From NCBI GenBank assembly GCA_000092065.1, contig CP000598.1: a DNA stretch of 64,000 nucleotides. One strand, written 5' to 3'. The stretch comes from Ostreococcus lucimarinus. Taxonomy: Eukaryota. The notes under the pieces were generated by a model. That model made no database searches. It worked only from the letters and a program-made list of their open reading frames with translations, and was not told where the DNA came from. The translations under genes were made by a program, and so were the position numbers. Shown one piece after another: positions 1 to 64,000 of the stretch (positions are counted from its first letter, which is position 1; the number at the start of each line of letters is the position of its first letter).

Positions 1-1908
1 AAAAAGCTCTGCGCCGGGGACGAAGTGTTGATCCCGGCGGTGTGCTGGTCCACGAGTTTGTGGCCGATCGTACAAATGGGCCTGATTCCAGTGTTCGTGG
101 ACGTGGACGTGGCGACGATGAACGTGGACTTGGACGACTTGGAAGCGAGAATCACGGATAAGACGCGAGGCGTGCTCGCGGTGCACGTCCTCGGCAACAT
201 GTGCGATATGGACAGGCTGATGGATATTTGTGCCCGTCGCGACTTGCTCCTCGTCGAAGACACGTGCGAATCGCTGGGAAGCACGTACGGCGGGAAGTGC
301 GTGGGGACGTTTGGGAGTTTTGGCTCGTACAGTTTTTACTTTTCCCACCACATCACCACGGGCGAAGGTGGAATGGTCGTGTGTCAGACTCAAGAAGACG
401 CCGATCTCGTCCGATGCTTGCGCGCGCACGGCTGGACGCGCGAGCTTTCTAACAAAGATGAGTTACACGAACAAAACGCGCACATAGATTCGCGTTTCAT
501 GTTCGTCAACGTCGGGTACAACTTGCGCCCCATGGAAATCTCTGGGGCTGTCGGGAAGTGCCAGCTTCTTCGTCTGGACTCGATGAACGCCAACAGAAAA
601 GAAAACCGCGAGCGCTTGCTTCGAGCTCTGCAGTCGCACGATAAATGGAACGATCAATTCCGCTTCCCGGTCGCCCCGAATGCGTCCGCCGACCCGGCGT
701 GGTTCGGCTTCGTGGCCGTGCTTCGACGCGATCTGCAGAAGCGCCTGCCGACGTATTTGGAATTTCTCACCAGACACAAGATTGAAAATCGTCCAATCAT
801 CAGCGGTAACTTTGTGCACCAGCCGGCGATCAAAACTTTGGGATTGAGCGTTGACCCGAACGGATATCCTGGCTCGGACGAGCTGGGCACGTGCGGGTTT
901 TTCATCGGCGTGCACACGTATCGCCTGTCGGATGCGCAGATCTCGTACCTCGCCGACACCATGCTCGCCTTCGACTTTGACTGCGCCGTGAACAGAAAAG
1001 TCGTGCTCGTGACTGGTGGCAGCGGTCTCGTCGGTCGAGCGCTCAAAGAACACGTCAAAACATCGGCGAACACAAACGATTCATGGATTTTTACATCTTC
1101 CAAAGATGCTGATTTGTGCTCTTACGACGAGACGAAGAGGCTCTTCGAGCGATATCGCCCGACGCACGTCATTCACCTCGCGGTGAAGCTCATGGCGGGC
1201 GGCGACATGTCGAAAATGGCGGCGAGTCTCATTCAGGATAACAACGCGATTAACGCTAATGTTCTTCGTTGCGCGCACGAAATCGACTGCGACAAGGTTG
1301 TCTCTGTCTTATCTTCTTTCGCTTACCCGAAAGACGTGAGTTTGCCGATCACAGAAAAGCGACTGCACGACGGTCCTTGCCATCCGTTGTATGAGTCTTA
1401 CGGTTCGTCAAAGCGTAACCTCGAAATTCTATCGCGCGCCTACCGCGCGCAACATGGTAGGAAGTTCGTCACCGTCATTCCGAGCAATATATTTGGAACC
1501 ATATCGCAACTGCGCGAGGGTGGTCCGGTCATCGACGCGCTCATGAGCAAGGCTGCGCAATCCGCGGCTACAGGTTCTGAATTCACATGCAGAGGCACCG
1601 GTGCGCCGTGCCGTCAGTTCTGCTACGCACCCGATCTAGCGCGCGTGCTCATTTGGTCTTTGGAACATTACGACGAAGAAGAGCCAATAAATGTCGCTGG
1701 GGAAGAGATCAGCATACGCGCCGTGGCGGAGCTCATCGCCAACATGTTCGGCGTCGAGAAACGCTTGTCGTTTGACGCGTCGTTTCCAGATGGGCCCATG
1801 TACCGCACGCTAAGCGATGATAAGCTCCGACGTCTGTATGAAGGTTACGAGCAAACCGATTTCGAAACGGCACTTCGAAGCGTCGTCGCACGCGTCATCA
1901 ACGCGTAA
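1..1908 (+). CDS. 5'-truncated bifunctional-looking protein. The N-terminal DegT/ColD-like PLP sugar 3-dehydratase domain (to ~nt 960) is fused in one open frame to a GDP-L-fucose synthase / GDP-colitose synthase-like SDR reductase (nt ~961-1908). An internal ATG at 961 could start a separate reductase gene instead.
   Basis: The frame is open from position 1 (KKLCAGDEVLIP...), so the gene begins upstream of the window. The motif FGSYSFYFSHHITTGEGG is DegT-like, with His in place of the canonical PLP-lysine (ColD/E1 3-dehydratase subfamily). The C-terminal half has KVVLVTGGSGLVGRAL (Rossmann) and YGSSK (YxxxK), typical of GER/FX-type GDP-fucose synthases. There is no stop between the two domains. 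Confidence 0.7.
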   Translation, partial: KKLCAGDEVLIPAVCWSTSLWPIVQMGLIPVFVDVDVATMNVDLDDLEARITDKTRGVLAVHVLGNMCDMDRLMDICARRDLLLVEDTCESLGSTYGGKCVGTFGSFGSYSFYFSHHITTGEGGMVVCQTQEDADLVRCLRAHGWTRELSNKDELHEQNAHIDSRFMFVNVGYNLRPMEISGAVGKCQLLRLDSMNANRKENRERLLRALQSHDKWNDQFRFPVAPNASADPAWFGFVAVLRRDLQKRLPTYLEFLTRHKIENRPIISGNFVHQPAIKTLGLSVDPNGYPGSDELGTCGFFIGVHTYRLSDAQISYLADTMLAFDFDCAVNRKVVLVTGGSGLVGRALKEHVKTSANTNDSWIFTSSKDADLCSYDETKRLFERYRPTHVIHLAVKLMAGGDMSKMAASLIQDNNAINANVLRCAHEIDCDKVVSVLSSFAYPKDVSLPITEKRLHDGPCHPLYESYGSSKRNLEILSRAYRAQHGRKFVTVIPSNIFGTISQLREGGPVIDALMSKAAQSAATGSEFTCRGTGAPCRQFCYAPDLARVLIWSLEHYDEEEPINVAGEEISIRAVAELIANMFGVEKRLSFDASFPDGPMYRTLSDDKLRRLYEGYEQTDFETALRSVVARVINA

Positions 1909-2034
1909 TACATCGGCTGTTTGACGATATACATCTTGTAAAAGTCGCATTTGTATGTCGCATACAGCTATGATGAGATAGTTCAGTAAGCGTAGCTCAA
2001 CGCTTTGTAAGTTGATCTACAAACTCTATAAACT

Positions 2035-3216
2035 CTACTTTTTCGTGCCGGCAAAGCTGTAGTGCGCCGCGCAAATCATCACGATAGCAGCGCCGGCGAC
2101 AGTCGACTCGGACAAGGTGGAGTAATCCATAAAGTATGCGGTAAAAAATATCAGCGCAAACTTGTTGGTGTTGTTGAGTATCGTAATACTCGTCGGGGTG
2201 ATCAAGCGATTGAGCTGAAACGCGGAAACGCTCAAGCAAAATCCTAGCGTGCACGAAACGAAGAGTGCGACGCACTGCGATTTTGTCGCGCCGCTCGCCA
2301 TAAACTTTTGTAGCGTCTCGTTTTCTCTTTGAGCGAACCCGACGATGGCGCACACGGGTAAGGATAGTAAGTTATTATAGTACGCCATGGTCCAGCTGTT
2401 CATATCGAGCTCGTTCACGAGCGATTTGACCTTGATTTGATACGCCGTCGTCGCCGCTACGTTCACCGCAAGCCAGGCGTACCCCGTAAAGTCAAAATTC
2501 GAAGCCGCGTCCAGATCGCCCGACGCGTACACCAACGACCCTGCGCACATTCCTAATATCGCCAAAATCCTCGGTTTCGTCTGCACCGTGCCCAGACAAA
2601 AATAATCCGCTATGGCGATCGTCACCGTACCTAAATTTCTTTGCACTATGAGCGTCGTCGCCGTCACGAACTTGAGCGCCAGCATGGACGACGCGAGCAT
2701 GGCGTAAAACAAAAGCACGAGCGCGAACCAACGTTTGGCTTTATGTCGCCGCACCGGCTCGATCTGCAGACTCAGCACCGATTTCCCGAACGCGAGCAAC
2801 ACCAGCGTCACCGCGTTTTGCGCGAACAGCACCGCGTTCGGGGCGGGGAAGAACCCCATGATTTGTTTATTCAGCACGGTGAGCGCGCTGCCGGATAGAC
2901 AAAACGCCGCGGCGACCAAGGTGATCGTGACGACCGCCATCGCGACGGCTGCGTGTCGTCCGCCGTCGCGCGCGATCGCGTCGTCCGGTTTCGCGTCGAC
3001 TCGAGGCCCGCCGTCTCGCGAGCCGCGCCGACGACTGACTCGCGCGCGTTTTGAATTCGTCCGTCGATTTCCGGAATTCCAAAATTCCACGTCAAAATTT
3101 TGCGCCGCGCCGCGTCCGGCTGGCGCCGCACCACTCCGCACGGGCGATCGCGCCCGGAAAGCGATCGGATCGTCGGGAAACTGATCAATAAACGACGTGC
3201 AATATTTTGATAGCAT
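2035..3216 (-). CDS. Golgi nucleotide-sugar transporter, TPT/GDP-sugar-transporter-like. It has a long Arg-rich N-terminal extension if the ATG at 3216 is used; an alternative ATG at 2940 lies just before the first transmembrane segment.
   Basis: The ORF is 393 aa with multiple hydrophobic segments (IVQRNLGTVTIAIADYFCLGT, AYFMDYS...) and resembles the SLC35C/VRG4 family. It ends ...AGTKK. The ATG at 3214-3216 was verified on the minus strand. Confidence 0.6.
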   Translation of the reverse strand: MLSKYCTSFIDQFPDDPIAFRARSPVRSGAAPAGRGAAQNFDVEFWNSGNRRTNSKRARVSRRRGSRDGGPRVDAKPDDAIARDGGRHAAVAMAVVTITLVAAAFCLSGSALTVLNKQIMGFFPAPNAVLFAQNAVTLVLLAFGKSVLSLQIEPVRRHKAKRWFALVLLFYAMLASSMLALKFVTATTLIVQRNLGTVTIAIADYFCLGTVQTKPRILAILGMCAGSLVYASGDLDAASNFDFTGYAWLAVNVAATTAYQIKVKSLVNELDMNSWTMAYYNNLLSLPVCAIVGFAQRENETLQKFMASGATKSQCVALFVSCTLGFCLSVSAFQLNRLITPTSITILNNTNKFALIFFTAYFMDYSTLSESTVAGAAIVMICAAHYSFAGTKK

Positions 3217-3287
3217 TAATATATTATTAAATATGATAATTCAGATCCGTCTGGTCATCGCAAACCCTGGATCCTTCGGACTGTGCT

Positions 3288-3930
3288 GATTCGACCCCCT
3301 GGAAATTTCAGACAGTTTCCCAAACGAGGCCCGTTTTTTCAAACGCCACCAGTGAGTTTTTTGAGCCCATTTGACCGACCGTGACTCAAGAACGACCCCC
3401 TCATTGTGTACATTCACTACTCTACGCGCGCGACGCGCCCGCGAACGCGCGAGAAAAGCGCACGGCGCGGTCGTACACGAACTTTTTTCTCTTCGCAGCG
3501 ACTTTTACGCGTCGAGACGTCCCAGCGACGGCTGGGGATCGCCATTTGATGCGATTTTGGACGATTTTGGCATTCGAGTCCCACGTGCTAAGTTGAGTCA
3601 TGACTCGTCAAATTTAGTAAAATTCAACACGCTTTTGCGGCGCCGTGAACGCGCACTTCGAAATAAAAACAAATTCACATCGCGTGAATCATTTGAGGTA
3701 AGCTTGAACGTTCAGAATACTCCGTGAAACTGCCTTGAACACCTTCGATTAAGATGTCAAACGTGTCGAATTTGGTACTTTTTTGTGAATTTGGGATATT
3801 TCACGCCGCGTTATCTCTCAATCGCGCGCTTTCCCCGCACGTCGGTTGACCTACACGCTCGTGAAATGTCTGAATGACCCCCTGTTTCAGGGGATCTGGA
3901 AACTGTCTGAAATTTCCAGGGGGTCGAATC
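3288..3930. repeat. MITE-like structure: a perfect 33-bp terminal inverted repeat (tgattcgaccccctggaaatttcagacagtttcc at 3288-3320, with its reverse complement at 3898-3930) enclosing ~577 bp of non-coding DNA.
   Basis: I matched the two arms base for base. There is no long ORF inside. The structure sits in the divergent intergenic region between the transporter (-) and the dehydratase (+). Confidence 0.55.
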
Positions 3931-4259
3931 CGCAAAGTCCCGGAAATTTCGAAAATTTGGATTCCTGCGCAGCGGGTGTCCCGCGATGATGATCGAAATC
4001 GTCTCGCATCATCGTATTCAGAGATGTATGAAATCTATGAAAATACGAAATGTGATTTAAATCAGTTTTTCCCGACGCCGCACCGACGTTCGTTTCTGCG
4101 CGCGCCGGTGCGCGCGGCGCCAATAGGCGAGGCGTCGCGTCGAGATCTCGTGAGCGTCGTCATCGAGCGCCCTCGAGGCGCGCGCGGTATTCGCGAGCAT
4201 GTCGTCGAGATAATCTCCGAAAATCTAGACGCGCTCGACCGAGACGCCCGTCCGCCCGC

Positions 4260-5450
4260 ATGCGCATCCTTCTCACCGGTGGCGCCGGCTTCATCGGCTC
4301 GCACGTCGCCGAGCGCCTCGCGTCGAGGCATCCCGAGTACACGGTGCGCGCACGATTTCGACCACGTGTGCGTGCGTCGAACAACGCACGGACTTTGCAC
4401 CCATCTCTCGCGCGAACGACTGACCGCGAACGACTCGTCGCGCTCGGACAGATTGTCGTCCTGGACAAGCTCGACTATTGCTCGAGCTTGAAAAATCTCG
4501 AACGCGCGAAAGAATGCGCGAACGTGCGGTTCGTCAAGGGCGATGTGCGTTCGTTCGATTTATTGAGTTACGTCTTGCAAAGCGAGCGCATCGACACCGT
4601 CGTGCACTTCGCCGCGCAGAGTCACGTGGACAACTCTTTCGGGAACTCGTACGAGTTCACGAAGAATAACATCGAGGGCACGCACGCGTTACTCGAGGCG
4701 TGCGTGCGAGCGCAGACGACCGAAATTCGACGATTCCTGCACGTGTCCACGGATGAGGTATACGGGGAAAATCTCATGGATTCAAACACCGAGCACGCGG
4801 CGCTCCTGACGCCCACCAACCCGTACGCCGCGACCAAGGCGGGCGCGGAGATGCTCGTCATGGCGTACGGACGCTCGTACGGATTGCCGTACATCATCAC
4901 TCGCGGAAACAACGTGTACGGGCCGAATCAGTATCCAGAGAAGGCGATTCCAAAGTTTTCAATCCTCGCGAAACGCGGGGAAAAGATTTCTATACACGGC
5001 GACGGCGACGTGACGCGTTCGTACATGCACGTCGACGATGCGGGTTCGGCGTTCGACGTCATTCTCCACCGCGGAACGCCGGCGCAGATTTATAACATCG
5101 GCTCGCGCGAAGAACGGACGATCTTGTCCGTCGCTCGGGATGTCTGTAAGCTCCTCGATCGCGACCCGGAAACGACCATCGAGCACGTGAGCGATCGAGC
5201 CTTCAACGACCGAAGATATTTCATCGATTGCTCAAAGCTTTTAGCGCTCGGATGGCGACAAGAAAAGTCCTGGGACGTCGGTCTCGCGGAAACCGTGCGT
5301 TGGTACTCGAATAACGATTTGAGCGCGTACTGGGGCGAATTCTCACCCGCGTTGCGCCCGCACCCTTCGGCGAGCGCGGATGGGCGACGACGATCGCTCG
5401 AGTTTGATTTCACGAATGATTCTGACGATCGCGCGACACCGACTTTGTAA
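4260..5450 (+). CDS. NAD-dependent dTDP/UDP-glucose 4,6-dehydratase (RmlB/UGD-like). It may contain a 108-nt in-frame intron at 4344-4451.
   Basis: The protein starts MRILLTGGAGFIGSHV and has YAATK (YxxxK). It is collinear with RmlB except for a 36-aa Arg-rich insertion between HPEYT and VVLDKLDY. That insertion is bounded by GT...AG (gtgcgc...cggacag). Confidence 0.8.
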   Translation: MRILLTGGAGFIGSHVAERLASRHPEYTVRARFRPRVRASNNARTLHPSLARTTDRERLVALGQIVVLDKLDYCSSLKNLERAKECANVRFVKGDVRSFDLLSYVLQSERIDTVVHFAAQSHVDNSFGNSYEFTKNNIEGTHALLEACVRAQTTEIRRFLHVSTDEVYGENLMDSNTEHAALLTPTNPYAATKAGAEMLVMAYGRSYGLPYIITRGNNVYGPNQYPEKAIPKFSILAKRGEKISIHGDGDVTRSYMHVDDAGSAFDVILHRGTPAQIYNIGSREERTILSVARDVCKLLDRDPETTIEHVSDRAFNDRRYFIDCSKLLALGWRQEKSWDVGLAETVRWYSNNDLSAYWGEFSPALRPHPSASADGRRRSLEFDFTNDSDDRATPTL

Positions 5451-5779
5451 TACGCGCATCTATCTTCCTCGGGCGCGAGTATCACTTTGCGCGTCCATGT
5501 AATTATTTGCGGCGCGCTGTTGGAGGCGGGTTGAAAAACACCCCGCGTGGCGTCACGCGTCACTCACCGCCTCGCTTCGCTCGATTATGACACGCGTCTC
5601 AATCGCTTGAGAGGAGGCAGAGAAAGCATGCTTTCCTAGCAACAGCCTTTATTTTTCGACCGAGGCGCGGACGAGTCGCGGGGACGCCGCGACGGCGTTC
5701 GGTTTTCGCGAAGGGAAACGACGCACTGAGGGGTGACGCGCACGACCGTTGGGGCGGAGGGGCGTTTTTCTAAGCGGCG

Positions 5780-7192
5780 ATGGATCATGGATGCCAACCA
5801 CCACGGACGTTTCAAGCGAGGCACTCGTGTCGACTGTGGTTCGTTTTCACCGTCTCAGTGGCGTGCGTCGTCGTCGGATCGCGCGGGGCGTCGTACGGAA
5901 CGTACGAGAACGACGGCGGTGTCACTCGGGAGCGGCGCGCGGATCGTGCGCGACGACCGGCTATAGAGTCTAGATCATCCTTGAGCGAAGTGACTCGTGA
6001 AACGTACGAGCGCGCACGAACGGTCTTCGAGGAATTTTTAAATGAGCGGAGCGCGCAGTGCGGGCGCGCGTTCACGGAGACGCGCACGCACTTTGGCGCT
6101 CCCGTGGAAACACCTCCATACCCTGGGGGACCTCCTCCTGGTACCGGTGCGGTGCTCACAGAGATGGTGCGAGCTGCGGCGGCGGCGTGGCATAGAAACA
6201 TGTCGTACGTGATGCGTGGTAAATGGGCGTTGGTTTCGGATAGCGACTGCGCTGAGGCAGAGTTTCAAGGATTTGCCTGCATGTTCCCAGGATTGTCGCG
6301 CTCGTGTCGAGCCTTGGAAGGTGAAAACCCGATGTTGAATTTACAAGACGCGCAAGACTTCTGGCGTCACTGGAGCAAAAATCTCAGCGTTGATGCGATT
6401 TTTTTATTTGGGCTCGCCGCGGATGCGCTGACAGACGTCCGTCGCGCGAGCGTCAAAGTGAAGAGTTTTCTCGAACACGACCTATCGAGTGCATTAGCGG
6501 GATCTGAGAGCGAAGGAATCGCAGTCGGTATACATTTTCGCAACCGTGGAGATATCAGACTCGATGGGAGATTGAGGATACCTCTGGAGCGTTACGTCGA
6601 GTGGGTGGATGGGCTTGGGAATTCAACGAAAATTCGTGCCGTTTACGTCGCCACAGATCACGATGGACTGGATGTTCGCGAGCTCAACGAGCGTTTTCCC
6701 GGTCGTTCGTACGAATTCCGAATGATCAAGCGTTTGTGGGCACCAGCGACCGCCACAAACCTGTGGCAGACGACGACGACGGCGACGGCGGGTGGTTTGA
6801 AGTTTGAAACCGCGAAAACACAAATGGTCGTCGAGGCGTTGAGCGACATCAACATTCTCTCGCACTGCGACGCATTTCTCGGCTCGATATCAAACTTTTT
6901 GCCCTTCATCATGTCGCTTTTACACGCGCGGGATCCACTTCGTGAACGCGGTCGTATTTGCGGTTTCATGAACACAAACGTAACCACTTTCGGAGGTCAC
7001 GCCGCGGCGGAAGAACTCACGAAAGCTACGAGCGAATTCGCCTCGGGGCTGGATGACGCGCACGCCGGAGACGTAGGATCAAAGGAAGCGATCGTTTCGT
7101 GTGTTGGGGATAGATCGTTACGCGACTATTGGATGGTGCTTTACGGGCATAACATTCCGAGCGAGACCGTAGACGTGCTGCCCCTGCGATGA
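5780..7192 (+). CDS. Type II membrane glycosyltransferase of the GT23 / O-FucT / NodZ superfamily (FUT8-like fucosyltransferase).
   Basis: The ATG is at 5780. There is an N-terminal signal anchor (LWFVFTVSVACVVVG). Conserved motifs GIHFRNRGD (compare HVRRTDK) and VYVATDHDGL (compare VYLATDDP) are present. Confidence 0.45.
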   Translation: MDHGCQPPRTFQARHSCRLWFVFTVSVACVVVGSRGASYGTYENDGGVTRERRADRARRPAIESRSSLSEVTRETYERARTVFEEFLNERSAQCGRAFTETRTHFGAPVETPPYPGGPPPGTGAVLTEMVRAAAAAWHRNMSYVMRGKWALVSDSDCAEAEFQGFACMFPGLSRSCRALEGENPMLNLQDAQDFWRHWSKNLSVDAIFLFGLAADALTDVRRASVKVKSFLEHDLSSALAGSESEGIAVGIHFRNRGDIRLDGRLRIPLERYVEWVDGLGNSTKIRAVYVATDHDGLDVRELNERFPGRSYEFRMIKRLWAPATATNLWQTTTTATAGGLKFETAKTQMVVEALSDINILSHCDAFLGSISNFLPFIMSLLHARDPLRERGRICGFMNTNVTTFGGHAAAEELTKATSEFASGLDDAHAGDVGSKEAIVSCVGDRSLRDYWMVLYGHNIPSETVDVLPLR

Positions 7193-7280
7193 ACGTAGAA
7201 ATGATCCATCCAACACAAATACTACTTGTAACTACTCGCAAGCTATTTTGTTCGCTATTTTGTTCGTTGTCGATACGATT

Positions 7281-8858
7281 TTATCGGCGTCCACCCTCGT
7301 CGAGAAGTCTTTTGATTTCCGCGGTGGGGTACTTTGACTTGTAGACAAAGTGCGGTAAAGGTCCCGCCGGATCGAGATTCTGGACGGGATCTGTTTGAGG
7401 CACCCATATATCAACCTTTCTGAGCCATTTCGCGGATATCGTGAATTGTTTCTCTTCGTGCCCGCCGCCGGGATACGGCCAGATGATCAAGTGCGAATCT
7501 TTCGCGAGGAAAAAGGACGAAAAGCCTACGCCGCCACCCGGGCAGACAAGAGTTGACGCGTTGAGAAATACGTCGATTTGTTCTTCCAAAGTGGTGTCAG
7601 GCGTAATGACGTAGTGCTTGACATTTTCGGCGCCGCGAGTCGATCGCAGCATACCGAGCACTTCCTCTTGATTGTCAAAGTCGTAAAAAGAGTACGAATC
7701 TTCCCGTCGCTTTGTGACGAACACAGTCGCGTTCTTCGAAGCCTTACGTTCGGGGTCGCGCCCGATGTTGCGAATGATGTGATCTCTGTACCCTTCGACG
7801 TCCGAGGCGTTCGCATGTAATATGCGTGCCAAGTGGTCTGGAGATCCAATGACGAGATGTTCGTAACACGTCGTCTCTCCTTGGGCGAGCGCTCGCAACT
7901 CTACGCCTAAAGCCCGCGAGAGAACCTCGACGTGTCTTTCGCACGCGGGGACCGCTAGGTGCGCGGTGTGGGGTAAATTCACCGGGTGGGCCGTCGTACA
8001 ATTCCTCATCACTAGAGCGGTGCGCTTCGTGCTCGCGCTATTCCAATGTGTTGAATACGACGAAGGTGCATCGTCAAGGTTTTGTGACAAGAAACGAAGA
8101 CGCGTCCAAATCCCAAAAAAGTTGTCTGCAAGCATATGCCCCCAGTTTCCAGCGGCAAAATAGGACGCCAACGTGAAAAATCCTTTGAGTTCAATCGGCC
8201 ATTCTCGATTCTTGCCGTTCGCGTCGACGTGAGAGAGTGTGGTTGCGTACTGAATGTCATTGGGCATCGCCGCATCCACGCGTACGACGCCGTACGACAC
8301 ACCAGCGGAGTAGTCACCGCTCGTCGACTGAACCGGATCCACCGCGTACACAACTCCTCGCTCGAGCCCCGCTTGCGTGAGCAATTCTTCGTCTCCAAAC
8401 AATGTCACCTTCGCGACGTATGGCGGGTCCAGAGGAGTCGCGCCGTACGCGGACTGTCTCGGAAACGACACGCAGGCGTGCTTCACGTAACAAGAAAACT
8501 GCGCTTTGCCGTTGACCGCAAAAGTTCTCTCGCAGCGTAGCTTTGACGCTCGGCGGTGCGTTCCCATCGCGCCGTCAACGCTAAACGACGCTGTCTTTGA
8601 GCTGTGAGAAGAGTTGTCAGTGCTCTCTCTCTCGCGCTCTTCACCGACCGAGGTCGTCGACGTCGACCTCGCCTCGACCCGTGGGTTGACGATATGCGAC
8701 GACGTGTCATCAAATCGCACGCGCGCCGTTATCGAGGCGAGAAGACGAGTTTCGCCTCGCCACGTGAGGCAGACGCTCGCGAGCGCGAGCGCGAGGACGA
8801 GGAGAAATAGTCCCGCGCGTCCAGGACGACCAGTGTGACTTCGCAGCGCTGAATCCAT
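7281..8858 (-). CDS. Type II membrane glycosyltransferase, GT61 / DUF563-like.
   Basis: The ATG at 8858 was verified. There is a signal anchor (LFLLVLALALASVCL). The C-terminal motif LEEQIDVFLNASTLVCPGGGVGFSSFF matches the GT61 pattern xEEQ(I/V)...A...HGAGLTN. Confidence 0.45.
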   Translation of the reverse strand: MDSALRSHTGRPGRAGLFLLVLALALASVCLTWRGETRLLASITARVRFDDTSSHIVNPRVEARSTSTTSVGEERERESTDNSSHSSKTASFSVDGAMGTHRRASKLRCERTFAVNGKAQFSCYVKHACVSFPRQSAYGATPLDPPYVAKVTLFGDEELLTQAGLERGVVYAVDPVQSTSGDYSAGVSYGVVRVDAAMPNDIQYATTLSHVDANGKNREWPIELKGFFTLASYFAAGNWGHMLADNFFGIWTRLRFLSQNLDDAPSSYSTHWNSASTKRTALVMRNCTTAHPVNLPHTAHLAVPACERHVEVLSRALGVELRALAQGETTCYEHLVIGSPDHLARILHANASDVEGYRDHIIRNIGRDPERKASKNATVFVTKRREDSYSFYDFDNQEEVLGMLRSTRGAENVKHYVITPDTTLEEQIDVFLNASTLVCPGGGVGFSSFFLAKDSHLIIWPYPGGGHEEKQFTISAKWLRKVDIWVPQTDPVQNLDPAGPLPHFVYKSKYPTAEIKRLLDEGGRR

Positions 8859-9189
8859 GACACGCGTTCGCGCGCGCGATCGACCGGGTGAATCATGGTG
8901 CCATCGCCGTCGCGAGAGGTGTCTCGCGACGTTTTAAACGCTCGATCGCTTTTGTGAAGTCGTCGAGCTTTGAGGTGCGATGTTTGCAGAATGACCTCTG
9001 AACCCGGCGGCGGTTTGAAGAGTAGTCTACCCGAGGTGCGACTTCATCGTGCGAGTATGTTTGGATCGCGAGTATTTGTACTGCATTACTTAGTACTGTT
9101 ACAAACGTATTCAGAATACTATCACGGCACTATTGCACCGTGTTACGTTCCCGCGCCGACAAAAATTGCAGTCTTTGTCGACGTCGCGA

Positions 9190-10398
9190 TCATCCATCCA
9201 TAATAGTCAACTTATCCCCCGGAAGAATTTCACGGATATCAACGCACGCATCACCTTTAGGTTCGAAATTTTCGTCACACCAAGTACACCCCCCATGATG
9301 TACGCCGAGGCAAGCTGAACAGTTGGCAAAGTGAAGCAAGTACGACGCGACGGCGGCGCCCTTTGCCCGCGGCGGTTTGTGCGCAAACCAATGCTCTAGA
9401 AAGCTGTAATGAAAAACTGGCCCTATGTTTACGACTGGGTTAATCTCTACTTGAAAGTGCGCGTCGGTCACGGTTCGCGCCATGAACGCAGCTAATTCTC
9501 GGAAGAAATCGCTGTGTGGTTTCCCCGCCGCCATGACGCTGCTCAACACGTCTATTTTCGAACTAAAATCAGCCAAAAGAGGAGAGATGACGTCCGGTTT
9601 GCTCGAATCAAAGTGCTGATATATCCCACCGCGACTCTCATCGCCCGGTTCGAGCACCATGAGCGCCTCGAACTCGCTCAAAATTGGCCGCCACGACTTC
9701 TTGCATTCCACGTCCAAGTCAAACGCCAATCCTCCAAACTTTTCAAGTAAAAGCGGTCGCGACATTTCCGCCAATTTCAACCCATGGTTCGATCGCGAGC
9801 TGTTCATTTTACGCACGGCCTCGTCCATGCCCTCGATTCCACTTTCTTTGGCGTACTCGTCCAAAAACTTGGCGATGCCCTTGTCGGTGAAGAACACGTA
9901 TCGCAAATCCGGCATGCACTCGAGGAACGATTTTATAAACGGCGCTTTCACGGCCGGCACGCACGTGGTCTTCCACGTGAGAAATCTCGTGTATTCTCGT
10001 CGCGATGCGCCCTCGCACGCGTATTCGGTTTGCGGGAGATCGTTTCCGCGCAAAACGTACTCGTCCCAAACGCGCGTGGGCGTCGCGCTCGCCGCGCCTT
10101 CTCTCACCTCGCGCACGCGACGAGGCGCGTCGCACGGTGCGTCACCATCGTCGCCGTCTTCGCGCGGATCGTTCGCGAATGCATCGTCGCCGCCGTCGGA
10201 CGTCGCGCGCGCGAATCCACCGTCGCCCCGTCCCGAGGCTCGCGACACGTCGGCGGCGAGCCCAGGGCGCGCGCGCGCCCGCCTCGAGCCCGAGAACAGG
10301 CGTCGTTCGCGCGACGACGCGACGACGCACGCCGTACCGAGCAGCGCGACGGCGATGAAAACGCGCTTACTCCGCCCCGCGCGCACCTTGCCCGTCAT
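9190..10398 (-). CDS. Type II membrane glycosyltransferase, GT32 (Gly_transf_sug, OCH1-like DXD) family.
   Basis: The ATG at 10398 was verified. There is a signal anchor (VFIAVALLGTACVV). Motifs PDLRYVFFTD and LLLEKFGGLAFDLDVEC match the GT32 pattern YGG.Y.D.D..C. Confidence 0.45.
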   Translation of the reverse strand: MTGKVRAGRSKRVFIAVALLGTACVVASSRERRLFSGSRRARARPGLAADVSRASGRGDGGFARATSDGGDDAFANDPREDGDDGDAPCDAPRRVREVREGAASATPTRVWDEYVLRGNDLPQTEYACEGASRREYTRFLTWKTTCVPAVKAPFIKSFLECMPDLRYVFFTDKGIAKFLDEYAKESGIEGMDEAVRKMNSSRSNHGLKLAEMSRPLLLEKFGGLAFDLDVECKKSWRPILSEFEALMVLEPGDESRGGIYQHFDSSKPDVISPLLADFSSKIDVLSSVMAAGKPHSDFFRELAAFMARTVTDAHFQVEINPVVNIGPVFHYSFLEHWFAHKPPRAKGAAVASYLLHFANCSACLGVHHGGCTWCDENFEPKGDACVDIREILPGDKLTIMDG

Positions 10399-10594
10399 CG
10401 ACGACGACCGCGCGTTCGCGTTCGCGTTGTGGGGCGACGTCGCGACGGGCGCGCGTTCGCCCCGAGTCGTCGGCGCGCTTCAAAGCTCGACGCGGAGACG
10501 AATTCGATCGATCCGACCATCGCGCACCGCGAATGTCCGACGCGTCACGCGAACCGGCGCGCGTCGAGTAGAGCGACTCGGCGCGCGCGCCGCG

Positions 10595-11395
10595 ATGCGC
10601 GTGCTCGTGCTCGGGTCGAGCGGGTTGATCGGCGCACCCTTGGTGGCTCGTCTTCGTCGCGCCGGTCACGATGTCACGGAATGGGACGTCGCCATGGATC
10701 GCGCGCACGATTTAACGGACGCCGCGAACGTGCCTGGCGCGCGCGACGCGATCGAGTCGAGTGATTTCGTCTTCTTTCTCGCCTTTGACGTCGGCGGCGC
10801 AAAGTACATCAGTACTCCCACCGCGAGTTTCATCCATCGAAACAGTCTCTTGATGGCGAACACGTTTAGTTTACTGCACGGCAAGCGGTTCGTTTTCGCC
10901 TCGAGCACGATGTCAAACATGGACGTCCCTTACGGCACTTTAAAACGTCTCGGCGAGCACTACACGAGCGTGCTCTCTGGAATCTCTGTGCGATTCTGGA
11001 ACGTCTACGGTCCTCAAAAGTACGGCGAGAGATCGCACGTGATCACCGATTTTATTCACAAGCTTCGAACGACCGGTTCGATTACCATGATGACTTCTGG
11101 CGCAGAAAAGCGCCAGTTTCTGCACACAGAAGACTGCGCGCGGTGTTTGGAAACAATCGCCGCGCACTACGACGAGATGCCACCCGTAGTAGACGTCACG
11201 AGTTTCGAGTGGACGACTGTTAGGGAGCTGGCTGAGTTGCTTTGCGATGACGTGGTCGCTCGTAACGACAACCGAGACAGCCACACGAAGTCGAACGAAC
11301 CGAGTCCGTTCATCCTTAGTTACTGGCGCCCCGCGATAAGTTTACGAGAAGGCATCGCGCAACTGCTCGCAGAATCAAGGACGGCGAAACGTTAA
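10595..11395 (+). CDS. Short NAD(P)-dependent epimerase/dehydratase (extended SDR).
   Basis: The ATG at 10595 begins MRVLVLGSSGLIGAPLV (GxxGxxG); PYGTLK gives YxxxK. The upstream part of the tracked ORF (9659-10594) is antisense to the GT32-like gene and is not taken as coding. Confidence 0.55.
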   Translation: MRVLVLGSSGLIGAPLVARLRRAGHDVTEWDVAMDRAHDLTDAANVPGARDAIESSDFVFFLAFDVGGAKYISTPTASFIHRNSLLMANTFSLLHGKRFVFASSTMSNMDVPYGTLKRLGEHYTSVLSGISVRFWNVYGPQKYGERSHVITDFIHKLRTTGSITMMTSGAEKRQFLHTEDCARCLETIAAHYDEMPPVVDVTSFEWTTVRELAELLCDDVVARNDNRDSHTKSNEPSPFILSYWRPAISLREGIAQLLAESRTAKR

Positions 11396-11599
11396 AGACG
11401 TAGTGCGCAAAACACGTAGCACTCTTAGTAGTTTAGCAGTAGTGTTCAACTTAGCCGTAAAACGATGCTTTAAGACGCCGAGATGGAGAATGGCTCGTCC
11501 TCACTCCGCAGCGCTTTGTCACGCGAAGACGCTCGCGAGTCAGAAGTACGATGAGACATCACTACAAACCCACACACGTGATCTCACAGTAGCTTTACG

Positions 11600-13117
11600 A
11601 TGCCGCGATTCAGTAGGAAACGCGCGTTGAGCATACTTTTTGCGTGCGTCGTCACGAGTTCGATTTATTTCTACGCTTCGCACACGGGACGTTCGAAAAT
11701 CTCGATAGCAGTCGACGACATCGCGAAACGTGCGAGTGCGCTCCATTCGCCACGCTCGCGAGATGTGGAAAGCTTACGCAGCGTCTCTCGTCGCGCGAGC
11801 CCGGTTGCGAGTTTTGACTTTGAGTTCGCCGAGTTGAAGTTTCAAAGAGTCGTCGACGCGAGCGCCGTCGGCGACGCCGCTTCAACCACGCCGGCGTCTA
11901 TATCGTGCGACTCCGCTATTAACGACTCCGCGCGAGTCTTGACGGATGATTTCAGCGAAATCCTGGCGTGGGCATCGGCGGTGCGGCGCGAGTCGAAACT
12001 AGTGCATCTGGTGAAGTCAGCGACGCCGAGGGTGTTCGTCACCGGCTTGCTACACAACAGCTGCGTGCTCATGCACCACTACGTCGTCGAGGTGTTGAAG
12101 TTTATTCTCCTGTACGGCAACGATGAAGGTTTTGAGAATGTCTTCGTATCCCTGTACTCGAGCGGCGACGGTGACTGCGCGGTGTTGACGCTCGAAGCGT
12201 TCAAAGAACTTTTAGACGCCATCGGCGTTCCAAACGTCATCAAGACTCGGCAACGCGAGCGTATTCCTGGCATGGCGCGCATCGACTTTTTGCAAAGCAT
12301 TCGAAACGCGGCGATGGAACCTTTATATTTGAGTGATACACCGTACGACGAAGTCGTGTTTCTTTCTGACGCATTCTTTTGCGCCGGAGACATTGTGCGC
12401 TTGCTACGTCACACCGAAGCGAGCATCAAGTGTGGATTAGATTTTGATGGTACCACGAACGCGATGAAGTTTCGAGACACGTGGGTCGCGCACGACATGA
12501 GTGGACGCATGTTCACCAAAGAGTTCCCGTTTGTGCACGACGTCGTCTCGTCGCACGCCTTGAACGGCGGGGCACCTTTCCAGGTTTTGTGCTGCTGGAA
12601 TGGCCTACTGACCTTGCGTGCAAAAGTATTTACTGATCTCGGCGTGCGGTTTAGACGCTCTTTAGACGATACAGAGTGTCACGCCGCGGAAACCGAGCTC
12701 ATTTGTCACGATTTTGCGGCGCTTGGACACCCGAAGATGTTGGTTGATCCGCAAGTGACGGTGACGTATACAAAGGCGGAGTACGTCGCGCTGAGTAATT
12801 CGCGCTCGAGCCCGCACTCGTATTCTTTGAGGCGCACAAACATGTTCTCGAATGAGTCGATCGCTACGGTGGAGACGTGGGCAGAGCGCCCGTCGAGCAC
12901 GGAATGTGCCCCACTCGATGGGCACGCGGGCGATCATCCAGACAGAGGACGAATTCGACACGTCGATTGGAACGCGCACTACGCCGAAATGGGTGTTCCT
13001 GTTGCATCGGAGAAGAAGATTACGAGTTTACACGCCTGTGACGGTCCTTCGGCGAGCCAGTGCGTGCTGAGTGGTGGTAAACGCGCATTTGTTTCGCGCG
13101 ACGCGATGAGTAGATGA
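11600..13117 (+). CDS. Type II membrane protein; the putative glycosyltransferase (Cap59/GT69-like) assignment is a guess.
   Basis: The ATG is at 11600. There is a signal anchor (ALSILFACVVTSSIYFYA) and a luminal globular domain with a DxD-like DAFFCAGD. It lies inside the glycosylation island. Confidence 0.35.
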   Translation: MPRFSRKRALSILFACVVTSSIYFYASHTGRSKISIAVDDIAKRASALHSPRSRDVESLRSVSRRASPVASFDFEFAELKFQRVVDASAVGDAASTTPASISCDSAINDSARVLTDDFSEILAWASAVRRESKLVHLVKSATPRVFVTGLLHNSCVLMHHYVVEVLKFILLYGNDEGFENVFVSLYSSGDGDCAVLTLEAFKELLDAIGVPNVIKTRQRERIPGMARIDFLQSIRNAAMEPLYLSDTPYDEVVFLSDAFFCAGDIVRLLRHTEASIKCGLDFDGTTNAMKFRDTWVAHDMSGRMFTKEFPFVHDVVSSHALNGGAPFQVLCCWNGLLTLRAKVFTDLGVRFRRSLDDTECHAAETELICHDFAALGHPKMLVDPQVTVTYTKAEYVALSNSRSSPHSYSLRRTNMFSNESIATVETWAERPSSTECAPLDGHAGDHPDRGRIRHVDWNAHYAEMGVPVASEKKITSLHACDGPSASQCVLSGGKRAFVSRDAMSR

Positions 13118-13235
13118 ATAAAACATTCAGATTTGCTGGCAGCGGTGATTGGAACGCTTGCAGTATGACTTTCGTTTGACGTGATGAAACGTGTAGTAAC
13201 CTGTGCATTATAACTATCAACATTTATTACCAATT

Positions 13236-14258
13236 TTAGACTACATTTGAATACAGAAACGTCGACCCGATGACGAGCGCTATGCCGAGAGATGCCGTAA
13301 CGCTCAGGTTGTGTCCGTCGTTGGCGAACACCGTCGTCGCGAGGGCGCAATTACATATGGAAATAGACACGGCAAAGCATTTGAGCACGTTCCCCGCGTA
13401 TCGCAACACCGCCGCGACGACTAAACCACCGGCGGCTTGTAGCGCGATGACGAGCAACACGACGCTGTCGTATCCTTGAAACACGCTTTCGTTCGCGCGC
13501 AAGCGCTCTCCATCGCGCCACACTGATCCAATCAACGCCACTGGAAGTGAAAAGCACGCCAGTTGTGCGTTTCGGAACCATACCGATCGCTTTTGAGCGT
13601 CCACTTCTTTGTACATTTTCTCTAAATACGCCCCCGCGAAACCAGACGTAAACGCGGCGGTGAGCACGGCGACCATACCTCGCAGAGTGTCTTCCGGCCG
13701 CGCTCTATCCGACGGCACATTGCTCCGATGTCCTTCCTCGTTCTGTACCATGATCATCCCACACACGAGCACCAACAACGCTACATATTGTTTACGCGTG
13801 ATTCGCGTTCCCAGGAGCACGACGCTACAAATCGCGCTCGTGAGAATTTTGCTCTGCGAACACACCATGTATGCGGTCGGGCTCAGCAACCGCACGCCCT
13901 CGAAAAGGAGGTTGTTTTGTATCACGTACAGCACCGATGGGACCGCGAGCCGCGTCGCGTTGGATGGCACCTCGCGAAGCGCGTCCCGGGCGGCGCTTTG
14001 TCCGTCGGACGCGACCAACAAAATATAGCTCAAAACGAGTTTGACGAGCTCGGCGCTCGCGATGACTGTGGATACGACGTAAGGCGTCGCGGCTGTTCGA
14101 TACGAAAACTTCGTCATGAGCACCAAGGCGGTGTTTTGGATCGTCAAGATGAAAAGCGCCAGCGCTTGATGCTTTCGCGACGCTGACGAAGTGACTGGAA
14201 CGACGCCTGATGCACGCGTCGTGGTGTTTGCCTTTCGCTCCAGGTAAGGTGCCTGCAT
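13236..14258 (-). CDS. Nucleotide-sugar transporter of the UDP-Gal/CMP-Sia (SLC35A, Nuc_sug_transp) family.
   Basis: About 10 hydrophobic segments are present, and TSGFAGAYLEKMYKE matches the SLC35A motif GFAGVYFEKILK. The first in-frame ATG is at 14258; the tracked start at 14300 is TTG. Confidence 0.7.
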   Translation of the reverse strand: MQAPYLERKANTTTRASGVVPVTSSASRKHQALALFILTIQNTALVLMTKFSYRTAATPYVVSTVIASAELVKLVLSYILLVASDGQSAARDALREVPSNATRLAVPSVLYVIQNNLLFEGVRLLSPTAYMVCSQSKILTSAICSVVLLGTRITRKQYVALLVLVCGMIMVQNEEGHRSNVPSDRARPEDTLRGMVAVLTAAFTSGFAGAYLEKMYKEVDAQKRSVWFRNAQLACFSLPVALIGSVWRDGERLRANESVFQGYDSVVLLVIALQAAGGLVVAAVLRYAGNVLKCFAVSISICNCALATTVFANDGHNLSVTASLGIALVIGSTFLYSNVV

Positions 14259-14300
14259 ATGTCGATTCGCCAACGCTGTTTCGCTGAACGCAATACTCAA

Positions 14301-15296
14301 CTACACTTCGTTACTGCGATGCGACGTAAACTTCCCGTAGGACAGCGACGTGTCGCGCGAAAATCTTCGCGAGCGCCGAATGAAGATTTCGCCGCGATGC
14401 GTCTCTCGGCCGAAGGATGAGCGGAAGTGTATATCACGCTCGCAGGCGCGATATGTTGTCGAAACTGCGCGGGGCGAAAATTTCACCTGTTGAATTAATT
14501 TCACCGCGTAAAATTTAAGGGCGAGTAAGAGATAGAAATTCCTTGTCGGAATAGCGAGTAATTTTCCAATTTTCGCTATTCTTTTTTTTCAAAAGAGATG
14601 GGCCGGAATAAAAACGCTCCGTGCCAACCTCGCGACGCGTTGCGCGCGAACGACGCGCGCTCAACGACGAAAGATCAACGCATGACGTGAGCGAGACACA
14701 ATTTCACGAGCGTGGCGTCGCGACTCGACCGATATCACGGTGGTGCGCGCTCATTCAATTTGAGGTGCTTTTCCAAAAGAGTTAGAACATGATGTTACAA
14801 CAACGACGCACGGCGCGCGCGACTGCCCGCTATCGACTATGAAACGGTTGAAAACGATGCGCGCGCGTTACTGTTAATTAATGCGCGTCACGGCTTCCAC
14901 CATCGCGCGCGGCACTGGCGCGGCGACGGTGACGCTTCGAATTGTTTTTCAAAAGAGATAGCCGGAAGAGCGTTGTCGGCATAAGACCCCCTAAAAATTA
15001 ACTCGTCACGTGACGAGTCGTCGCTATGCGAACAAGATCCTTGTCCGCGTAAATCGGCCCGATTTACGCGGATAAAAAGCTTGTCCGCATAAGATTTACG
15101 CGGATAAGCCATCTCTTATGAAAAAAAACGGCCCTTATCCGCGTAAATCGCCGATTCTATTTTCGAATTTCGCATCTCTTAGTCGGCCTAACGCGGTTAA
15201 CGTTCATCTAGACCGACGGTCGGGTATGTCCTGGTAAAACCGTTGTCGCACTCTGAGGCCCCGCGCACATTCGACAGACGTCGCTGTTTTGAAGCG
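14301..15296. promoter_or_regulatory. Divergent intergenic/promoter region. It contains an 18-bp perfect palindrome with a G-box core (actcgtcacgtgacgagt, 15001-15018), a 27-bp perfect inverted repeat (ccgcgtaaatcggcccgatttacgcgg, 15045-15071), and three copies of tttt(c)caaaagag(a/t)t(g/a)g.
   Basis: Read directly from the sequence. There is no long ORF. The region is flanked by divergently oriented transporter (-) and methyltransferase (+) genes. Confidence 0.35.
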
Positions 15297-16436
15297 ATGC
15301 GAAACAAACGAAGGACGCGACGGCTTCGTATCACGGTGATTTCCATTACGCTGGCGTCATCCATGTCGTTCATCATGTACCGTAGTCTTTCGTCGTCGTC
15401 GTCGTCGTTGAAAACGCACCGTGACGACGTCTCGCCACTTGAACGTTCAATCGCTGACGTCGTGCGCGACTTAAAGGCTACGCGCGAGCGTGTGTTGCGC
15501 GATGTTTTAGCGACCGCAGTGAGTACGGATACGACGGATGCGCGAGAGGTCGAAAACAGTTCGCCGATCGCGGACGCGCTCGATCAAGCGAAGCGAATCA
15601 TCGAGAACTTTGACCGCGCTGGTCGCTCGAACGCCAGAGAGGATGAAGCCGAATCACTCGAGACGTTACGTAGTGTAGTCGAGAGCGTGAGTGATGTACA
15701 ACGTTTAGCGGCAAATCCGAATTCGCCGGTGGTGAGGCGCGCGAAGAAGCGTTCAGAGCTGTTCAACAGAATTCACGACGCAAATTTATGGGGCAGCGCG
15801 GAGTCGAGATCCGGGGGCGGTTCGACGAAAGCGACGACGAGTACCGCGGCGAGATGTATCGGCGAATGGATTCGAAAGTATGACATCAAGACTTTCTTGG
15901 ACTTGCCGTGCGGCGACGCGAATTGGCAAGCAGGCATCCCTGGGATTGAGAACGTAAGATACACTGGCATGGATATAAGCGTCGGCGCGCTCGAGACGGC
16001 GAAGACGCGCATGTCTGAGGTTCAAACCGATATCGACGATTTTCGCACGCATGATATCGTCGCGTTACCTATGCGCCAACGTTACGACGCCATCATGCAT
16101 CGCGACGTCGTGCAACACTTGTCTTACGAAGAAGCCCTGCGAGGTTTGTCCAATTTCGCGAAGAGCGGTTCGACGTACTTCATCGTCAGCACGCACCCGA
16201 AATCGACGGAGCGAGGCGTGGAATCGGACGTCGGTGTAGCGCGCGATATTGGATACACGTATCAAAACAACATGCAGTCGGAGCCATTCAACTTCCCGCC
16301 GCCGTTGGAAATGTGCGACAACTACGCGAACAACGACGCTTCAAAGATTGCGATTTGGAGAATCGCGGACCTTCCGAATTTCGAACGTAAGCTCGCGCAT
16401 ATTTCAACGCACGAAAGCGGCGCGCGAAAGATTTGA
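15297..16436 (+). CDS. Membrane-anchored class I SAM-dependent methyltransferase (possibly a sugar O-methyltransferase).
   Basis: The first ATG is at 15297 (the tracked start 15243 is TTG). There is a signal anchor (ITVISITLASSMSFIM), a motif-I-like FLDLPCGDANW, and a later DVVQHL acidic motif. Confidence 0.5.
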   Translation: MRNKRRTRRLRITVISITLASSMSFIMYRSLSSSSSSLKTHRDDVSPLERSIADVVRDLKATRERVLRDVLATAVSTDTTDAREVENSSPIADALDQAKRIIENFDRAGRSNAREDEAESLETLRSVVESVSDVQRLAANPNSPVVRRAKKRSELFNRIHDANLWGSAESRSGGGSTKATTSTAARCIGEWIRKYDIKTFLDLPCGDANWQAGIPGIENVRYTGMDISVGALETAKTRMSEVQTDIDDFRTHDIVALPMRQRYDAIMHRDVVQHLSYEEALRGLSNFAKSGSTYFIVSTHPKSTERGVESDVGVARDIGYTYQNNMQSEPFNFPPPLEMCDNYANNDASKIAIWRIADLPNFERKLAHISTHESGARKI

Positions 16437-16439
16437 CGT

Positions 16440-17110
16440 TAGCGTAGCGCGGGTTGTCATTCGCCACCACGCGCTCGAGCGTCGCGCGCGGCGACGCGCG
16501 GCGCGACGCTCGAGCGCGCATCGACCGGCGTCGCTCGTTCGCACCAAACCGCGCGCCAAACGCGCGCGGCGCGTTCGAACGTCGCCGTCGCGCGCGTCGC
16601 GAGAAAAGGCGCGAAATCACACGCGCGCGCGGCGCTAAGATTGCGTGTCCACGTGATCGTATTGCAGTGATCCAAACGACCGTGTGAATAAAACTCGAAA
16701 CACCATAAAAACCAACGCCGCGCCCGCGTCGCGCGCGGCGTCGCGCGTCGCCGCGCGCGAGGGCGTCTCGGGGTTGGGCGTCGCGCGCGTCGAGCGACGC
16801 GCCGCTCGCGGACGGGCGAATCGAATCGTGCGCGCGCGCGGCGCGCACGTCGCGCGGCGCGCGGCTTGCGGCGCACGTCGCGCGGCGTGCGCGCGGCGAG
16901 AGGTCGCGCGGCGCGCGGTCGCGCGCGCGCGCGACGAATTCGACGACGTTCCGTGAGCCGCATTCCGCGTCGTCATCCATCGACGCTCACGGCGTCGGGA
17001 TCGCGACGACGACGCGCGCGCGCGGTGCGTTAGGTGCGTCGTGTTGTTGAATAGTGCGCGAGCGCGTCGGTGCGCGTCGGGGCGATCGCCGCGCGCGTGT
17101 GGCGAGCAAA
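16440..17110. repeat. Low-complexity CpG-only tract of roughly 650 bp ((CGCG)n / gtcgcgcg-type), followed by a (GATTT)n microsatellite at ~17133-17175.
   Basis: Read directly. The Arg-rich ORFs on both strands here are artefacts of the composition. Confidence 0.5.
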
Positions 17111-19722
17111 CACGCGTCGGGCGCTCTGATAGATTTGATTTGATTTGTTTGATGTGTTTGATTTGATTAGTGATATTGAAGTCGCCGTCGGCGCGGCGCG
17201 TCCGCGGTTCGGTCATCGCTACCGCGAAGACACCGCGGGACCACCGGTGCATTCAGCTGGTGAACGATTGACGTGTCTCGCACCGAGCAAAATCCCCGAG
17301 GCTTGCTTGCGTCGCTTATAGGGAGTTGCTTCGTCGCACACACGCTGCGAAAAAAAAGCGTGTCATTATTAATTATTTTATTTCTGATGAGATCAACCTT
17401 GGCGTGCTCGAAGATCCATCGAGCCGCCTTTAATGCGGGTAGGATTGCTCGCGAAAATGTGGCGGTATCGATGTATGCGTCGCCGGCCGCAGCGGACCTC
17501 GCCGCGCCTAAGTAGACGAAACACTAACTGAAGAATAATTCCAATGAAAAAATTGCGAGGGGCATGGTCAAAACGCAACGTACGGGATTTGACGATGCTC
17601 AAGAGTCTCGATTCATTGGGTGGGGCTAATCATTACGACATATGTCGAACCGCGTAGCGTTCTAACGTCGCCTCTTTGCGTTCAAAGTGTATGGAGGAAT
17701 TCAAAATAATTTTGCATTCAGTAAAATAAACCAGTGTAATTCGTGAAAACTAAAATCTGCAAGAATCGAGCGACGGGCGCGAATTACGACTGCTGGCTCC
17801 TCACATCGATCCAGATGATGACGTTGGTTGTCTGCAAACAGCGATGAAACCAACTTCGCGTCGAGTGCGTGCCGCAAATAATTAATATTTAAAATAAATA
17901 TTTAAAATAAATTACAATGAATTCCCTCGGATTGGTGATGTTGTTCGCTTTAACGCACGTTCAAACACTCGAGCGTCATCCTCGCCTCGTGCACTCCTTC
18001 GTGACGCTCAATTGGCTGTCTATGTGCCACACCACGGTCACTCTACCTGTCTAACTTTGACGAACAGCGCGTTGAAGACGTGCGTAATTATTTAATTAGT
18101 ATTTGTTTTCAGGAAATAAATTTTGCGGCAGACAATGGTGACCTTAATCTCACACGTTAGCGACCTGTAGACGCCGACCTCGTTAATCTTATCCGTTTAC
18201 GCGAAAATGGCTTCTTTCTGCACAACCATCTGCGTATTTTGGAATTATTTCACGTCGATTGCTTACATAAATATTTCAAAGACGGCCTCGTTTTCGTGGT
18301 CGCGGAGTGCGTCGATGTCGATTCTCCGGCACAATTACCCTGCCACGCTTCTGCACTTCGCGCGCTGATACTGATGAGCGCGACGACGGCGTCGTTCGAA
18401 TTCGAGACGCCAGTCGGTCGGTTTCAAGCCGCGCGGCGCAGCGACAAAAGTTAGAACAGAGCGAACGTCCACGCGCTCGCGTTTTGCGCACGACGAGGCG
18501 TTCGTGCGTCAATGTCACCCATCAAGCGTCGCGCGACGCGCGATGAGATTAGTGGCGCGTCGTGTGGGAACACGGACGAGCGAACCAATTCTCGTGACGG
18601 GGGTGTCTTCGTCTCCGGCGATGATGACTGTCGCACGCCAGATTCGGATTTTCGCACGCCTGGTTCAACGTTCGCCGGTGTTTATATAAGGGGGGTTGTC
18701 ACGCAGACCGCCAATGTCTCAGTAGTGGCGTGTGTATGCACATCGAACAATGGTGTCTTTCAGTGATGGCGTGTGTATTTTTGTAATGTATGTTTCCGTG
18801 ATGGCGTGTGTATTTTGCAATATATCAGTACTAAGTATATATTACTTTCCACGCCCTAATGTATGGGGTGTTAGCACTTCTCGATCGCCACGCGCGCGCG
18901 CTTGGCTTTTGCATGTGAAATTTCGCGAGTCATCACTCGAGAATAAGTACACCGCACGCACCGATTCTCGCGTCTTAAGTCCGCGCCGTCGCCGAGATAT
19001 CAGTCGATGTTGAGCTCATTTTTTTGTGGGCGACGACGCGAGGTAGCACTCGGTGACGCAAAACGCGAGCGCGGTCGATTTGCGGCGTGGTATTACATTG
19101 TCATCTACTGTTCAATTCCTAGTTTGTCATTTCGCTATCTTTTCGTACATTTGTTTCGTCTAGTTTTCTTCGTCGCTCGGGACGTCATCATCTTCATCGT
19201 CTTCGTCGTCATTTTCGTCGGCAGCGCCGCTCGCATTCACGGGCCGCCCTGGAAGCTCCTGGTCGGAGTCGGGGTAGAATTCGGGATGGTGCACGGAGAG
19301 GTACTCCAAGCATTCATCTTTGATCGCCTGCTTTCTGTCACCTTGCCTCGGTCGCTTGTTCGTCGCGACGCCGTAAATCACCCTCCGCGATCCTCAACTA
19401 GTAGCATCATCAGTTAATACCATCAAACTGAAGTTATTTTTATGAACACGATATCGATAGTTTGTCCAGACGGACGAGATGTAAATCAATGAAACTGAGA
19501 CCGTGTCTCGAGCAGAGACACTAATCGCCGTGTGAGACAACACCGATCAACGTGATGTCGCAACATCAGTTTATTACCTTCGCGAACTGACGAGTAAAAT
19601 TCACCAGTGATGAATGTGGTCTTCAGCAGCCGCCCGCTTTAGGATTTTGACTCCTTTGTGGTCTAACGTCAATGTAATATCAAGATGGGTTCCGGTTGAC
19701 TACTGAAACCACCTGCGGTGAA

Positions 19723-20772
19723 TTACACGATTACATTGATATGTTTCGCCAGTTCAACGGCATACTCATAGAGTTCTACGTCGTATTTGAACTTTTGATA
19801 TAAAGCTGCCTGAACTTGTACATCGCCTTGATAAAAATCCTCGTCCTTCACACTACGTAGAGTATTGTTTGAGCTACGACTCGAATCAATCGTGAAGTTG
19901 GTAACACCAAGATTTTGAAAGAACACGCGCAAATCCTGATCGTATGTTTCTCTGACCAATATTGCGCTGAAGTGTCGTAATCGTTCTTTCGCGGTTTCAA
20001 GAAGAAGGGCCATTATTTCATCTCTAGTCATCGTCGCTAGTTGCGTGGTGTTCTTCAATGATGTCGCTGTCGCTATCGATTGTATGTCATCAGTTCTTGT
20101 TATGCCAGTCAAAGAAAATATTATATGCCCTGGTACGCTTTCACGATGTGTGTCCATGAGGAGGTTTTCTCTGAATGAATGCGATGCCAGTCTAGCCGCA
20201 TAGCTTGTCGCAGACAGCTCGGAAATTTGCTGCGCTGTATACCCGCTCTTTCTGAAATAGTTGACGTTATGCGCGATATGACTGTTATACATGTCGTATG
20301 GATGTCGAATAGCGGTGGCGTACACCCAAGGACGTTCAGTGCTTGTGTTGAAATGAGGTGACATAGGGTGCTCCATCCCAAAAAATTCAACTCGTCGTCC
20401 CCCGGTAGTCAACTCAGAGAACAAATCCTGCTGCTGTTCGAAGTCACCGTAGGCACGCGCGTCAGGTCCGCAGGTTGGTGAGGTCACTAACTCACAGTTA
20501 CAACTCCGGTTTCCGCGCACTCCTGCTCCTGACGCATCCATGGAGCTGCACAGCGTTGTCCCACCAGCCTTCTTCAAGTGCACAAAATATACTACACTCT
20601 GTCCCTGGCGCGTTCTGAACCGCCTAACAGCATCAATATCACTTCGCTCGTATTCCGTCGGGATGACGTGCTTTGCAACTCGTTTTACCAGATCATCACC
20701 AGAGTTTCGCAAGTATATCGATGAGCCCCACGTGGCGATTAAACACCCTATGACGAAGATTCGCGCTTGCAT
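19723..20772 (-). CDS. Type II membrane carbohydrate sulfotransferase (Sulfotransfer_2 / HS6ST-like).
   Basis: The first ATG is at 20772 (the tracked start at 20814 is TTG). There is a signal anchor (IFVIGCLIATWGSSIYL). The 5'-PSB-like motif VVYFVHLKKAGGTTL matches FIHIQKTGGTTF. Confidence 0.6.
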   Translation of the reverse strand: MQARIFVIGCLIATWGSSIYLRNSGDDLVKRVAKHVIPTEYERSDIDAVRRFRTRQGQSVVYFVHLKKAGGTTLCSSMDASGAGVRGNRSCNCELVTSPTCGPDARAYGDFEQQQDLFSELTTGGRRVEFFGMEHPMSPHFNTSTERPWVYATAIRHPYDMYNSHIAHNVNYFRKSGYTAQQISELSATSYAARLASHSFRENLLMDTHRESVPGHIIFSLTGITRTDDIQSIATATSLKNTTQLATMTRDEIMALLLETAKERLRHFSAILVRETYDQDLRVFFQNLGVTNFTIDSSRSSNNTLRSVKDEDFYQGDVQVQAALYQKFKYDVELYEYAVELAKHINVIV

Positions 20773-21023
20773 ACGTCGTTCACGGTGGTTCGAAAACGAA
20801 ATAGTTGCATCCAAGTTTGTTCATGTCGTAGCGCGTCACTACACACCGCGCGCGTCCGGGTGACGCTGATTGGCGCGGGAAGCGGCCGTGGCAGCCTATG
20901 AGAAACCTTGGGTATAAGTCGCGATGGTTGCCGCGGAACTGGCTAAATCCAGCCTTGTTTTTTGGGGTGGGGTAAAACGACCAATCGTGACTCAATATCC
21001 GTTTATATATTTAGTGCACACTT

Positions 21024-21198
21024 TGCGAGCTATACCTTATATGATGGTGAGCAATCGGGCCTAGTGCGTCGATAAGTGATGATAATTACAATCAGTTGTG
21101 GTTAGTTCATTAATGAGTGTTAACTCGTCAATTAGTCCCGCTAGGTTACTAGGGGAAGCTACTATATTTCATATTTTACTCTTCAGATTTCTAACACA
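21024..21198 (-). repeat. copia 3' LTR
   Basis: Identical to 26579-26753 and preceded by the PPT. Confidence 0.8.
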
Positions 21199-21213
21199 CC
21201 TCCTTAGCTTTCT

Positions 21214-24200
21214 CTAGTCTGAGGGCTTACCAATACCTTTGAAAGGTTGGATTTCCTCACTTTCGACCTTCTCGAGATATTCTTGAAATGTGTGCAGAGC
21301 GTCACTCTTCACCATACCTTCACTCAACCTCTGGTTGATGAAGTCTCGTATGTCCTTCGAAGATATATGACTTAACATCACGTTGAAGTGATTAGAACAC
21401 TCGTGAACGTCTGCTGGACCTGAAAAGTTCTTCTTGTTCGGCAATATCTTTGTCAACATATCGGCTAAGTTGTGTGATGATCCTATGTTAAATGGCTGTA
21501 TAATCCCTTCTCTGTGAGCATAATGTTGGATCCAGGAGTATCTTATTTCCATATGCTTGTTTGACTTAGACGACATAGTTTCCATTGCCTGTCGAATGGC
21601 TGTCGTATTATCGCAGAAGAGTGGTACTCTTGACAGTTTAAATCCAAGCTCTCGAAACAACAAAATTTGAAAGAATAAATCTTTCGCGGCTTCATACATT
21701 GCCATGAACTCTGCTTGCGCTGAACTCGTGGCTGGTATTCCTTGCAGTTTGCTCTTCCAATTGGTAGGGCCGCATGAAAAAGATATATACCCCGATGTGG
21801 ATTTTCTTCCGCATCTATCTTTCGAATTTAAGGATAACTTTTGGCCTGCCCAATCCGAGTCTGTAAATCCTGCAAGTCTCACTATACCATTGCATTCAGC
21901 ACCGTTGTAGGTTAATGGAATATTGGGGTTCCTCTTGAGATATCCAACCGCTCTGCATAAAGCGCTAAATTGCTTATGCGTTGGGTTACTTGCTACCCTT
22001 CCAGCTAGACTGCATACCACAGCAAGATCTGGTCGAGTAGCAGTATTAAACCAATTCAGACTTCCCAGCACTTGTTGATATGTTGTCCGCTTCATCCTGT
22101 CTACTGCATCTGTGTCATCCTCCTTGGCGAGAACAAACGTATCTGATGGTAGTAATGGCGAATTGCAAGCATTGATATCTTGCACAGGACATTTTGCCAG
22201 AAACTGCGCAATTGAATATTCTTGGTTGAGTGTGTAACAATTCTTCCCTAATCTCTTTATATGGATGCCGTTGTACACCTTTATCCTTTCAAATTGCGAA
22301 ACTTTGTAAATTCTGGAAAATTCTTTGTGGAACTGCTTGACAACCTCATCGTTCTCAGCGGTTATCAGAAGATCATCTACCAATACTGAAATGATCATGA
22401 AGGGCTTGCTATTGCTCATCTTAACAAACAAACAGCTATCCTTACATAATTGGTTCAAACCCAGAGACCTTAGAGTCTTGGTTACATGCAAATACCAACA
22501 CCGTCCCGCTTGCTTTGTGCCATACAAGGGTCTGCGTAACTTGTAGACCATTCCTTTCGGAAGCGGATGTGACCTTGGGGCCTTGACGTATATATCATCT
22601 AGGAGTTCCCCTTGCGTGTAAGCTTGGGATACATCTATCGTAAAGATGTCCCATCCTAATATCGCCGCCAAGTTTATGAGTATCCTAAATGTGGTCATGG
22701 AAGCAACGGCACTAAATGTGTCGTGGTAGTCCTTCAACCAAACTTGGGTGAATCCTTGCACTACCAATCTAGACTTAAGGGAACCATCTGGTTTTACCTT
22801 ATCTACCCATTTGGATCCACAAATATTTGCATCTCCGGCTTCAACAATACTGACCTCCATTAATGTGGTTTCGAGCAATCCATTGAGCTCTTTTGCTCTG
22901 CTCTCTGAGAAATCCACACTTGACTCATCAATAATTTTACCGTATTCTTCGCCTTTTGCGACGGCTGTGGCTAGCACACTGTGTGCTGCCCTATTTGTCG
23001 AATCAGCGTTATTTAGCGCAGGATTCAATTTTACCGTTTTATCGCCGTAACTCCCGCCCTGGAGCTGGATATGCGAATACTTACATGTGAGGTAGATAAC
23101 CTGTTTCTTGAGCTCATCCTCAGAAACTCTACCATTCTCTTTGAAGTGGTTAACGAGATGTTCAATATCGTCAGTCGGTTGATCAGTCCCAACATCAGCA
23201 TTGTTCTCTGCGTCAACACCTCCTTCAACTTCTTCAAGGATCTCTGGAGAAAACCCGCTAGGCCCCCAGCCTGGATACTTATCCTGAAGGCTACTCTGGT
23301 CCATCCTTGTCCGTTCCCTCGCAAATTCGAGAAAATCCTCGACTAGACCAGCATTGGCGTTATTGAGCGCCGGAACTACATCGCTAGCGTTATTGAGCGC
23401 TGAGCCAGCGTTATTTAGCGCTGCTTCGGCGTTATTGAGCGCCGGAAATGGTTCGCTAGCGTTATTGAGCGCTGAGCCAGCGTTATTTAGCGCTGCTTCT
23501 CCCCCGGACTGCGGATAATCCTCGTCAAGATCGTCATCTTCGCAATCACTTTCAGATTTGTATCCTTGGTCCTCCTTTTGAGAATCCAACAAATCATTCA
23601 ACCAATCGTCCAGGTCACGGCGGTCGGAAAGCTCCGGTGGGAGGATAACAAGCTCCGGTGGGAGGATACTATTGTCGGTTAGCTCTGTTCGGTCTCCTGT
23701 TAATCCAGGATGCTCCCCATTCTGTGCATTCACCGACCCAGCGTTATTGAGCGCCGGTCTATTTACATAATTTTCATGGTCGAAGATCAACTCCGACGTT
23801 TCTTGAACATAACCTGGTGCTGATCCTTGGCGTTTCAGGATGCTGTTGGACAAAACCACAACATATTTCTTCGGGTGCAAAGTTACACTAGAGTAACCTA
23901 TGAACCACACTGGAAATCTACTCACACACCAATCCGGCCTTGAAGCCGGGTGCTGATTACTCAAATTTTGAGCAATCACATTCCGCGCCATATACGCCTT
24001 ACAACCAAATGGATGTAAGACTTGGATATCCACACCGTGTCCAAAAACTTCATAATACGGAGATTGCAACTTATTGTGCACTTTGACTCCAGTTATATTT
24101 CTTACTGTGGCGGCGTACTTCATGGCATATACCCAAAACTCACTCGGCACGCCACTTGCTATCAAGAGCTTTTTGGCGATTATCTTGAGTGCTTGATTCG

Positions 24201-25212
24201 TCCTTTCTGCTACGCCATTTTGCCACGGATGTCCTACATCACTCTTGGAAAATACCATTCCATGATCATCACAGAATTTTCCAAATGTAGACTTGATATC
24301 GCCACCACCATCGGAGTGTATCCGCTTGAGTCGAATTTCTCCATCTTGATGGTATCTTCTGCGGTGGTCTTGTATTAACGCTAGATCGCGCTTAAATTCC
24401 TTAAGCGCATGTGTCAGTGACCTTTCCTCAACGGTGGACGGCCGATTGCTCTCTACGGGGTAGACCAGCTGGAATCTGGTATACTCATCTGTAACGGTCA
24501 AACATGCCTTTTGATCTACAATCTTACAAACCATAGAACCTCTTGGCGGTCCGAAAGTCACGTCCATGTGGACAATTTCAAACGGTTTTGTACATCGCTT
24601 GGTACTCCTCTTACCGTGATTCGTTTGTCTTGTATGACCTATCTTGCATGTGACGCAATTATCGGCAGCATTATTCAACTTTGCTTGTAGCTCGTCCAGA
24701 GGTTTGTCACTTGTTATCCAACTATTGTTGAATGCAGTAAGTAATGTATTACTTGACACATGGCCAAGTGTATCATGTATTAACGTCGGTATCCAGAATA
24801 TGGGCCGTTTTGACGATATATCTATCACCGGCAATCCATCGTGACGTCGACGAACATTAACATCATGATATTTTCCATCTTCATCTGGTAATTTGATACT
24901 TCCGCCGGAGTCATTTAGGCTAATCGGGTAACCTGTGCATGATAATATTCCGGCTCCTGGAAGATCGGCTCCAGGGGCACAGTTTGCCTCGAAATGGAAT
25001 TCAAAATGTTTTCCTTCCGTGTCAACTAGATCAACCTTTGCAACTCCTGATTTGGTCACTACCGTAGTGCCGTTGATAGAGGTCAAGATTTCGTTTCCTC
25101 GAGACTTCACGTTGTGCAACTTTAGTGCATCATTTATTACACTCACACACGCTCCACTGTCGACCAGTAAAGTATTTTTGTTGCCTAGATGATATGTCTC
25201 GAGGATTATCGG
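21214..25212 (-). CDS. copia Pol (protease-integrase-RT-RNaseH). It is read in frame directly after the gag UGA and has no ATG of its own.
   Basis: Reading on from the gag stop gives PIILETYHLGNKNTLLVDSGACVS..., so the PR active site lies immediately downstream of the stop. The tracked ORF start at 25146 is a GTG. Confidence 0.8.
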   Translation of the reverse strand, partial: PIILETYHLGNKNTLLVDSGACVSVINDALKLHNVKSRGNEILTSINGTTVVTKSGVAKVDLVDTEGKHFEFHFEANCAPGADLPGAGILSCTGYPISLNDSGGSIKLPDEDGKYHDVNVRRRHDGLPVIDISSKRPIFWIPTLIHDTLGHVSSNTLLTAFNNSWITSDKPLDELQAKLNNAADNCVTCKIGHTRQTNHGKRSTKRCTKPFEIVHMDVTFGPPRGSMVCKIVDQKACLTVTDEYTRFQLVYPVESNRPSTVEERSLTHALKEFKRDLALIQDHRRRYHQDGEIRLKRIHSDGGGDIKSTFGKFCDDHGMVFSKSDVGHPWQNGVAERTNQALKIIAKKLLIASGVPSEFWVYAMKYAATVRNITGVKVHNKLQSPYYEVFGHGVDIQVLHPFGCKAYMARNVIAQNLSNQHPASRPDWCVSRFPVWFIGYSSVTLHPKKYVVVLSNSILKRQGSAPGYVQETSELIFDHENYVNRPALNNAGSVNAQNGEHPGLTGDRTELTDNSILPPELVILPPELSDRRDLDDWLNDLLDSQKEDQGYKSESDCEDDDLDEDYPQSGGEAALNNAGSALNNASEPFPALNNAEAALNNAGSALNNASDVVPALNNANAGLVEDFLEFARERTRMDQSSLQDKYPGWGPSGFSPEILEEVEGGVDAENNADVGTDQPTDDIEHLVNHFKENGRVSEDELKKQVIYLTCKYSHIQLQGGSYGDKTVKLNPALNNADSTNRAAHSVLATAVAKGEEYGKIIDESSVDFSESRAKELNGLLETTLMEVSIVEAGDANICGSKWVDKVKPDGSLKSRLVVQGFTQVWLKDYHDTFSAVASMTTFRILINLAAILGWDIFTIDVSQAYTQGELLDDIYVKAPRSHPLPKGMVYKLRRPLYGTKQAGRCWYLHVTKTLRSLGLNQLCKDSCLFVKMSNSKPFMIISVLVDDLLITAENDEVVKQFHKEFSRIYKVSQFERIKVYNGIHIKRLGKNCYTLNQEYSIAQFLAKCPVQDINACNSPLLPSDTFVLAKEDDTDAVDRMKRTTYQQVLGSLNWFNTATRPDLAVVCSLAGRVASNPTHKQFSALCRAVGYLKRNPNIPLTYNGAECNGIVRLAGFTDSDWAGQKLSLNSKDRCGRKSTSGYISFSCGPTNWKSKLQGIPATSSAQAEFMAMYEAAKDLFFQILLFRELGFKLSRVPLFCDNTTAIRQAMETMSSKSNKHMEIRYSWIQHYAHREGIIQPFNIGSSHNLADMLTKILPNKKNFSGPADVHECSNHFNVMLSHISSKDIRDFINQRLSEGMVKSDALHTFQEYLEKVESEEIQPFKGIGKPSD

Positions 25213-25215
25213 TCA

Positions 25216-26391
25216 CTCGTCTTTCTCTTTTGGATCAGACTCGTTCCCTCTTGGTTTCTTATTGGCAAACTTGTCTACCCGCCGCTGCAGATCAGGACGT
25301 AACGGCGATTTACACTCCCAATACCTGTGACCTTTCCTGTTACAGTTGAAGCAAGCTCCTTTCGGCTGAAACTTCTTCCGCTTCAGATTATTCACAGCAA
25401 GCTGTTTAGGTGATGTCTCCTGATCGAGTTTATCAGCTATAACAAGCTTATTCGTGCATTTGGTAAAGTCCAGTTTGTCGCGCTGCTGGGAAAGTAACTC
25501 CTCACACACCTTTTTGACATTCGTTCGAGACAGCGGAGACGCCAACAACATAACGAGTATTGTTTCGGTGAAACCACTGAATTCGATCGTTTCCGAAGTG
25601 GTGAGTTCGTTCCCATTTATCGTGAACGCAGATTGAACCTGCCGACGCAACCTCAGCCCGTTGTTGAGTCTAACTTGACTATCATTTGGGAGGGAAGTAA
25701 ACAATTTTCTTTTGTTACCCAAGAATTCCGCCATGTTTCCGGATCCAGTGTACTTTATGTCATTTAACCGATTCTCTACGAGAGTTTGGATCGTTGAGTA
25801 AGGGTCTAATTCCAGAAGTAATCTGTCTAACAAAGTAATCCCCGACCAAGTCGCTCTTGACGCTCTCATGTCGCTTACGAGCTTCTTGAGTTGTTCAGGA
25901 AATACATTTGATAAATCAAAAACGCCGTCAGCCAGTTCTTGATCCGCAACATCGAGCGGTACCAATGTCCTATCCGGATGTAACTTCTCATAGTCTTTCA
26001 CTGTAACACGATTATTCTCAGCGTTAGCAGGTGGTAACCCCGGGAGTCCGTTGGAATCCCTTTCATCCTGCATTACGTTGTAAACGTATTTACACAAATC
26101 GATGTTATCACGGAATGTAATATCCAGCGAAGCTACGATTGCGGTGATCCTGCAAAGATCCATATTGGCATTTTTATACTTTGCATCAATGTAGTGGCGC
26201 AACAGCTTATCCGCAGCGATCGACACACTGACGGCCTCCGTTTTCCTTCTTCCGTTGATTTTAGAAGATGTAAACCTGTAGTTCAAAGATTGAACCATTA
26301 AATCTATAAATTCGACTACGTTGTCGCCTTGAACACCGCTCTTGAAACGCGTGAACGACGCCAGGTCCGTTGGTAGGAACGCTTCCGACAT
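25216..26391 (-). CDS. copia Gag (capsid/nucleocapsid with one CCHC zinc knuckle)
   Basis: The ATG at 26391 was verified. The protein ends ...SDPKEKDE, followed by TGA at 25215-25213. Confidence 0.8.
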
Positions 26392-26578
26392 CTTGCTTTG
26401 GTTAAGCGTTTTAAGGCGTTACTAAATTTAGAATCTTCTAAAAATAGAACGATTCGCTCTAAAAATAGAACGACTCTTTACAAACCGATCGAGGCGCAAA
26501 AGGCACTCTTCCGATTGACACTAATCGTAGGTCCACGCTAGCGTGCTGCACGTCGTCGCAGATGGCAGAATCGTACGA

Positions 26579-26753
26579 TGCGAGCTATACCTTATATGAT
26601 GGTGAGCAATCGGGCCTAGTGCGTCGATAAGTGATGATAATTACAATCAGTTGTGGTTAGTTCATTAATGAGTGTTAACTCGTCAATTAGTCCCGCTAGG
26701 TTACTAGGGGAAGCTACTATATTTCATATTTTACTCTTCAGATTTCTAACACA
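26579..26753 (-). repeat. copia 5' LTR
   Basis: Identical to 21024-21198. Confidence 0.8.
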
Positions 26754-28654
26754 CTTCGACTATGTATCACGAATGCGGATCCTCGCACTTGAGAAACCTC
26801 GGATTTATACGTCGCGATGGGTGTCGTGCGTGAGAAACCTTGGGTTTATAAGTCGCAATAGATGTCGTGCGTGCTTGGCTTGTCTGATGCTGATTCATAC
26901 GCGCTAAGTCTATATGTAGGTCTAGTTCGTGTACAAGTAGTGTAGACATGCACGTCAGCAACAAAAAACTCCGCCGGTGCATTTGGCTTGAAAAAGTTCG
27001 AGCTCTATCACTAGATGCGACCTACCAATGATCACACCGTTCGTGTTCCTCTTAACCAACTTTGCTTGTGTGCTTCTCTGTCGGATATCTTGTCATTCTT
27101 GACCTTCTCGAAATTTGTCTCTATCCAATCCATGATCCACTTGCCCCACTCATGAATATGGCGACTCCAGACGTCGACTTCATTCCAAGATCTGATTTTC
27201 CAGGAAATAATTCTTCATTTACAAAGTTCGAATCACTAAACGCTGCCGGACATATACTCGAGTCCTTCCTGAAGTACAGTTCTACGACTTAAAATGTTCG
27301 TCAAATCAAGATTCGATACAAAGTGCGCAAATTCCGAATCGTCCAGAAGGCTGCGGCATAGATTTGTTTTTGCAACGTAAAAACGGCTTGAAAACTATCG
27401 GCCTTGAGAAATCTCAAGACAATGTCAATGTTGGCACACGTCAGCTCATCGGCGCTCACACACTCACTAAGCGCGATCATGCCGAGTCTGCAAACAGTGT
27501 TGTAAGTCTGGCTATCATATTTGTATTTGCTTACTGCGCTCTTTTCATTTTAAAGAGGATGCCGAAGCGGATTTAAAGTTGGCCACGTTGAGAGGCTCAG
27601 ATAAGAGCATGTATTATTAGCTTGTATTCTTGATAAGCCTTTCCGGATAGAATGCGTGACGAGTTACGACTCAACTGCAACTGTGAACATCAATCGAAAC
27701 TGAAAGTTCAGAAGTTGTGACCGCTCGCTGGAAAATTGACCCACTACCGACGGTGACAGTCGCCGTGGCGAATTGTTTTTGTTTGGGCACTGCGCAGACG
27801 AAATCGAGAATTTTGGCGATATGAGGTGAGGACTATGCGAGGCGGGGGGAGAGTCTACGCGGTCTTGGTCCCAGTGGCATTCCTTCCTAGCCGACTGCGT
27901 CTCTGTAGGAACGTTTCGCCGTCGATGAGCTACACCAGAAGTATCGCGACGGCATATCGCGACGATGGGCGCCGCCGCCTAGGCGCGGGAAGTCTGATCC
28001 CGGCTACGAAAGATATAAGACCCACCCCGCGTTACGAAAGTCTTGATACAGTGTATGGTTTTTCATAGTGCAGTGCAACGAACGTGTCGAATACGATGAC
28101 GCGTGAAATGAAGGGGAAACGACGACCAAACGGGGTTCCACAGCGCGCAGGGTTCGTGCGTATTTCGCGCGCGGCGTCTTGTCGGCGTGCTCATCCATCG
28201 CGACGAAAGTGGGCGAGGCCGATGCACGTTGGCTTTTACACGTTCTGCGCGTCGTTCGCCGATCCGGCGTGGGGACGCGGTTCTCGCGCGCGCGTCGCGC
28301 GTCGCGCGCGCCGCGAAGGCGACGACGACGACGATCGCGCTTCCGAGACCCTCGTCGCGCGTCTCCGCGCGCGTCGCGTCGCGTGCGGTTCGCGCGACGC
28401 GTCGCGCGCGCGCGACTGGGCTCGTTCGGTGCGTTGCGCCGCCGCGGTGCGGTGGCGGCGCGCGCGACCGCGCGGGCGCGCGTTTCAGTGATGGCGTGCG
28501 TGATTGCATAACGCCCGTTTCAGTGATGGCGTGTGTGTCTGTTGCGATGATGGTATATATGGCTCGTTTCGAAGTAAAATATGTATATTAGATCGTATTA
28601 TGATACATTTAAGTCTATCTGTGTGATCCATGGATACATTTTCGTTCGATTGAT

Positions 28655-29641
28655 TTTTTCGGTCGCGAAAGCGCGCGGTCGCCGGGTCAACCAACACCTT
28701 CATCTCCGGGGGGGATCGAAGATTGTTTTTTACGGTCGCGCGCGCGGTCGCCGCGGACGCCCCCGCCCTCGTCGACGCCGCGCTGACTGTCGCGCGCTGA
28801 CTGACGCGCGCTGACTGACGCGCGCGCGATCGAACGCCGCGAGTGGGGAAAGGCGAACGCGCGACGTCGTCGCGCGCGCCCCCGCGCGTCCCGGAGCGAA
28901 CCGCGCGTCGTCGTCGTCGCCGTCGCCGTCGCGCGCGTACGCTTCGGAACGCGAAAATCGTTTTTCGTCGCGGGGGGACTGCGGTGCGGGTCGTCTCACA
29001 CTTCGGGACGCCGACGATGGTGTCGTCCGGCGACGCCGACGTCGACGACGCGGTCGAACGACGCCATCGGCGCGGTCGCGGTCGCGCCGTTCACGATCTT
29101 CTGCCGTCGTCCTCGACGGCGCCAGCGCGCGCAGCGGCAGATCTCGCGGCGATTCAAAAAACCGATACGATCGACGATCGCGCCAACGCGAAACGCGCGC
29201 GAACAGCGACGGCGTCGCCCGACGAGAGTTCCCCTCCCATGATTTCGTTCGACGATATGTTCATCGATGCGCTCGACGGCTTCACGACGTACACCGAGGC
29301 GAAAACGAACACCGTCCCGCCGGTTGAAGCAGCAACCGGTCGAGGCGCGCTCCCGAGGCGGTTTTGCAAGAGCTGTCGGAAAGCGCTCGACGTGTTTCGT
29401 GATTTCGACGGGGAGCTGAAGACGTGTCGACTGTGTTTGCGCGTGCGCAAGAAGGACGCGAAACGCAAACGCGCGCTACGGCGGGCGGACGCGAAAAGGT
29501 CGGGCGACGGCGACGGTAAAAAAGGCGCGGCTTCGTAGAGAAGCTGAACGCAGGGAACGACGACGAGTCGCGGATGCGCGCGAAACGATCGATCTTTGAT
29601 TCGACGCGCCTTCGGTATAGTAGTGTGTTTTGCTCTGTAGC
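28655..29641. repeat. Segment duplicated at 58354-59158. The second copy carries a ~190-bp internal deletion. The segment includes GC-rich low-complexity sequence and a small C-x2-C...C-x2-C ORF.
   Basis: Aligned directly; the two copies are near-identical outside the deletion. Confidence 0.6.
29017..29538 (+). CDS. Hypothetical basic protein with a putative C4 zinc-binding motif (FCKSCRKAL...CRLCL). A duplicated copy is at 58717-59055.
   Basis: The first in-frame ATG is at 29017. The ORF is conserved in both copies, but the context is GC-rich, so the coding status is uncertain. Confidence 0.3.
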   Translation: MVSSGDADVDDAVERRHRRGRGRAVHDLLPSSSTAPARAAADLAAIQKTDTIDDRANAKRARTATASPDESSPPMISFDDMFIDALDGFTTYTEAKTNTVPPVEAATGRGALPRRFCKSCRKALDVFRDFDGELKTCRLCLRVRKKDAKRKRALRRADAKRSGDGDGKKGAAS

Positions 29642-30292
29642 GACACGGCGATTGGGGTCAGGCTCAACGCGCTGGAGTCGGCGAAGACGGCGCTCGAGCA
29701 AGTGGACGTGGACGTGCGCGCGCTCATCGGTGCGCTGAACGCGACGGACACGGTGATGCGCGCGACAAATGCTGAGTTGAAGACACGGTTGGATGCTTTG
29801 AATACCACGGACGTAGAGATGAAAGCCAAAGACACCGAGTTGAGCGGGCGAATTGATGCCTTGAACGCCACGGATACAGAATTGAAGACCGCGGATGCGT
29901 TGCTGGGGAGCAGAATTGATGCCCTGAATACGACAGACGCGGCGTTGAAAGCCGAGGATGCGAATCTGTCGAACAGAATCGACATCCTGAACGCCACCGA
30001 CGCTGTACTGAAGGGCGTGGACGACGGCTTGTCGAGCCGCATCGACGCCCTGACGAACATTTACGTCAACGAGCTCAATCTCACGGACGAGCAGCTCATC
30101 GTCACCGACGCGACGCTTGGCTCGCGCATCGACAGGTTGAACGAGACGCAGTACGAGCTCAAGGGCATGGACGCGGGTTTATCGATTCGAATCGACGCGC
30201 TCGACGACTCGAAAGCCGAGCTGCAGCGCGTGGATACCGAAGTCGCCGCGGTCATAGCGTCTTTGAACACCATGGGTGAGGAGCTCAAGTAG
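29630..30292 (+). pseudogene. Fragment of a 21-aa-repeat (RIDALNATD...) protein gene, paralogous to the gene at 31079-32599 but lying on the opposite strand.
   Basis: It contains only the repeat region, with no signal peptide and no C-terminal domain. It abuts a transposase remnant. Confidence 0.3.
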
Positions 30293-30321
30293 CTATTTTT
30301 TTCGAAAACACGAGTACTACT

Positions 30322-30540
30322 ATGGCTACTATCTCTACTCCAACTGGCCGCGAAGCCGCGTGGACCGAGCGACTGGAGTCCGTCAGGAAGGATGTCGAGC
30401 GATGTTTTGGTCACTTGAAGAAGCGCTTTCAGATACTTCGCTTGCCATCTAGCGTGATATCGTTCGCCCAGATCGTGTGTCTCCTAAGGTTGAGTCAAGC
30501 CTTCGTGAGGACTAACGGCGCCGTCAGTGGTCGGGGCGTC
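30322..30540 (+). pseudogene. C-terminal remnant of a PIF/Harbinger (DDE_Tnp_4) transposase.
   Basis: The remnant carries WTERLESVRKDVERCFGHLKKRFQILR. That matches the Harbinger signature E(R)xFGxLKxRFxIL containing the last catalytic E. No N-terminal part is present, and short repeats occur at 30546-30665 and 30935-31000. Confidence 0.5.
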
Positions 30541-31078
30541 GGTTAATTCAATGTCTCTGTCTTCTTCGTGTGCGCTATTGTCCACAAAGGCGCGCGTCGC
30601 AATGCGCGCCAGCACCACGCGCCCGGCGTCATCAAGCGCCCGCCCAACGTATTCAACGCTTGTGTGAGGGCTAGCCGCATTTTAACGTCGCACGCTTGCG
30701 ACGTTAACTCGGTTTGTTCCGCAACTTCGAGGTGGTTGTGTATGACTCGGAGGCGCGCGACGCCGTTTTCGCTGCGCCTTCTGATGTGCGCATGCTGTGC
30801 GCTCGCGATAATTCAATCTCATATTGCTTACAGCCTTCGGACCAGGCATTTCCTTCTCTTTTACCTTGTGACAAAGAAGTGGATGAATCAGTGAATACTG
30901 GTATGCTCTGATACTTGAAACCCATGGTCGGGTAATTCTATGTCTCTGTCTTCTTCTTGTTCACATCCAACGTATTCGACACTTGTGCGACAACGAGCGG
31001 AGTAAAAATTTGGCTAAATTCCTGGGCAAATACACACGAATGCACACTGGGCGACTCTAGCGGCGCGGCGTGATCAAA

Positions 31079-32599
31079 TCACCAATACGTTCCGTCGACA
31101 GAGCTCTCAAAAGAGGTGATCGCCACCACGGCGCTGTATGCCCCATTACCGAGGACGAAAACGAACCGATACTCGCCACCATTTGATACACTGAAAACAA
31201 CACTGCTCGCGTCAGATCCGTGCGCGAAGATTTTCGTCCAAGATGATGTCGAACTCTCCAAGTACACATCGCATGAATCGTCAAAAATCAGAGACATAGT
31301 GTAAGAACCACTCGCCAAGGCGTACCAGCCAGAAATTGTGATCCAATTGTTGTTTGTGCCGTAAAAAGAATCGCCCGACGGTCCGCACGCATCGATCCAG
31401 CAGTGCCAGTGATTGCAAAATCCAGTGTTGAACGTTCGATCGGGCTCGTCTTTCTCCAAACACGGTTGACCGTCGATCGTCTCCCATCCGAGACCAATTG
31501 ACCCCGAAGTCTTTGAGTACGCCATGCCCACCTCTCGCCATGCACCCTCGCCACATTGTGTGTAATCGGAGACCCATGTGGAGGCGGCACACGTAGCGCT
31601 GAAAGAAAAGACTCGTTCTTTGACGACAGTTTCCGAAGGACGGCTGCTCCCTGAATATGAAGGTGAACGGTACCACACGTCACTGGATGACGGTCTTCCG
31701 CTTTGCGTCGTTTGACTCACCTGATTAGGACTCGGTGGCGGCGGACTCGGTGGCGGACTCGGCGGCGGGCTCGGCGGCGTCTCGCACGTTTCTCCCGACC
31801 AAGAGCCGGCACACACGCATGTCCACTGCGTGCCGTCGTACTGCAACTTTTCGCCTCCGGGAGGTATACATTTTGGTGGTAAAGTGCTGTTTGAAAGCGC
31901 GTCCACGCGCGCGAGAAGCTCGTTGATTCTGCTCAGCAACGCCGTTTCGTTCGCCTTGAGTTCGGCGTTCGTGGCGTTGAGCGCGTCCAGTCTGCTCGTC
32001 ATCGCAACATCGCTCGCCTTGAGTTCGGCGTTCGTGGCGTTGAGCGCGTCCAGTCTGCTCGTCATCACGGCACTCAACTCTACTTCCGTGGCGTTCAGAG
32101 CGTTCACGCGCGATTCTAAAGCCGCATGCGTCGACTCCACGGTATCAACTCGACTCGAAATGCCCACGCTCGAAGACGCGCCGCAGTACACGTCGCCGTC
32201 GACGCGCACCTTTTGTGTCTTCAAGACGATTTCGGCGTCCGTCCCAACGCTCTCCACGTACACGTCGCCGTCGTCGTTGGCGACCGTGACGCGCTTCAGC
32301 GTTGAATCGTGCGCCACGGGCTGCGCGGGGCGTCGAAAAGCAAAGAACGCGGTCAGTCGACTCGGGTCGGGCGGTCGGGGCGGGGAGCGAGAGATCGTTC
32401 GTTCGTTTGACGACGGTCGGTGGCGCCACGCACCCAGCGTTGTGCGCGCACGACGATCATCGCCGCGGCGAAAACGCTCGCGAACGCGCGGATCGATCGC
32501 GCCGCGCGCGGCGTTCGACGCGAGGGGCGTCGACGGCGTCGTCGGGCATCGTTCGCGGGGGGACGAAAGACGCTGTGAGGGTTTCGCCGCGCGATCCAC
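31079..32599 (-). CDS. Secreted/surface adhesin-like protein. It has 21-aa repeats that each carry an N-A-T sequon, an EGF-like Cys cluster, a Ser-Pro3 (extensin/HRGP-like) linker, and a C-terminal PA14/GLEYA-like domain. The start is uncertain because no ATG occurs at the ORF start; there may be an upstream exon.
   Basis: The repeats read TSRLDALNATNAELKA.... The linker is SPPPSPPPSPPPPSP. The C-terminal region has DDSCDVYL...GGEYRFVFVLGNGAYS. Confidence 0.45.
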   Translation of the reverse strand: MDRAAKPSQRLSSPRERCPTTPSTPLASNAARGAIDPRVRERFRRGDDRRARTTLGAWRHRPSSNERTISRSPPRPPDPSRLTAFFAFRRPAQPVAHDSTLKRVTVANDDGDVYVESVGTDAEIVLKTQKVRVDGDVYCGASSSVGISSRVDTVESTHAALESRVNALNATEVELSAVMTSRLDALNATNAELKASDVAMTSRLDALNATNAELKANETALLSRINELLARVDALSNSTLPPKCIPPGGEKLQYDGTQWTCVCAGSWSGETCETPPSPPPSPPPSPPPPSPNQVSQTTQSGRPSSSDVWYRSPSYSGSSRPSETVVKERVFSFSATCAASTWVSDYTQCGEGAWREVGMAYSKTSGSIGLGWETIDGQPCLEKDEPDRTFNTGFCNHWHCWIDACGPSGDSFYGTNNNWITISGWYALASGSYTMSLIFDDSCDVYLESSTSSWTKIFAHGSDASSVVFSVSNGGEYRFVFVLGNGAYSAVVAITSFESSVDGTYW

Positions 32600-32800
32600 G
32601 TCGACGCGAAAGAAGCGCGCCGTGCGCGATCGCGCGGCGTCGAACGCATAGCGGACGTACGACGCGCGCTTCGGCGGCGCGCGCGATGATCAGAGACGTC
32701 GCGCGCTTCGGCGACGCGCGTGCGGGCGCGGTGGCAGGAGCGGAGAAGAACGGCGCCACCGTCCGTCAGATTCGCAAAGACTGCGTACCGTGAACGCACG

Positions 32801-32880
32801 TCGCGATTTCCCGCGCCGCGCGTCGCGCGTCGTCGGGTGCTGTGGACCGACCCCGCGGTTTTGTGCGAAATGAAACGCGA
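32801..32880. repeat. Direct repeat of about 78 bp, recurring at 60352-60431, 27.55 kb away.
   Basis: The sequence gtcgcg(a/g)tttcccgcgccgcgcgtcgcgcgtcgtcgggtgctg...accgaccccgcggttttgtgcgaaatgaaa is near-identical at both sites. The flanks are unrelated. Confidence 0.6.
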
Positions 32881-33252
32881 ATGAAATCGGCGCGGACGTG
32901 ATTCGGATGCGGTGGCGTTACGTTCTGTTCCGATCCGCGTGCGCACGCACTTTTGTCACGTACTCACGCACATTTGTGTGGCATGTGATTACTCATGTGT
33001 GAAAAAAACGTTCCGAACCGTTCCGCACGGTTGTTCGAGGGTCGTCATCGGCGGAGAACGACGACAAAATTAAGGGGTATAAAGATTAGCGAATATGTAA
33101 ATGTAAGGAGTAACCATGGGCTCCAACGTTAATCGCCTCGAAATGCTTTCCGTTATCGATGACTTGCATGAAAAGTATCAACATTTACACCATAAATCGA
33201 AGCTCTAAACCCTAAACATAGTTTTCGTTTTTTTTGCTCAGGTTTCGCCAGG

Positions 33253-33366
33253 CACGTGTCAAAAATTGGCAAATTCTGAAACTCGTTTTTTGCTAGGGTT
33301 TAGCTTTAACGTCTCCGAACGCTCCGACGGGGAGGCGATGACGCCGCCGCCACTCGTCGACGCCTC
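33253..33366 (+). promoter_or_regulatory. Conserved upstream module (copy 1 of 4), containing ctagggtttagc and lying upstream of the giant DUF285 gene.
   Basis: It aligns with 46951-47065, 50010-50176 and 51756-51946. A CCCTAAA x2 interstitial telomere-like motif sits just upstream at 33196-33212. Confidence 0.4.
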
Positions 33367-33838
33367 CGTCCGCGGTCGTTCGCGTCGACATAGTTCAAGT
33401 GGTACCCTTGGACGACGGGCCCACCCGTGCGCACCCACGGGTGGGTGAAGTGCGTTTCCGTGGCGCGCCGTCGCCGTTCGGTCCTTCGCGGGCGACCGTA
33501 GCGCAACCGGGCGATCTCCGTGCGGGCGGCGCGACGCGACGCCGGTGCACGCATCGCAAGGGGCACACGCCGGGGGCACGGCGCCATTCGCGGCGAACGG
33601 TACGCCACCACACACGTTCGCAGCGGCGGACGGCATGCGTGGGCGGGTTGGAGGCAACGTTGTATTGAAAATTGCGTACAGCACTGTTGGGCAGACCGGC
33701 TCGTTGAAGCAGCATACGGATCTACGAGCGAAAGCATTTTCTCCGTCGAATATCATAGGGAAACAGCATGATAGATCAGTTGCACGGTCGAATCACAGTG
33801 CTCGAGCATCCTTCAGTTATCATACGTTGAAGGTGAAA

Positions 33839-36800
33839 ATGATTTTAACACTCGTATCCATCGCTATATCCATGGGAAATACACTTGCGAGTGGTAGCAT
33901 AGCGCTCACCGACGCAACGTTTTCTACTGCGATCGCTAGTTGCCTCGAGGAGGCAGCGTCGGATGGCCTGTGTACTTCTTACGGCTTTGCAAGTGGGTTC
34001 GGAGCGATGCCTGATTGGGACACGGGCAATGTCACGAACATGGGTAGTGCATTTTCGTCTAAATACTACTTCAATGCATCCATCGGGAACTGGAACACGT
34101 CGCGAGTGACGTATATGGGTTCCATGTTTCAGTCTGCGTATTCGTTTAATCAGGACATCGGGAACTGGAACACGTCGCAGGTGACGAACATGTATTCCAT
34201 GTTTCAGTCTGCGAATTCGTTTAATCAGGACATCGGGAACTGGAACACGGCGCGAGTGACGTATATGGGTTCCATGTTTCAGTATGCATCTTCGTTTGAT
34301 CAGGACATCGGGGGCTGGAACACGTCGCAGGTGACGAACATGTATTCCATGTTTCAGTATGCGTCTTCGTTTGATCAGGATATCGGGAACTGGAACACGT
34401 CGCGAGTGACGTATATGTATTCCATGTTTCAGGGCGCATCTGCGTTTGATCAGGACATCGGGGGCTGGAACACGTCGCGAGTGACCAATATGGGTTCCAT
34501 GTTTCAGTATGCATCTTCGTTTGATCAGGACATCACAAACTGGAACACGTCGCGAGTGACCAATATGGGTTCCATGTTTCAGTATGCATCTTCGTTTGAT
34601 CAGGACATCACAAACTGGAACACGGCGCGAGTAACGTACATGACCAACATTTTCCAAAACGCGACGGCGTTTCAGGCGAAATATACATGTTCGACCGTTC
34701 AATCTGGACCCATCGCATCGTGTTCGCAGTGCGTTGCAAACTGTGCCGCTTGTAGTAACACTGCGTCGGGTGTTTGTAGTGTTTGCATGACTGGGTACAC
34801 ATTAGACGGAGGAATGTGTGCGGCACCCGCTGCGGCGCTCACCGACGCAACGTTTTCTACTGCGATCGCTAGTTGCCTCGAGGAGGCAGCGTCGGATGGC
34901 CTGTGTACTTCTTACGGCTTTGCAAGTGGGTTCGGAGCGATGCCTGATTGGGACACGGGCAATGTCACGAACATGGGTAGTGCATTTTCGTCTAAATACT
35001 ACTTCAATGCATCCATCGGGAACTGGAACACGTCGCGAGTGACGTATATGGGTTCCATGTTTCAGTCTGCGTATTCGTTTAATCAGGACATCGGGAACTG
35101 GAACACGTCGCAGGTGACGAACATGTATTCCATGTTTCAGTCTGCGAATTCGTTTAATCAGGACATCGGGAACTGGAACACGGCGCGAGTGACGTATATG
35201 GGTTCCATGTTTCAGTATGCATCTTCGTTTGATCAGGACATCGGGGGCTGGAACACGTCGCAGGTGACGAACATGTATTCCATGTTTCAGTATGCGTCTT
35301 CGTTTGATCAGGATATCGGGAACTGGAACACGTCGCGAGTGACGTATATGTATTCCATGTTTCAGGGCGCATCTGCGTTTGATCAGGACATCGGGGGCTG
35401 GAACACGTCGCGAGTGACCAATATGGGTTCCATGTTTCAGTATGCATCTTCGTTTGATCAGGACATCACAAACTGGAACACGTCGCGAGTGACCAATATG
35501 GGTTCCATGTTTCAGTATGCATCTTCGTTTGATCAGGACATCACAAACTGGAACACGGCGCGAGTAACGTACATGACCAACATTTTCCAAAACGCGACGG
35601 CGTTTCAGGCGAAATATACATGTTCGACCGTTCAATCTGGACCCATCGCATCGTGTCGATCGGGGTCACCATTTCAGAATTCGACCGAGTTGAAGCTTGC
35701 GGTCGACAGCTGTTTACTCGCGGATCCAACAGGAAATTGTGATTGCAGAAGTTCTCTGGTCGACTGCCGGGCGGCGAGCGGCGATTCAATATCGAAATGG
35801 GATACACGCTTCGTAACGAATATGAGCTCCTTGTTTGCAGGATCAGATCAATTTAACGCAGATTTAGGTGCTTGGAACACAAGTGCCGTTACTTCGATGT
35901 CGCACATGTTTCATGGAGCCGCTGCGTTCAACAAAGACATTAGTGGTACGTATAATGCGAATATCTTCGCGTGGGACGTGAGCGGCGTGACGGACATGAC
36001 TCGAATGTTCGAAGGCGCTAATAGTTTCGCTCAGGACATCAGCTCGTGGAACGTGGTGAACGTCGCGAGCATGGACAGTATGTTTTCGGGCGCAAACGCG
36101 TTCAACGCGCCCATCGGCAGTTGGAACACAGACGGCGTGACAAACATGTTTCAGATGTTCCACTCAGCACATGTGTTCGATCAACCAATCGGAAGCTGGA
36201 ACACGGAACGGGTGACGAGCATGCAGTGCATGTTCATGTATGCGCGTGAATTCAATCAGGATATCAGCTCCTGGAACACGGTCAACGTGGTAAATATGTG
36301 GGATATGTTTAATAGTGCGGATGCGTTCAACCAGAACATTGGGTTATGGAACACAGAGGAGGTGACGGATATGAGATACATGTTCTATAACGCGGGTGCG
36401 TTCAACCAGCCCATAGGGTCGTGGAACACCGCCAATGTCACGACCATGCGATCTATGTTTCAGGGCGCATCTGCGTTTAATCAGGACATCGGAAACTGGA
36501 ACACGACTTCTGTCACGGACATGTACAGCATGTTTGGTAGCGCGACGGCGTTCAATCAGAACATCACGGGATGGCACACGCCGAATACTGGTATTACTTG
36601 CGATTCATCGCAAACGGCGTGTGGTGATACAGGGTGTTTTGACATCGGTAATTGTGCTGCTGCGATGTTTTCCGGTGCGACAGCTTGGTTAGCGAGGTAT
36701 GCTCGCATGGATGGGAATGCGTCGAGCACCGATGGACCTCCGTCTCAGTGGGTCGGCCCGACACCATTTTTGAGTCGAGACGCTTTAGTCGCGGCGGTTG

Positions 36801-39800
36801 ATAATTGCTTGACCGAGGACGAGACGGGAAGTTGCGATTGCTCTGATTACGACGTCGATTGTGGCGCCGCCGTAAAGCTGCCGATCACGGAATGGGACGT
36901 GAGCCTCATCGTGGATATGAACGAGCTATTTAAGGCTCGAGCAGCTTTCAATCAACCGGTTGGTGTTTGGAACACTAGTAGCGTGACGGATATGAGCGGC
37001 ATGTTTGAGAGCGCATCCGCGTTTAACCAGCCCGTTGGTAACTGGAACACGGGTAGTGTGACGGACATGAGCGGCATGTTTGAGAGCGCATCCGCGTTTA
37101 ACCAGCCCATTGGTAACTGGGCCACGGGCAGTGTGGCGGATATGAGCGGGATGTTTGAGAGCGCATCTGAATTCAATCAGAATATTAGTAGCTGGTCAGT
37201 CGCTTCTGTGGTGAACATGCAATCCATGTTTTCCTCTGCTTCATCCTTCGAGCAAGACATCACTGGATGGATTTCAACTAGTGTCACGACGGACATGGCG
37301 ACGGACATGTTTCTCTCTGCGACAGCTTGGCTGCGAACATTCGCACGCACAGATGGCGAAGACACCCCCCATGGTCCACCATCCGATTGGGGCGAACCGT
37401 GTGGCAATGGGTGGTACGATGAGAAAGTTCAGGGGGAGAAGGAGGATGACTTTTGTGAGCCAAAAGTGAACGGGATTGAAGTGAAAGGATGTGCAGATGA
37501 CTGCAAAGTAAAAACGAACTGGAAGTGCGACAATGTCGACTTGCTACGCCCCGGTGATGACTTCGACAGCTACAATTGTACGTGCGACAACCCGGTGGGC
37601 ACGTATGCATCACCTAATCTTGATAATGATTGTGCTCGCACAGATTGCGTTTATGTCGAACGGTGTCTCGCTAACGGCCTAGGCTGTGCGCCCGGTGCCG
37701 GTGGAATGTGGGACGTGGGACGTGGAACGTGGGACGCGGTGAACGCATGCGGCAAGTGCTTGAGGGCCGCTGATATTGCCGAGCTCCCACTCAACGAACG
37801 AAGTAGGCACAACAAGGCTGGCTATTACAAGACTGGGCAGACGTGCACGGCTTGTCCTGCGACATCAGCCGCGGGACTTTTCGCTGCGGCTGCGGTTGTC
37901 GTCGTCCTCGCTTTTTGTGGTTTCAAAGCCTCTCAATTGATGGGCGCTCAAGCGACGAACAATTTGAAGAAAATTGTCGAGTCGCTGCAGTTCTTCTCTC
38001 TTTCGCTCAGTATGAGTATCAAGTGGCCTGGGCCCGTACTCAATCTCGGTAAATATTTGGAAGCTTTCACGTTCAGCATTGAGTTTCTACGACCCCAATG
38101 CGTCGCTGCGGGGCTGGATTGGCTCAATATATTTTTGTCCTCGGTGTTTGTCGTTCCCGCTCTCATCTTCATAATCATCGTCGTGAACAATAGACGGGCG
38201 AGGCACCGTTACAAAACAACGGTGCGCGCGATCGACAGTGAACGACACGAGGATGGCGAAACGGTCTACTGGATCGAGAAACCAGGGTTCCTGTGGGGTA
38301 CGCGGAGAGCTTACGAGTCCAAGGGCGGAGATAAGATTGTTCGTGAGTTGCAGCGCCAGTATCGGTTTCGAGCCGCGCTTCGATCTTTCGGCGTACTGTC
38401 ACTGACCATCCTGTACCTTCCCATCGTGCGTATGTGCCTTCAGTCATACGATTGCATAAAGATAGACGGCGTGGATGGGCTTCGATTGGAGCATGACATA
38501 GATATCCTCTGTGAAAGCGAAGGGCACGTGATCATCCAGGCCGCCGCCGCGGTGATGTTGGCCATTGTCGGTATCGGCATGCCAATTTACGTCGTTATGC
38601 AAGTTCGTAAGATCCGTTTGAGTGGTAAACTGGATGATCCGCAGACTATCGACTCGTATGGTCCGTTCTACGACGTCTACCGGCGCGAGGAGCTCACACA
38701 TGATCACAAATTGGAGATTGCGAGGATTCGACAAACCGCGGTCGAGTCGTCCTCATTTCGACGAGGCGAAGGCACGAGCGACGAACGTCCTTTCGATGCA
38801 GCAACTGATGATATTGCAGAAGAAATCGCAAATGAAGTCAGGGTCGACACGGAAGAAGATTCAAGCGACGTCGATCGTGTTGACGTCGAGGACGATAGTG
38901 GCACTCCACCACCTCAGAAAGTTTCATCCGGTCTCGGTAAGCTCGCTCGGGCGTTAACGATGACGAAGTCTGCTTTAGGCCGGACGACGTCAGCGAAAGC
39001 GCGCGAACGGGCACATCGAATGCACTGGAAGGACAGGTTCGCGCTTCACTACCTGGCCGTTGAACTAGTGCAGAAGAGTTGCGTCATTTTGACGACGTCT
39101 CCGATAGTGGCCGAAACCGCGGTGAGCGGTTGGGCTCTGGTTGTCGTACACTGGTTTACCGGCGCCTTCGTCTACGTGTGTCAGCCTTGGCGCATCATGA
39201 CGCTCGGCTTCGGCAAATACAAGGTGCGAAATTGCTTGAACAAAGTCGAGTCCTTGGCTGGATTTTTGCAGGGCGTGGGACCGTTCTTGGCAATGATCTT
39301 CCCTGTTCAGAGAAACGAGTTCGGTGAGGTGAAGCAAACTGTGACACTCTCAGCCATAACTGTCCTGCTGACCATCATAATCACCGGGCTGCTTTCTATT
39401 CGTATCATTGTTTTCGTCGGCGAACGCGTCGCCGTCAAACGAAAGAAGATGGATATCGACAAGGATCCCGAGAAATGCATGCAAAATGTTCACAAACAAC
39501 TGGTCAAGCTCGCAACCAACAGAGCGATTGTGAGCATGTTTGCTTTCAAGGCAGATTTCGACATTAAGCGCCGTAAAGCACGCGCGAGGCTGGAAGATAC
39601 TCGCCAAGCGATGTTATCGCGCATCGATATCTTGAAGTCACAACAGACCGACGAGGACCATTCCGATAAAATTACCGCGTTGTACGAAGTGGCGAATGAA
39701 ATGGCACACATCGTGAATACGATCGTACCCCAAGCACCGCCAACAGGTCCAAACGCAGAAGGGTGTATCGAATTGCTGGATGAACAACTGGCATCAATTC

Positions 39801-41368
39801 TCAAGGACGTCGACGTCCGAGCGCAGGCGAACGCGTTAGACGCTCCGAATTCTGCGGCGGTACATATCGTGATGAAGGTCCACGCGTTCGATACAATCAT
39901 ATGTCGACTTGACGAACATTTGCTCGAATTCGCGGCGGCAGAACGTGTGAGTGAGCTCGCCGAGCTGGGTCGAAGACACGCTGAATTACGACATACGCGA
40001 CGTTGTGTCGCGATAGGTTTCGGCGACGCAGAGCTTCGAGCTACTTTCGATGCGCTAAGATCGTGCATCGAGGCACTCCGCCATGCCGTTGAGAACGACG
40101 ACTTCGAAGCTGTATTCACAACTTTCAATGGTGGGAAGGAGATCATTGATTCTCACTTACGATGGTGTCGGGATCAATGTGAATTGTTCAAGAGCGCCGA
40201 GGACGAGCACCCCGATTTCCTCGAGGACGAGCCTCCACTGACGACCGAGTTTTTCAAGGCGACAGTCAAGGTGATACAATCCCATGAAAAGCAACTGTCT
40301 AAATTTAAATCGGAATGTATTCGTAACTGGCCCCCGCTTTTCAAGAACTTTGGCCGCGTCAAGTACATACAAGGCTTTGCTGAGCAACTTCAGAATCAAC
40401 TCCATCTCGATCTCAATGAAAGCACGCCGGAGGAGGCCAAGGCTGTTTTCGATCAGGTGTTGGCCTTCACAGATGGCTTCGCGCTTTGGTGCGGCGATTT
40501 AGTGGCACAGGTCGAAGGCTCAGATGTCTTCATCTTGTTTGAGCCAATCGCCCGCGCGATGGTGGAAAGCTTGAAAGCCATCAGAGCAGACGCTGAGTCG
40601 CAAAGTGCACTCGCGAGGCAAGCATTGAGTACGATAGATTATGTGGTGACGCAACGGGCGTTGGCCGCAACGACGCGGTCGGGCTTGCAGACAGCACTCG
40701 CGGATGGTACGTCTGCGCTTGAAGACCAGCTCGCCGCAGAAATTGCAGACATGGACGCTGCGAAGATTTCTCGAGAGACTACTTTCGAGACCGAAAAGAT
40801 GCGCACCGAGGAAGCTTTGAATACATTAGAGCAAGAGTTGGACGGTAGGCGAGCGGTTTTAGAGGACGACATTCGATCGCAACAGGACACTATCGCGCGG
40901 CTACAAAACTTGAAACGGGAAGAGGCCGCGGCATCGAGCTCTATAAACCCGTTGAAATGGGAGCGTTTCAGTCGAAGCACTGAGCTCGCCGAAGCTGTAA
41001 GTGCACTCCGTATGAGCAAACAAAACTTGAAGAATGAAGAGCTTGCAAATGAGAAGGCCCGCGGGGATGCGCGTAAGGCGGTTCATTCGTTGGAACGGGG
41101 CCTGAAAAAGGACCTGGTCGAATGTGACGTCCGAGCAAAGAAAATCCGAGACGATGTGGCAAAGGAGCTGAAGAAACAAACTATGGATGCTCAGAGGAAG
41201 ACACCCGAAGATGCTAAAGCCCATAAGGCTAGTCTGGCTTCCAGGCGCGCGGTGTTCCAGCAACAACGCGCCGCCGCTAAACTCATCGCGAGCGAAAGTA
41301 GAGAAGCTACGCGAATTCAAGCACAGCTTGCATACTACATGCGAAATTTAAAGGCGCGCGAATCGTGA
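33839..41368 (+). CDS. Giant (about 2500 aa) type I transmembrane protein with the following layout:
- signal peptide ([19 protein letters not shown]);
- about 40 DUF285 (PF03382, 'Mycoplasma lipoprotein'-type, ~26 aa) repeats in four blocks;
- Cys-rich modules;
- a TM/multi-TM region;
- a long cytoplasmic coiled-coil domain that is shared with the gene at 51947-53832.
   Basis: The repeat unit is FQ(Y/S)[14 protein letters not shown](R/Q)VT(N/Y)M(G/Y)SMF. The hydrophobic stretch [17 protein letters not shown] is at about 37.87 kb. The first ATG in frame with a signal peptide is at 33839. Confidence 0.75.
33902..35767 (+). repeat. Perfect in-frame tandem duplication: two units of 933 bp (311 aa). 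Bases 33902-34723 are identical to 34835-35656, and each unit encodes 10 DUF285 repeats.
   Basis: Read directly. The antisense ORFs at 33845-34702 and 34802-35635 translate identically over 277 aa. Confidence 0.8.
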
Positions 41369-41702
41369 TATAACGGTCGACTACGAGGAATACACGCATA
41401 GTCGAAACATGAGCACCCTGTCGCAGAAGGAGCTGAGTTTCCGCTTCGTTACGGATGAGATTGTGCGAGAAGACATGCCACATTCAAATTCGGGGCGATG
41501 GCTCACAAATCAGGCAAGAGAAGACAGGTGCACGTGCAAACTCTCAGCGGAACGAGTTGGTCGTCTCGAAGATCTCGGTGTTTGGTGAGACCAAGCCGAC
41601 GCACAGGAGGAGCACTTCGATGCCTGGAGGTACAGAAGATGTAACTCATCTTAAGCGTACGACTATTCAGACCTTGGGGGTTCCGCTTAAGATTTCTTCG
41701 GA

Positions 41703-42020
41703 ATGGAATCTCTGAACGCAAGGCGTGGATGTACATTAAACCATGAACGAGGCGGGCCACGGTTCGATTTTTTGGATTACAAGTGTAGGTCTACTTTTAC
41801 GTTTCGTGGACTCTGCTTGAGTCGGCCGATGTCACCATGTCAGTCAGGTGCTTCGAGTGCACTAGAGACGTGACCGCCCATACACAGGACGTCGAGCTCG
41901 GCGTGCCTGATTTCACGACTCGGCGACCATGGTTTGAAACCGAAATGACCATCGGCTTCAGGCCCAGGCGCGGCCGCAATGCTACTTTAAACTTAATATT
42001 TTTTTTTTGAAAAAAGAGTA
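41703..42020. repeat. Dispersed repeat of about 310 bp, with a second copy at 48395-48703. It ends in a T10/A6 tract and is flanked by taagat(t/c)tcttc(a/g)gaa. It is absent from the otherwise homologous position at ~54130.
   Basis: The two copies are about 93% identical over ~300 bp. The site is empty in the paralogous segment. Confidence 0.45.
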
Positions 42021-42227
42021 GTAAGAGTAATAAAAATAAACTTTTTTTTGTTTGAGTTGGGGCACCCCAACATGATAAAACCGCACATCGCGGCGAGCCG
42101 CGCGACGACGATCACTTCGGTCACATTTCCAGTCAGTGATTCTCGTCGTGTGATTCATCGTGTTTGACGTCGACGTTGATGTACCACATGTAAGATCTCT
42201 TCAGAACCAATCGTGTGAGTGAAGTGT

Positions 42228-42725
42228 TCAGGCCAAGTCGCGTAACTCATCTAGCGTAAATTGATACTTGTCGAGACTGCGCTTTGAAGGCAGCGTGCCA
42301 CGCGCTCGAGCATTCTTGAGGCACGTCTTACGCAGTATTCTTTTCGCGTGCTGCTTGTAATAATTGAGTTGTCTGTAGTTACCATCGCCGCCGTCACGCT
42401 TCGGCGTATATTGGGCTCTGCTGTAGGCTTGACTCTCGTCCACGTTCTCGTGACACGCGTGTTTCTGGCTGCGTCCAGCAGCTCGGGAGTTGAATAAGCC
42501 GTCGCGCTTCTCTCTCATGTATGCACTTTTACGTTGATGGAGCTCTCCAGCTGGAATGTCCTTTTCGAGAACTCTCACGTCCGCGTCGCCAAACGTGAAG
42601 ATTGGATGTCGTGCGTATTTATGCGAGGCAAGGCGCGCTCTGAGCGAACCTGTCGTCGATCCGATGTACGTTTTGTCACATTTCGCATTATCGCTAAACA
42701 TTTCGTACACGCACCCCGTAGGCAT
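42228..42725 (-). CDS. Standalone GIY-YIG family nuclease (homing-endonuclease-like), 165 aa, copy A.
   Basis: GCVYEMFSDNAKCDKTYIGSTTGSLRARLASHKY gives GIY-(11)-YIG, then Arg, then His. The catalytic Glu/Asn context MREKRDGLFNS is present, and there is a basic C-terminal tail. The ATG was verified. Confidence 0.7.
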   Translation of the reverse strand: MPTGCVYEMFSDNAKCDKTYIGSTTGSLRARLASHKYARHPIFTFGDADVRVLEKDIPAGELHQRKSAYMREKRDGLFNSRAAGRSQKHACHENVDESQAYSRAQYTPKRDGGDGNYRQLNYYKQHAKRILRKTCLKNARARGTLPSKRSLDKYQFTLDELRDLA

Positions 42726-43150
42726 TTGTCCTGGTTACCTATCCATCCCTAAGAAAATATTGTTGCCTCCTCCTGCGGTTTGCAGTCACATTCGAGAGAC
42801 CATAGGTACTCGTGTCGCTGCGTGGGGTGCAAGGTCCGGGGTGTAGATATCGAACCGCCTGATTTCACACCTGGACGTTCGTGATCCGACGAGACCTGAC
42901 GAAATGACGAACTTGTTTTGTCGTCCCCAAATTCGTCAGCCCGTCGTTCGGTCACACTTTGTGTGTACCAATGATGAAAATGACGAAATGTTAAAATATT
43001 TTAATGTTTATTTTTATTTTAGATCTATGACAAGCAACAGTGTAGACCTTTATGAAAACAGTTCGTCATTCGTCATTTCGTCAGGATCCAAACCATGGTC
43101 TTTTCGGTGTCTTGTTGAGTCTTCATATTGCAAATGTACGAATCACAAAA

Positions 43151-43669
43151 TTAGTATGAACACCAGACGACCGCCGGCGCGAGCTCCGTCTCCCCCGTGT
43201 ACCCATTGTTCTTCAGCCACTCGAAGCACCCGTCGCGGTCAATTTCCCAATAGACGCCCTTCTCGTCCCTACCTTGCCTCAGGTGGTCCTCTTCCATTGG
43301 GATCCTGTGGCCCTTTTCCTTCTTGAAGAAGTCCTTGAGCTTATTGCCGACCTTCGTCGCGCTATCTTGTCCACGCGCAGCCGCTGGCAACCACGTCTGG
43401 TATTCGATGAAGATGTCACTGTTGCGGATTTTATTTCCAACCCACTTCTCAGGGAATTCAACAGTGACGCAATGCTCAAACCATCGAGTGAACTTGGGCA
43501 TGCAGCCACGCTTCATTTCCGAATACGCGTCGGTCGTAGGTCTCGTGCGCTCCACATGATAACCGGTACGGAGAAGTTTATATTTATTAATTAAAGACTC
43601 GCGCGTGTTGGCGCTAAATGATTTTATTGCTGCCGAGAGACTCAAGTTTGGCCGTCGTTTGAGTCGCAT
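43151..43669 (-). CDS. Hypothetical 172-aa basic protein encoded next to the GIY-YIG gene (copy A).
   Basis: The first ATG is at 43669 (the tracked start is TTG). I recognise no family. It has motifs such as KFTRWFEHCV and GVYWEIDRDG. Confidence 0.45.
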   Translation of the reverse strand: MRLKRRPNLSLSAAIKSFSANTRESLINKYKLLRTGYHVERTRPTTDAYSEMKRGCMPKFTRWFEHCVTVEFPEKWVGNKIRNSDIFIEYQTWLPAAARGQDSATKVGNKLKDFFKKEKGHRIPMEEDHLRQGRDEKGVYWEIDRDGCFEWLKNNGYTGETELAPAVVWCSY

Positions 43670-43746
43670 CGATGGGTCGCGCCCGCCGATATAACGCCGG
43701 CGTTTCGGACACGATCTTGAAAACAAGCACTGGTTGACTTGATTGA

Positions 43747-46272
43747 TTAGGAAACCTTATCCGTGCCTTTTACGCTGAGCCCGGTCATGGACGGCTTCGT
43801 CGGCATGGTGAACGCGGTGTAGTCCGCCGCCGTGGGCACCGTGATGCTCGTGTCGTACGACATCCCGGAGCACGCCGACGCATCGGCGGGAGCAAGCATT
43901 TCGACACCACTTTCGAGTTTCAAGACGTACCGGTCGCCAGTCGATGGTTGTTTGAACGTGGTGCCATCGGGGATCAGGACATCCGGACGGCGATGGTAAC
44001 CATTGTTGTCGTCGCACTCCTCGTTGCCATACTGGTCGACCTCGGGCGCCGCGCGCGAACCAGTCATCGGATTGAAGCAAATGAACGGCGCGTCGCCCAA
44101 CCAACCGCCTTCGTAACGCACGTTGAGATTCACCCCGGAGTAGTCGGTACCGGATGGAGAGCGCAGCAACACGGCGTCCGTGGGTATCTTGCCTTGAAGC
44201 TGGAGAGGCGCATCCATGAACTTCTTTGACGCGGAGTCCGAAGGATCTTCGAGCCACGCCATGCCCTCCCAATTGCTTGAGCTCCACTCGTAGTGCACAT
44301 CCAATTTGTTGGGTTCCTCGCAAACGTCGGTAGTGGCGGTGCAACTCAAAGTGTCGAGGTTCGCAGGTGTAGCTTCGAAGAGAACCATATGAACTTCTCC
44401 CGAGTCAAAGAATGAGTTGGTTGGGTCCATTACGACTTCAGCGCCGAGGGTGCCGGAAACGTCTTCCTTCAACGAGCCGGTATCTTTGTCGAAGACGTAC
44501 TTTTTATAAGTGCTTCGAGCGTCGTTGTATCCGTTCGGCGAGCCGTAGAACTGGCTGTCGTGACTGCTCGCACTCGATAGCTTCGTCTGGTCGATACACC
44601 GCTCGCCGCACGTGAGTGCGAGGTGGCTGCTGAGCGACCCAGGGGGGACGGTTTGCGCGTCAGACACTTTGAAGTGCGTCAGGTTAAGCAAACTCGCAGA
44701 GCCTCGGCCGAAGATGCTTCCCCAGCAGCGTATGATTTGGTTGTCAATGTCAGCCATCGTGAGCGCACGCGGAGTCGTGATTGAGTTCGTGTTCAGCGAT
44801 CCACCGTTCCAAGTTCGCTTCGACGACAACACGAGTGCGTTCGCGTCGGAGTCATACCTGAACTTGACCTCAACTTCTGCAGCGTTAGTGTCATCCCAGA
44901 ACCAGCCTGTGATCGTCGCCCCTTGGTAGTCGCTTGCGCTTCGCACCGTCGCCGTGAACTTGTACAACACCCCGCGTGAGACTTTGAGCCTCTTGTTCAC
45001 GTTCAGTATCGGATCATCCCAATCGACAATTTCCTCTACTACGTTCCCGTCGGTGAACGCGGTTTGAGCGATAGTCTTCTCGGCGGTACTGAGCGCGGTG
45101 TCGGAAATGTAGTCGTAATCGGAAATGTAGAGATTGCCCGGATAGTGCAGATCAGCATTATACGTCTTGCCGTCGCTGCCTGTAGCCTGAAGATGCACGT
45201 AGCTTTGAAGGTTCACCTTCGCCCCGTTGCTGTCGTACGCGCCGTAGCGCTCACCGAAGAACGATCTGTTCTCGAGTTCATCGCAGAATGACTGCCCGTA
45301 CGCCTTCGTCTTGACGAGCGTAGCGGTAGTCACCAATTGACCCGCTTGTGTCGAACCATTATCAAAGTCGATGGTCTGGAAAGAGGCCTTCGTGATGTCG
45401 TTTTCTGCGCGCGATTTAGCACCCGCGGTGAATGAATTGCTGCCTCGTGTCACCTCTTCCCACCACGTGACCCCGGTCGCCGTGCAATCCGAATCCGCGT
45501 CGGTGGTTTCGCACTCGCGACGAACCACACCTTTGATGCGTTGGGACGCGGTCGAGCCAGTCGGCGATTGGTACGTAAAGGTAAAGTTTTTCACCAAGAT
45601 TTTGTCAGACTTGATGGCGACGTCATCGCGCTTGACGATCATTTCCGTGTCGATGTTCGGCATTTCTGGGGTATCGCTGAGGGCTACCCAGACGTTCGTC
45701 TTGAAATCACGGGTATCGCTCGCGTCGTCGATGTCTGGGCCCGTGGCGTTGACGACCCAACGGTACGTAACCTTACCCTTGATTCGGTCGCCGTCGCTGT
45801 TGTCACAGTGGAAAGGATCGATCTCAGCGATGTATGGGCCAGTGTTCAGGTTCGCCGTCCAGTTCACCGAGGCGACGTAGCAAAGAACCATGTTTGGTAT
45901 CTGGAAAATTTCGGTACTTACAGCGTCGACGAACGTCTCCGCCGGCGGCGCCGTGGCGTAGTCGGACGTCGAAGAGAACGAAGACACTTCGAGAGGCGTC
46001 ACCTCGACGAGCGAACGACCATCGATTCGAGACGAACCAGAAGACGTCGTCGAAACACCCTCTGACGGGATCATGGTGACTTTACGCGGCGTCAACGCCG
46101 CCTTGAGCGCGTTCGTCTTCGCCGCGCCCGACAGCCCGCTGACGGTGGTCGGGGTCGGGGCCGGGGCCGGGGTCGCGTCGTCATCCCTGAGCCCGATGCC
46201 GAGGCCGGTGCCAAGGGCGACCACCACGGCGGCGACACCAACGATCGCGATCGCAACGCCACGTCTCACCAT
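43747..46272 (-). CDS. Protein of about 841 aa anchored by a signal anchor or N-terminal TM segment. It has a (TPAP)n linker and a large Ser/Thr/Asp/Trp-rich ectodomain. Copy A.
   Basis: The ATG was verified. The N-terminus reads VAIAIVGVAAVVVALGTGLGIGL. I recognise no catalytic motif. Confidence 0.55.
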   Translation of the reverse strand: MVRRGVAIAIVGVAAVVVALGTGLGIGLRDDDATPAPAPTPTTVSGLSGAAKTNALKAALTPRKVTMIPSEGVSTTSSGSSRIDGRSLVEVTPLEVSSFSSTSDYATAPPAETFVDAVSTEIFQIPNMVLCYVASVNWTANLNTGPYIAEIDPFHCDNSDGDRIKGKVTYRWVVNATGPDIDDASDTRDFKTNVWVALSDTPEMPNIDTEMIVKRDDVAIKSDKILVKNFTFTYQSPTGSTASQRIKGVVRRECETTDADSDCTATGVTWWEEVTRGSNSFTAGAKSRAENDITKASFQTIDFDNGSTQAGQLVTTATLVKTKAYGQSFCDELENRSFFGERYGAYDSNGAKVNLQSYVHLQATGSDGKTYNADLHYPGNLYISDYDYISDTALSTAEKTIAQTAFTDGNVVEEIVDWDDPILNVNKRLKVSRGVLYKFTATVRSASDYQGATITGWFWDDTNAAEVEVKFRYDSDANALVLSSKRTWNGGSLNTNSITTPRALTMADIDNQIIRCWGSIFGRGSASLLNLTHFKVSDAQTVPPGSLSSHLALTCGERCIDQTKLSSASSHDSQFYGSPNGYNDARSTYKKYVFDKDTGSLKEDVSGTLGAEVVMDPTNSFFDSGEVHMVLFEATPANLDTLSCTATTDVCEEPNKLDVHYEWSSSNWEGMAWLEDPSDSASKKFMDAPLQLQGKIPTDAVLLRSPSGTDYSGVNLNVRYEGGWLGDAPFICFNPMTGSRAAPEVDQYGNEECDDNNGYHRRPDVLIPDGTTFKQPSTGDRYVLKLESGVEMLAPADASACSGMSYDTSITVPTAADYTAFTMPTKPSMTGLSVKGTDKVS

Positions 46273-46409
46273 CGTCGCGCGTTGAAATGCGGCGACGACA
46301 AGTGGCGACGGTGACGCGATCTGCCCGCACGCAATTCAATTCCTTCGGGTCACCTTATCTTTTGGAGCCCCCGGAAACGCGACTGTTTACCAATACGATG
46401 GTTCCCGGG

Positions 46410-46950
46410 TATTGATTACTGGGCCTGTTGGCGCCCCGCGGGTGTGTGTGTGCCAGCCCGTAGGGTTTAAGGTTTAGGATCCGAAATATGGAGCCTCGCT
46501 ATTAAGCCGGGGATCCTCCGCGGGCACGCGCCCCCGCGGGCGTGTGTGTTTTCGCGGTCGGTCGGACGGGAAGCCTGTTGGCGCCCCACGGGTTTGTGTG
46601 TCGGTCCTTAGCGTTTGGGGTTTAGTATCGGACATACGGAGCCTCACTATTTAGCGGTATGACCACATATATTAATTGATTTATACCATTCATCCCGCGC
46701 ATAAAATCGGGTAGATTACTGTACAGTAATCTACCCGACTTTATGCGCGGGATGAATGGCATAAATCCCATAGTATATGGGGACCGGACCGGCGGGACGT
46801 GTGATTTTTTACCGTAGGGGTCATGATTGGTCGTTCGGGGGTACTCGTATGAAATAATGAAACACCATACTTTTATTTACATTTTGGTTTATTAAAAAAA
46901 CCCGTACGTGCATTTACTACAGAATTGACCACTTTTCGCGCGGGTTTCAC
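46410..46950. repeat. Dispersed intergenic repeat with a related copy at ~49440-50040. It contains the perfect palindrome ttactgtacagtaa (28 bp in copy 1: cgggtagattactgtacagtaatctacccg) and gggtttag-type motifs.
   Basis: Aligned directly. The two copies are related but diverged. Confidence 0.4.
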
Positions 46951-47065
46951 CAGAAAGCTTCAAAAATCGTGCCTTTTCTAAAACTCAATTTTCGCTAGGG
47001 TTTAGCGCCCCCGGTTTTCCGAGGATGCGGGCAGATCTCGCCGTCGGCGCCACTCGTCGACGACC
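46951..47065 (+). promoter_or_regulatory. Conserved upstream module (copy 2 of 4), ending at the ATG of the gene at 47066.
   Basis: It reads ...ctagggtttagcgcccccggttttccgaggatgcgggcagatctcgccgtcggcgccactcgtcgacgacc|ATG. Confidence 0.45.
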
Positions 47066-48181
47066 ATGGCCTCCCCGTCGCTCGATGCCGTGCGTTGGAG
47101 CGAATACCGGGCGCTCATGCAAGCGTGGGAAGCGTTTAACCCACACAGGGAGCTCCTGCGTCGGTTTTTACAGAAGCAATCGCACACGGAGCAGTGCCCA
47201 CCCGGCGTCCCGTACGTACCAGATCTGCCGGAGCCGGAGTACTTCGCCGTGAAGAGACGAATCGAGGCCGGGGAAACCGTTCCATGTCCTGGATTCTTAC
47301 GCGAACGCGACAACCGGCGCAATCAATGCCGCTGCGGGGCTCCACTCAGAGTTGATGACACTGGCAATATCTCCTGCACTTCCAAAATTCCCCGTCATGA
47401 GAACTATGGTCCTGTACCTCGTTGCTGTTGCTGGGCCGAAGAAGAGCACGCTCGTAACCAACGACATGACATGCCGCCGTATATTTTAAGGCCGCCACCC
47501 ATAGTGTCCCCCCCTCAAGTACCACCGTCGTCTCAAGTGCTCTTGAGCTTTTTGGAGGGGGTCAGGCCAAGCATGAACGCCAACTACCTGCGATGCGTTC
47601 AAGACATAGACGAAGAGCTCGCTCGTCTGAATGAGCAGCTTGCGGACAACAGCATTTCAACGACGAGGCGTGAAGCGATTCAACAGCATATAGTGAGCGA
47701 ACGCTCCAAACTTGAGGCCAAAGACACACAGTTACAAGATTTTTTTAACACGACGACCGCACTGGCAGAATCCGTGCACACGTTCGAGCACAGAGTGGCA
47801 GAGAAATACCAGAAAGCTGTGGATGCATACATTAAAGCGCAACTGGATGAAGTGGTCGTACCTCCGGATAGTAGAGGGAATCCAAAGTTTAAGGACTCAG
47901 TCGATGGCATCGACAGAGAGTTGGCCAAGTTAGAATCAGAAAATGGAGGCATCTCCAACGACAGCGCTCGCGCTCGCGTCGCCTCCAAACGTAAGAGCGT
48001 GGAAGAGTGTGAATCAGAGCACAAGCGCCTCAAAACCACTTCGGTTGAGTACAACTTGTCTATTTTGAAAGGGAGTTTGGAAAAAGACAAATCTATGTCT
48101 GCTGAAGACAAAAGACGCTGGGAATGCGTCATAAACGCCGTCGGGTTGTTACGAGCAAACGATGCACCAAGAACGCCGTAG
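47066..48181 (+). CDS. Hypothetical coiled-coil protein, family member A (371 aa).
   Basis: The ATG was verified. It is paralogous to the gene at 50177-51220 (YLRCVQDIDEELARLNEQLADNSISTTRREAIQQHI versus YLRTVERIDKNIQVLEAQLQDENISETRRSVIPQHI). Confidence 0.55.
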   Translation: MASPSLDAVRWSEYRALMQAWEAFNPHRELLRRFLQKQSHTEQCPPGVPYVPDLPEPEYFAVKRRIEAGETVPCPGFLRERDNRRNQCRCGAPLRVDDTGNISCTSKIPRHENYGPVPRCCCWAEEEHARNQRHDMPPYILRPPPIVSPPQVPPSSQVLLSFLEGVRPSMNANYLRCVQDIDEELARLNEQLADNSISTTRREAIQQHIVSERSKLEAKDTQLQDFFNTTTALAESVHTFEHRVAEKYQKAVDAYIKAQLDEVVVPPDSRGNPKFKDSVDGIDRELAKLESENGGISNDSARARVASKRKSVEECESEHKRLKTTSVEYNLSILKGSLEKDKSMSAEDKRRWECVINAVGLLRANDAPRTP

Positions 48182-48756
48182 CAACAGTATGGGCAAACAG
48201 TTAGGCGTTCTCCATGGCCTCCATTCGCGCGACCAGAGCGTTGACGCGCTCTTCGAGTTCGTCGATGCGGCGTTGTTTAGCGTCGTTCGCGCTCTCTACA
48301 TCGGCGCGACATAGAATAACGATAATCTATATCTGCTATATCTGCTTAATATTCTGCTTAAGATTTCGGCACCCTCGCTTAAGATCTCTTCAGAATGGAA
48401 TCTCTGAATGCAAGGCGTGGATGTACATTAAACCATGAACGGACCACGGTTCGATTTTTTTTATTACAAGTGTAGGTCTACTTTTACGTTTGGTGGACTC
48501 CGCTTGAGTCGGCCGATGTCACCGTGTCAGGTGTTCAGAGTGCACTAGAGACGTGACCGCCGATACACAGGGCGTCGAGCTCGGCGTGCCTGATTTCACG
48601 ACTCGGCGACCATGATTTGAAACCGAAATGACCATCGGCTTCAGGCCCAGGCGCGGCCGCAATGCTACTTTAAACTTAATATTTTTTTTTTGAAAAAAGA
48701 GTACTATAGTACTTTTGGTGTTTAAACGTGTTCGTGATATGATTGATAGTCCGTGA

Positions 48757-49407
48757 TTATACGTCGACTTTTGCGGGCGCCTGTTGGACGTAGATGACTT
48801 GCGGCTGCTGCGGCCGCGTCGCCACGGCGGTGGCGATGAGCTGGTCGCGTCGGTACGCGAAGCACCCGCACCGCCCACAGTAGCAGCACGAGACGATGAG
48901 CAACGTCAGGCCGACGACGGTACCAATGATGATGCCCGCGATCGCGCCACCGTCTGGTTTACAGCAGTCGTCACCGCAGCATACGTTTTGGCCGCCCGTG
49001 TACATACTGCACCATTTACCGCCTTTTTTGTGGAGTGGTGGGCACCCGTGGGCGCCGTCCCAGCATTTGGCTCCATTGGCAACTTCCGTGGCGATTTCTG
49101 TTCCACACGAGGTGTAACTGGAAATTGTGTCCGTACACTTGGACGGGCACGATTGGTCGATCGAGTTGCCATACGGTGGCGGTCCCGCGCTGCACCCGAA
49201 ACAGTCTGAGCACACACCGACCGTCACGCCGTTGTAGGTCCCGGTGTTGTAACAGAACTCTTCGCTCGATGCCCAGGGGTTCGCGCTCGCGTAGCCGCTC
49301 GAAACAACGCAGTCGGTGTGGGTTGAACACGTGTCGCCCGCGTCCGCGCGCGCGGTGTGCGCGACGGCGAGGCCGAAAACGAACGGTACGAGGAGGTTCT
49401 TAAACAT
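48757..49407 (-). CDS. Small type I membrane protein with a signal peptide (MFKNLLVPFVFGLAVAHTARA), a Cys-rich ectodomain, one TM segment and a short tail.
   Basis: The ATG at 49407 was verified. About 28 Cys lie in the ~150-aa ectodomain. The TM segment reads IAGIIIGTVVGLTLLIVSCCYC. Confidence 0.5.
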   Translation of the reverse strand: MFKNLLVPFVFGLAVAHTARADAGDTCSTHTDCVVSSGYASANPWASSEEFCYNTGTYNGVTVGVCSDCFGCSAGPPPYGNSIDQSCPSKCTDTISSYTSCGTEIATEVANGAKCWDGAHGCPPLHKKGGKWCSMYTGGQNVCCGDDCCKPDGGAIAGIIIGTVVGLTLLIVSCCYCGRCGCFAYRRDQLIATAVATRPQQPQVIYVQQAPAKVDV

Positions 49408-50009
49408 CTTTGGCGTGGGTTTATCTCGCAAAAGGATTTCAGCGAGGCTTGAGGTGCGCCGCAAAGTGAGGCCCGGAGATCCGGGGATCCTCCGCAGCCC
49501 CGCGGGCGTGTGCCTGGCGTGTGCCCTTCGCGGTCGGTCGGACGAGGGGCCCGTTGGCGCCCCGCGGGTTTGTGTGCCAGCCCCAGGGTTTAGGGGTTAG
49601 GATCGGACATATGGAACCTCACTAATTAGCCGCATGACCTCATACATTAAGTTATTTATATCTAGTCATCGCGCGAAATGGCGTGGGTAAATTACCGTAC
49701 TAGGGTTTCCGTAAATAAAATACGTACCGAAAATAATGAATTAATTTACACGGGCGTGCCACGACGTCGTCGCACGCGCTCGTGAAAATTTGGTTGACGG
49801 CTTGGATTCGAGATTTTGGGGAGGTAAAATTCGGCCAAATCCCGCGCATATATTACTGTACAGTAATCAAAGCGCGGGATGTGGCCAAAGTCTTTGGGTC
49901 ACAGCCCCTCACTTTGGGGGCTGCAGTGACGGGATGTGGGAATTTTACCGTATGGGTCGTGACTCGTCGTTGGGGGTACTACTATGAAATCCCATAATTC
50001 TATTGTACA

Positions 50010-50176
50010 TAGGGTTTAGAAATTAGGGTTTAGACGTCAAAAATCGCTCGGGTTCCATCAGAAACGTGTCAAAAACGGGCCTTTTCTGAAACTCGATTTT
50101 TGCTAGGGTTTAGCGCCCCCGGTTTTCCGAGGATGCGGGCAGAGCTCGCCGTCGGAGCCACTCGTCGCCGCACACG
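50010..50176 (+). promoter_or_regulatory. Conserved upstream module (copy 3 of 4), including tagggtttagaaattagggtttagac.
   Basis: It aligns with the other three copies and ends at the ATG at 50177. Confidence 0.45.
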
Positions 50177-51220
50177 ATGACCGATTCAGTCGCGCACGCC
50201 TCACCGACATGGAGAACGTACTCATTAAACCCGTCGCTGCAACCGGACTGGATGAACGGCACGGCGGAGGTAGAGGCGGTCAAAACAGCGGAGGATGATC
50301 TCGAGCGCTCGTACAAGAACAAGCCGTTCTTCAAGGACGCAAGCTACGAGGCATTCGCCAGACAACGAGACGAGTATGACAAACCGACGCCCGACGGCCT
50401 CGAGGAGTTCAAGCGCATCTTACGGTCGAATTATCTTCGCACCGTAGAGCGCATCGATAAAAATATCCAAGTTCTGGAAGCCCAGCTACAAGACGAGAAT
50501 ATCTCTGAAACGCGACGGTCGGTTATCCCGCAGCACATCGAGGACACTCGTGCGAAATTAAAAGAGCAAGACAATTCATTGAACGCGCTGTGCGCCGATG
50601 TGGATGCGGTTATCGCAGATTTGAAAGGCTTGCCCGATAAAATTGCCGACATTAAAGAGCGCGCCTCTGAACAACTTCAGCGACACAAAAGAAAAAGGAC
50701 TAATGCATCTTTGGAACGCAACCTCGAGGAGTTGAGCGATGCGTTGCGCAGCTACGAGGCGAAAAAAGAACAGGAGAGGCTCACCCTTTGTGAACACCAA
50801 ATTCGCCAACAGAATCTGCCATTGTCCCAGTATGTTCGCTACTCAGGGGGAGGAGTTATCGACGTTGTTCATCCTGTGGGTGTCATCGGCTGCGATGGTA
50901 GTAACCTCAGCGTTGATGGTCGTGGTGGTCGTGGTGGTCGTGGTGGTCGTGGTGGTCGTGGTGATCGTGTTCTTTCGGTTAATCGTCAACGTTACTTTGA
51001 AGTGCCACAATGGCGGCCTGAATGGGGACCTGAGAAGCAATTTTGTGCGTGCAAGAGCTTCCAAGAATGGTACAAAGTCGACGCCGGAGACCTTCTTTAC
51101 AGCGCGCTTCGTGGCGTAGAGGGCGCGCTAAAGGCGCTCAGTGGTTCGGGAGATGACACCTCTTCGCTTCGACGGCGCTTGGGCGATGCCAATTTGGACG
51201 AGGCAAGCACAGGGAGTTAA
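50177..51220 (+). CDS. Hypothetical coiled-coil protein, family member B (347 aa), with a (RGG)5 tract encoded by a (ggtcgtggt)n microsatellite.
   Basis: The ATG was verified. It is paralogous to the gene at 47066. Confidence 0.55.
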   Translation: MTDSVAHASPTWRTYSLNPSLQPDWMNGTAEVEAVKTAEDDLERSYKNKPFFKDASYEAFARQRDEYDKPTPDGLEEFKRILRSNYLRTVERIDKNIQVLEAQLQDENISETRRSVIPQHIEDTRAKLKEQDNSLNALCADVDAVIADLKGLPDKIADIKERASEQLQRHKRKRTNASLERNLEELSDALRSYEAKKEQERLTLCEHQIRQQNLPLSQYVRYSGGGVIDVVHPVGVIGCDGSNLSVDGRGGRGGRGGRGGRGDRVLSVNRQRYFEVPQWRPEWGPEKQFCACKSFQEWYKVDAGDLLYSALRGVEGALKALSGSGDDTSSLRRRLGDANLDEASTGS

Positions 51221-51755
51221 TATATGTGGACGTATATTTTGTTGTCCACGAATGGCGCGATATAGAATAACGATATCTAGCCGCTCTCCACCGCCTCCAG
51301 TCTCGACACAATGTCACTGAGCTCACTGCGGAGTTCGTCGATTTGCTGATCTCTCGATGCAACGGCGGCCTCTAAATCGGCGATTTGAGCGTCGTGCTGT
51401 TGCTGTATGCGGTCAACTTCCTGTAATGCTGCGGTTGAGAGCGTTGAAATTGCCGATTCTTGGAGGTGCTTGAAATCGGTAACAACCTCACCGTAGACGA
51501 ACAATCCGCGCCGCGCGCGCGCCAGTCCGGTGCGGGGTCGACCGAACTAGCCGTTGGTCGTAGTTTCCGACCGTTTGAATTTGAATTCGCTGCGCGCGCG
51601 GCGCTTGAAGACGACCGTTGGGGCCCAACGAGCATGTAAATCTTTGAGGCAGTTTTCGCCGCGCATGACGCGACGTGGTGTGCGTCGGAGTACGTCTCCG
51701 GCCGTCTCGACGGCGCGGAAAGGTTGCAAGAAGTCTCCTCGACGCATTACATTAA

Positions 51756-51946
51756 ATCTAGGGTTTAGAAATTAGGGTTTAGACATCAAAAATCGCCGAG
51801 GTTCCATCAGAAAGTTGTCAAAAACGTGGCTTTTCTAAAACTCGATTTTTACTAGGGTTTAGCGACCTCCGGTTTTTCGGCGGAGGAATTGCGTGCGGGC
51901 AGATCTCGTCGTTGTCGCCACTCGTCGACGCGGCGATGCTCTCAAC
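51756..51946 (+). promoter_or_regulatory. Conserved upstream module (copy 4 of 4).
   Basis: It aligns with the other copies. Confidence 0.45.
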
Positions 51947-53832
51947 ATGGCAAAGGTGAAGATAATGCTAATATTGTCGATGGTGTTGATACTGCGCATG
52001 CCGAGCGCACTCGCAGGCGCACTCACACACGCACTCCTCCGTGTGGGTGGTCCACGTGTAAGGCAAGCTGTCGAAAAAGGGATGAAACAAGGCATTATGG
52101 ATTCGTTTCCAGGAGGCGTCCAGGACCTCCTCGCATACTTGCACCGCCACAGAGAGGACGAAATCAAACAGGAGTTTGGGTGCATGGCGCTCATGATCAT
52201 GTGCCGGGAAAACACTGAGAACAGACGCATCGCCGGAGAGCAGGGCGCGATCCAGGCCGTCGTGAACGCCTTGAACCGCCACAGAGAGAACAAGGAAGTG
52301 CAGAGGGACGGACACATGGCGCTCGTGATCATGTGCGAGGACAACACCGAGAACAGACGCATCGCCGGAGAGCAGGGCGCGATCCAGGCCGTCGTGGACG
52401 CCTTGAACCGCCACAGAGGGAACAGGGAAGTGCAGAGGGACGGACAACTGGCGCTCGCGATCATGTGCAAGGACAACACTGAGAACAGACGCATCGCCGG
52501 AGAGCAGGGCGCGATCCAGACCGTCGTGGACGCCTTGAACCGCCACAGAGGGAACAGGGAAGTGCAGAGGGACGGACAACTGGCGCTCGCGATCATGTGC
52601 AAGGACAACACTGAGAACAGACGCATCGCCGGAGAGCAGGGCGCGATCCAGACCGTCGTGGACGCCTTGAACCGCCACAGAGGGAACAAGGAAGTCCAGG
52701 CGAACGGGCACATGGCGCTCGCGAGCATGTGCATTAACAACACTGAGAACAGACGCATCGTAGACGCGTATGGGCAAACAGTTAGTTATTCTCCACAGCC
52801 TCCATTCGCGCGACCAGAGCGTTGAAGGACAGCGGGCGCAGTGATGATGCGCAAATAAACGCACTGTACGCGATTGCAAACGAGATGGCGCACGCTGTGA
52901 ACATGATCTCGATTCAAGGTGTCGCTGAAGGCCCGGGCGTTGAAGAACGAGTAAAACACACACAAGATTTCCTACAGCAACTTTTGTCGGACGTCGACAT
53001 CAAACTTGAGATCGAAGAAAAGCAAAACGCCGAGGCTCTGCGTGTGGTATTGCGAGTGCACGCGTATGGTCGTGCCATGAAAATTATCGAGGATCACATG
53101 CTAGAATATGCGCGCGCTGAACAAGTGGAGGAGCTGGCCGTGCTCGGACAAGAATCTGCGGCACTGTTAGAAGAACAAAACCTCCTTTCCATGGGTTTTG
53201 GCGTCAAGGAGCTGAATATGTCGATACTGGCAATCGACGCGGAGCATTTCACTGTGCACCTAGAGAAAGCTACTTCCCTGGACGAAGTCGGCAGTGCTGT
53301 GGCCATTCTCAACGCCGTCAATTCCATTGCAGTCCGTCATCTCGAGTGGAGAGATGCGAGCGTTGCAACTTTTAGCCACCTTGAAACCGAAGAGTCCATT
53401 GGTATTGAAGTCAAAATCAACAGGGACGTACTATATTCTGCTGCGATGCTTCTGAAAGATCACGAATCCCAGCTGAACCAAGAACTGGCGAGGCGCGCGC
53501 GCGAATGGAAGCTTCTGTTTAAGAATTTTGGAAAAGTGAAATTCAACCAGACGCTTGAAGAAATGGTTCAGGTGGAGCTCACCTCGCCTGAAGGCGCGGA
53601 CGCTGATTTAACACGCCGTGCTAAAAAATTTGTGGATTGGTGCGTGGAATCTTCACAGCAGCTGAGCCGAGGGGAGTTTAACCAGCGTCTTCCTGGGATT
53701 ACGGAAACGGCATATATCAGCCTAAAATCCCTCGCACAGAAGTCTGCCAGTTCGCTCGTTAAGATCGCACAAAAAACAGCTGCATCGAGGCGTAGCAAAA
53801 CAAAGACGTCAATATTCGGGTTTGCGCGCTAA
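51947..53832 (+). CDS. Armadillo-repeat protein (five or six 42-aa ARM units, three near-identical) joined to a C-terminal domain homologous to the cytoplasmic tail of the giant DUF285 protein. The two reading frames are broken near 52768-52825, either by a 50-nt intron (52768-52817, GT..AG) or by a frameshift.
   Basis: The ARM units read ENRRIAGEQGAIQAVVDALNRHRGNREVQRDGQLALAIMCKDNT. The downstream ORF has NALYAIANEMAHAV...LRVHAYG, matching [15 protein letters not shown]...MKVHAFD in the giant protein. Confidence 0.45.
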
Positions 53833-54161
53833 ATCCGCCAACCGAACGCCAGAATTGTTATGTTACGCTCGATGATAACATGGTTGGGTTGGGGCAAATG
53901 CCCACAAATCAGCGTCAGGCGAAGGAAGACAGGTGCGTCTGCAAATTCCAAATTCTCGGCAGAACAAGTTCGTCGACTGGAAGAGCTCGGCCGGTTTGGA
54001 GACAAACCCGCCATATTGGAAGAGCACTTCGCTGCCTGAGGGTACAGAAGATGTAGCTAATCAGAAGCGTGCGACCGTTAAGACCTTGGGGATTCGACTC
54101 GCTTAAGATTTCGGCACCCTCGCTTAAGATTTCTCCAGAACGAATCGTGTGAGTGAAGTGG

Positions 54162-54659
54162 TCAAGCCAAGCCACGCAACTCATCTACCGTAAATTGATA
54201 CTTGTCGAGACTGCGCTTCGAAGGCAGCGTGCCGCGCGCTCGAGCATTCTTGAGGCACGTCTTACGCAGTATTCTTTTCGCTTGCTGCTTGTAATAACTG
54301 AGTTGTCTGTAGTTACCATCGCCGCCGACCCGCTTCGGCGTATATTGAGCTCTGCTGTAGGCCGGACTCCCGTCCACGTTCTCGTGGCACGCGTGTTTCT
54401 GGCTGCGTCCAGCAACTCGGGAGTTGAATAAGCCGTCGCGCTTCTCTCTCATGTAGGCACTTTTACGTTGATGGAGCTCTCCAGCTGGAATGTCCTTTTC
54501 GAGAACTCTCACGTCCGCGTCGCCAAACTTGAAGATTGGATGTCGTGCGTATTTATGCGAGGCAAGGCGCGCTCTGAGCGAACCTGTCGTCGATCCGATG
54601 TACGTCTTGTTACATTTCGCATTATCGCTAAACATTTCGTACACGCATCCCGACGGCAT
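54162..54659 (-). CDS. GIY-YIG nuclease, copy B.
   Basis: Near-identical to copy A; the ATG was verified. Confidence 0.7.
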   Translation of the reverse strand: MPSGCVYEMFSDNAKCNKTYIGSTTGSLRARLASHKYARHPIFKFGDADVRVLEKDIPAGELHQRKSAYMREKRDGLFNSRVAGRSQKHACHENVDGSPAYSRAQYTPKRVGGDGNYRQLSYYKQQAKRILRKTCLKNARARGTLPSKRSLDKYQFTVDELRGLA

Positions 54660-55092
54660 TTGTCCTGATTACCTATCCATCCCTAAGAAAATATTGTTGC
54701 CAAAAGTGCTCCTCCTGTGGTTTGCAGTCACATTCGAGAGACCATAGGTACTCGTGTCGCTGCGTGGGGTGCAAGGTCCGGGGTGTAGATATCGAACCGC
54801 CTGATTTCACACCTGGACGTTCGTGATCCGACGAGACCTGACGAAATGACGAACTTGTTTTGTCGTCCCCAAATTCGTCAGCCCGTCGTTCGGTCACACT
54901 TTGTGTGTACCAATGATGAAAATGACGAAATGTTAAAATATTTTAATGTTTATTTTTATTTTAGATCTATGACAAGCAACAGTGTAGACCTTTATGAAAA
55001 CAGTTCGTCATTCGTCATTTCGTCAGGATCCAAACCATGGTCTTTTCGGTGTCTTGTTGAGTCTTCATATTGCAAATGTACGAATCACAAAA

Positions 55093-55611
55093 TTAGTATG
55101 AACACCAGACGACCGCCGGCGCGAGCTCCGTCTCCCCCGTGTACCCATTGTTCTTCAGCCACTCGAAGCACCCGTCGCGGTCAATTTCCCAATAGACGCC
55201 CTTCTCGTCCCTACCTTGCCTCAGGTGGTCCTCTTCCATTGGGATCCTGTGGCCCTTTTCCTTCTTGAAGAAGTCCTTGAGCTTATTGCCGACCTTCGTC
55301 GCGCTATCTTGGCCACGCGCAGCCGCTGGCAACCACGCCTGGTATTCGATGAAGATGTCACTGTTGCGGATTTTATTTCCAACCCACTTCTCAGGGAATT
55401 CAACAGTGACGCAATGCTCAAACCATCGAGTGAACTTGGGCATGCATCCACGCTTCATTTCCGAATACGCGTCGGTCGTAGGTCTCGTGCGCTCCACATG
55501 ATAACCGGTACGGAGAAGTTTATATTTATTAATTAAAGACTCGCGCGTGTTGGCGCTAAATGATTTTATTGCTGCCGAGAGACTCAAGTTTGGCCGTCGT
55601 TTGAGTCGCAT
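55093..55611 (-). CDS. Hypothetical 172-aa protein, copy B.
   Basis: Identical organisation to copy A. Confidence 0.45.
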   Translation of the reverse strand: MRLKRRPNLSLSAAIKSFSANTRESLINKYKLLRTGYHVERTRPTTDAYSEMKRGCMPKFTRWFEHCVTVEFPEKWVGNKIRNSDIFIEYQAWLPAAARGQDSATKVGNKLKDFFKKEKGHRIPMEEDHLRQGRDEKGVYWEIDRDGCFEWLKNNGYTGETELAPAVVWCSY

Positions 55612-55688
55612 CGATGGGTCGCGCCCGCCGATATAACGCCGGCGTTTCGGACACGATCTTGAAAACAAGCACTGGTTGACTTGATTGA

Positions 55689-58220
55689 TTAGGAAACCTT
55701 ATCCGTGCCTTTTACGCTGAGCCCGGTCATGGACGGCTTCGTCGGCATGGTGAACGCGGTGTAGTCCGCCGCCGTGGGCACCGTGATGCTCGTGTCGTAC
55801 GACATCCCGGAGCACGCCGACGCATCGGCGGGAGCAAGCATTTCGACACCACTTTCGAGTTTCAAGACGTACCGGTCGCCAGTCGATGGTTGTTTGAACG
55901 TGGTGCCATCGGGGATCAGGACATCCGGACGGCGATGGTAACCATTGTTGTCGTCGCACTCCTCGTTGCCATACTGGTCGACCTCGGGCGCCGCGCGCGA
56001 ACCAGTCATCGGATTGAAGCAAATGAACGGCGCGTCGCCCAACCAACCGCCTTCGTAACGCACGTTGAGATTCACCCCGGAGTAGTCGGTACCGGATGGA
56101 GAGCGCAGCAACACGGCGTCCGTGGGTATCTTGCCTTGAAGCTGGAGAGGCGCATCCATGAACTTCTTTGACGCGGAGTCCGAAGGATCTTCGAGCCACG
56201 CCATGCCCTCCCAATTGCTTGAGCTCCACTCGTAGTGCACATCCAATTTGTTGGGTTCCTCGCAAACGTCGGTAGTGGCGGTGCAACTCAAAGTGTCGAG
56301 GTTCGCAGGTGTAGCTTCGAAGAGAACCATATGAACTTCTCCCGAGTCAAAGAATGAGTTGGTTGGGTCCATTACGACTTCAGCGCCGAGGGTGCCGGAA
56401 ACGTCTTCCTTCAACGAGCCGGTATCTTTGTCGAAGACGTACTTTTTATAAGTGCTTCGAGCGTCGTTGTATCCGTTCGGCGAGCCGTAGAACTGGCTGT
56501 CGTGACTGCTCGCACTCGATAGCTTCGTCTGGTCGATACACCGCTCGCCGCACGTGAGTGCGAGGTGGCTGCTGAGCGACCCAGGGGGGACGGTTTGCGC
56601 GTCAGACACTTTGAAGTGCGTCAGGTTAAGCAAACTCGCAGAGCCTCGGCCGAAGATGCTTCCCCAGCAGCGTATGATTTGGTTGTCAATGTCAGCCATC
56701 GTGAGCGCACGCGGAGTCGTGATTGAGTTCGTGTTCAGCGATCCACCGTTCCAAGTTCGCTTCGACGACAACACGAGTGCGTTCGCGTCGGAGTCATACC
56801 TGAACTTGACCTCAACTTCTGCAGCGTTAGTGTCATCCCAGAACCAGCCTGTGATCGTCGCCCCTTGGTAGTCGCTTGCGCTTCGCACCGTCGCCGTGAA
56901 CTTGTACAACACCCCGCGTGAGACTTTGAGCCTCTTGTTCACGTTCAGTATCGGATCATCCCAATCGACAATTTCCTCTACTACGTTCCCGTCGGTGAAC
57001 GCGGTTTGAGCGATAGTCTTCTCGGCGGTACTGAGCGCGGTGTCGGAAATGTAGTCGTAATCGGAAATGTAGAGATTGCCCGGATAGTGCAGATCAGCAT
57101 TATACGTCTTGCCGTCGCTGCCTGTAGCCTGAAGATGCACGTAGCTTTGAAGGTTCACCTTCGCCCCGTTGCTGTCGTACGCGCCGTAGCGCTCACCGAA
57201 GAACGATCTGTTCTCGAGTTCATCGCAGAATGACTGCCCGTACGCCTTCGTCTTGACGAGCGTAGCGGTAGTCACCAATTGACCCGCTTGTGTCGAACCA
57301 TTATCAAAGTCGATGGTCTGGAAAGAGGCCTTCGTGATGTCGTTTTCTGCGCGCGATTTAGCACCCGCGGTGAATGAATTGCTGCCTCGTGTCACCTCTT
57401 CCCACCACGTGACCCCGGTCGCCGTGCAATCCGAATCCGCGTCGGTGGTTTCGCACTCGCGACGAACCACACCTTTGATGCGTTGGGACGCGGTCGAGCC
57501 AGTCGGCGATTGGTACGTAAAGGTAAAGTTTTTCACCAAGATTTTGTCAGACTTGATGGCGACGTCATCGCGCTTGACGATCATTTCCGTGTCGATGTTC
57601 GGCATTTCTGGGGTATCGCTGAGGGCTACCCAGACGTTCGTCTTGAAATCACGGGTATCGCTCGCGTCGTCGATGTCTGGGCCCGTGGCGTTGACGACCC
57701 AACGGTACGTAACCTTACCCTTGATTCGGTCGCCGTCGCTGTTGTCACAGTGGAAAGGATCGATCTCAGCGATGTATGGGCCAGTGTTCAGGTTCGCCGT
57801 CCAGTTCACCGAGGCGACGTAGCAAAGAACCATGTTTGGTATCTGGAAAATTTCGGTACTTACAGCGTCGACGAACGTCTCCGCCGGCGGCGCCGTGGCG
57901 TAGTCGGACGTCGAAGAGAACGAAGACACTTCGAGAGGCGTCACCTCGACGAGCGAACGACCATCGATTCGAGACGAACCAGAAGACGTCGTCGAAACAC
58001 CCTCTGACGGGATCATGGTGACTTTACGCGGCGTCAACGCCGCCTTGAGCGCGTTCGTCTTCGCCGCGCCCGACAGCCCGCTGACGGTGGTCGGGGTCGG
58101 GGCCGGGGCCGGGGCCGGGGTCGCGTCGTCATCCCTGAGCCCGATGCCGAGGCCGGTGCCAAGGGCGACCACCACGGCGGCGACACCAACGATCGCGATC
58201 GCAACGCCACGTCTCACCAT
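55689..58220 (-). CDS. The same ~843-aa membrane-anchored protein, copy B.
   Basis: Identical apart from an extra APAP encoded by one more GGGGCC unit. Confidence 0.55.
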   Translation of the reverse strand: MVRRGVAIAIVGVAAVVVALGTGLGIGLRDDDATPAPAPAPTPTTVSGLSGAAKTNALKAALTPRKVTMIPSEGVSTTSSGSSRIDGRSLVEVTPLEVSSFSSTSDYATAPPAETFVDAVSTEIFQIPNMVLCYVASVNWTANLNTGPYIAEIDPFHCDNSDGDRIKGKVTYRWVVNATGPDIDDASDTRDFKTNVWVALSDTPEMPNIDTEMIVKRDDVAIKSDKILVKNFTFTYQSPTGSTASQRIKGVVRRECETTDADSDCTATGVTWWEEVTRGSNSFTAGAKSRAENDITKASFQTIDFDNGSTQAGQLVTTATLVKTKAYGQSFCDELENRSFFGERYGAYDSNGAKVNLQSYVHLQATGSDGKTYNADLHYPGNLYISDYDYISDTALSTAEKTIAQTAFTDGNVVEEIVDWDDPILNVNKRLKVSRGVLYKFTATVRSASDYQGATITGWFWDDTNAAEVEVKFRYDSDANALVLSSKRTWNGGSLNTNSITTPRALTMADIDNQIIRCWGSIFGRGSASLLNLTHFKVSDAQTVPPGSLSSHLALTCGERCIDQTKLSSASSHDSQFYGSPNGYNDARSTYKKYVFDKDTGSLKEDVSGTLGAEVVMDPTNSFFDSGEVHMVLFEATPANLDTLSCTATTDVCEEPNKLDVHYEWSSSNWEGMAWLEDPSDSASKKFMDAPLQLQGKIPTDAVLLRSPSGTDYSGVNLNVRYEGGWLGDAPFICFNPMTGSRAAPEVDQYGNEECDDNNGYHRRPDVLIPDGTTFKQPSTGDRYVLKLESGVEMLAPADASACSGMSYDTSITVPTAADYTAFTMPTKPSMTGLSVKGTDKVS

Positions 58221-59354
58221 CGTCGCGCGTTGAAATGCGGCGACGACAAGTGGCGACGGTGACGCGATCTGCCCGCACGCAATTCAATTCCTTCGGGTCA
58301 CCTTATCTTTTGGAGCCCCGGAGATGCGACTGTTTACCAATACGATGGTTCCCTTTTTTCGGTCGCGAAAGCGCGCGGTCGCCGGGTCAACCAACACCTT
58401 CATCTCCGGGGGGGATCGGAGATTGTTTTTTACGGTCGCGCGCGCGGTCGCCGCGGACGCCCCCGCCCTCGTCGACGCCGCGCTGACTGTCGCGCGCTGA
58501 CTGACACGCGCTGACCGACGCGCGCGCGATCGAACGCCGCGAGTGGGGAAAGGCGAACGCGCGACGTCGTCGCGCGCGCCCCCGCGCGTCCCGGACCGAA
58601 CCGCGCGTCGTCGTCGTCGCCGTCGCCGTCGCGCGCGTACGCTTCGGACCGCGAAAATCGTTTTTCGTCGCGGGGGGACTGCGGTGCGGGTCGTCTCACA
58701 CTTCGGGACGCCGACGATGGTGTCGTCCGGCGACGCCGACGTCGACGACGCGGTCGAACGACGCCATCGGCGCGGTCGCGGTCGCGCCGTTCGCGATCTT
58801 CTGCCGTCGTCCTCGGCGGCGCGCGCGAACACCGTCCCGCCGTTTGAAGCAACCGGTCGAGGCGCGCTCCCGAGGTGGTTTTGCAAGAGCTGTCGGAAAG
58901 CGCTCGACGTGTTTCGTGATTTCGACGGGGAGCTGAAGACGTGTCGACTGTGTTTGCGCGCGCGCAAGAAAGACGCGAAACGCAAACGCGCGCTACGGCG
59001 GGCGGACGCGAAAAGGTCGGGCGACGGCGACGGTAAAAAAGGCGCGGCTTCGTAGAGAAGCCGAACGCAGGGAACGACGACGAGTCGCGGATGCGCGCGA
59101 AACGATCGATCTTTGATTCGACACGCCTTCGGTATAGTAGTGTGTTTTGCTCTGTAGCCTCGCGTGTTGTAACTACCGTTGTACATTTACATCAATGCGT
59201 CGTCGCGTTCGCGGCGATTTTACGTCGTCGTTCGTTCGCGACGCTTCGTTGGACATGGCGCTTCGACACAGAAGAATCCGACGCGCGCACAGTCCGTGGT
59301 GTCGCGCGCACGTCATCGCACACGTCTCATTTCTTATTTCTCCGCTCCAACTCG

Positions 59355-59980
59355 CTATCCTTCTGTCATAAAGCACACCCGGTCCGCGTCCGGGACGACG
59401 TCCTTCTCGTACTCGACGTTCGCGCAGTACATGTGTATTCGAAACAGCGCGCACCCCGTGCCGCACATGCCCGCGTGCACGTGATCGCCTCGAAAAAATA
59501 CGACGGCGCCGTTCGGCACGGGCACGAAGTCCGTTGCCTTGGTCGCGTTCATGGGTATCGGCTTCGACACGATCATCGAGATCTGCTTATGGTCGGAACA
59601 CTTTCGACCGTCGAGATCCGTGTGCCAGTCTTGGCGCTTCGTCTTGCTCTCGCCCTTCGGGGAGTGGCAATAGATGACGCTCGCGCCGCGTCGGTCGCCG
59701 CTCTCCTTCAACCCGCTCAAGAGCCACCCCTTGCGCGACGCCCGCGCGCTTCAGCGCGGCGCCGCAGTACGGATGGAACCGACGCGAGGTCTCGGGCGCT
59801 TCCCCGCGCGCGTTCACGACGTGCGTCCAGCGACTCTTCGTCCACGCCCCGCCCTTCGCTTCGCGCGCGTCGGTCGAGGGTTGGCGTCGATGATTTCTCG
59901 ACGGATCGTCTTCATCCGTGCGTCCGTGAGGCACCGCTCGAACACGGCGTAGCGCTCTTTGGACGGATCGAACATGGCCG
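59355..59980 (-). pseudogene. Fe(II)/2-oxoglutarate dioxygenase-like (PhyH-like) gene interrupted by a frame break near 59720-59815. It may be an intron-containing gene or a pseudogene.
   Basis: The sequence WHTDLDG ... VVFFRGDHVHAG gives an H-x-D...H facial-triad-like pattern. The upstream segment ...MFDPSKERYAVFERCL lies in another frame. Confidence 0.3.
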
Positions 59981-60351
59981 CGCCGTGTGAGGTGCACTGT
60001 TTCCCCTTGATCTCCGCCGCGCTCGCTCCCGCCGCGCGCGCGTGTCCAGACCCACGGCGTACGCGAGACGGCGCGTCGTCGCCGCGCTCGTCGGCTTCCA
60101 CGCGTTCGGGAACCTGACGTGTTTGGGTAACCCACGAACGGCGCGCGCGGCGAGCGCCTCCAGGCGCGCGCGCCGCGCGGGAACTCTTCACCGTGCGCGC
60201 GTTTCCACTCGGCGAACACGCCGAGGGCGAGCGCGACTACGCGTCGACGGTGCGTTCCGCGAGTTCGCACCCGCGCCGGCGACGCCTGATCGTCTCGGCG
60301 CGCGATCGTCGCGGCATGGGACGCGTTGGAGGGCGGGGGTCGGGACGCGTC

Positions 60352-60431
60352 GCGGTTTCCCGCGCCGCGCGTCGCGCGTCGTCGGGTGCTGCGGGGACCG
60401 ACCCCGCGGTTTTGTGCGAAATGAAATCGTT
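60352..60431. repeat. Second copy of the ~78-bp direct repeat.
   Basis: See 32801-32880. Confidence 0.6.
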
Positions 60432-61262
60432 CGTCTAACCGTACTGCTGCGAGTAGTCTCGGTCGTTCAAGTAAAGGTGGCGCGCCCAGTGCTGGTCGGC
60501 CGGAAACACCACGCGCGAGGGGAGGGGCGGCTGAAAATTCGGTTTCTGAGGTATTCTCGAGCGCGTGGTTGTCCCTCCCGAGCGCGCGTTTCGCCGTGGA
60601 ATCGTCCTTCGTCGAGTGCTCGTCGAAGCGTGACTCACCGTCGTCCGCTGACGTGGCGTCACGAGTCGATACGCGATTTCGCGGGTCACTCTCCCCGATT
60701 CGTGAACCGCCAAACGTAAATTAATATCTTTGCGCGCGAAAAAAGATCTTTTGACAGCTGTCAAAAAGCCGTTCGAATGCGCGAACGCTCGAATGGCGCC
60801 GCGCCAGCAGTTCGCCGCGCGCGCGACGAGGCGACGAGTCGATCGACCCGATTCATTGATTTCCAAACATCTTTGATTCGCGATAAAACGCTCGCTCGCT
60901 CGCTCGCTCGCGCCATGAGTGAACCTACGGAAACGAAAACGGCGGACCCGTTGAATTGGAAGAATGAGGAAAACGTCAAGCGCTTCGTTCGACCGAGTCG
61001 CTGGTTGTCTCTCGATATCGCGGGCTACCCGGTGCGTGACACATTTCTGTCGATCGAATTTCGCTCGCGCGTCCTGCGCGAAGCGCGCGCGTAGGACGCG
61101 TTTGGGTCGAATGCACCGCGGCCCGATTTTCGAAATTATTTCGCGCGCGATGACACCTTCGTCACGAGTATCGTCGCTTCTGGCGACGTGCGCGCGCAAA
61201 GACAACGAACTGGCAAATACAAAATCCATCATCGACTGACTCGCGAATCCCGCGCGACGTAG

Positions 61263-63488
61263 ATGTTGCGCATCAACTGGGTCTCCGCCGCGCTCGCGTC
61301 CTCCCTGCTCTGGGGCTTCATCATCTGGGTGCTCGTCGACGAGACGGGATCGTCAAGCGAAGTGACGCGTTGGACGAAGTGGATCACGAGTAACTTTACG
61401 TGGCTGTACGTCGTCACGCAGGATGTCTGGTTTATCTTCATCTTGTATCTTTTGGGTACAAAGTACAAAGACGTGAAACTCGGTCGCGACGACGAAGAAC
61501 CCGCCTTTGACTATTACGAATGGTTTTCCATGATGTTTGCGTGCGGTATCGGCGTTGGTCTGTACACTTTCAGCGTCATGGAACCCATCAGCTACTACCG
61601 CGGCGTCGTGTCAAAGCTTCCGATCGTCAACGACGATCAGCGCGCGCAGCAGGCGATCACGCTCACGCTCTTCCACTGGGGCCTTCACGGTTGGATTCCG
61701 TACGTCCTCGTCGCGATGACTTTGGGCGTCGTGTGCTACCGTCACGGACGTCCGATGACTATCCGCTCCGCGTTTTATCCGCTCTTCGGCGAAAATATCA
61801 ACGGTCTCTTCGGCGACGCGATCGACGCGTTGTCCATCGCGACGACGACGTTCGGCGTGTGCACGTCCCTCGGGCTCGGCGTCACGACGATCGCGTCTAC
61901 GATGAACCGCTTGAACAGCGATGTGGATCCAAACGATGACGCCACCAAGATCCTAATCATCTGGTTGATCACTGCCGTCGCATGTACGTCGGTCATTTTG
62001 GGTTTGAAGAACGGCATCAGAAGGCTTTCCAAGATTACGTTCTCCATCGGTCTCATCTTGCTCTTTGGAATCATCGTCGCGGACAACCCTTGGTTCTTAC
62101 TCAACTCTTTCGTGCAATCGATGGGTCATTACGTGCAATGGGTCACGCAGCTCGGCTGGGACACGGACACGTGGCCCGCGTCCGAAGCCATCATGCGCGA
62201 CACGGGCGCTTGGCACTACCTCGCTTGGGGCGCCAAGGGTGAGAGCGATGCGATCGCGCGGACGCTTTCGACGCGTGGCGCCACCGCCCTGACCGACACT
62301 GAGCTTAACACCATGTGGGGCGTGCGAACCGACGACGGTTTCATGAACACGTGGACCCTCTTCTATTGGGGGTGGTGGATTTCGTGGGCCCCGTTCGTCG
62401 GCATGTTCATCGCCAGGATCTCGCGTGGTAGAACCGTCGGTGAAGTCATCAAGGGTGCATTCATCGCGCCTATTTTGTTTGGTTTCTTTTACCTCACCGT
62501 TTTGGGCTCCCTCGGAATCAAAATGGAGCGCATCGCCGAGCTCGCGTTGACGACGGCGCCGGCGGACGTCGACTGGCGAAGCGGCGACGTCAAGTGCACC
62601 ACCCTCGGGTACGCCGCTGACGGGACGCCGACCACCGCCGGATCGATTCAGCTCGCGAAAGAGGGCTACTACGCTCTGTCGTGCCGTCCGACATCGTCGC
62701 ACATCCTTGACATCGTTGAGCCTTACGGCAAATTATCGACGCTCTTTCAAGCGATGATTCTCATCGCCATCATCCTGTACTTTATCACGTCGTCGGATTC
62801 TGGATCGTACGTCGACGACTTGATCTCCGCCATGGGCTACGAAAATCCGCCAGTGTTGCAAAAGGTTTACTGGGCGTGCACCGAAGGCGCGCTCGCGCAA
62901 GCTTTGGTGACTTCCGGCGGCTTGAAAGTGGTGCAAGGCGTCTCCATCGTCTGCGGTTTGCCGTTTACGTTTGCTCTCAACTTTATGGTCGTCTCTCTCT
63001 GGCGCGCGCTGAAGGATGAATTCAACGACGAGGCGCAACAAAAAACTCGCAAGGGGTTCAATACGTGCATGCTGGACGTCCTCGAAGGGTACGAGCCGGA
63101 AACCGCAGGCGCGAACGCGCCGGATCGCAAAACGCGCGTCGTCGCCGCATTGAAAAATTTCATCTACCCGTTCGACGCGATTCGCAAGGCGAAGATCGCC
63201 GTGGGGACGGATGAAAAATTTGCCTCCATCAACGCCGCCGTGGTCACTGGCGTGCTGTGGACTGCGATCGGTCTCCTCGCGTCCACGAAAGCCGGCGCGG
63301 GCGCGCACTCCGTGGCGTGGCTCTTCTACCTCATCTTGATTTTCTGCATCGCGAACATTCGCCGAGAAGTTCGCGCGTCCAGAAACATTCTCGGTAACAT
63401 CATGGAGGATTACACCGCCGCTGCTTTGTATCCGCTCGCGCTCGCGCAGATGGAACACGAGGCTGAATCCGACCCGAAGCTGGCGTAG
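61263..63488 (+). CDS. BCCT-family (betaine/carnitine/choline) transporter, 741 aa.
   Basis: The ATG was verified. It has the canonical BCCT signature NTWTLFYWGWWISWAPFVGMFIARISRGRT and 12 predicted hydrophobic helices. Confidence 0.85.
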   Translation: MLRINWVSAALASSLLWGFIIWVLVDETGSSSEVTRWTKWITSNFTWLYVVTQDVWFIFILYLLGTKYKDVKLGRDDEEPAFDYYEWFSMMFACGIGVGLYTFSVMEPISYYRGVVSKLPIVNDDQRAQQAITLTLFHWGLHGWIPYVLVAMTLGVVCYRHGRPMTIRSAFYPLFGENINGLFGDAIDALSIATTTFGVCTSLGLGVTTIASTMNRLNSDVDPNDDATKILIIWLITAVACTSVILGLKNGIRRLSKITFSIGLILLFGIIVADNPWFLLNSFVQSMGHYVQWVTQLGWDTDTWPASEAIMRDTGAWHYLAWGAKGESDAIARTLSTRGATALTDTELNTMWGVRTDDGFMNTWTLFYWGWWISWAPFVGMFIARISRGRTVGEVIKGAFIAPILFGFFYLTVLGSLGIKMERIAELALTTAPADVDWRSGDVKCTTLGYAADGTPTTAGSIQLAKEGYYALSCRPTSSHILDIVEPYGKLSTLFQAMILIAIILYFITSSDSGSYVDDLISAMGYENPPVLQKVYWACTEGALAQALVTSGGLKVVQGVSIVCGLPFTFALNFMVVSLWRALKDEFNDEAQQKTRKGFNTCMLDVLEGYEPETAGANAPDRKTRVVAALKNFIYPFDAIRKAKIAVGTDEKFASINAAVVTGVLWTAIGLLASTKAGAGAHSVAWLFYLILIFCIANIRREVRASRNILGNIMEDYTAAALYPLALAQMEHEAESDPKLA

Positions 63489-64000
63489 TAACGTCGACGC
63501 CGTCCAAGACTTCTTTTTTCCAAACCGTCCTTTTATTAATCGAGCTCGATGACGACGAGTCGCAGACTTTTCGTTCATCAAGAGCAATCAAATCACGTTG
63601 GGTGAGCGATCACCGTTCACGGGCCCGCGAGGCCGGTGAGCTTTTACCATCGGTTGACCTGCGTCGTCGTCACCCGTACGCGTTGGAACAAATCATACGT
63701 GTTGTGCGTGTTGTCCACCGTCGCCGCTCGAACTGCATCCAGCGTCGACGGTGCTCGTTGTTGTGTTTGACTTTATTACATTTCTCTCATCGGTCCTACG
63801 TAATACTTTGGCTGACATGAATTAATTTAATAACCACAAGAAATTTACTTTACGAAACCGTCGTCGTCCGCGCGCCGCGTCCGCGCGTTCGCGTCGTTCA
63901 TCTTGAAAACACCCGCGAGATACCGATAGATGAATCCAGAGTACGGTACCACCGCTCGCCGGTCTCTCGCTCGCGACGCGTCGCCGACGGCGGTGGACGT

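Follow-up and report, generated by a model that had tools for sequence, protein, structure and literature searches.

Among the closest described settings for the locus analyzed here is that of the small outlier chromosomes (SOCs) of the Mamiellales, such as chromosome 19 of Ostreococcus tauri and the "accordion" repeats of O. mediterraneus, which resemble it in having a lower GC content, species-specific genes, and strains that differ by large duplications, deletions, and rearrangements, and in which repeated units appear to drive copy-number change (PMC5498103, PMC5082852, PMC13390643). SOCs vary through duplications, deletions, and translocations, and homologous recombination, which has been reported in O. 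tauri, was proposed as a cause of their rearrangement (PMC5498103, PMC5082852, PMC13390643). Those studies dealt with 1.8- to 2.5-kb tandem gene repeats and events of >10 kb in other species, whereas the repeat at the O. lucimarinus locus is a spacer module found dispersed ahead of unrelated variable genes, with junctions available at nucleotide level from natural populations; no description of this 2.4-kb module was found in the SOC literature searched.

Three further systems invite comparison. Low-copy repeats (NAHR or single-strand annealing) resemble the locus in having direct, high-identity paralogous stretches within larger collinear duplications, in giving rise to a population variant from which precisely the bracketed segment is missing while one copy of the repeat remains, and in the gene-conversion-like shuffling of variants between copies; classical low-copy repeats, however, are kilobases long, whereas the tract shared here is only 78 bp because each copy is truncated on a different side. 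Attachment sites of Campbell-type integration likewise present attL-, attR-, attB-, and attP-like junctions around a sharply bounded common core, but this locus lacks a recombinase, its "attP" form sits on the chromosome in tandem arrays, and the "element" is incoherent. In trypanosomes, 70-bp non-coding repeats upstream of VSG cassettes supply the homology for cassette exchange. By analogy, the O. lucimarinus module may also be viewed as a conserved non-coding repeat preceding exchangeable genes that encode variable surface-type proteins, although the sequences are unrelated and nothing at this locus points to programmed switching, induced breaks, or an expression site.

The window, that is, the whole 64,000-nucleotide (64-kb) stretch that was analyzed, lies on chromosome 18 of O. 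lucimarinus CCE9901, a known hypervariable SOC of 149 kb and 53% GC (PMC3491373 Table 2); four of its ORFs match CCE9901 proteins exactly. It contains two copies of a 78-bp sequence (78-mer) in direct orientation, with a start-to-start spacing of 27,549 bp (Table 1). Self-BLAST of the window aligned the copies at 94.9% identity over 79 columns (E = 7e-28), while 0/100 shuffled sequences gave any match and none was expected by chance, which bore out the original prediction of near-identical 78-bp repeats, with its coordinates off by 2 to 5 nt. The copies have a GC content of 67 to 71% and differ by one A/G substitution and a TG-versus-CGGG indel; their 36-nt and 32-nt halves are exact in both, and neither half was found at any other site in the window with up to three mismatches. 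The edges of homology are nucleotide-sharp. The flanks had been described as unrelated, and this held for the immediate flanks, which are without similarity between copies, but not farther out, where a collinear ∼1-kb repeat lies 3.2 kb to the left of copy 1 and 1.2 kb to the left of copy 2.

Several identities for the 78-mer were considered and rejected. Read-through ORFs (32353 to 32946 on the minus strand and a 199-amino-acid [aa] ORF of environmental contig L026) translate to Arg-rich junk, and the 77- and 79-nt length variants would shift the frame, which ruled out a coding exon across the 78-mer. A tRNA or structured-RNA attachment site was ruled out by the absence at the 78-mer of any tRNA, Rfam match, or significant fold on either strand (z-scores of −0.1 to −1.1). 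Likewise, a viral origin was rejected, as the 32-nt half had no match among viral contigs (IMG/VR), phage records gave no match, and the 841-aa protein of the enclosed cassettes had no viral relative.

The 78-mer is part of a ∼2.4-kb GC-rich module (65 to 71% GC, versus 54% for the window) and not an isolated att-like site. The module consists, in order, of a ∼1-kb "a" block, a 1.2-kb middle (Q-middle), the 78-mer, and ∼175 bp of the right flank R1 (R1c). Environmental contig L045 carries two intact copies, which are 8.5 kb apart and precede different genes. Copy 1 of the reference contains a 3.2-kb gene unit (X unit) in place of the Q-middle, the end of which coincides to the nucleotide with the left edge of the 78-mer, and copy 2 stops precisely at the right edge of its 78-mer, where it adjoins the BCCT-transporter side. 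Because opposite sides of the module were lost, the two reference copies share only the 78 bp and the a and a′ blocks (about 1 kb), which are collinear with the 78-mer in both. The breaks between a and the X unit and between a′ and the Q-middle fall at an identical nucleotide, as do those between the X unit and the 78-mer and between the Q-middle and the 78-mer.

Table 1. Coordinates of the features of the 78-mer locus in the window
Feature	Position	Strand	Remarks
"a" block, left part of module copy 1	28654–29641		988 nt, 65.5% GC
X unit, in place of Q-middle in module copy 1	29642–32798	−	Ends exactly at 78-mer left edge
78-mer copy 1	32799–32875	+	77 nt, "A" and "TG" variants; left flank L1, right flank R1
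R1c, constant right flank of module	32876–33050	+	Upstream of TATA-like boxes of different plus-strand genes
Bracketed interval	32876–60347		27,472 nt, 54% GC; composite of cassettes
Sub-interval missing in some haplotypes	33182–48704		DUF285 gene, cassette 1, 371-aa gene
DUF285 gene	33839–41368		In interval; Pfam E = 0
4.2-kb duplicated cassettes	42191–46406 and 54125–58353		98.8% identical (self-BLAST)
Gene family in interval	47066, 50177, 51893, 52822	+	
a′ block, left part of module copy 2	58354–59158		805 nt
Q-middle (L2), middle of module copy 2	59159–60347		65.5% GC
78-mer copy 2	60348–60426	+	79 nt, "G" and "CGGG" variants; left flank L2 (Q-middle), right flank R2
R2, between module copy 2 and BCCT gene	60427–61262		Conserved sequence
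BCCT transporter gene	61263–63488	+	Pfam E = 3e-148

The a and a′ blocks are 95 to 98% identical with both edges sharp, and a′ starts at the nucleotide where the second copy of the 4.2-kb cassette ends. A small plus-strand ORF in the a block (29017 to 29538) has an SBP-like CxxC...CxxC tail, with a Pfam match to SBP at E = 0.0085 only, and the 183-nt indel between a and a′ keeps its frame. The Q-middle was contiguous with the 78-mer in every haplotype having it; as judged from the sequence it is probably non-coding, with substitutions without codon periodicity, haplotype indels of 1, 2, 16, and 48 nt, and ORFs that translate to Arg-rich junk. Six copies of R1 agree for ∼175 to 182 nt and then continue into different TATA-containing sequences, R1 being common to the window and contigs L013, L021, and L048 as far as 33181. 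The left flank of copy 1 (L1, 32154 to 32798) is the constant 5′ part of gene X (ORF 31079 to 32599; coiled-coil, Pro-rich, and Cys-rich) with its promoter and is ∼99% identical in five contigs (L013, L021, L026, L046, and L048), while the rest of gene X differs in L1-bearing contigs, which have FG-GAP or DUF285 plus FG-GAP there. A 265-aa ORF in R2, with an Arg-rich translation, is probably spurious or dispensable, a 2-nt indel in environmental copies leading to 199-aa versions. Hidden homology between the X unit and the Q-middle was ruled out, as sensitive blastn and tblastx comparisons gave GC-rich noise only, and terminal repeats of the module itself were rejected, the matches being short, GC rich, and at chance level.

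In a scan of 241 million metagenome records, the 78-mer was found on 13 contigs, all of this locus family, and is thus not the common dispersed repeat that it might have been. Marine metagenome contigs presented four flank combinations with identical edges: L2-78-R2 on 21 environmental contigs, L2-78-R1 on four (L045, L013, L026, and L046), L1-78-R1 on three (L013, L021, and L048) as well as in the window, and L1-78-R2 on L026 only. On this last contig, positions 32154 to 32875 of the window are directly joined to 60427 to 64000 at ∼99% identity through a single 78-mer, with the whole interval missing, so the anticipated empty site exists as a natural haplotype. The evidence for it is one metagenome contig at the assembly level; L026 was assembled at k = 141, which is greater than the repeat length, and read-length k-mers must therefore span its junctions. 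A search for a second such contig with N-terminal gene-X homologues gave partial matches only. Environmental contigs are short and derive from mixed populations, and the long-range linkage of junctions (e.g., of the two 78-mers on L026) may be mosaic.

The internal variants of the 78-mer were distributed across these contexts, the T variant occurring in all four and the CGG variant in L2-78-R2 and L1-78-R1, and the distances between Q-middle copies revealed no clustering by flank context; both patterns point to sequence exchange among the copies. Breakpoints cluster less than ∼400 bp from the 78-mer, to its right at +15, +87, +175 to +182, and +306 and to its left at −3, in a sample biased to 78-mer-bearing contigs. 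In L013 and L048, a unit designated X′ lies between a 165-bp direct duplication comprising the 78-mer and the first 87 nt of R1.

The bracketed interval encloses the DUF285 gene, both cassettes, and the gene families, as claimed at the outset, and also a′ and the Q-middle. The GIY-YIG label given to the cassettes did not stand: their 165-aa ORFs matched this Pfam family below threshold (E = 0.008, 16.9 bits versus a cut-off of 22.6), had no PDB relative, and returned nothing in a simple GIY...YIG motif scan. The 841-aa cassette protein had no Pfam or PDB match, and its homologues were found only on Ostreococcus-like environmental contigs, none with a domain. The interval is not one coherent unit and varies piecewise at breakpoints other than the 78-mer. 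Contigs L013, L021, and L048 map to 32154 to 33181, followed by ∼340 bp and then by 48705 onward, and the breakpoints of the sub-interval skipped in this way are unrelated to the 78-mer. Moreover, the genes after R1 differ from those of the window in L045 and L025, and the a and a′ blocks also bracket variation.

We favor, with a probability of about 0.62, the reading that the 78-mers belong to a low-copy repeat on which homologous recombination acts within a cassette array. The two 78-mers are paralogous copies of one short stretch of the GC-rich spacer module, which recurs on chromosome 18 between variable genes, most of them for secreted or repeat proteins. The module contains two independent rearrangement breakpoints at a distance of 78 bp: at the left one (L1|78) the gene-X unit adjoins the 78-mer, and at the right one (78|R2) the final module of the array adjoins the conserved BCCT side. 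The flanks look unrelated because the reference strain lost the intact module form, leaving copies that share 78 bp and the a blocks farther left. Given the direct orientation of the copies, a homologous exchange between the two would remove or add everything in between, with unequal crossing-over, single-strand annealing after a break, and gene conversion as candidate routes. The single-copy junction of L026 may have arisen by deletion from a three-copy haplotype, insertion being the alternative direction, and the mechanism appears to be homology driven. The elevated GC content of the module relative to the window is as expected under GC-biased gene conversion (PMC5498103). Against this reading, 78 bp is short for efficient crossing-over across 27.5 kb, and the cluster of breakpoints near the 78-mer could reflect a break-prone site or replication template switching, not simple homologous recombination. 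Of the three mechanisms first offered, breakpoints of a duplication came closest, the 78-mers being the remnant shared part of a repeated module.

Template switching is possible, though unlikely, as the full explanation. Copy 1 would then be a templated patch from the module, inserted between the gene-X unit and R1 by MMBIR, FoSTeS, or chromoanagenesis-type repair, and the four flank combinations would reflect repeated switches at a break-prone site, not crossing-over. The sharp edges, the presence of at least six different breakpoints less than ∼400 bp from the 78-mer across haplotypes, and the 165-bp direct duplication around X′, which is typical of replicative insertion, are all consistent with such a process, and it has been suggested that SOCs of Ostreococcus undergo events resembling chromoplexy or chromoanagenesis (PMC13390643; bioRxiv 10.1101/2025.09.17.676765). 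However, L2-78-R1 is intact and contiguous in several haplotypes, where the 78-mer is therefore native and not a patch; no microhomology or junction insertions were evident at the 78-mer edges; and both the precise single-copy junction and the shuffling of internal variants are predicted by homologous exchange.

A more far-reaching proposal, which we consider doubtful, is that the module is a dedicated boundary of recombination cassettes, a conserved homology block upstream of interchangeable secreted repeat-protein genes (DUF285, FG-GAP, and Recep_L-like). The SBP-like zinc-finger ORF, the GC-rich spacer, the 78-mer, and R1c would together form this boundary, the neighboring GIY-YIG-like cassettes might supply breaks, and surface-protein cassettes could thereby be exchanged, removed, or multiplied on the "viral immunity" chromosome of Ostreococcus. 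If true, this would be a counterpart, in a eukaryotic alga, of the 70-bp-repeat/VSG cassette system.

The original prediction had also offered two readings in which the 78-mers delimit an inserted element; neither is supported, and the repeats do not mark the termini of a mobile element. An integrative element, with the 78-mers as attL and attR, L1-78-R2 as the empty attB, and L2-78-R1 as attP or a circle junction, is improbable. The four junction types that reciprocal site-specific recombination would produce do exist with identical edges, including the predicted empty site, but the reading is already weakened by the missing recombinase: Pfam revealed no tyrosine or serine recombinase, integrase, DDE or other transposase, or related domain in interval ORFs of roughly 140 aa or more, and the 841-aa protein is an orphan. 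In addition, L2-78-R1 is the intact form of the module, sitting in chromosomal arrays (twice on L045), and the interior is piecewise, with the sub-interval missing in some haplotypes and other genes after R1 in others; the window's only integrase lies outside the interval, in a copia-like LTR retrotransposon at 21024 to 26757. The reading as terminal repeats, whether of a large transposon or of an LTR-type element, is refuted by the missing structural hallmarks, even though direct repeats do bracket a gene-containing segment: the ends are CGTCGC...TGAAA and not TG...CA, flank alignment gave no TSD or TIR, no LTR structure is present at the edges, and the interval has no gag/pol or transposase, in contrast to the genuine copia-like element of the same window with its LTRs and TSD. 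This retrotransposon has 179-bp TG...CA LTRs and a 5-bp TSD (CACTT), L045 shows its clean empty site, and RVT_2 and rve were found in the window only at 21214 to 25146, within it. A fortuitous match of GC-rich low-complexity sequences or an artefact of the reference assembly is refuted, the CG-rich composition of the 78-mer notwithstanding, by the E value, the shuffles, and the recurrence of both reference junctions in independent environmental assemblies.

The O. lucimarinus locus is thus a new instance of an already known type of variation, repeat-mediated structural variation, and is otherwise ordinary. Mamiellales SOCs are thought to underlie rapid resistance to prasinoviruses, but their rearrangement sites are poorly defined at the sequence level. 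The locus supplies nucleotide-level junctions from natural populations together with a concrete repeated module where gene cassettes come and go, and this shuffling may serve surface-protein or virus-resistance diversity.

The two copies of the 78-mer (77 and 79 nt) aligned in a self-BLAST of the window at 94.9% identity (E = 7e-28), differing by a single substitution (A/G) and by an indel that reads TG in one copy and CGGG in the other, with a 36-nt left half and a 32-nt right half exact in both. Neither half had any further occurrence in the window at up to 3 mismatches, and none of 100 shuffles produced a match. The near-identical direct repeats of the original prediction are confirmed; a chance match and an assembly error are both excluded as their source. 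The 78-mer matched no tRNA or Rfam family and showed no significant fold. Its flanks had been described as unrelated, which holds for the adjoining sequence, where the homology edges are sharp, but not farther left, where a collinear repeat of ~1 kb (a and a-prime, 95-98% identical, with a 183-nt indel) precedes each copy. Between this block and the 78-mer, copy 1 has 3,157 nt and copy 2 has 1,189 nt, and these two stretches are unrelated to each other.

Positions of features in the window
Feature	Position	Strand	Description
Copia-like LTR retrotransposon	21024-26757	-	RVT_2 (E = 4e-45) and rve; 1,310-aa pol; 392-aa gag-like ORF; 179-bp TG...CA LTRs, 99.4% identical; 5-bp TSD (CACTT)
a block	28654-29641
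ORF in a	29017-29538	+	173 aa
X unit	29642-32798		3.2 kb
Gene X	31079-32599	-
L1	32154-32798		Constant promoter and 5' part of gene X
78-mer copy 1	32799-32875
R1	32876 onward
~69-nt element	33236-33304; 46938-47006; 50046-50114; 51795-51863		Four copies
DUF285 gene	33839 (start)	+	2,607 aa; signal-peptide-like start
Duplication in DUF285 gene	33902-34723; 34835-35656		822 bp, 100% identical
4.2-kb cassettes	42191-46406; 54125-58353		98.8% identical; weaker similarity left to 41510 / 53915
Palindrome	46663-46782		120 nt; 60-nt arms, 88% complementary, no spacer
Palindrome-like region	near 49481-49700
a-prime block	58354-59158
ORF in a-prime	58717-59055	+	112 aa
L2 (Q-middle)	59159-60347
78-mer copy 2	60348-60426
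R2	60427 onward

A 22-mer from the 78-mer was scanned over 241 million metagenome records, and contigs with neighbouring ORFs were taken from ENA, Logan and JGI assemblies. The 13 contigs that matched all belonged to this locus family, as expected if the 78-mer is not a common dispersed repeat, and none of the viral contigs carried it. The edges of the 78-mer fell at the identical two positions in every contig examined, and all four possible flank combinations were present: L2-78-R2 in the window and 21 contigs, L2-78-R1 in contigs L013, L026 and L046 and twice in L045, L1-78-R1 in the window, L013, L021 and L048, and L1-78-R2 in L026 only.

The last combination corresponds to the predicted empty site, in which a single 78-mer joins the outer flanks and the 27.5-kb interval is absent. 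In L026 (a 10,367-bp ENA contig assembled with MEGAHIT at k = 141), window positions 64000 back to 60348 (99.0% identity) are directly joined to 32875-32154 (98.9%); with k larger than the repeat, read-length k-mers must span the junction, which as assembled comes from this one contig. A second 78-mer 2.3 kb away has the intact L2-78-R1 form, after which come 87 nt from the start of R1 and then an FG-GAP gene X. The independent assemblies L013 and L048 have the same left part as L026 but carry L1-78-R1 continuing to 33181. The simplest series would begin with a haplotype of three 78-mers (L2-78-R1short, L1-78-R1 and L2-78-R2), from which recombination within the 78-mer would drop the segment between the last two copies to give L026, the direction of the event presumably being loss. 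In L049, a further contig, the terminal 78-mer copy is identical to T-type internal copies, so such a copy exists in nature.

The 24.7-kb JGI contig L045 carries a, Q-middle, 78-mer and R1 contiguously, twice, 8.5 kb apart, with a different gene after each. The six R1 copies compared, taken from different haplotypes, are alike over ~175-182 nt, then split into differing TATA-containing sequences that lead to different plus-strand genes, including the DUF285 gene in the reference, a 1,580-aa protein in L045 and a 747-aa ORF in L025. The intact L045 copies and the shared part of R1 thus identify the native unit as a ~2.4-kb GC-rich spacer module upstream of variable genes (65-71% GC, versus 54% for the window). 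In copy 1 of the module, the X unit, which contains gene X with its promoter and constant 5' part (L1), replaces the Q-middle, bounded to the nucleotide by the end of the a block and the start of the 78-mer; copy 2 is cut at the final nucleotide of the 78-mer and continues into R2, the conserved region upstream of the BCCT transporter gene. Two breakpoints thus delimit the 78-mer. The coding sequence of gene X downstream of the switch at 32154 differs wholly between haplotypes, encoding a coiled-coil, Pro-rich, Cys-rich protein in the reference, FG-GAP repeats in L013, L026, L046 and L048, and DUF285 plus FG-GAP repeats in L014.

The small basic ORF inside the a blocks may be a real gene within the repeated module; its frame is preserved across the 183-nt indel, and it has a C-terminus (FCKSCRKALDVFRDFDGELKTCRLCLRVRKK) similar to the second SBP-box zinc finger (Pfam SBP sub-threshold, E = 0.0085). 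The Q-middle looks non-coding: its substitutions lack codon periodicity, indels of 1, 2, 16 and 48 nt separate its haplotypes, and its ORFs yield Arg-rich junk on translation. When contigs L017 and L024 were compared with window 59049-64000, their BCCT gene was 70-77% identical, yet R2, the 78-mer and the Q-middle beside it, which are non-coding, were 94-98% identical, with the switch just upstream of the BCCT start (~61037-61273). This suggests either haplotypes that diverged deeply while their module was homogenised, or module transfer between lineages.

Among the three mechanisms originally offered, duplication breakpoints come closest, and the evidence favours homologous exchange over a mobile element. 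Of the length variants inside the 78-mer, T is present in all four flank contexts and CGG in two (L2-78-R2 and L1-78-R1), and Q-middle copies do not group by flank context; the copy in L045 unit 2 (R1 context) is 1.0% diverged from that of L047 (R2 context) but 2.2% from that of unit 1 on its own contig. The module's high GC is in keeping with GC-biased gene conversion, as reported for O. tauri (PMC5498103). Replication template switching (MMBIR or chromoanagenesis) is a serious alternative for the origin of the 78-mer edges, given that six or more distinct breakpoints fall within ~400 bp of the 78-mer and that in L013 and L048 the X' unit is flanked by a direct duplication of 165 bp, although sampling was biased towards this spot and the clustering may be partly artefactual. 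Site-specific integration of the interval would account for the four junction types but is not supported, as Pfam found no recombinase in the interval, which is not a coherent unit: in L013, L021 and L048 ~340 bp stands in place of 33182-48704, the a block runs directly into the Q-middle in L020 and L023, and breakpoints also recur at 48705 and 29009. The duplicated cassette protein (841/843 aa) is an orphan known only from Ostreococcus-like contigs. A large transposon is likewise unsupported, since Pfam found no transposase in the interval and the 78-mers have none of the hallmarks of the genuine copia-like retrotransposon in the window, which has a clean empty site in L045 and is therefore a recent insertion polymorphism. 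Pieces of this element adjoin R2 in L018. It is improbable that the module serves as a dedicated boundary element at which surface-protein gene cassettes are swapped.

Several other repeats occur within the interval. The 841/843-aa protein of the 4.2-kb cassettes has no Pfam, PDB or viral relative, and the exact protein occurs on many ~3-kb metagenome contigs, as expected of a repeated unit; the cassettes also hold a 165-aa ORF whose GIY-YIG match is below threshold, and copy 2 ends at the nucleotide where a-prime begins. The near-perfect palindrome lies just right of cassette copy 1. The conserved ~69-nt element, whose end is CTAGGGTTTAGC (resembling a telomere repeat or telo-box), immediately precedes four different plus-strand genes (the DUF285 gene, 371-aa and 347-aa ORFs and an ARM-repeat ORF) and probably represents a promoter or 5'-UTR element that they have in common. 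The internal duplication of the DUF285 gene overlies 75-nt-period repeats, suggesting very recent repeat expansion.

Four ORFs of the window are identical to predicted proteins of Ostreococcus lucimarinus CCE9901, and the ~54% GC of the window matches chromosome 18, the small outlier chromosome or SOC (149 kb, 53% GC, 78 ORFs; PMC3491373 Table 2). Mamiellales SOCs are hypervariable, with duplications, deletions and translocations distinguishing strains, and prasinovirus resistance has been linked to the SOC (PMC5498103, PMC5082852, PMC13390643). The hypervariability of this chromosome was already known, and the locus is a new, well-resolved case of repeat-mediated structural variation.

What the first reader, a model, noticed from the sequence alone, without database searches (positions are those of the whole stretch)
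33196..33366. Upstream module with telomere-like TTTAGGG motifs shared by four otherwise different genes
An aligned ~115-190-bp upstream block appears at 33253-33366, 46951-47065, 50010-50176 and 51756-51946. It reads ...gtgtcaaaaacg.gccttttctgaaactcgatttttgctagggtttagcg....cgggcaga.ctcgccgtcg.cgccactcgtcgacg. It lies just upstream of the start codons of the giant DUF285 gene, the two coiled-coil family genes and the armadillo gene. It contains ctagggtttag, and in two copies tagggtttagaaattagggtttagac; CCCTAAA x2 sits at 33196-33212. The module could be a family-specific promoter or 5'UTR, or a subtelomere-associated sequence tying these genes to a subtelomeric variable gene family.
Basis: seen in the sequence. 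Interest (0 to 1): 0.7.

Follow-up and report, generated by a model that had tools for sequence, protein, structure and literature searches.

The report
Portable upstream module of Ostreococcus cassettes
A conserved non-coding block with a telomere-like motif sits in sense orientation just upstream of dozens of unrelated genes in wild relatives of the tiny marine alga Ostreococcus lucimarinus, most likely as a shared promoter and leader, and differences between strains begin and end inside it.

Summary
The window is part of the 149-kb small outlier chromosome (SOC, chr18) of Ostreococcus lucimarinus CCE9901. Four + strand copies of a mosaic upstream module lie at 33236-33366, 46938-47065, 49923-50176 and 51756-51946 (nhmmer E 1e-15 to 6e-18).

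An exact-pattern scan of marine metagenomes found 97 further stretches. These gave 81 non-redundant copies, mostly on low-GC, SOC-like DNA. The copies sit head-to-tail between short genes (44 same-strand against 4 opposite-strand neighbour pairs). The core ends a median 88 nt before the ATG of 34 BLAST-unrelated ORF families.

I found no transposon hallmarks, no Rfam match and no RNA covariation. There are no telomere arrays in the window.

At two loci on standard chromosomes, alleles with and without module-flanked genes diverge inside module sequence.

Best reading: a portable promoter plus 5' leader, carrying telo-box-like and ACGT/G-box-like motifs, which also serves as the recombination junction for shuffling gene cassettes. 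Promoter activity is inferred, not shown. I found no published description. The closest analogues are plant telo-box promoters and the upstream repeats of parasite variant-gene cassettes.

The parts
33196..33214 (-). Telomere-like motif (ctCTAAACCCTAAAc, read as TAGGGTTTAG on the - strand), about 40 nt upstream of module copy 1
   Evidence: exact TAGGGTTTAG at 33205-33214 on the - strand
33236..33366 (+). Module copy 1: 5' block, core 33256-33304 and a divergent leader ending ...GCCGCCACTCGTCGACG. It lies upstream of the DUF285 giant ORF.
   Evidence: D14; E 1.5e-15
33545..41368 (+). Cargo gene 1: 2607-codon ORF with 13 DUF285 stretches. Its start codon is uncertain.
46283..46347 (-). Leader-only copy (blocks d-e, GGAATTGCGTGCGGGCAGATCGCGTC..GTCGCCACTTGTCG), directly upstream of the 841-aa ORF 43747-46272 and without a core
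   Evidence: (E 1.7e-12)
46780..46855 (+). Upstream block Z of copy 2 (gggaccggaccggcgggacgtg..ggtactcgtatgaaat), shared with copy 3 and many metagenomic long-form copies
   Evidence: 89.6% identical to the L089 reference block
46938..47065 (+). Module copy 2: core 46959-47007, short-form hairpin block, and a leader ending 4 nt before ATG 47066
   Evidence: D14, D17; E 1.7e-16
47066..48181 (+). Cargo gene 2: 371-aa coiled-coil orphan (ABP00612). The identical protein is also found in a standard-chromosome context (L001).
49923..50176 (+). Module copy 3, long form: block Z 49923-49990, telomere-like doublet 50010-50035, GTCAAAAATCG block, core 50066-50115, and a leader running up to ATG 50177
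   Evidence: D11, D14, D17; E 6.2e-18
50177..51220 (+). Cargo gene 3: 347-aa coiled-coil orphan, only 34% identical to gene 2 over 89 aa
51756..51946 (+). Module copy 4: telomere-like doublet 51759-51784, core 51816-51864, long-form hairpin block, and a leader running up to ATG 51947
   Evidence: E 3.2e-16; E 8.8e-24
51947..52825 (+). Cargo gene 4: 292-aa armadillo-repeat protein with a hydrophobic N-terminus
58231..58286 (-). Second leader-only copy, upstream of the duplicated 841-aa ORF (55689-58220)
   Evidence: (E 9.9e-13)

Best explanation
The module is a portable, non-coding promoter-plus-leader unit of the low-GC 'outlier' DNA of Ostreococcus lucimarinus.

Its blocks run 5' to 3' as follows:
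- an optional distal block Z;
- an optional doublet TAGGGTTTAGAAATTAGGGTTTAG;
- one to three ACGTGTC(A)5 units, which are G-box-like;
- the 45-50-nt core AAAAACGKGSCTTTTCTRAAACTCGATTTTTGCTAGGGTTTAGCG, whose last part is a telo-box (AAACCCTA) on the opposite strand;
- a short hairpin-forming block;
- a leader GCGGGCAGATCGCGTCGTCGGCGCCACTYGTCG, which usually stops 6-13 nt before the start codon.

Shown:
- The module sits in sense orientation immediately 5' of many unrelated genes.
- It forms head-to-tail module-gene arrays.
- It is far better conserved than the genes it precedes.
- Alleles at two standard-chromosome loci diverge inside module sequence.

Inferred:
- DNA-binding factors read it (telomere-repeat-binding Myb-type and bZIP/bHLH-type). 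It sets the transcription start and 5'UTR for its cargo, giving a heterogeneous gene set one common control.
- Because the same sequence recurs between every pair of cassettes, it is the homology or microhomology tract at which cassettes are duplicated, deleted, swapped and transplanted between the SOC and islands on standard chromosomes. Gene conversion among copies keeps it uniform.
For: Organism and location:
- Window proteins are exact matches to CCE9901 proteins on a 149,386-bp contig.

Spread:
- 97 metagenomic stretches match a 21-base-specified pattern and none match in viral contigs.
- These give 81 non-redundant copies.
- A core profile finds 152 copies in 695 kb of fetched DNA.

Link to gene starts:
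- 85 of 116 copies are followed by an ORF of at least 80 aa, median 88 nt from the core, in 34 unrelated families.
- 14 of 22 copies against 22% of random positions, p = 3e-5, with the divergent side at background.
- The leader ends 6-13 nt before the ATG in about half.
- The leader motif is not a general feature of ORF starts on the loci taken as standard-chromosome DNA (4 of 89; 3.6% in random windows).

Arrays:
- 44 same-strand against 4 opposite-strand adjacent pairs, spaced 0.15-13.7 kb and mostly 0.4-2.5 kb.

Conservation beyond the cargo:
- Modules 2 and 3 are 90% identical, while their proteins share 34% identity over 89 aa.

Motifs:
- CTAGGGTTTAG is present in 66 of 76 copies and ACGTG/CACGT in 42 of 76.
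- LHC-like cargo genes carry three tandem GACACGTGTCAAAAACGTG units.

Junctions:
- The identical cc1 gene is inserted between TatD and bestrophin on a standard chromosome. One end lies in the A-run of one core and the other at CTAGGG of the next core. The empty site is seen in 8 other contigs.
- Ten alleles downstream of cyclophilin D are 95-99% identical up to an ACGTGT...AAAA module-like block, then carry different genes. Three of them (L118, L125, L018/L024) carry module-led cassettes.

DNA-level rather than RNA-level constraint:
- No Rfam hit.
- Hairpin covariation is not above shuffles (53/500) and fold z-scores run from -0.4 to +0.8.
Against: - No transcript data were available, so the promoter, transcription start and 5'UTR roles are inferred from position only.
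- About a quarter of copies have no ORF of at least 80 aa within 450 nt. Most of these run off a contig end. Some (L038, L079, L062, L050) do not and may lie in intron-rich DNA or be relics.
- A more divergent lineage keeps the cc1 homologue with block Z, CTAGGGCTCAG and the leader but no core. The core is therefore dispensable for that gene.
- At least eight unrelated contexts share a sharp 5' limit at the A-run, and one insertion has a 5-bp duplication. Both would also fit an active mobile element.
- Metagenomic contigs often break at the module, so copy contexts are biased and partly redundant.
- I could not scan the full CCE9901 genome, so restriction to outlier chromosomes rests on GC content: median 0.527 for module loci against about 0.62 for the standard-chromosome loci L106-L113.
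Confidence: 0.55

Rival explanations
1. The module is a short non-autonomous transposable element (MITE, SINE-like or solo-LTR-like), or the terminal part of a larger mobile unit. It inserts upstream of genes and happens to carry an outward-reading promoter.
For: - It has many dispersed copies.
- At least eight unrelated contexts share a sharp 5' limit at N|AAAAACG.
- The long form has a second sharp limit about 170-176 nt upstream.
- One polymorphic insertion is flanked by a duplicated TAGAA.
- Copies sit mostly in low-GC outlier-type DNA. Papers on O. tauri describe transposable elements as abundant on the outlier chromosomes.
- Foldback palindromes lie just upstream of two copies.
Against: - There are no terminal inverted repeats or LTR-like TG...CA ends and no poly(A). 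No transposase was found next to copies, although not every neighbouring ORF was scanned. The adjacent 841-aa ORF is a membrane-anchored orphan whose relative lies among housekeeping genes.
- Orientation relative to the next gene and to neighbouring modules is strongly fixed. Random insertion would not give that.
- The 3' limit is not sharp and runs up to the ATG.
- The insertion in L001 carries a whole gene between two non-identical partial cores. Its 5-bp duplication shrinks to 2-3 nt once junctional microhomology is allowed for.
- At the cyclophilin locus the events are replacements without a duplication.
Confidence: 0.2
2. The module is a subtelomeric or interstitial-telomere repeat. The genes behind it belong to subtelomeric variable families, and the telomere-like motif marks old chromosome ends or fusion points.
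For: - TAGGGTTTAG equals 10 nt of the TTTAGGG telomere repeat and is 14-fold over-represented.
- Doublets and degenerate telomere-like runs accompany some copies.
- In L061, 3.5 CCCTAAA units abut the core at CCCT|TTCT. That is the form expected if telomerase had healed a break ending in ...AAGGG.
- Papers report SOC terminal deletions and fusions in sister species.
Against: - The window has no run of two or more perfect units, and its four copies are at least 12 kb from the window ends.
- The cyclophilin hot spot lies about 127-137 kb inside 581-582-kb contigs.
- The L061 run is internal to its contig.
- The motif has a fixed place and orientation inside a longer conserved block that points at an ATG. 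That is a property of a cis-element, not of decayed telomere arrays.
Confidence: 0.1
3. The module has no function of its own. It is leftover flanking sequence copied along with genes by repeated segmental duplication and kept similar by gene conversion.
For: - The region is full of recent duplications: a 4.2-kb pair at 98.8% identity and others.
- Copies are mosaic, with frequent small deletions.
- No covariation or other direct sign of function could be shown.
Against: - Duplication with the gene cannot place one block in front of 34 unrelated ORF families.
- The core is nearly invariant across about 80 copies, while the flanks and coding sequences are not alignable.
- The fixed 60-115-nt distance to the ATG and the strict sense orientation imply selection on the arrangement.
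Confidence: 0.1
4. The conserved part acts as RNA. It would be a structured 5'UTR element, the hairpin CTCCG-N9-CGGAG plus leader, controlling translation or stability of the cargo mRNAs.
For: - The hairpin block and leader lie between the core and the ATG, so they are probably transcribed.
- 87.9% of hairpin cells can pair, and the slid controls are lower at 40-65%.
- The leader-only form precedes the 841-aa genes without the core.
Against: - Covariation is not above shuffles (53/500), and only 2 cells show changes on both sides.
- Whole-leader folds are no more stable than shuffles (z from -0.4 to +0.8).
- The hairpin is deleted in several otherwise intact copies (TTTAG|GCGGAGG forms).
- There is no Rfam match.
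Confidence: 0.05

Closest known systems
Plant telo-box (AAACCCTA) promoter element
   Same: The same 8-mer is embedded at a fixed place close to the gene start, in a green-lineage organism whose telomere repeat is TTTAGGG. Plant telo-boxes sit preferentially from -60 to +140 of the transcription start (PMC2576244). The module's copy lies about 60-190 nt before the ATG in a genome described as having very short intergenic distances.
   Different: - Plant telo-boxes are isolated short motifs in about 10% of promoters, enriched at conserved single-copy, housekeeping-like genes.
- Here the motif is one part of a 110-300-bp block that is itself repeated nearly verbatim.
- The cargo is mostly orphan, repeat-rich or surface-type genes.
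- The coding strand carries TAGGGTTT, not AAACCCTA.
- No binding factor or transcription start is known here.
70-bp repeats upstream of Trypanosoma brucei VSG genes, and the conserved recombination junction element of Pneumocystis MSG genes (from my own knowledge, not tested here)
   Same: A conserved non-coding block lies 5' of each member of a large set of divergent genes and marks the upstream boundary of the segment that is copied or moved. The setting is a small, hypervariable chromosome. In sister species that chromosome has been linked to virus resistance, a host-parasite arms race.
   Different: - The Ostreococcus cargo genes are unrelated families, not one antigen family.
- The module also looks like the promoter and leader itself, whereas VSG and MSG cassettes are silent and promoterless.
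- There is no evidence for a single expression site or for telomeric location.
- The exchange mechanism is unknown.
Conserved upstream (ups) promoter classes of Plasmodium var genes (from my own knowledge)
   Same: Shared 5' flanking and promoter sequences are kept similar among otherwise diverse genes and are tied to recombination among them.
   Different: The ups classes are kilobase-scale, correlate with subtelomeric or central position, and serve one gene family under mutually exclusive expression. None of that is shown here.
Bacterial integron gene cassettes, and 'mobile promoters' of prokaryotes (from my own knowledge)
   Same: Head-to-tail arrays of short single-gene units are separated by a repeated recombination-prone element. 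The same unit is found in different genomic contexts.
   Different: - No integrase and no attC-type imperfect palindrome are present.
- Each unit here appears to bring its own promoter rather than relying on one array promoter.
- The host is a eukaryotic nucleus.

Membership tests
Plant-type telo-box cis-element | Presence of the motif AAACCCTA(A/G) | tested here: met
   CTAGGGTTTAG, which is CTAAACCCTAG on the other strand, is present in all 4 window copies and in 66 of 76 non-redundant copies.
Plant-type telo-box cis-element | Preferential position around the transcription start (about -60 to +140) | not testable with these tools
   No transcript ends are available. Only the distance to the ATG is known: a median 88 nt from the end of the core.
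Plant-type telo-box cis-element | Association with housekeeping or translation-related genes | tested here: not met
   The cargo is DUF285, ARM, ankyrin, FG-GAP/BNR, Tectonin/discoidin, Asp protease, LHC-like proteins and many orphans.
Subtelomeric repeat or interstitial telomeric array | Tandem perfect telomere units | tested here: not met
   The window has no run of two or more perfect TTTAGGG units. Among 126 loci, only L061 and L089 have one.
Subtelomeric repeat or interstitial telomeric array | Location within a few kb of chromosome ends | tested here: inconclusive
   - Window copies are at least 12 kb from the window ends.
- The cyclophilin hot spot is about 127-137 kb inside 581-582-kb contigs.
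- The position of the window within chr18 could not be obtained, because the NCBI record is not in the look-up index.
DNA transposon or MITE | Terminal inverted repeats and a constant target-site duplication | tested here: not met
   - The module has no terminal inverted repeats.
- One insertion has a TAGAA duplication of up to 5 bp.
- The second locus shows replacements without a duplication.
LTR retrotransposon or solo LTR | TG...CA ends, identical direct repeats flanking an internal region, and a 4-6-bp duplication | tested here: not met
   - The two partial cores flanking cc1 in L001 differ at about 8 of 39 positions and are only about 39 nt long.
- The ends are AATCG... and ...CTAGGG.
- The true Copia element in the window (21024-26757) has 176-bp identical LTRs and is unrelated.
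Helitron | 5' TC, 3' CTRR preceded by a hairpin, insertion between A and T, no duplication | tested here: not met
   The CTAG in the core is followed by GGGT, not by a host T. No GC-rich hairpin precedes it. The insert starts with AATCG.
Known structured RNA families (Rfam 15) | Match to a covariance model | tested here: not met
   No match up to E = 1 on 49800-52100, both strands.
Recombination-junction repeats of variant-gene cassettes (VSG 70-bp repeat, MSG CRJE type) | A conserved block 5' of each cassette gene | tested here: met
   81 non-redundant copies lie in front of 34 ORF families, in head-to-tail arrays.
Recombination-junction repeats of variant-gene cassettes (VSG 70-bp repeat, MSG CRJE type) | Boundaries of copied or moved segments fall in the block | tested here: met
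   - L001 against its empty sites: both ends lie in successive cores.
- Cyclophilin locus: ten alleles diverge inside a module-like 5' block, and the right junction of L018 falls at TTCTAGAAC of a core.
- Only two loci were examined.
Recombination-junction repeats of variant-gene cassettes (VSG 70-bp repeat, MSG CRJE type) | Silent archive copies activated by transfer to a single expression site | not testable with these tools
   No expression data are available.
Integron | An integrase gene and attC-type recombination sites | tested here: not met
   No recombinase domain was found in the window ORFs scanned. The module is not an imperfect palindrome.

The most novel reading that the evidence does not exclude
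Ostreococcus has a eukaryotic gene-cassette system. Each cassette is a short gene led by the same promoter-and-leader module. A dedicated break or recombination activity acts at two points in the module, the A-run and the TTCTRAAAC...CTAGGG core. That activity moves cassettes between the small outlier chromosome and a few 'landing' hot spots on standard chromosomes. A telomere-repeat-binding factor switches the whole set on or off together. This would supply both the diversity and the coordinated expression switch seen in virus-resistant lines of sister species.
Probability: 0.15. Interest if true: 0.9.

Novelty: new variant of a known kind. Interest (0 to 1): 0.66.

Why it matters
The small outlier chromosome of Mamiellales algae is hypervariable. 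Published work on sister species links it to resistance against prasinoviruses. That work describes massive rearrangements, translocations to and from standard chromosomes, and a block-wise transcription switch. It names no sequence element that mediates either.

A single conserved module that precedes the cargo genes and also marks rearrangement boundaries gives a concrete, testable handle on both questions:
- mutate or transplant it in a reporter;
- look for its binding factor;
- ask whether module-bearing genes are the ones switched in resistant lines;
- ask whether breakpoints in long-read population assemblies fall in it.

It is also a practical marker for finding outlier-type cassettes in metagenomes, and a candidate portable promoter for Ostreococcus engineering.

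Tried and rejected
- **Structured RNA.** No Rfam hit. Hairpin covariation is not above shuffles. Fold energies are not below shuffles.
- **The 841-aa ORF of the adjacent 4.2-kb duplication as a transposase or recombinase acting on the module.** It has no Pfam or PDB match and is restricted to Ostreococcus-like sequences. It has a hydrophobic N-terminal anchor. Its 49%-identical relative sits among housekeeping genes with no module nearby.
- **Viral origin.** No match in 2.9 million viral contigs.
- **The leader motif GCCACTY as a general Ostreococcus start-site motif.** It is not enriched upstream of ORFs on the loci taken as standard-chromosome DNA.
- **Locating the window within chr18 and reading the rest of the CCE9901 genome.** The look-up index did not return the NCBI record. 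I worked round this through cluster ids.
- **Finding a transcription start from a Logan contig.** L127 has no poly(A) and is a core-less allele, so it was uninformative.
- **Cargo as uniformly secreted or membrane proteins.** Only 12 of 64 have a hydrophobic N-terminus.
- **A 2607-aa gene next to cyclophilin in L124.** I suspected it was the window's DUF285 gene, but it shows no DNA similarity to the window.
- **Literature.** Five full-text searches and seven papers opened (one via a search) gave no description of this module.
Full report
**What the window is.** Several window ORFs are exact matches to predicted proteins of Ostreococcus lucimarinus CCE9901 (ABP00608, ABP00612, ABP00637, ABP00650). 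All lie on a contig of 149,386 bp. That is the published size of chromosome 18, the small outlier chromosome (SOC; Table 2 of PMC3491373).

The gene content fits a SOC:
- sugar epimerases and dehydratases, a mannosyltransferase, a nucleotide-sugar transporter and a methyltransferase;
- a Copia-type retrotransposon;
- a giant DUF285 protein and many orphans.

GC is about 0.50-0.57 in the region of interest.

**The observation.** The four blocks exist where stated and align over 115-190 nt.
- A profile of the 51-nt core finds exactly four copies in 64 kb, all on the + strand, with E from 1.5e-15 to 6.2e-18. The next hit has E 0.39.
- TAGGGTTTAG with up to 1 mismatch occurs 14 times against 0.99 expected.

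Three corrections apply:
- 33196-33212 holds about 1.7 telomere units with a mismatch, not two perfect ones.
- The DUF285 ORF does not start right after its module. An ATG present in a metagenomic allele reads ATA in the window.
- The repeated unit is larger than described. Copies 2 and 3 share another block about 100-170 nt upstream (46780-46855 and 49923-49990). The leader part alone also precedes both copies of an 841-aa ORF on the - strand (46283-46347 and 58231-58286).

**Anatomy.** About 80 non-redundant copies give this 5'-to-3' order:
- block Z, GGGACYGGACCGGCGGGACGTG...GGTACTCGTATGAAA, with a sharp 5' limit about 170-176 nt before the core;
- an optional doublet TAGGGTTTAGAAATTAGGGTTTAGAC;
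- one or more ACGTGTC-A5 units. The LHC-like cargo genes carry three tandem GACACGTGTCAAAAACGTG units, each a 10-bp palindrome around an ACGT core;
- the nearly invariant core AAAAACGKGSCTTTTCTRAAACTCGATTTTTGCTAGGGTTTAGCG;
- a hairpin-forming block, CTCCGGTTTTCCGRCGGAGGAATTGCG or a 10-nt-shorter form;
- the leader GCGGGCAGATCGCGTCGTCGGCGCCACTYGTCG.

The leader ends 6-13 nt before the ATG in about half of the copies measured. CTAGGGTTTAG is present in 66 of 76 copies and ACGTG/CACGT within 45 nt upstream in 42 of 76.

**Spread and association with genes.** An exact-pattern scan of marine metagenomes returned 97 stretches. The same scan of viral contigs returned none.
- Of 116 copies, including those found via the cc1 look-up and the window's own, 85 are followed by a same-strand ATG-ORF of at least 80 aa. 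The median distance from the core is 88 nt. Most of the rest run off the contig.
- The downstream ORFs fall into 34 families with no BLAST relationship.
- In a strict test on non-redundant copies with at least 650 nt on both sides, 14 of 22 have an ORF of at least 100 aa starting 30-200 nt downstream. The rate at random positions in the same loci is 22% (p = 3e-5). The divergent side is at background, 7 of 22.
- A core profile finds 152 copies in 695 kb of fetched DNA. Neighbouring copies are on the same strand in 44 of 48 cases, mostly 0.4-2.5 kb apart. The typical arrangement is therefore a head-to-tail array of module-gene units.

The cargo is heterogeneous:
- DUF285, armadillo and ankyrin repeat proteins;
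- FG-GAP/BNR repeats and a 2136-aa Tectonin/discoidin protein;
- TAXi-type aspartyl protease, rhomboid-TPR, DnaJ-ferredoxin and an LHC-like protein;
- coiled-coil orphans and many ORFs without any Pfam match.

Only 12 of 64 have a hydrophobic N-terminus.

Module-bearing loci have a median GC of 0.527, like the SOC. The standard-chromosome loci L106-L113 are about 0.62. One 22-kb low-GC contig has few long ORFs and may instead be big-outlier-chromosome DNA. That is inference only.

**Conservation is at the DNA level and exceeds that of the cargo.**
- Modules 2 and 3 are 90% identical over 125 nt. The proteins they precede share only 34% identity over 89 residues. Most cargo families are unrelated.
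- There is no Rfam match.
- The hairpin can pair in 87.9% of cells, but covariation is not above column shuffles (53 of 500). Leader folds are no more stable than shuffled sequence.
- The leader motif is not a general feature upstream of ORFs on the loci taken as standard-chromosome DNA (4 of 89 against 3.6% in random windows).

**The module marks the boundaries of structural differences between strains.** Two loci show this.

1. TatD-bestrophin locus.
   - The 371-aa protein of 47066-48181 is encoded, with 100% identity, on a 64-kb metagenomic contig between a TatD nuclease gene and a bestrophin gene (L001).
   - Those neighbours occur on contigs up to 466 kb with 62% GC, so this is a standard chromosome.
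   - Eight other contigs show the same two genes about 122 nt apart without the insert.
   - The empty site reads gtgtattcTAGAAccatcagcc.
   - The filled site reads gtgtattcTAGAA|aatcgtgcc...core 1...gene...3' tail...core 2...ttgctaggg|TAGAAccatc.
   - Both ends of the 1.35-kb insert therefore lie inside successive cores, one in the A-run and one at CTAGGG. They are flanked by up to 5 duplicated bases, of which 1-3 can be explained as junctional microhomology.
   - A third context for the same gene (L003) has a complete second module behind it.

2. Cyclophilin D locus.
   - The locus lies about 127-137 kb inside 581-582-kb contigs. Ten alleles are 95-99% identical up to ...gattaataggacgtg(ttat), a sequence resembling the ACGTGTC-A5 unit. 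They then carry different DNA.
   - The alleles carry: a hydrolase gene; a module plus a 297-aa ORF plus an Asp protease; a module plus a 389-aa coiled-coil ORF plus a second module; or quite different genes.
   - In L018 the right junction falls at TTCTAGAAC of a core, 40 nt before the hydrolase ATG. In L125 the same cassette is followed by a complete second module and a different junction.
   - These are replacements, not simple insertions.

A cc1 homologue of 79-80% identity from another lineage sits in a low-GC island of a 61%-GC contig. It has block Z, CTAGGGCTCAG and the leader but no core. Block composition therefore differs between lineages.

**What it is not.**
- It has no terminal inverted repeats, LTR-type ends or poly(A), and no neighbouring transposase was found.
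- Its orientation relative to genes and to other copies is fixed. Random insertion would not give that.
- It is not a telomere or subtelomere array. The window has no run of two perfect units, and the only run found next to a core (L061) is interstitial. That junction, CCCT|TTCT, does have the form expected of telomerase healing at a break ending in ...AAGGG. I record it as a lead only.

**Most likely mechanism.** Shown: the position, orientation, array structure, excess conservation and breakpoint coincidence described above. Inferred: the module supplies promoter elements (telo-box, ACGT/G-box-like units), the transcription start and the whole 5'UTR to whatever ORF lies behind it. Also inferred: its recurrence between cassettes makes it the tract at which unequal exchange, deletion, gene conversion and microhomology-mediated transplantation occur, and this also keeps the copies alike.

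The many copies that begin exactly at the A-run, and the two-ended precision of the L001 insert, leave room for a more specific break or recombination activity or for a mobile element. I give the transposon rival 0.2.

**Comparison with what is known.**
- The motif and its placement resemble plant telo-box promoters (PMC2576244). The gene class and the verbatim repetition of a 110-300-bp block do not.
- Functionally the closest analogues are the conserved upstream repeats that bound variant-gene cassettes in parasites: VSG 70-bp repeats, the Pneumocystis MSG junction element and var ups regions. These comparisons rest on my own knowledge. The differences here are that the cargo is many unrelated families, the module appears to be the promoter itself, and no single expression site is known.
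- Papers on the SOC of O. tauri and O. mediterraneus describe rearrangement of small repeats, translocations to and from standard chromosomes, and a shared regulatory switch. In five full-text searches and the seven papers opened I found no description of this element. The library is not exhaustive.

**Verdict.** The feature is real, widespread and non-random.
- 'Family-specific' is wrong.
- 'Subtelomeric' is not supported.
- The added finding is that the module is portable and coincides with cassette boundaries.
- I rate it a new variant of a known kind, with interest 0.66.

Noticed in passing
window 21024-26757: A Copia-type LTR retrotransposon on the - strand. It has a 1310-aa ORF with RVT_2 and integrase core domains, plus a 392-aa ORF. 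Its 176-bp LTRs (21024-21199 and 26579-26754) are 100% identical, which suggests a very recent insertion.
   Followed up: partly
window 42191-46406 and 54125-58353: A 4.2-kb segmental duplication at 98.8% identity. It carries an 841-aa ORF and two smaller ORFs on the - strand. The 841-aa protein is an Ostreococcus-only orphan with an N-terminal hydrophobic anchor and many invariant Cys, Trp and Asp residues. A 49%-identical relative lies among housekeeping genes on a 401-kb contig.
   Followed up: partly
window 28654-29641 and 58354-59158: Another duplicated segment, about 0.8-1 kb at 97-98% identity. Its second copy starts immediately after the second copy of the 4.2-kb duplication, so the two duplications are joined there.
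   Followed up: no
window 46663-46782 and 49830-49889: Spacer-less palindromes: 60-nt arms at 88% complementarity, and 30-nt arms at 83%. Each lies just upstream of block Z of module copies 2 and 3. They look like foldback elements.
   Followed up: no
window 46421-46699 and 49481-49675: A shared 200-280-nt repeat upstream of copies 2 and 3. It contains degenerate telomere-like strings (tagggtttaaggtttagg, cagggtttaggggttagg) and GC-rich palindromes.
   Followed up: no
window 48187-48244 and 52768-52825; also L054 and L060: A conserved 58-nt 'tail block' lies downstream of the cc1 gene and at the 3' end of the armadillo ORF. Read on the - strand it encodes ...VNALVARMEA(M/V)ENA followed by a stop. 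It looks like the C-terminus of a coiled-coil gene family that converges on the cassettes. In some contigs it directly follows a module core.
   Followed up: partly
window 41537-42020, 48376-48703 and 53949-54112: A repeat of about 330-480 nt in three copies (78-93% identical). Two of them directly precede the two copies of the 4.2-kb duplication.
   Followed up: no
window 52053-52844: The armadillo gene contains five to six tandem 132-nt (44-aa) units that are up to 95% identical, so the repeats expanded recently.
   Followed up: no
window 33390; L015 (reverse strand): The ATG that opens a 336-aa ORF 93 nt after the core in the metagenomic allele L015 reads ATA in the window. The two sequences also differ by a 5-nt indel further on. 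The true start of the DUF285 gene in CCE9901 is therefore unclear. A signal-peptide-like ATGATTTTAACACTCGTATCC lies further downstream.
   Followed up: partly
L116-L125, from position 5845 onward: A structural-variation hot spot on a standard chromosome, immediately 3' of the cyclophilin D gene. Ten metagenomic alleles carry at least five different gene contents over more than 5 kb.
   Followed up: partly
L061 70-104: An interstitial run of 3.5 CCCTAAA units is joined to a module core at CCCT|TTCTAAAAC. This is the form expected if telomerase had once extended a break ending in ...AGAAAAGGG on the other strand.
   Followed up: no
L103 against L104 and L105, from about 12.7 kb onward (window about 14.3 kb onward): The left, glycosylation-gene part of the SOC is conserved between strains up to the nucleotide-sugar transporter. 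Beyond it, one allele has GT90 and GT_PLOD glycosyltransferases where the others and the window have a methyltransferase.
   Followed up: no

Follow-up and report, generated by a model that had tools for sequence, protein, structure and literature searches.

Two consecutive stretches of a giant DUF285-family gene in Ostreococcus lucimarinus are identical at the DNA level, which raises the question of how this identity arose and how it is kept. An initial annotation of the 64,000-nucleotide stretch of DNA in which the gene lies (contig CP000598.1, assembly GCA_000092065.1; hereafter the window) described a perfect 933-bp tandem duplication, and named very recent duplication, concerted evolution and an assembly error as possible causes. 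Here we define the limits of the repeat, the gene and protein that contain it, and its counterparts in related wild lineages, and use these to weigh the three explanations.

Genomic setting

The gene is located on chromosome 18, the small outlier chromosome (SOC), of O. lucimarinus CCE9901. Four window proteins were found as exact sequences in the protein collection; the CCE9901 entries ABP00608/XP_001422291 and ABP00612/XP_001422295 are exact matches, and a third window protein clusters with ABP00605. The O. lucimarinus SOC is chromosome 18, with a length of 149 kb and a GC content of 53% (Moreau 2012, PMC3491373), and GC content in the window ranges from 44 to 65%. Neighbouring ORFs encode sugar epimerases, dehydratases, an aminotransferase, glycosyltransferases (GT61-like and CAP59-like) and a nucleotide-sugar transporter, together with a methyltransferase, a BCCT transporter and a copia-type retrotransposon, and segmental duplications surround the gene on the chromosome. 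The window as a whole is gene-dense, intron-poor eukaryotic DNA; a prokaryotic or phage origin was rejected in view of the copia retrotransposon, the nucleotide-sugar transporter and the exact O. lucimarinus proteins. As described in Yau 2016 (PMC5082852) and Blanc-Mathieu 2017 (PMC5498103), SOCs evolve through repeated tandem duplication and rearrangement, and SOC size in O. tauri correlates with resistance to viruses (prasinoviruses).

Boundaries of the identical repeat

Base-by-base comparison revealed that the 822 bp at 33902-34723 recur at 34835-35656, offset by 933 bp, with 0 mismatches, and megablast on the window scored the same pair at 100%. Within 33000-36500, this repeat is the sole run of at least 15 matches at that offset. 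The first base of the repeat falls on codon position 1 and its last base on codon position 3 of the plus-strand ORF 33545-41368, and the period of 933 bp corresponds to 311 codons, with both module copies in frame. A perfect match of this length cannot have arisen by chance.

The 111 bp that separate the copies (hereafter the linker) occur once, between the two modules. The 111 bp immediately 3' of copy 2 (35657-35767) show 23% identity to the linker, which is the level of random sequence, and the sequence 5' of copy 1 shows 28%. The array spans 33902-35656 and comprises 1.88 units, in the order module-linker-module (Table 1). The start, period and in-frame 822-bp identity given in the initial annotation are thus confirmed, but the duplication does not extend to the full 933 bp, as the linker is single, and the interval end at 35767 is 111 bp too far, these last bases being part of module 3.

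Each 822-bp module encodes a 38-aa N-cap followed by nine 25-aa repeats phased on W[ND]T, of which the last passes into the C-cap; the count of ten DUF285 repeats per unit made earlier is replaced by nine under this phasing. A second, smaller duplication is nested in the module, where the DNA of repeat unit 7 is perfectly repeated in unit 8 (34466-34540 and 34541-34615 in copy 1). The remaining internal repeat units of the module share 81-93% mutual identity.

Table 1 Features of the PARCEL/DUF285 gene and its module array (positions in the window)
Feature	Position	Strand	Description
Giant PARCEL/DUF285 gene, predicted membrane protein, 2,509 aa + stop	33839..41368	+	Within ORF 33545-41368; apparently without introns
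Predicted signal peptide, 21 aa	33839..33901	+	From translation; unique left flank of copy 1; 98% DNA identity to L001
Module copy 1 (M1), 274 aa	33902..34723	+	Helical Cys-containing N-cap, 9 x 25-aa PARCEL repeats, C-cap
Nested perfect 75-bp tandem duplication	34466..34615	+	Repeat units 7 and 8, inside copy 1
Cys-rich linker, 37 aa	34724..34834	+	Present once; low-confidence region of the AlphaFold model
Module copy 2 (M2)	34835..35656	+	Every base identical to copy 1
Nested 75-bp duplication, counterpart	35399-35548	+	In copy 2; same as in copy 1
Module 3 (M3)	35657..36766	+	Different N-cap, ~11 repeats; outside the duplication
Module 4 (M4)	36767..37399	+	~6 repeats; from translation
Cys-rich stalk	37400..37846	+	From translation
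Putative membrane region	37847..39436	+	At least 5 hydrophobic helices; Kyte-Doolittle scan
Charged, predicted cytoplasmic tail, 643 aa	39437..41365	+	Helix-rich by composition; 93-97% conserved among alleles

Architecture of the gene and predicted fold of the modules

The start codon is most likely the ATG at 33839, because the signal peptide that follows it is conserved in three related metagenomic alleles (P0001, L002 and L003, described below) and because P0001 is annotated with the corresponding start. The codon right after the signal peptide is the first of module copy 1. From there the reading frame stays open across 7.5 kb, through M1, the Cys-rich linker, M2, M3, M4, the stalk and the hydrophobic helices to the tail. 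The W[ND]T-phased repeats of the ectodomain number 35 in total, and the window has no DUF285-like sequence outside 33902-37369 on the plus strand. The signal peptide and the hydrophobic helices suggest that the module array lies in the extracellular part of a membrane protein, for which surface exposure is predicted.

A search of the ORF against Pfam matched DUF285 in 13 stretches (E = 0, 1193 bits), and this was the sole Pfam family found. One module alone scored 193 bits against TIGR02167, "PARCEL repeat-containing surface protein", for which the cut-off is 30. Judged by these HMM matches above curated thresholds and by its tandem repeats of ~25 residues, the protein is a member of the PARCEL/DUF285 family (PF03382, TIGR02167). 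Nothing significant was found when the linker was searched against Pfam, the hits being sub-threshold noise of the CXXC type (e.g. Giardia VSP, E = 0.06-0.13), and the C-terminal 1,222 aa, including the tail, gave no Pfam match.

An AlphaFold2 model of M1 and the linker, built from a 36-sequence alignment, had a mean pLDDT of 88, with values above 90 for residues 1-265 and low values over the linker; prediction from the single sequence gave a pLDDT of 50. In the model, M1 forms one short strand per 25 residues. The top Foldseek matches in the PDB were all leucine-rich repeat (LRR) proteins (LGR5, SHOC2, LRRTM2 and the Nogo receptor), at weak levels of similarity (E = 1e-4, TM 0.2-0.36), and a search of the PDB by sequence returned no relative of the module. 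An LRR-like solenoid is accordingly the fold predicted for the modules.

The family name stands for palindromic amphipathic repeat coding elements, as defined by Röske et al. 2010 (BMC Genomics 11:430, PMC2996958). In the 822-bp module, one antisense frame contains 0 stops, compared with 9-18 in the other four non-coding frames. Ungapped comparison of whole units 2-8 with their own reverse complement gave 42.6% identity, against 40.5 +/- 3.0% for column-permuted controls.

In the study of Röske et al., the legend of Figure 1 presents the O. lucimarinus protein XP_001422294.1 as an example of repeated domain blocks with spacer regions, in which identical domains are marked, and such blocks are ascribed to recent duplication by strand misalignment; Table 2 lists one PARCEL ORF on chromosome 18. 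XP_001422294.1 is very probably the product of the gene described here, because its accession falls between XP_001422291 (window position 11600) and XP_001422295 (47066), and because this is the only DUF285 gene in the window and the study lists a single PARCEL ORF on the chromosome. The XP_001422294.1 entry has 13 repeat domains, compared with 35 in the ORF. The public gene model of the locus is therefore probably a fragment, with 13 repeats where the present ORF has 35 as well as membrane and cytoplasmic parts.

Related alleles in wild lineages

The best matches to the whole protein came from metagenomic sequences, namely P0001 (86% identity), P0002 (74%) and P0003 (69%), whereas proteins from O. 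tauri and Bathycoccus reached ~38%. Identity to the window protein is unevenly distributed along these three sequences. Over the C-terminal 1,182 aa it amounts to 96%, 97% and 93%, and over the ectodomain to 77%, 61% and 60%, respectively, and their module architectures differ.

P0001 is encoded on a 38.9-kb contig, L001, and has the same signal peptide as the window protein. Its ectodomain reads module-linker-module-linker-module, followed by downstream sequence homologous to that of the window. The L001 array consists of three modules with a period of 717 bp and six repeats per module, and its module copies are 99-100% identical, differing at a few sites and, in one copy, in a repeat unit. 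Because of these differences, the L001 copies are not an assembly echo of one another. The linker of the window and those of L001, of which there are two, share 65% aa identity, and in both genomes linkers occur only between modules. The compared alleles belong to related wild lineages, L001 to one that may be a different species from O. lucimarinus, and L001 is the one independent contig with a multi-module array and a homologous linker.

The other relatives are arranged differently. P0002 and P0003 share the C-terminal part and are without this array; P0002 has the upstream region in common with the window, followed by a different signal peptide and different modules. On L002 and L003, the 5' region, signal peptide and N-cap are shared with the window, and a single short module has ~4 repeats before it joins the tail of module 4 directly; on L003 a single membrane helix follows the module. 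A protein of another organism (L009/L011) is composed of a module, a Cys-linker and a second module, with the two modules clearly diverged. Judged from these sequences, wild populations carry between one and at least five modules at the locus or in its closest paralogues.

A scan of JGI metagenome contigs with a linker-junction peptide yielded L002, L003 and some distant module-linker-module proteins, and no further close allele with the linker; the same query found nothing on viral contigs. A homologue search with the N-terminal 656 aa was dominated by generic DUF285 proteins and returned neither XP_001422294.1 nor further alleles, and an exact look-up of the full-length protein in the protein collection found it absent. 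Independent assemblies across the array were also sought through neighbouring genes. A 506-aa ORF had no record, and an 841-aa neighbour ORF was present only on contigs of 3-4.5 kb that were broken at the flanking repeats, none of which spans the array.

Origin and maintenance of the identity

Comparison of the window with L001 at the DNA level revealed an abrupt change in identity at the array, from 93-100% over the upstream region and signal peptide to 62-85% within the array, and back to 88-98% just 3' of it. By the Nei-Gojobori method, dS between the two is 0.08 over the 1,182 C-terminal codons, and pS is 0.52-0.73 in the N-cap, C-cap and linker, values that are noisy as each derives from 36-63 codons. 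At the flank rate, we estimate that two copies of 822 bp would have accumulated ~25-30 differences since the split of the alleles, and 0 are seen between the copies in the window.

The module-linker-module layout is older than the split between the window and L001 alleles, because the linker is homologous in the two, occurs only between modules in both, and is accompanied by homologous sequence downstream of the last module. We therefore consider it likely, with good confidence, that the in-frame array of 1.88 units in this giant PARCEL/DUF285 membrane protein is kept identical by concerted evolution. The copies are 100% identical within the window and 62-85% identical between genomes, with a homologous linker in both, and of the explanations first offered for the locus it is this one that the comparison favours.

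Identity of the copies could also be a matter of youth, the array being the product of a single, first-time and very recent duplication in the O. lucimarinus lineage. Such an event would account for zero differences between copies and for repeat edges that are sharp at non-homologous flanks. It is nevertheless highly improbable, since the linker, found exclusively between modules, is homologous to that of L001 (65% aa identity, pS 0.73), so that the layout would already have been present in the ancestor of alleles whose flank dS is ~0.08. Nor would an intervening loss help, because contraction to one module loses the linker, and a fresh duplication cannot recreate a homologous one. With a layout older than the split, and copies that are identical within but divergent between genomes, the original proposal of a very recent duplication is disfavoured if taken as a first-time event.

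The assembly itself calls for similar scrutiny, as three or more modules may have been collapsed to two, or a single copy falsely expanded, during Sanger finishing. An 822-bp repeat at 100% identity is about as long as one Sanger read, the chromosome is rich in duplications, and the full-length protein occurs in no other assembly. We regard an artefact of this kind as unlikely. Four junctions (signal peptide-module, module-linker, linker-module and module-module 3) are left unexplained by a single copy: two different unique sequences precede the module starts and two follow the module ends, so that fewer than two copies could not give the junctions as assembled. The frame is preserved over 7.5 kb, and the independent metagenomic contig L001 shows the same logic with three distinguishable copies. 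Palenik and colleagues are said to have reported the O. lucimarinus genome as finished in 2007.

Under concerted evolution, the ancestor of both alleles would already have carried module-linker-module, and its modules would since have been homogenised among themselves, through unequal crossing-over, gene conversion or both. The same recombination would change module number, giving two modules here and three in L001. On the smaller scale, 75-bp repeats may be gained or lost in a like manner, as suggested by nine versus six repeats per module and by the perfect duplicate of units 7 and 8. The outcome would be an ectodomain that differs strongly from strain to strain, attached to membrane and cytoplasmic parts that are conserved. 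The suggestion that the repeat array varies in copy number, as in variable surface proteins, thus holds between related wild lineages (two versus three modules), the surface location itself being predicted.

The high divergence of the array between alleles could reflect age together with selection for diversity, or turnover by ectopic conversion from other PARCEL sequences. Variation in the array may play a part when the alga meets viruses, grazers, bacteria or other cells. On a bolder reading, which we consider quite improbable, the protein encoded on this "viral immunity" chromosome would determine recognition at the cell surface in a strain-specific way; it might, for instance, be where prasinoviruses attach, serve as a decoy or mark self and non-self. 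If this were true, diversifying or balancing selection would have left its footprint in the divergence island, which is limited to the array, and module gain, loss and homogenisation by unequal recombination would provide a fast route to altered susceptibility.

Comparison with known systems

Three elements of this picture have been described before: repeated blocks, in what is very probably this protein; surface proteins that vary in their intragenic repeats; and the hypervariability of SOCs. What is added here is modest: a corrected anatomy of the array (single linker, 1.88 units and a nested 75-bp duplicate) and the full gene structure, together with evidence, from the comparison of alleles, for concerted evolution and for an island of divergence at the array. 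The window and the wild allele provide a clean, small case in which concerted evolution acts on two scales, one nested in the other (75 bp and 933 bp), and the locus offers a length polymorphism that can be tested by PCR, in what is probably a surface protein, on the virus-resistance-linked Ostreococcus chromosome.

The closest precedent is the PARCEL family, with which the protein shares its tandem 25-residue repeats of the form W-N/D-T-S-x-V-T-x-M...F-N-Q-D-I. The PARCEL paper (PMC2996958), unlike the present analysis, is without strain comparison, linker logic, DNA-level identity or membrane and cytoplasmic parts. The setting resembles that known from Mamiellales SOCs, as the gene resides on an SOC among sugar-modifying enzymes, a retrotransposon and segmental duplications. 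In the SOC papers cited here, however, the variation reported consists of kb-to-100-kb rearrangements and glycosyltransferase expression, not intragenic module number. A text search of Yau 2016 (PMC5082852) gave no match for surface or leucine-rich repeat proteins, and these O. tauri and Mamiellales SOC papers, Blanc-Mathieu 2017 in its passages on hypervariability, implicate neither a PARCEL protein nor intragenic module number.

Among size-variable proteins elsewhere, the FLO and ALS adhesins of yeasts and the Vlp and Vsa lipoproteins of Mycoplasma change in repeat number between strains by recombination or slippage. They have in common with the present gene in-frame, near-identical DNA repeats in the exposed part (here predicted to be so) and a repeat number that differs between lineages. 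The units here are, in contrast, 933 bp long, each a whole LRR-like module with its linker, and number only two to three, and the gene is not known to switch at high frequency or to confer a phenotype.

Unequal crossing-over inside the LRR region shapes the evolution of plant LRR resistance and receptor genes, yielding diversity in recognition. The protein described here differs from these in its LRR subtype, its multi-pass membrane region and its long tail, and carries no kinase or NB-ARC domain, but it resembles them in that blocks of its predicted solenoid repeats appear to be duplicated or deleted, and homogenised.

Public annotation and antisense frames of the giant gene

The public counterpart of the giant PARCEL/DUF285 gene is very probably XP_001422294.1, the O. 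lucimarinus PARCEL protein of Röske et al. 2010. An exact look-up of the 2,509-aa protein (33839-41368) in the protein collection returned no entry. Because XP_001422294.1 carries 13 repeat domains, compared with 35 in the window ORF, and the exact protein is absent, the annotated gene model looks truncated. Each of the two identical 822-bp modules is also overlain by an antisense ORF, with one antisense frame containing no stops over the module and the other frames containing 9-18. These ORFs are most likely by-products of the codon pattern of the repeat, and not genes.

Genomic surroundings

The giant gene is surrounded by large dispersed segmental duplications, listed below with the other features of the window. 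The second copies of the 4.2-kb block and of the 97-98% identical duplication are contiguous; their first copies are set ~12.5 kb apart, and the giant gene lies within that gap. The 4.2-kb block contains the 841/843-aa ORFs, and the 841-aa protein has exact matches in many marine metagenomes, on contigs of 3-4.5 kb only.

Features of the window
Feature	Position	Strand	Details
Segmental duplication, 4.2-kb block	42191-46406 vs 54125-58353		98.8% identity; dispersed
Segmental duplication	28654-29641 vs 58354-59158		97-98% identity; dispersed
Segmental duplication	41684-42020 vs 48376-48703		93% identity; dispersed
132-bp tandem repeat	52183-52760		94% matches over 4.4 copies; contained in ORFs that overlap
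63-bp tandem repeat	31947-32112		1.9-2.6 copies; inside 506-aa ORF
Antisense ORF over one module	33845-34702	-	285 aa
Antisense ORF over other module	34802-35635	-	277 aa
LTRs, copia-type element	21024-21202 and 26579-26757		179 nt, 99% identical
pol ORF, copia-type element	21214-25146		RVT_2 + integrase
gag-like ORF, copia-type element	25213-26391

The 506-aa ORF (31079-32599, - strand), positioned just upstream of the giant gene, gave only a weak match of coiled-coil type (ZapB). An apparently intact copia-type LTR retrotransposon was found at 21024-26757 (- strand), within a block of 44-46% GC (18-28 kb). CG-rich simple repeats and 14-18-bp tandem repeats occur at 28284-28414 and 28774-28825, in a 62% GC block bordering this low-GC retrotransposon region.

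Comparison with metagenomic contigs

Comparison of the window with L001, the related 38.9-kb SOC-like metagenomic contig, revealed a different gene order except in shared blocks. A counterpart of the 132-bp tandem repeat is present in L001 (19980-21163), with 88-98% conservation. Near its giant gene, L001 encodes Prim-Pol and Peptidase_S74 (tail-spike chaperone-type) proteins (2481-3752 and 21368-22459), which suggests virus-derived material.

Three further metagenomic contigs, L004, L005 and L006, encode a bacterial-looking protein with one PARCEL module (for example, L005 9932-12367), preceded by a signal peptide and accompanied by Ig-like repeats and an autotransporter-barrel-like C-terminal region. 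Its N-cap is 66% identical to that of the Ostreococcus module, which is consistent with the proposal that PARCELs have a history of horizontal transfer.

What the first reader, a model, noticed from the sequence alone, without database searches (positions are those of the whole stretch)
33839..41368. Giant DUF285 (Mycoplasma-lipoprotein-type) repeat receptor-like protein in a eukaryote
The protein has about 40 repeats of the bacterial/viral DUF285 module, assembled with a signal peptide, Cys-rich modules, a TM region and a ~1200-aa cytoplasmic coiled-coil domain. That cytoplasmic domain is itself shared with an armadillo-repeat gene at 52.8-53.8 kb. This points to domain shuffling within a lineage-specific surface-protein family, and a cell-surface recognition role is plausible.
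Basis: partly seen in the sequence, partly recalled or inferred. Interest (0 to 1): 0.6.

Follow-up and report, generated by a model that had tools for sequence, protein, structure and literature searches.

The report
DUF285-repeat, CRMP-type nine-pass algal receptor
This is a real 2,509-residue surface protein of the tiny marine green alga Ostreococcus lucimarinus, with a variable repeat-built outer domain joined to a nine-pass membrane core related to the contact-sensing CRMP receptors of malaria and Toxoplasma parasites; the repeats were already published, the CRMP link appears not to be.

Summary
The ORF is real: ATG 33839 to stop 41368, 2,509 aa. The window is chromosome 18 of Ostreococcus lucimarinus CCE9901, the small outlier chromosome.

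DUF285 is strongly confirmed (PF03382, 1,098 bits). I count about 33-35 units of 25 residues in four blocks, not about 40. Blocks 1 and 2 are an exact 822-bp duplication. Röske et al. 2010 already list what is almost certainly this protein (XP_001422294.1) as a PARCEL/DUF285 ORF.

The C-terminal half was misread. It is not one TM plus a 1,200-aa coiled coil. It consists of:
- a Cys-rich module;
- a nine-helix membrane core homologous to apicomplexan CRMPs (hhalign E 1e-20 to TgCRMPA; E 2.8e-50 between disjoint profiles; shuffled controls E ≥ 0.02), with a disordered acidic loop;
- a roughly 640-aa all-helical cytoplasmic tail.

The domain "shared with an armadillo gene" is a truncated 3' fragment of a second family member. 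It abuts an ARM ORF in another frame.

Environmental alleles keep core plus tail at 91-100% identity, while the ectodomain varies from 4 to 42 repeats.

Most likely function, by inference: a contact or ligand-sensing surface receptor. A virus-related role is only suggested by context.

Verdict: new variant of a known kind, moderate interest.

The parts
33839..41368 (+). Complete intron-less CDS, 2,509 aa plus stop. Probably O. lucimarinus XP_001422294.1, on chromosome 18 (the small outlier chromosome).
   Evidence: ORF list and translation. Neighbouring ORFs are exact matches to O. lucimarinus proteins. Röske et al. list XP_001422294.1 and a single PARCEL ORF on chr 18.
33839..33898 (+). Putative signal peptide ([20 protein letters not shown]). 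It has no lipobox cysteine.
   Evidence: Read directly from the sequence. The environmental homologue P0146 starts with the near-identical [20 protein letters not shown], and P0198, whose N-terminus differs, starts with the hydrophobic MLFATATWMLLLLTSFVDGA. Not tested with a signal-peptide predictor.
33902..34723 (+). DUF285 block 1: N-terminal Cys cap plus 9 units of 25 aa. This is copy 1 of an exact 822-bp duplication.
   Evidence: Exact-match extension with offset 933; repeat families; Pfam.
34724..34834 (+). Cys-rich spacer between the duplicated blocks ([37 protein letters not shown]).
   Evidence: Translation. The same spacer separates three block copies in environmental alleles P0146 and P0148.
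34835..35656 (+). DUF285 block 2: copy 2 of the exact 822-bp duplication, 100% identical to block 1.
   Evidence: Block copy number is 3 in P0146 and P0148, which supports real tandem duplication rather than an assembly artefact.
35657..36730 (+). DUF285 block 3: Cys cap, about 11 more divergent units, and a Cys-containing C-terminal cap. Boundaries are approximate.
   Evidence: Motif scan; Pfam stretches.
36761..37333 (+). DUF285 block 4: Cys cap plus 5-6 units. Boundaries are approximate.
   Evidence: Motif scan; TRF arrays at 36968-37195. The number of units here varies among environmental alleles.
37406..37858 (+). Cys-rich juxtamembrane module (EGF-like or ephrin-receptor-like). It ends in the CxxC..GYYK..CxxCP knot that abuts TM1.
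   Evidence: Nearly invariant Cys columns. It aligns to the Cys knot of TgCRMPA. Distant relatives carry DUF7630 or Ephrin_rec_like at this position.
37859..39448 (+). CRMP-type nine-helix membrane core, aa about 1341-1870. Helices lie at about aa 1344-1368, 1370-1390, 1428-1463, 1498-1535, 1561-1595, 1730-1752, 1762-1781, 1799-1820 and 1835-1867. Predicted topology is N-terminus outside, C-terminus inside.
   Evidence: Hydropathy. AlphaFold2 secondary structure. Homology to TgCRMPA/B. Relatives found in a 1.8-billion-protein library.
38660..38983 (+). Disordered acidic insertion in the cytoplasmic loop between helices 5 and 6. It interrupts the G.LY..Y....YWE..RK motif, which is contiguous in distant relatives and in CRMPs.
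   Evidence: pLDDT below 50 for model residues 419-526. Comparison with distant members and CRMPA.
39449..41365 (+). Cytoplasmic all-alpha tail of about 640 aa. A helical-bundle region (aa about 1877-2234) is followed by very long helices of 130, 77 and 53 residues.
52831..53832 (+). Truncated 3' fragment (tail domain only) of a second family member. It is 31% identical to aa 1938-2218 of the main protein.
   Evidence: tblastn. The intact relative P0424 (94-96% identical) carries helices 6-9 upstream, which the window lacks. Similarity starts right after the ARM ORF's stop codon.
51893..52825 (+). Armadillo-repeat ORF abutting the tail fragment, in a different reading frame. It is context rather than part of the receptor.
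   Evidence: Pfam hits to ZER1-like_2nd, ARM_LRRK2 and Arm. Frame analysis.
42191..46406 (.). 4.2-kb segment downstream of the gene. It is duplicated at 54125-58353 (98.8% identity), downstream of the tail fragment. It contains an 841-aa ORF on the minus strand with no family hit.
   Evidence: blastn self-comparison. Cluster look-up. No Pfam or PHROGs hits.

Best explanation
This is a single, intact, intron-less gene on the small outlier chromosome (chr 18) of Ostreococcus lucimarinus. It encodes a large multi-pass surface receptor with four parts.

1. A signal-peptide-like N-terminus is followed by a roughly 1,300-aa glycosylatable ectodomain. The ectodomain is built from four blocks of 25-residue DUF285/PARCEL repeats. 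Pfam groups these repeats with the LRR-like solenoids; that is from memory and was not tested here. Each block has a Cys cap, and Cys-rich spacers separate them.
2. A Cys-rich EGF/ephrin-receptor-like knot comes next.
3. A nine-helix membrane core follows. It is homologous to the conserved core of the Cysteine Repeat Modular Proteins (CRMPs) of Apicomplexa and to related protist proteins. Here it carries a disordered acidic insertion in the loop between helices 5 and 6.
4. A roughly 640-aa all-helical cytoplasmic tail ends the protein.

Shown here: the architecture, the homology, the predicted topology (N-terminus outside, C-terminus inside), and population-level variation of the ectodomain against a conserved core and tail.

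Inferred: the variable repeat ectodomain binds an external ligand or surface, such as a glycan or protein on a particle, cell or virus. Binding would be transmitted through the CRMP-type core to partners recruited by the helical tail. This is the model proposed for CRMPs, which sense host contact and license regulated exocytosis. Block duplication and deletion in the repeat arrays diversifies the binding surface.
For: Gene and repeats:
- ORF and coordinates.
- DUF285 at 1,097.7 bits; 33-35 units in four blocks and an exact 822-bp duplication.
- Organism and chromosome: with Yau et al. 2016 Table 1.

Membrane core:
- Seven strong hydrophobic segments and nine helices in the AlphaFold2 model, with TM helices at pLDDT 70-87.
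- 175 relatives at E ≤ 1e-3 in a 1.8-billion-protein library. The distant ones align over the Cys knot plus helices 1-5 and carry other adhesion-type ectodomains: FG-GAP, disintegrin, Ephrin_rec_like, DUF7630. One comes from Fabomonas tropica.

Homology to CRMPs:
- TgCRMPA/B core sequences came from the S2 Table of PMC9815656.
- hhalign gives prob 99.3%, E 1e-20 over 294 columns to TgCRMPA, and 95.2%, E 2.7e-8 to TgCRMPB.
- TgCRMPA directly hits the bridging proteins: P0353 1e-15, P0313 3e-13, P0282 1e-5.
- The helix 6-9 half gives prob 96.2%, E 2.5e-9.
- Two profiles with no shared members give prob 100%, E 2.8e-50.
- Reversed and block-shuffled controls give E ≥ 0.02.

Tail and population data:
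- Tail model pLDDT 88.3, all helical.
- Core plus tail is 91-100% identical across environmental alleles, while the ectodomain has 4-42 DUF285 units and 0-3 N-terminal blocks.

Literature:
- CRMPs are multi-pass, with the N-terminus outside and the C-terminus inside. They are required for rhoptry or mucocyst discharge and are proposed to be contact sensors (PMC9670195; PMC9815656).
- O. tauri DUF285 genes are up-regulated in virus-resistant lines (PMC5082852, S2 and S4 Tables).
Against: - There is no functional data for this protein or for any Mamiellales homologue.
- The link to CRMPs is transitive. A Mamiellales-only profile against the single TgCRMPA sequence recovers only the Cys knot (prob 60%). 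The bridging proteins were themselves retrieved by similarity to the window protein.
- Ostreococcus has no known extrusome or rhoptry-like organelle, so the CRMP exocytosis role cannot simply be transferred.
- The signal peptide and the topology are predictions from sequence features only.
- No transcript evidence was available.
Confidence: 0.6

Rival explanations
1. Variable surface coat or decoy. The protein is mainly a hypervariable, glycosylated surface antigen or adhesin. Its repeat arrays change the cell surface seen by prasinoviruses or grazers, either as the receptor itself or as a shield. The membrane core and tail serve only as an anchor and a trafficking signal, not as a signal transducer.
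For: - The gene lies on the small outlier chromosome, which is linked to virus resistance and enriched in surface-glycan genes (PMC5082852). The window carries a dTDP-glucose 4,6-dehydratase and a mannosyltransferase.
- O. tauri DUF285 genes are up-regulated in OtV5-resistant lines.
- The ectodomain varies greatly between near-identical alleles.
- It carries 28 N-glycosylation sequons.
- Related DUF285 arrays occur on giant-virus MAG contigs.
Against: - A simple anchor would not need about 1,170 aa of nine-helix core plus tail conserved at 91-100% across alleles and recognisably across eukaryotes.
- Yau et al. report that earlier work (Thomas et al.) found no difference in OtV5 adsorption between resistant and susceptible cells.
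- The log2 fold changes of the O. tauri DUF285 genes are modest (1.2-1.35), and their architecture was not checked here.
Confidence: 0.2
2. Channel or transporter. The nine-helix core, perhaps as a dimer as predicted for CRMPA/B, forms a ligand- or mechanically-gated ion pathway. The DUF285 ectodomain would be the gate sensor and the helical tail a cytoskeletal tether.
For: - The polytopic core has conserved polar or charged residues within or next to helices (invariant Q, E, R, D columns).
- CRMP cores are predicted to dimerise (PMC9815656).
Against: - No pore-lining motif or known channel family was detected by Pfam or by a PDB sequence or profile search.
- No channel activity has been reported for CRMPs in the papers read.
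Confidence: 0.08
3. Artefact or dead gene. The long ORF is an assembly or annotation fusion of a DUF285 gene with a separate membrane-protein gene. Alternatively it is a decaying, horizontally acquired bacterial or viral 'lipoprotein' gene on a rearrangement-prone chromosome.
For: - The small outlier chromosome is rearrangement-prone. The window itself contains a copia element, a 4.2-kb segmental duplication and a truncated paralogue.
- The exact 822-bp duplication could in principle be an assembly error.
- No exact full-length protein is on record.
Against: - A 7.5-kb ORF without stops is not expected by chance or in a pseudogene.
- The same architecture is found on independent metagenomic contigs, including a 100%-identical core plus tail still attached to DUF285 repeats (P0136) and full-length alleles of 2,628-2,905 aa.
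- Homologues at 38-58% identity keep DUF285 + core + tail (P0008, P0207, P0244).
- Block copy number of 3 in other alleles shows that the duplication is biological.
- The core is eukaryotic (CRMP-type), not bacterial.
Confidence: 0.03

Closest known systems
Cysteine Repeat Modular Proteins: TgCRMPA/B, Plasmodium CRMP1-4, Tetrahymena CRMP1/2, and Dictyostelium homologues such as Q86I19
   Same: - A large modular extracellular N-terminus.
- A Cys-rich EGF/ephrin-receptor-like knot directly before TM1.
- A conserved nine-helix core with the same motif order: CxxC..GY..CxxCP, TM1, WP, P(E/D)C, FDC...C loop, G.LY..Y, YWE..RK, QP(W/F)..N..E.
- Predicted topology with the N-terminus outside and the C-terminus inside.
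- Sequence and profile homology shown.
   Different: - The ectodomain is made of DUF285/PARCEL repeats rather than Kringle, MAR, TSP, lectin or EGF arrays.
- A roughly 110-aa acidic disordered insertion splits the motif in the loop between helices 5 and 6.
- The 640-aa helical tail was recognisable by sequence only in the closer (call-12) relatives: local searches with the helix 6-9 segment (aa 1715-1880), which carries only the first ~10 tail residues, picked up just one distant protein (P0277), and BLASTP of aa 1190-2509 against P0277 aligned no tail sequence.
- The host is a non-alveolate green alga with no known regulated extrusome.
- Orthology to the CRMPA or CRMPB clades, heterodimerisation and an exocytosis role are all untested.
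PARCEL/DUF285 repeat membrane proteins (Röske et al. 2010), e.g. Mycoplasma mycoides LppQ/LppC, and the Ostreococcus and Micromonas PARCEL ORFs
   Same: - Tandem 25-residue repeats matching PF03382.
[quoted passage not shown]
- Repeated blocks are separated by spacers.
- The distribution is patchy across bacteria, marine algae and viruses.
- This very protein is very probably the paper's O. lucimarinus example, XP_001422294.1.
   Different: - It is not a bacterial lipoprotein, having no lipobox.
- The repeats are only the ectodomain of a eukaryotic multi-pass receptor. Neither the CRMP nor the GPCR/'multi-pass' wording turned up in term searches of that paper (the paper was not read in full), and no paper in the library pairs 'cysteine repeat modular' with these algae.
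O. tauri DUF285 'cell surface repeat lipoprotein' genes ostta19g00660 (small outlier chromosome), ostta08g03000 and ostta08g03010 (Yau et al. 2016)
   Same: - A congeneric alga with the same DUF285 annotation.
- One copy also lies on the small outlier chromosome.
- They are reported as up-regulated in OtV5-resistant lines (log2FC 1.21-1.35).
   Different: Whether they carry the CRMP-type core and tail, or are orthologues of this gene, is unknown.
Adhesion GPCRs (functional analogy only)
   Same: A large modular adhesive ectodomain is coupled to a polytopic membrane domain and a cytoplasmic tail. The same analogy has been drawn for CRMPs (PMC9670195).
   Different: - There are nine helices, not seven.
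- No GAIN/GPS domain was detected.

Membership tests
DUF285 / PARCEL repeat proteins (Pfam PF03382) | Tandem repeats of about 25 residues scoring above the Pfam gathering threshold | tested here: met
   1,097.7 bits against a cut-off of 25, in 12 stretches. 75-nt period. 33-35 W-N/D-T...M-F units.
DUF285 / PARCEL repeat proteins (Pfam PF03382) | [quoted passage not shown] 2010) | tested here: met
   All units lie between the signal-peptide-like N-terminus and TM1 (aa 59-1140 against TM1 at about 1344). There are 28 N-x-S/T sequons and 42 Cys before TM1. The outside location is a prediction.
   The first 40 residues ([34 protein letters not shown]...) contain no cysteine before position 34 and no L-x-x-C lipobox. 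Anchoring is by a polytopic core instead.
CRMP (Cysteine Repeat Modular Protein) superfamily | Cys-rich EGF/ephrin-receptor-like module immediately preceding TM1. This is part of the 'conserved core' defined in PMC9815656. | tested here: met
   The CxxC..GYYK..CxxCP knot aligns to the TgCRMPA knot. The Cys columns are invariant. Relatives carry Ephrin_rec_like or DUF7630 at this position.
CRMP (Cysteine Repeat Modular Protein) superfamily | Conserved nine-TM core homologous in sequence to CRMPA/B | tested here: met
   - Nine helices in the AlphaFold2 model.
- hhalign E 1e-20 to CRMPA and 2.7e-8 to CRMPB for helices 1-5.
- E 2.5e-9 for helices 6-8.
- E 2.8e-50 between disjoint profiles.
- Shuffled controls E ≥ 0.02.
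- Caveat: the link is transitive through bridging protist proteins.
CRMP (Cysteine Repeat Modular Protein) superfamily | Orthology to the CRMPA or CRMPB clade, heterodimer formation, and a requirement for regulated exocytosis | not tested
   No phylogeny or multimer prediction was run, and function needs experiments. The protein is therefore filed as 'CRMP-type core', not as a CRMP orthologue.
G-protein-coupled receptors / adhesion GPCRs | Seven-helix GPCR fold, plus a GAIN/GPS domain for adhesion GPCRs | tested here: not met
   About 530 aa of that span is the polytopic core with a disordered loop. Only aa about 1871-2509 is a helical tail, and only its last 270 aa or so form very long helices.

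The most novel reading that the evidence does not exclude
DUF285-ectodomain CRMP-type receptors are the contact or virus-sensing surface receptors of Mamiellales. Block gain and loss in the ectodomain, together with rearrangements of the small outlier chromosome (such as the truncated paralogue seen here), would switch cells between prasinovirus-susceptible and resistant states. In that reading the apicomplexan CRMP 'host-contact sensor' descends from an ancient pan-eukaryotic class of nine-pass adhesion receptors with interchangeable ectodomains (DUF285, FG-GAP, disintegrin, ephrin-receptor-like).
Probability: 0.12. Interest if true: 0.8.

Novelty: new variant of a known kind. Interest (0 to 1): 0.45.

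Why it matters
Two separate literatures meet in this gene.

One is the PARCEL/DUF285 repeat work together with the Ostreococcus 'viral immunity chromosome' work. It knows these genes only as 'bacterial-type surface repeat lipoproteins'.

The other is the apicomplexan and ciliate CRMP work. It treats the nine-TM core as a parasite or alveolate contact sensor, with a few amoebal homologues.

Showing that the algal DUF285 proteins sit on a CRMP-type core has three consequences:
1. It gives a concrete architecture, and so a testable receptor hypothesis, for a gene class that is up-regulated in virus-resistant O. tauri.
2. It extends the CRMP core to green algae and to a deep-branching protist (Fabomonas). 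This points to an old eukaryotic receptor chassis with swappable ectodomains.
3. It offers a small, genetically tractable, free-living system (O. tauri) in which to study how the CRMP core signals.

On its own, without function, this is an annotation advance rather than a discovery of a new kind of system.

Tried and rejected
- Exact look-up of the 2,509-aa product found nothing on record, so the public gene model differs and could not be retrieved.
- Pfam on the core and tail segments at E ≤ 10 gave only noise. Pfam on six paralogous or orthologous family members found nothing outside DUF285.
- PDB sequence searches with the DUF285 block and with the C-terminal 1,320 aa gave no hits. A PDB profile search with A3 gave only weak ephrin-receptor Cys-rich hits, E > 2.
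- The AFDB50 Foldseek library was not available.
- The search for homologous proteins with the diverse alignment A3 was unproductive, returning 7 close fragments because of the word-index limit.
- The Mamiellales-only alignment A1 against the single TgCRMPA sequence recovered only the Cys knot (prob 60%). The CRMP link had to be established through bridging sequences and profile-profile tests.
- I tested whether the 75-nt repeat unit is palindromic, as the PARCEL name suggests. The result was 36/75 self-complementary positions against 32 ± 2.5 in shuffles, which is not significant. The long antisense ORFs at 33845-34702 and 34802-35635 are a by-product of the repeats.
- I looked for a small intron that could join the ARM ORF to the tail fragment. 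No GT..AG interval of plausible length restores the frame, and P0424 shows that the fragment is a truncation.
- PHROGs on the ORFs of the duplicated 4.2-kb segment and on neighbouring ORFs gave no hits.

Full report
**1. What is there**

The window contains one very long ORF on the + strand, 33545-41368.

Ten other ORFs of the window were looked up by exact sequence. Six are identical to annotated proteins of Ostreococcus lucimarinus CCE9901, all on a record of 149,386 bp: XP_001422291, 295, 320, 333 and 338; XP_001422288 is a shorter member of the cluster holding a seventh window ORF. Yau et al. 2016 (PMC5082852, Table 1) give the small outlier chromosome (SOC) of O. lucimarinus as chromosome 18, about 150 kb. 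The window is therefore eukaryotic and lies on the SOC. The homologous chromosome of O. tauri has been called a 'viral immunity chromosome'.

**2. The repeats**

Pfam DUF285 (PF03382) matches with 1,097.7 bits in 12 stretches, against a cut-off of 25. TRF and repeat finding show a 75-nt period.

A motif scan finds 33-35 units of 25 residues in four blocks. That is somewhat fewer than the 'about 40' reported.

Blocks 1 and 2 (33902-34723 and 34835-35656) are 100% identical over 822 bp and are separated by a 111-bp Cys-rich spacer. This is not an assembly artefact. Near-identical environmental alleles carry three copies of the same block with the same spacer (P0146, P0148).

The DUF285 content of this gene is not new. 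Röske et al. 2010 (PMC2996958) describe DUF285 as PARCEL repeats. They list one PARCEL ORF on O. lucimarinus chromosome 18. They also use O. lucimarinus XP_001422294.1 as their example of 'repeated blocks separated by spacers'.

Plus-strand genes of this record are numbered in order. XP_001422291 is at 11.6 kb and XP_001422295 at 47.1 kb. XP_001422294.1 is therefore almost certainly this gene. I could not fetch the record to prove it.

**3. The C-terminal half was misread**

Hydropathy shows seven strong hydrophobic segments between aa 1344 and 1860, not one.

An AlphaFold2 model of aa 1190-1900 was built on 22 homologues. Its mean pLDDT is 59.8, with helices at 70-87. It shows nine long helices, two small beta-hairpin loops, and a disordered acidic insertion at aa about 1608-1715.

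The charge distribution and conserved Cys-containing loops fit a topology with the N-terminus outside and the C-terminus inside. The loops after helices 3 and 5 and the tail are rich in basic residues. The loops after helices 2 and 4 carry the conserved cysteines.

The remaining 640 residues were modelled with high confidence (pLDDT 88.3). They are entirely helical: a bundle region, then helices of 130, 77 and 53 residues. So the cytoplasmic helical part is about 640 aa, not 1,200.

**4. What the membrane core is**

Pfam finds nothing outside DUF285, even at E ≤ 10 on isolated segments. The PDB holds no sequence relative.

A search of 1.84 billion representative proteins with aa 1190-1900 found 175 relatives at E ≤ 1e-3.
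- The close ones (37-97% identity) are metagenomic proteins with the same core plus tail; their origin was not determined. Some have DUF285 and some have other, Pfam-less ectodomains.
- The distant ones (23-30% identity, E 1e-16 to 1e-4) align over the Cys knot and helices 1-5. They carry FG-GAP, disintegrin, Ephrin_rec_like or DUF7630 modules in front. One is from the deep-branching protist Fabomonas tropica.

Their shared motif order reminded me of the apicomplexan Cysteine Repeat Modular Proteins (CRMPs). The order is CxxC..GYY..CxxCP, TM1, LQ..WP..PEC, TM, FDC...C loop, TM, G.LY..Y....YWE..RK, then QP(W/F).

I took the TgCRMPA and TgCRMPB core sequences from the S2 Table of Singer et al. 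2023 (PMC9815656) and tested the idea.
- A 20-sequence profile headed by the window protein aligns to TgCRMPA with probability 99.3%, E 1e-20, over 294 columns. It aligns to TgCRMPB with 95.2%, E 2.7e-8.
- For the second half of the core, a profile seeded with the window's helix 6-9 segment (its close relatives plus the distant P0277) matches a CRMPA-seeded profile with probability 96.2%, E 2.5e-9. The match includes the QPW/QPF..N..E motif.
- Two profiles with no members in common were compared: one from close relatives of the window protein, one seeded with TgCRMPA on the distant set. They match with probability 100%, E 2.8e-50, over 293 columns.
- Reversed or block-shuffled CRMPA sequences give E ≥ 0.02.

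The caveat is that the link is transitive. A profile of the close (call-12) relatives alone, against the single TgCRMPA sequence, recovers only the Cys knot. The bridging set was also originally retrieved with the window protein.

**5. The tail and the 'armadillo' link**

The ORF just upstream (51893-52825) does have armadillo-type hits.

However, the two are in different frames, and no plausible intron restores the frame.

A database relative 94-96% identical to the fragment (P0424, 530 aa) carries helices 6-9 of the same core upstream of the tail. The window has none of this. In the window, similarity begins at about 52831, immediately after the ARM ORF's stop codon at 52823-52825.

The 'shared domain' is therefore the 3' remnant of a second family member, truncated by a rearrangement. 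It is not evidence for a functional ARM-tail protein.

Both tail copies are followed by the same 4.2-kb segment, 42191-46406 and 54125-58353, at 98.8% identity.

**6. Not a fusion artefact, and population variation**

Independent contigs encode the same architecture.
- P0136 is 100% identical over the last 1,182 aa and still attached to DUF285 units.
- P0146, P0147 and P0148 (2,874-2,905 aa) and P0198 (2,628 aa) are full-length.
- P0198 has a completely different DUF285 ectodomain but a 97%-identical core plus tail.

Across these alleles and paralogues the core plus tail stays 91-100% identical. Meanwhile the ectodomain ranges from 4 to 42 DUF285 units and 0 to 3 N-terminal blocks, and one allele has a roughly 330-aa non-DUF285 insert.

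A 555-aa model on another O. lucimarinus chromosome (XP_001421295.1, on a 708,927-bp record) is 96% identical to the C-terminus. The genome therefore holds at least one more near-identical copy of the conserved half.

**7. How it most likely works**

Shown:
- a signal-peptide-like N-terminus;
- a Cys-capped, sequon-rich repeat ectodomain;
- a CRMP-type nine-helix core;
- a long helical cytoplasmic tail;
- a variable outside against a conserved inside.

Inferred, by analogy with CRMPs: CRMPs expose their N-termini outside the cell and their C-termini to the cytoplasm. They are required for rhoptry or mucocyst discharge and are proposed to sense contact (PMC9670195, PMC9815656). On that basis, the ectodomain would bind an external ligand or surface. 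The signal would pass through the core to partners of the tail.

The SOC location is one argument for a role at the virus-host interface. Another is that O. tauri DUF285 genes (ostta19g00660, ostta08g03000, ostta08g03010) are up-regulated in OtV5-resistant lines, with log2FC 1.2-1.35 (PMC5082852, S2 and S4 Tables). This is context, not evidence about this protein. The same paper also notes that adsorption did not differ between resistant and susceptible cells.

Rivals are a passive variable coat or decoy, a channel, and an artefact. They are weighed in the structured fields. The artefact reading is essentially excluded.

**8. Novelty and verdict**

The presence of DUF285 repeats in this Ostreococcus protein is already published.

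What I did not find in the literature searched is the recognition that the rest of the protein is a CRMP-type core with a Mamiellales-specific loop insertion and helical tail. No paper in the library pairs 'cysteine repeat modular' with Ostreococcus, Micromonas or Chlamydomonas.

I classify it as a new variant of a known kind. It is a CRMP-type multi-pass receptor with a PARCEL/DUF285 ectodomain, of moderate interest.

Noticed in passing
window 18000-28000 (ORF 21214-25146, minus strand): A low-GC stretch (0.44-0.49, against about 0.55 elsewhere) holds a Ty1/copia-type retrotransposon ORF. It hits RVT_2 at 3.7e-45 and the rve integrase domain.
   Followed up: partly
window 42191-46406 and 54125-58353: A 4.2-kb segmental duplication at 98.8% identity. 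Each copy lies downstream of a tail-domain sequence. Each contains an 841/843-aa ORF on the minus strand (XP_001422333 and XP_001422338) and a 165-aa ORF, with no Pfam or PHROGs hit. The tails in front of the two copies are only 31% identical, so the segment looks recently copied or mobile.
   Followed up: partly
window 51893-53832: An ARM-repeat ORF ends at 52825. It is directly abutted by a truncated 3' fragment of a second CRMP-core family member in another frame. The intact version (P0424) exists in a public sequencing-run assembly. This looks like a rearrangement scar typical of the small outlier chromosome.
   Followed up: yes
L001 (ENA ERZ28548080 contig_8318, 1.24 Mb), locus 5537-14302 and 16097-18298: A 94-97% identical copy of the gene sits in a 1.24-Mb contig, with rearranged upstream synteny. 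There the gene is split into five called ORFs, probably by long-read frameshifts. It is followed by Prim-Pol and DUF5906 (viral-type primase/helicase) genes, where the window has the 841-aa ORF.
   Followed up: partly
P0406 and P0031 (JGI contig of 93,492 bp): An environmental contig of 93,492 bp is the longest contig both for the window's exact dTDP-glucose 4,6-dehydratase and for a different family member. That member (P0406, 1,722 aa) has a 39%-identical core and a non-DUF285 ectodomain. If it is the same contig, haplotypes of the small outlier chromosome carry different receptor family members. This was not verified.
   Followed up: no
window 33845-34702 and 34802-35635, minus strand: Long antisense ORFs (285 and 277 aa) lie inside the duplicated DUF285 blocks. 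They encode a basic repeat peptide ([13 protein letters not shown]...). They are a by-product of the repeat periodicity. The 75-nt unit is not significantly palindromic (36/75 against 32 ± 2.5 in shuffles).
   Followed up: yes
L006-L025 (IMG/VR contigs, several labelled GVMAG): DUF285 arrays 27-62% identical to block 3 occur on 20 viral or giant-virus MAG contigs. This fits the reported spread of the repeat among marine algae, bacteria and large DNA viruses. Host contamination of the MAGs was not excluded.
   Followed up: no
window 4260-5450, 11600-13117 and 61263-63488: These are typical cargo genes of the small outlier chromosome. Source names are dTDP-glucose 4,6-dehydratase, alpha-1,3-mannosyltransferase and a choline/glycine-betaine transporter.
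   Followed up: no
bioRxiv 10.64898/2026.02.10.705097 (O. mediterraneus) and P0277: That preprint reports FG-GAP and integrin-alpha domain genes among the genes on the small outlier chromosome that are differentially expressed between virus-resistant and susceptible lines. A distant relative of the window's core (P0277) has FG-GAP repeats in front of the same core. This is a possible link between the family and the small outlier chromosomes of other species.
   Followed up: no
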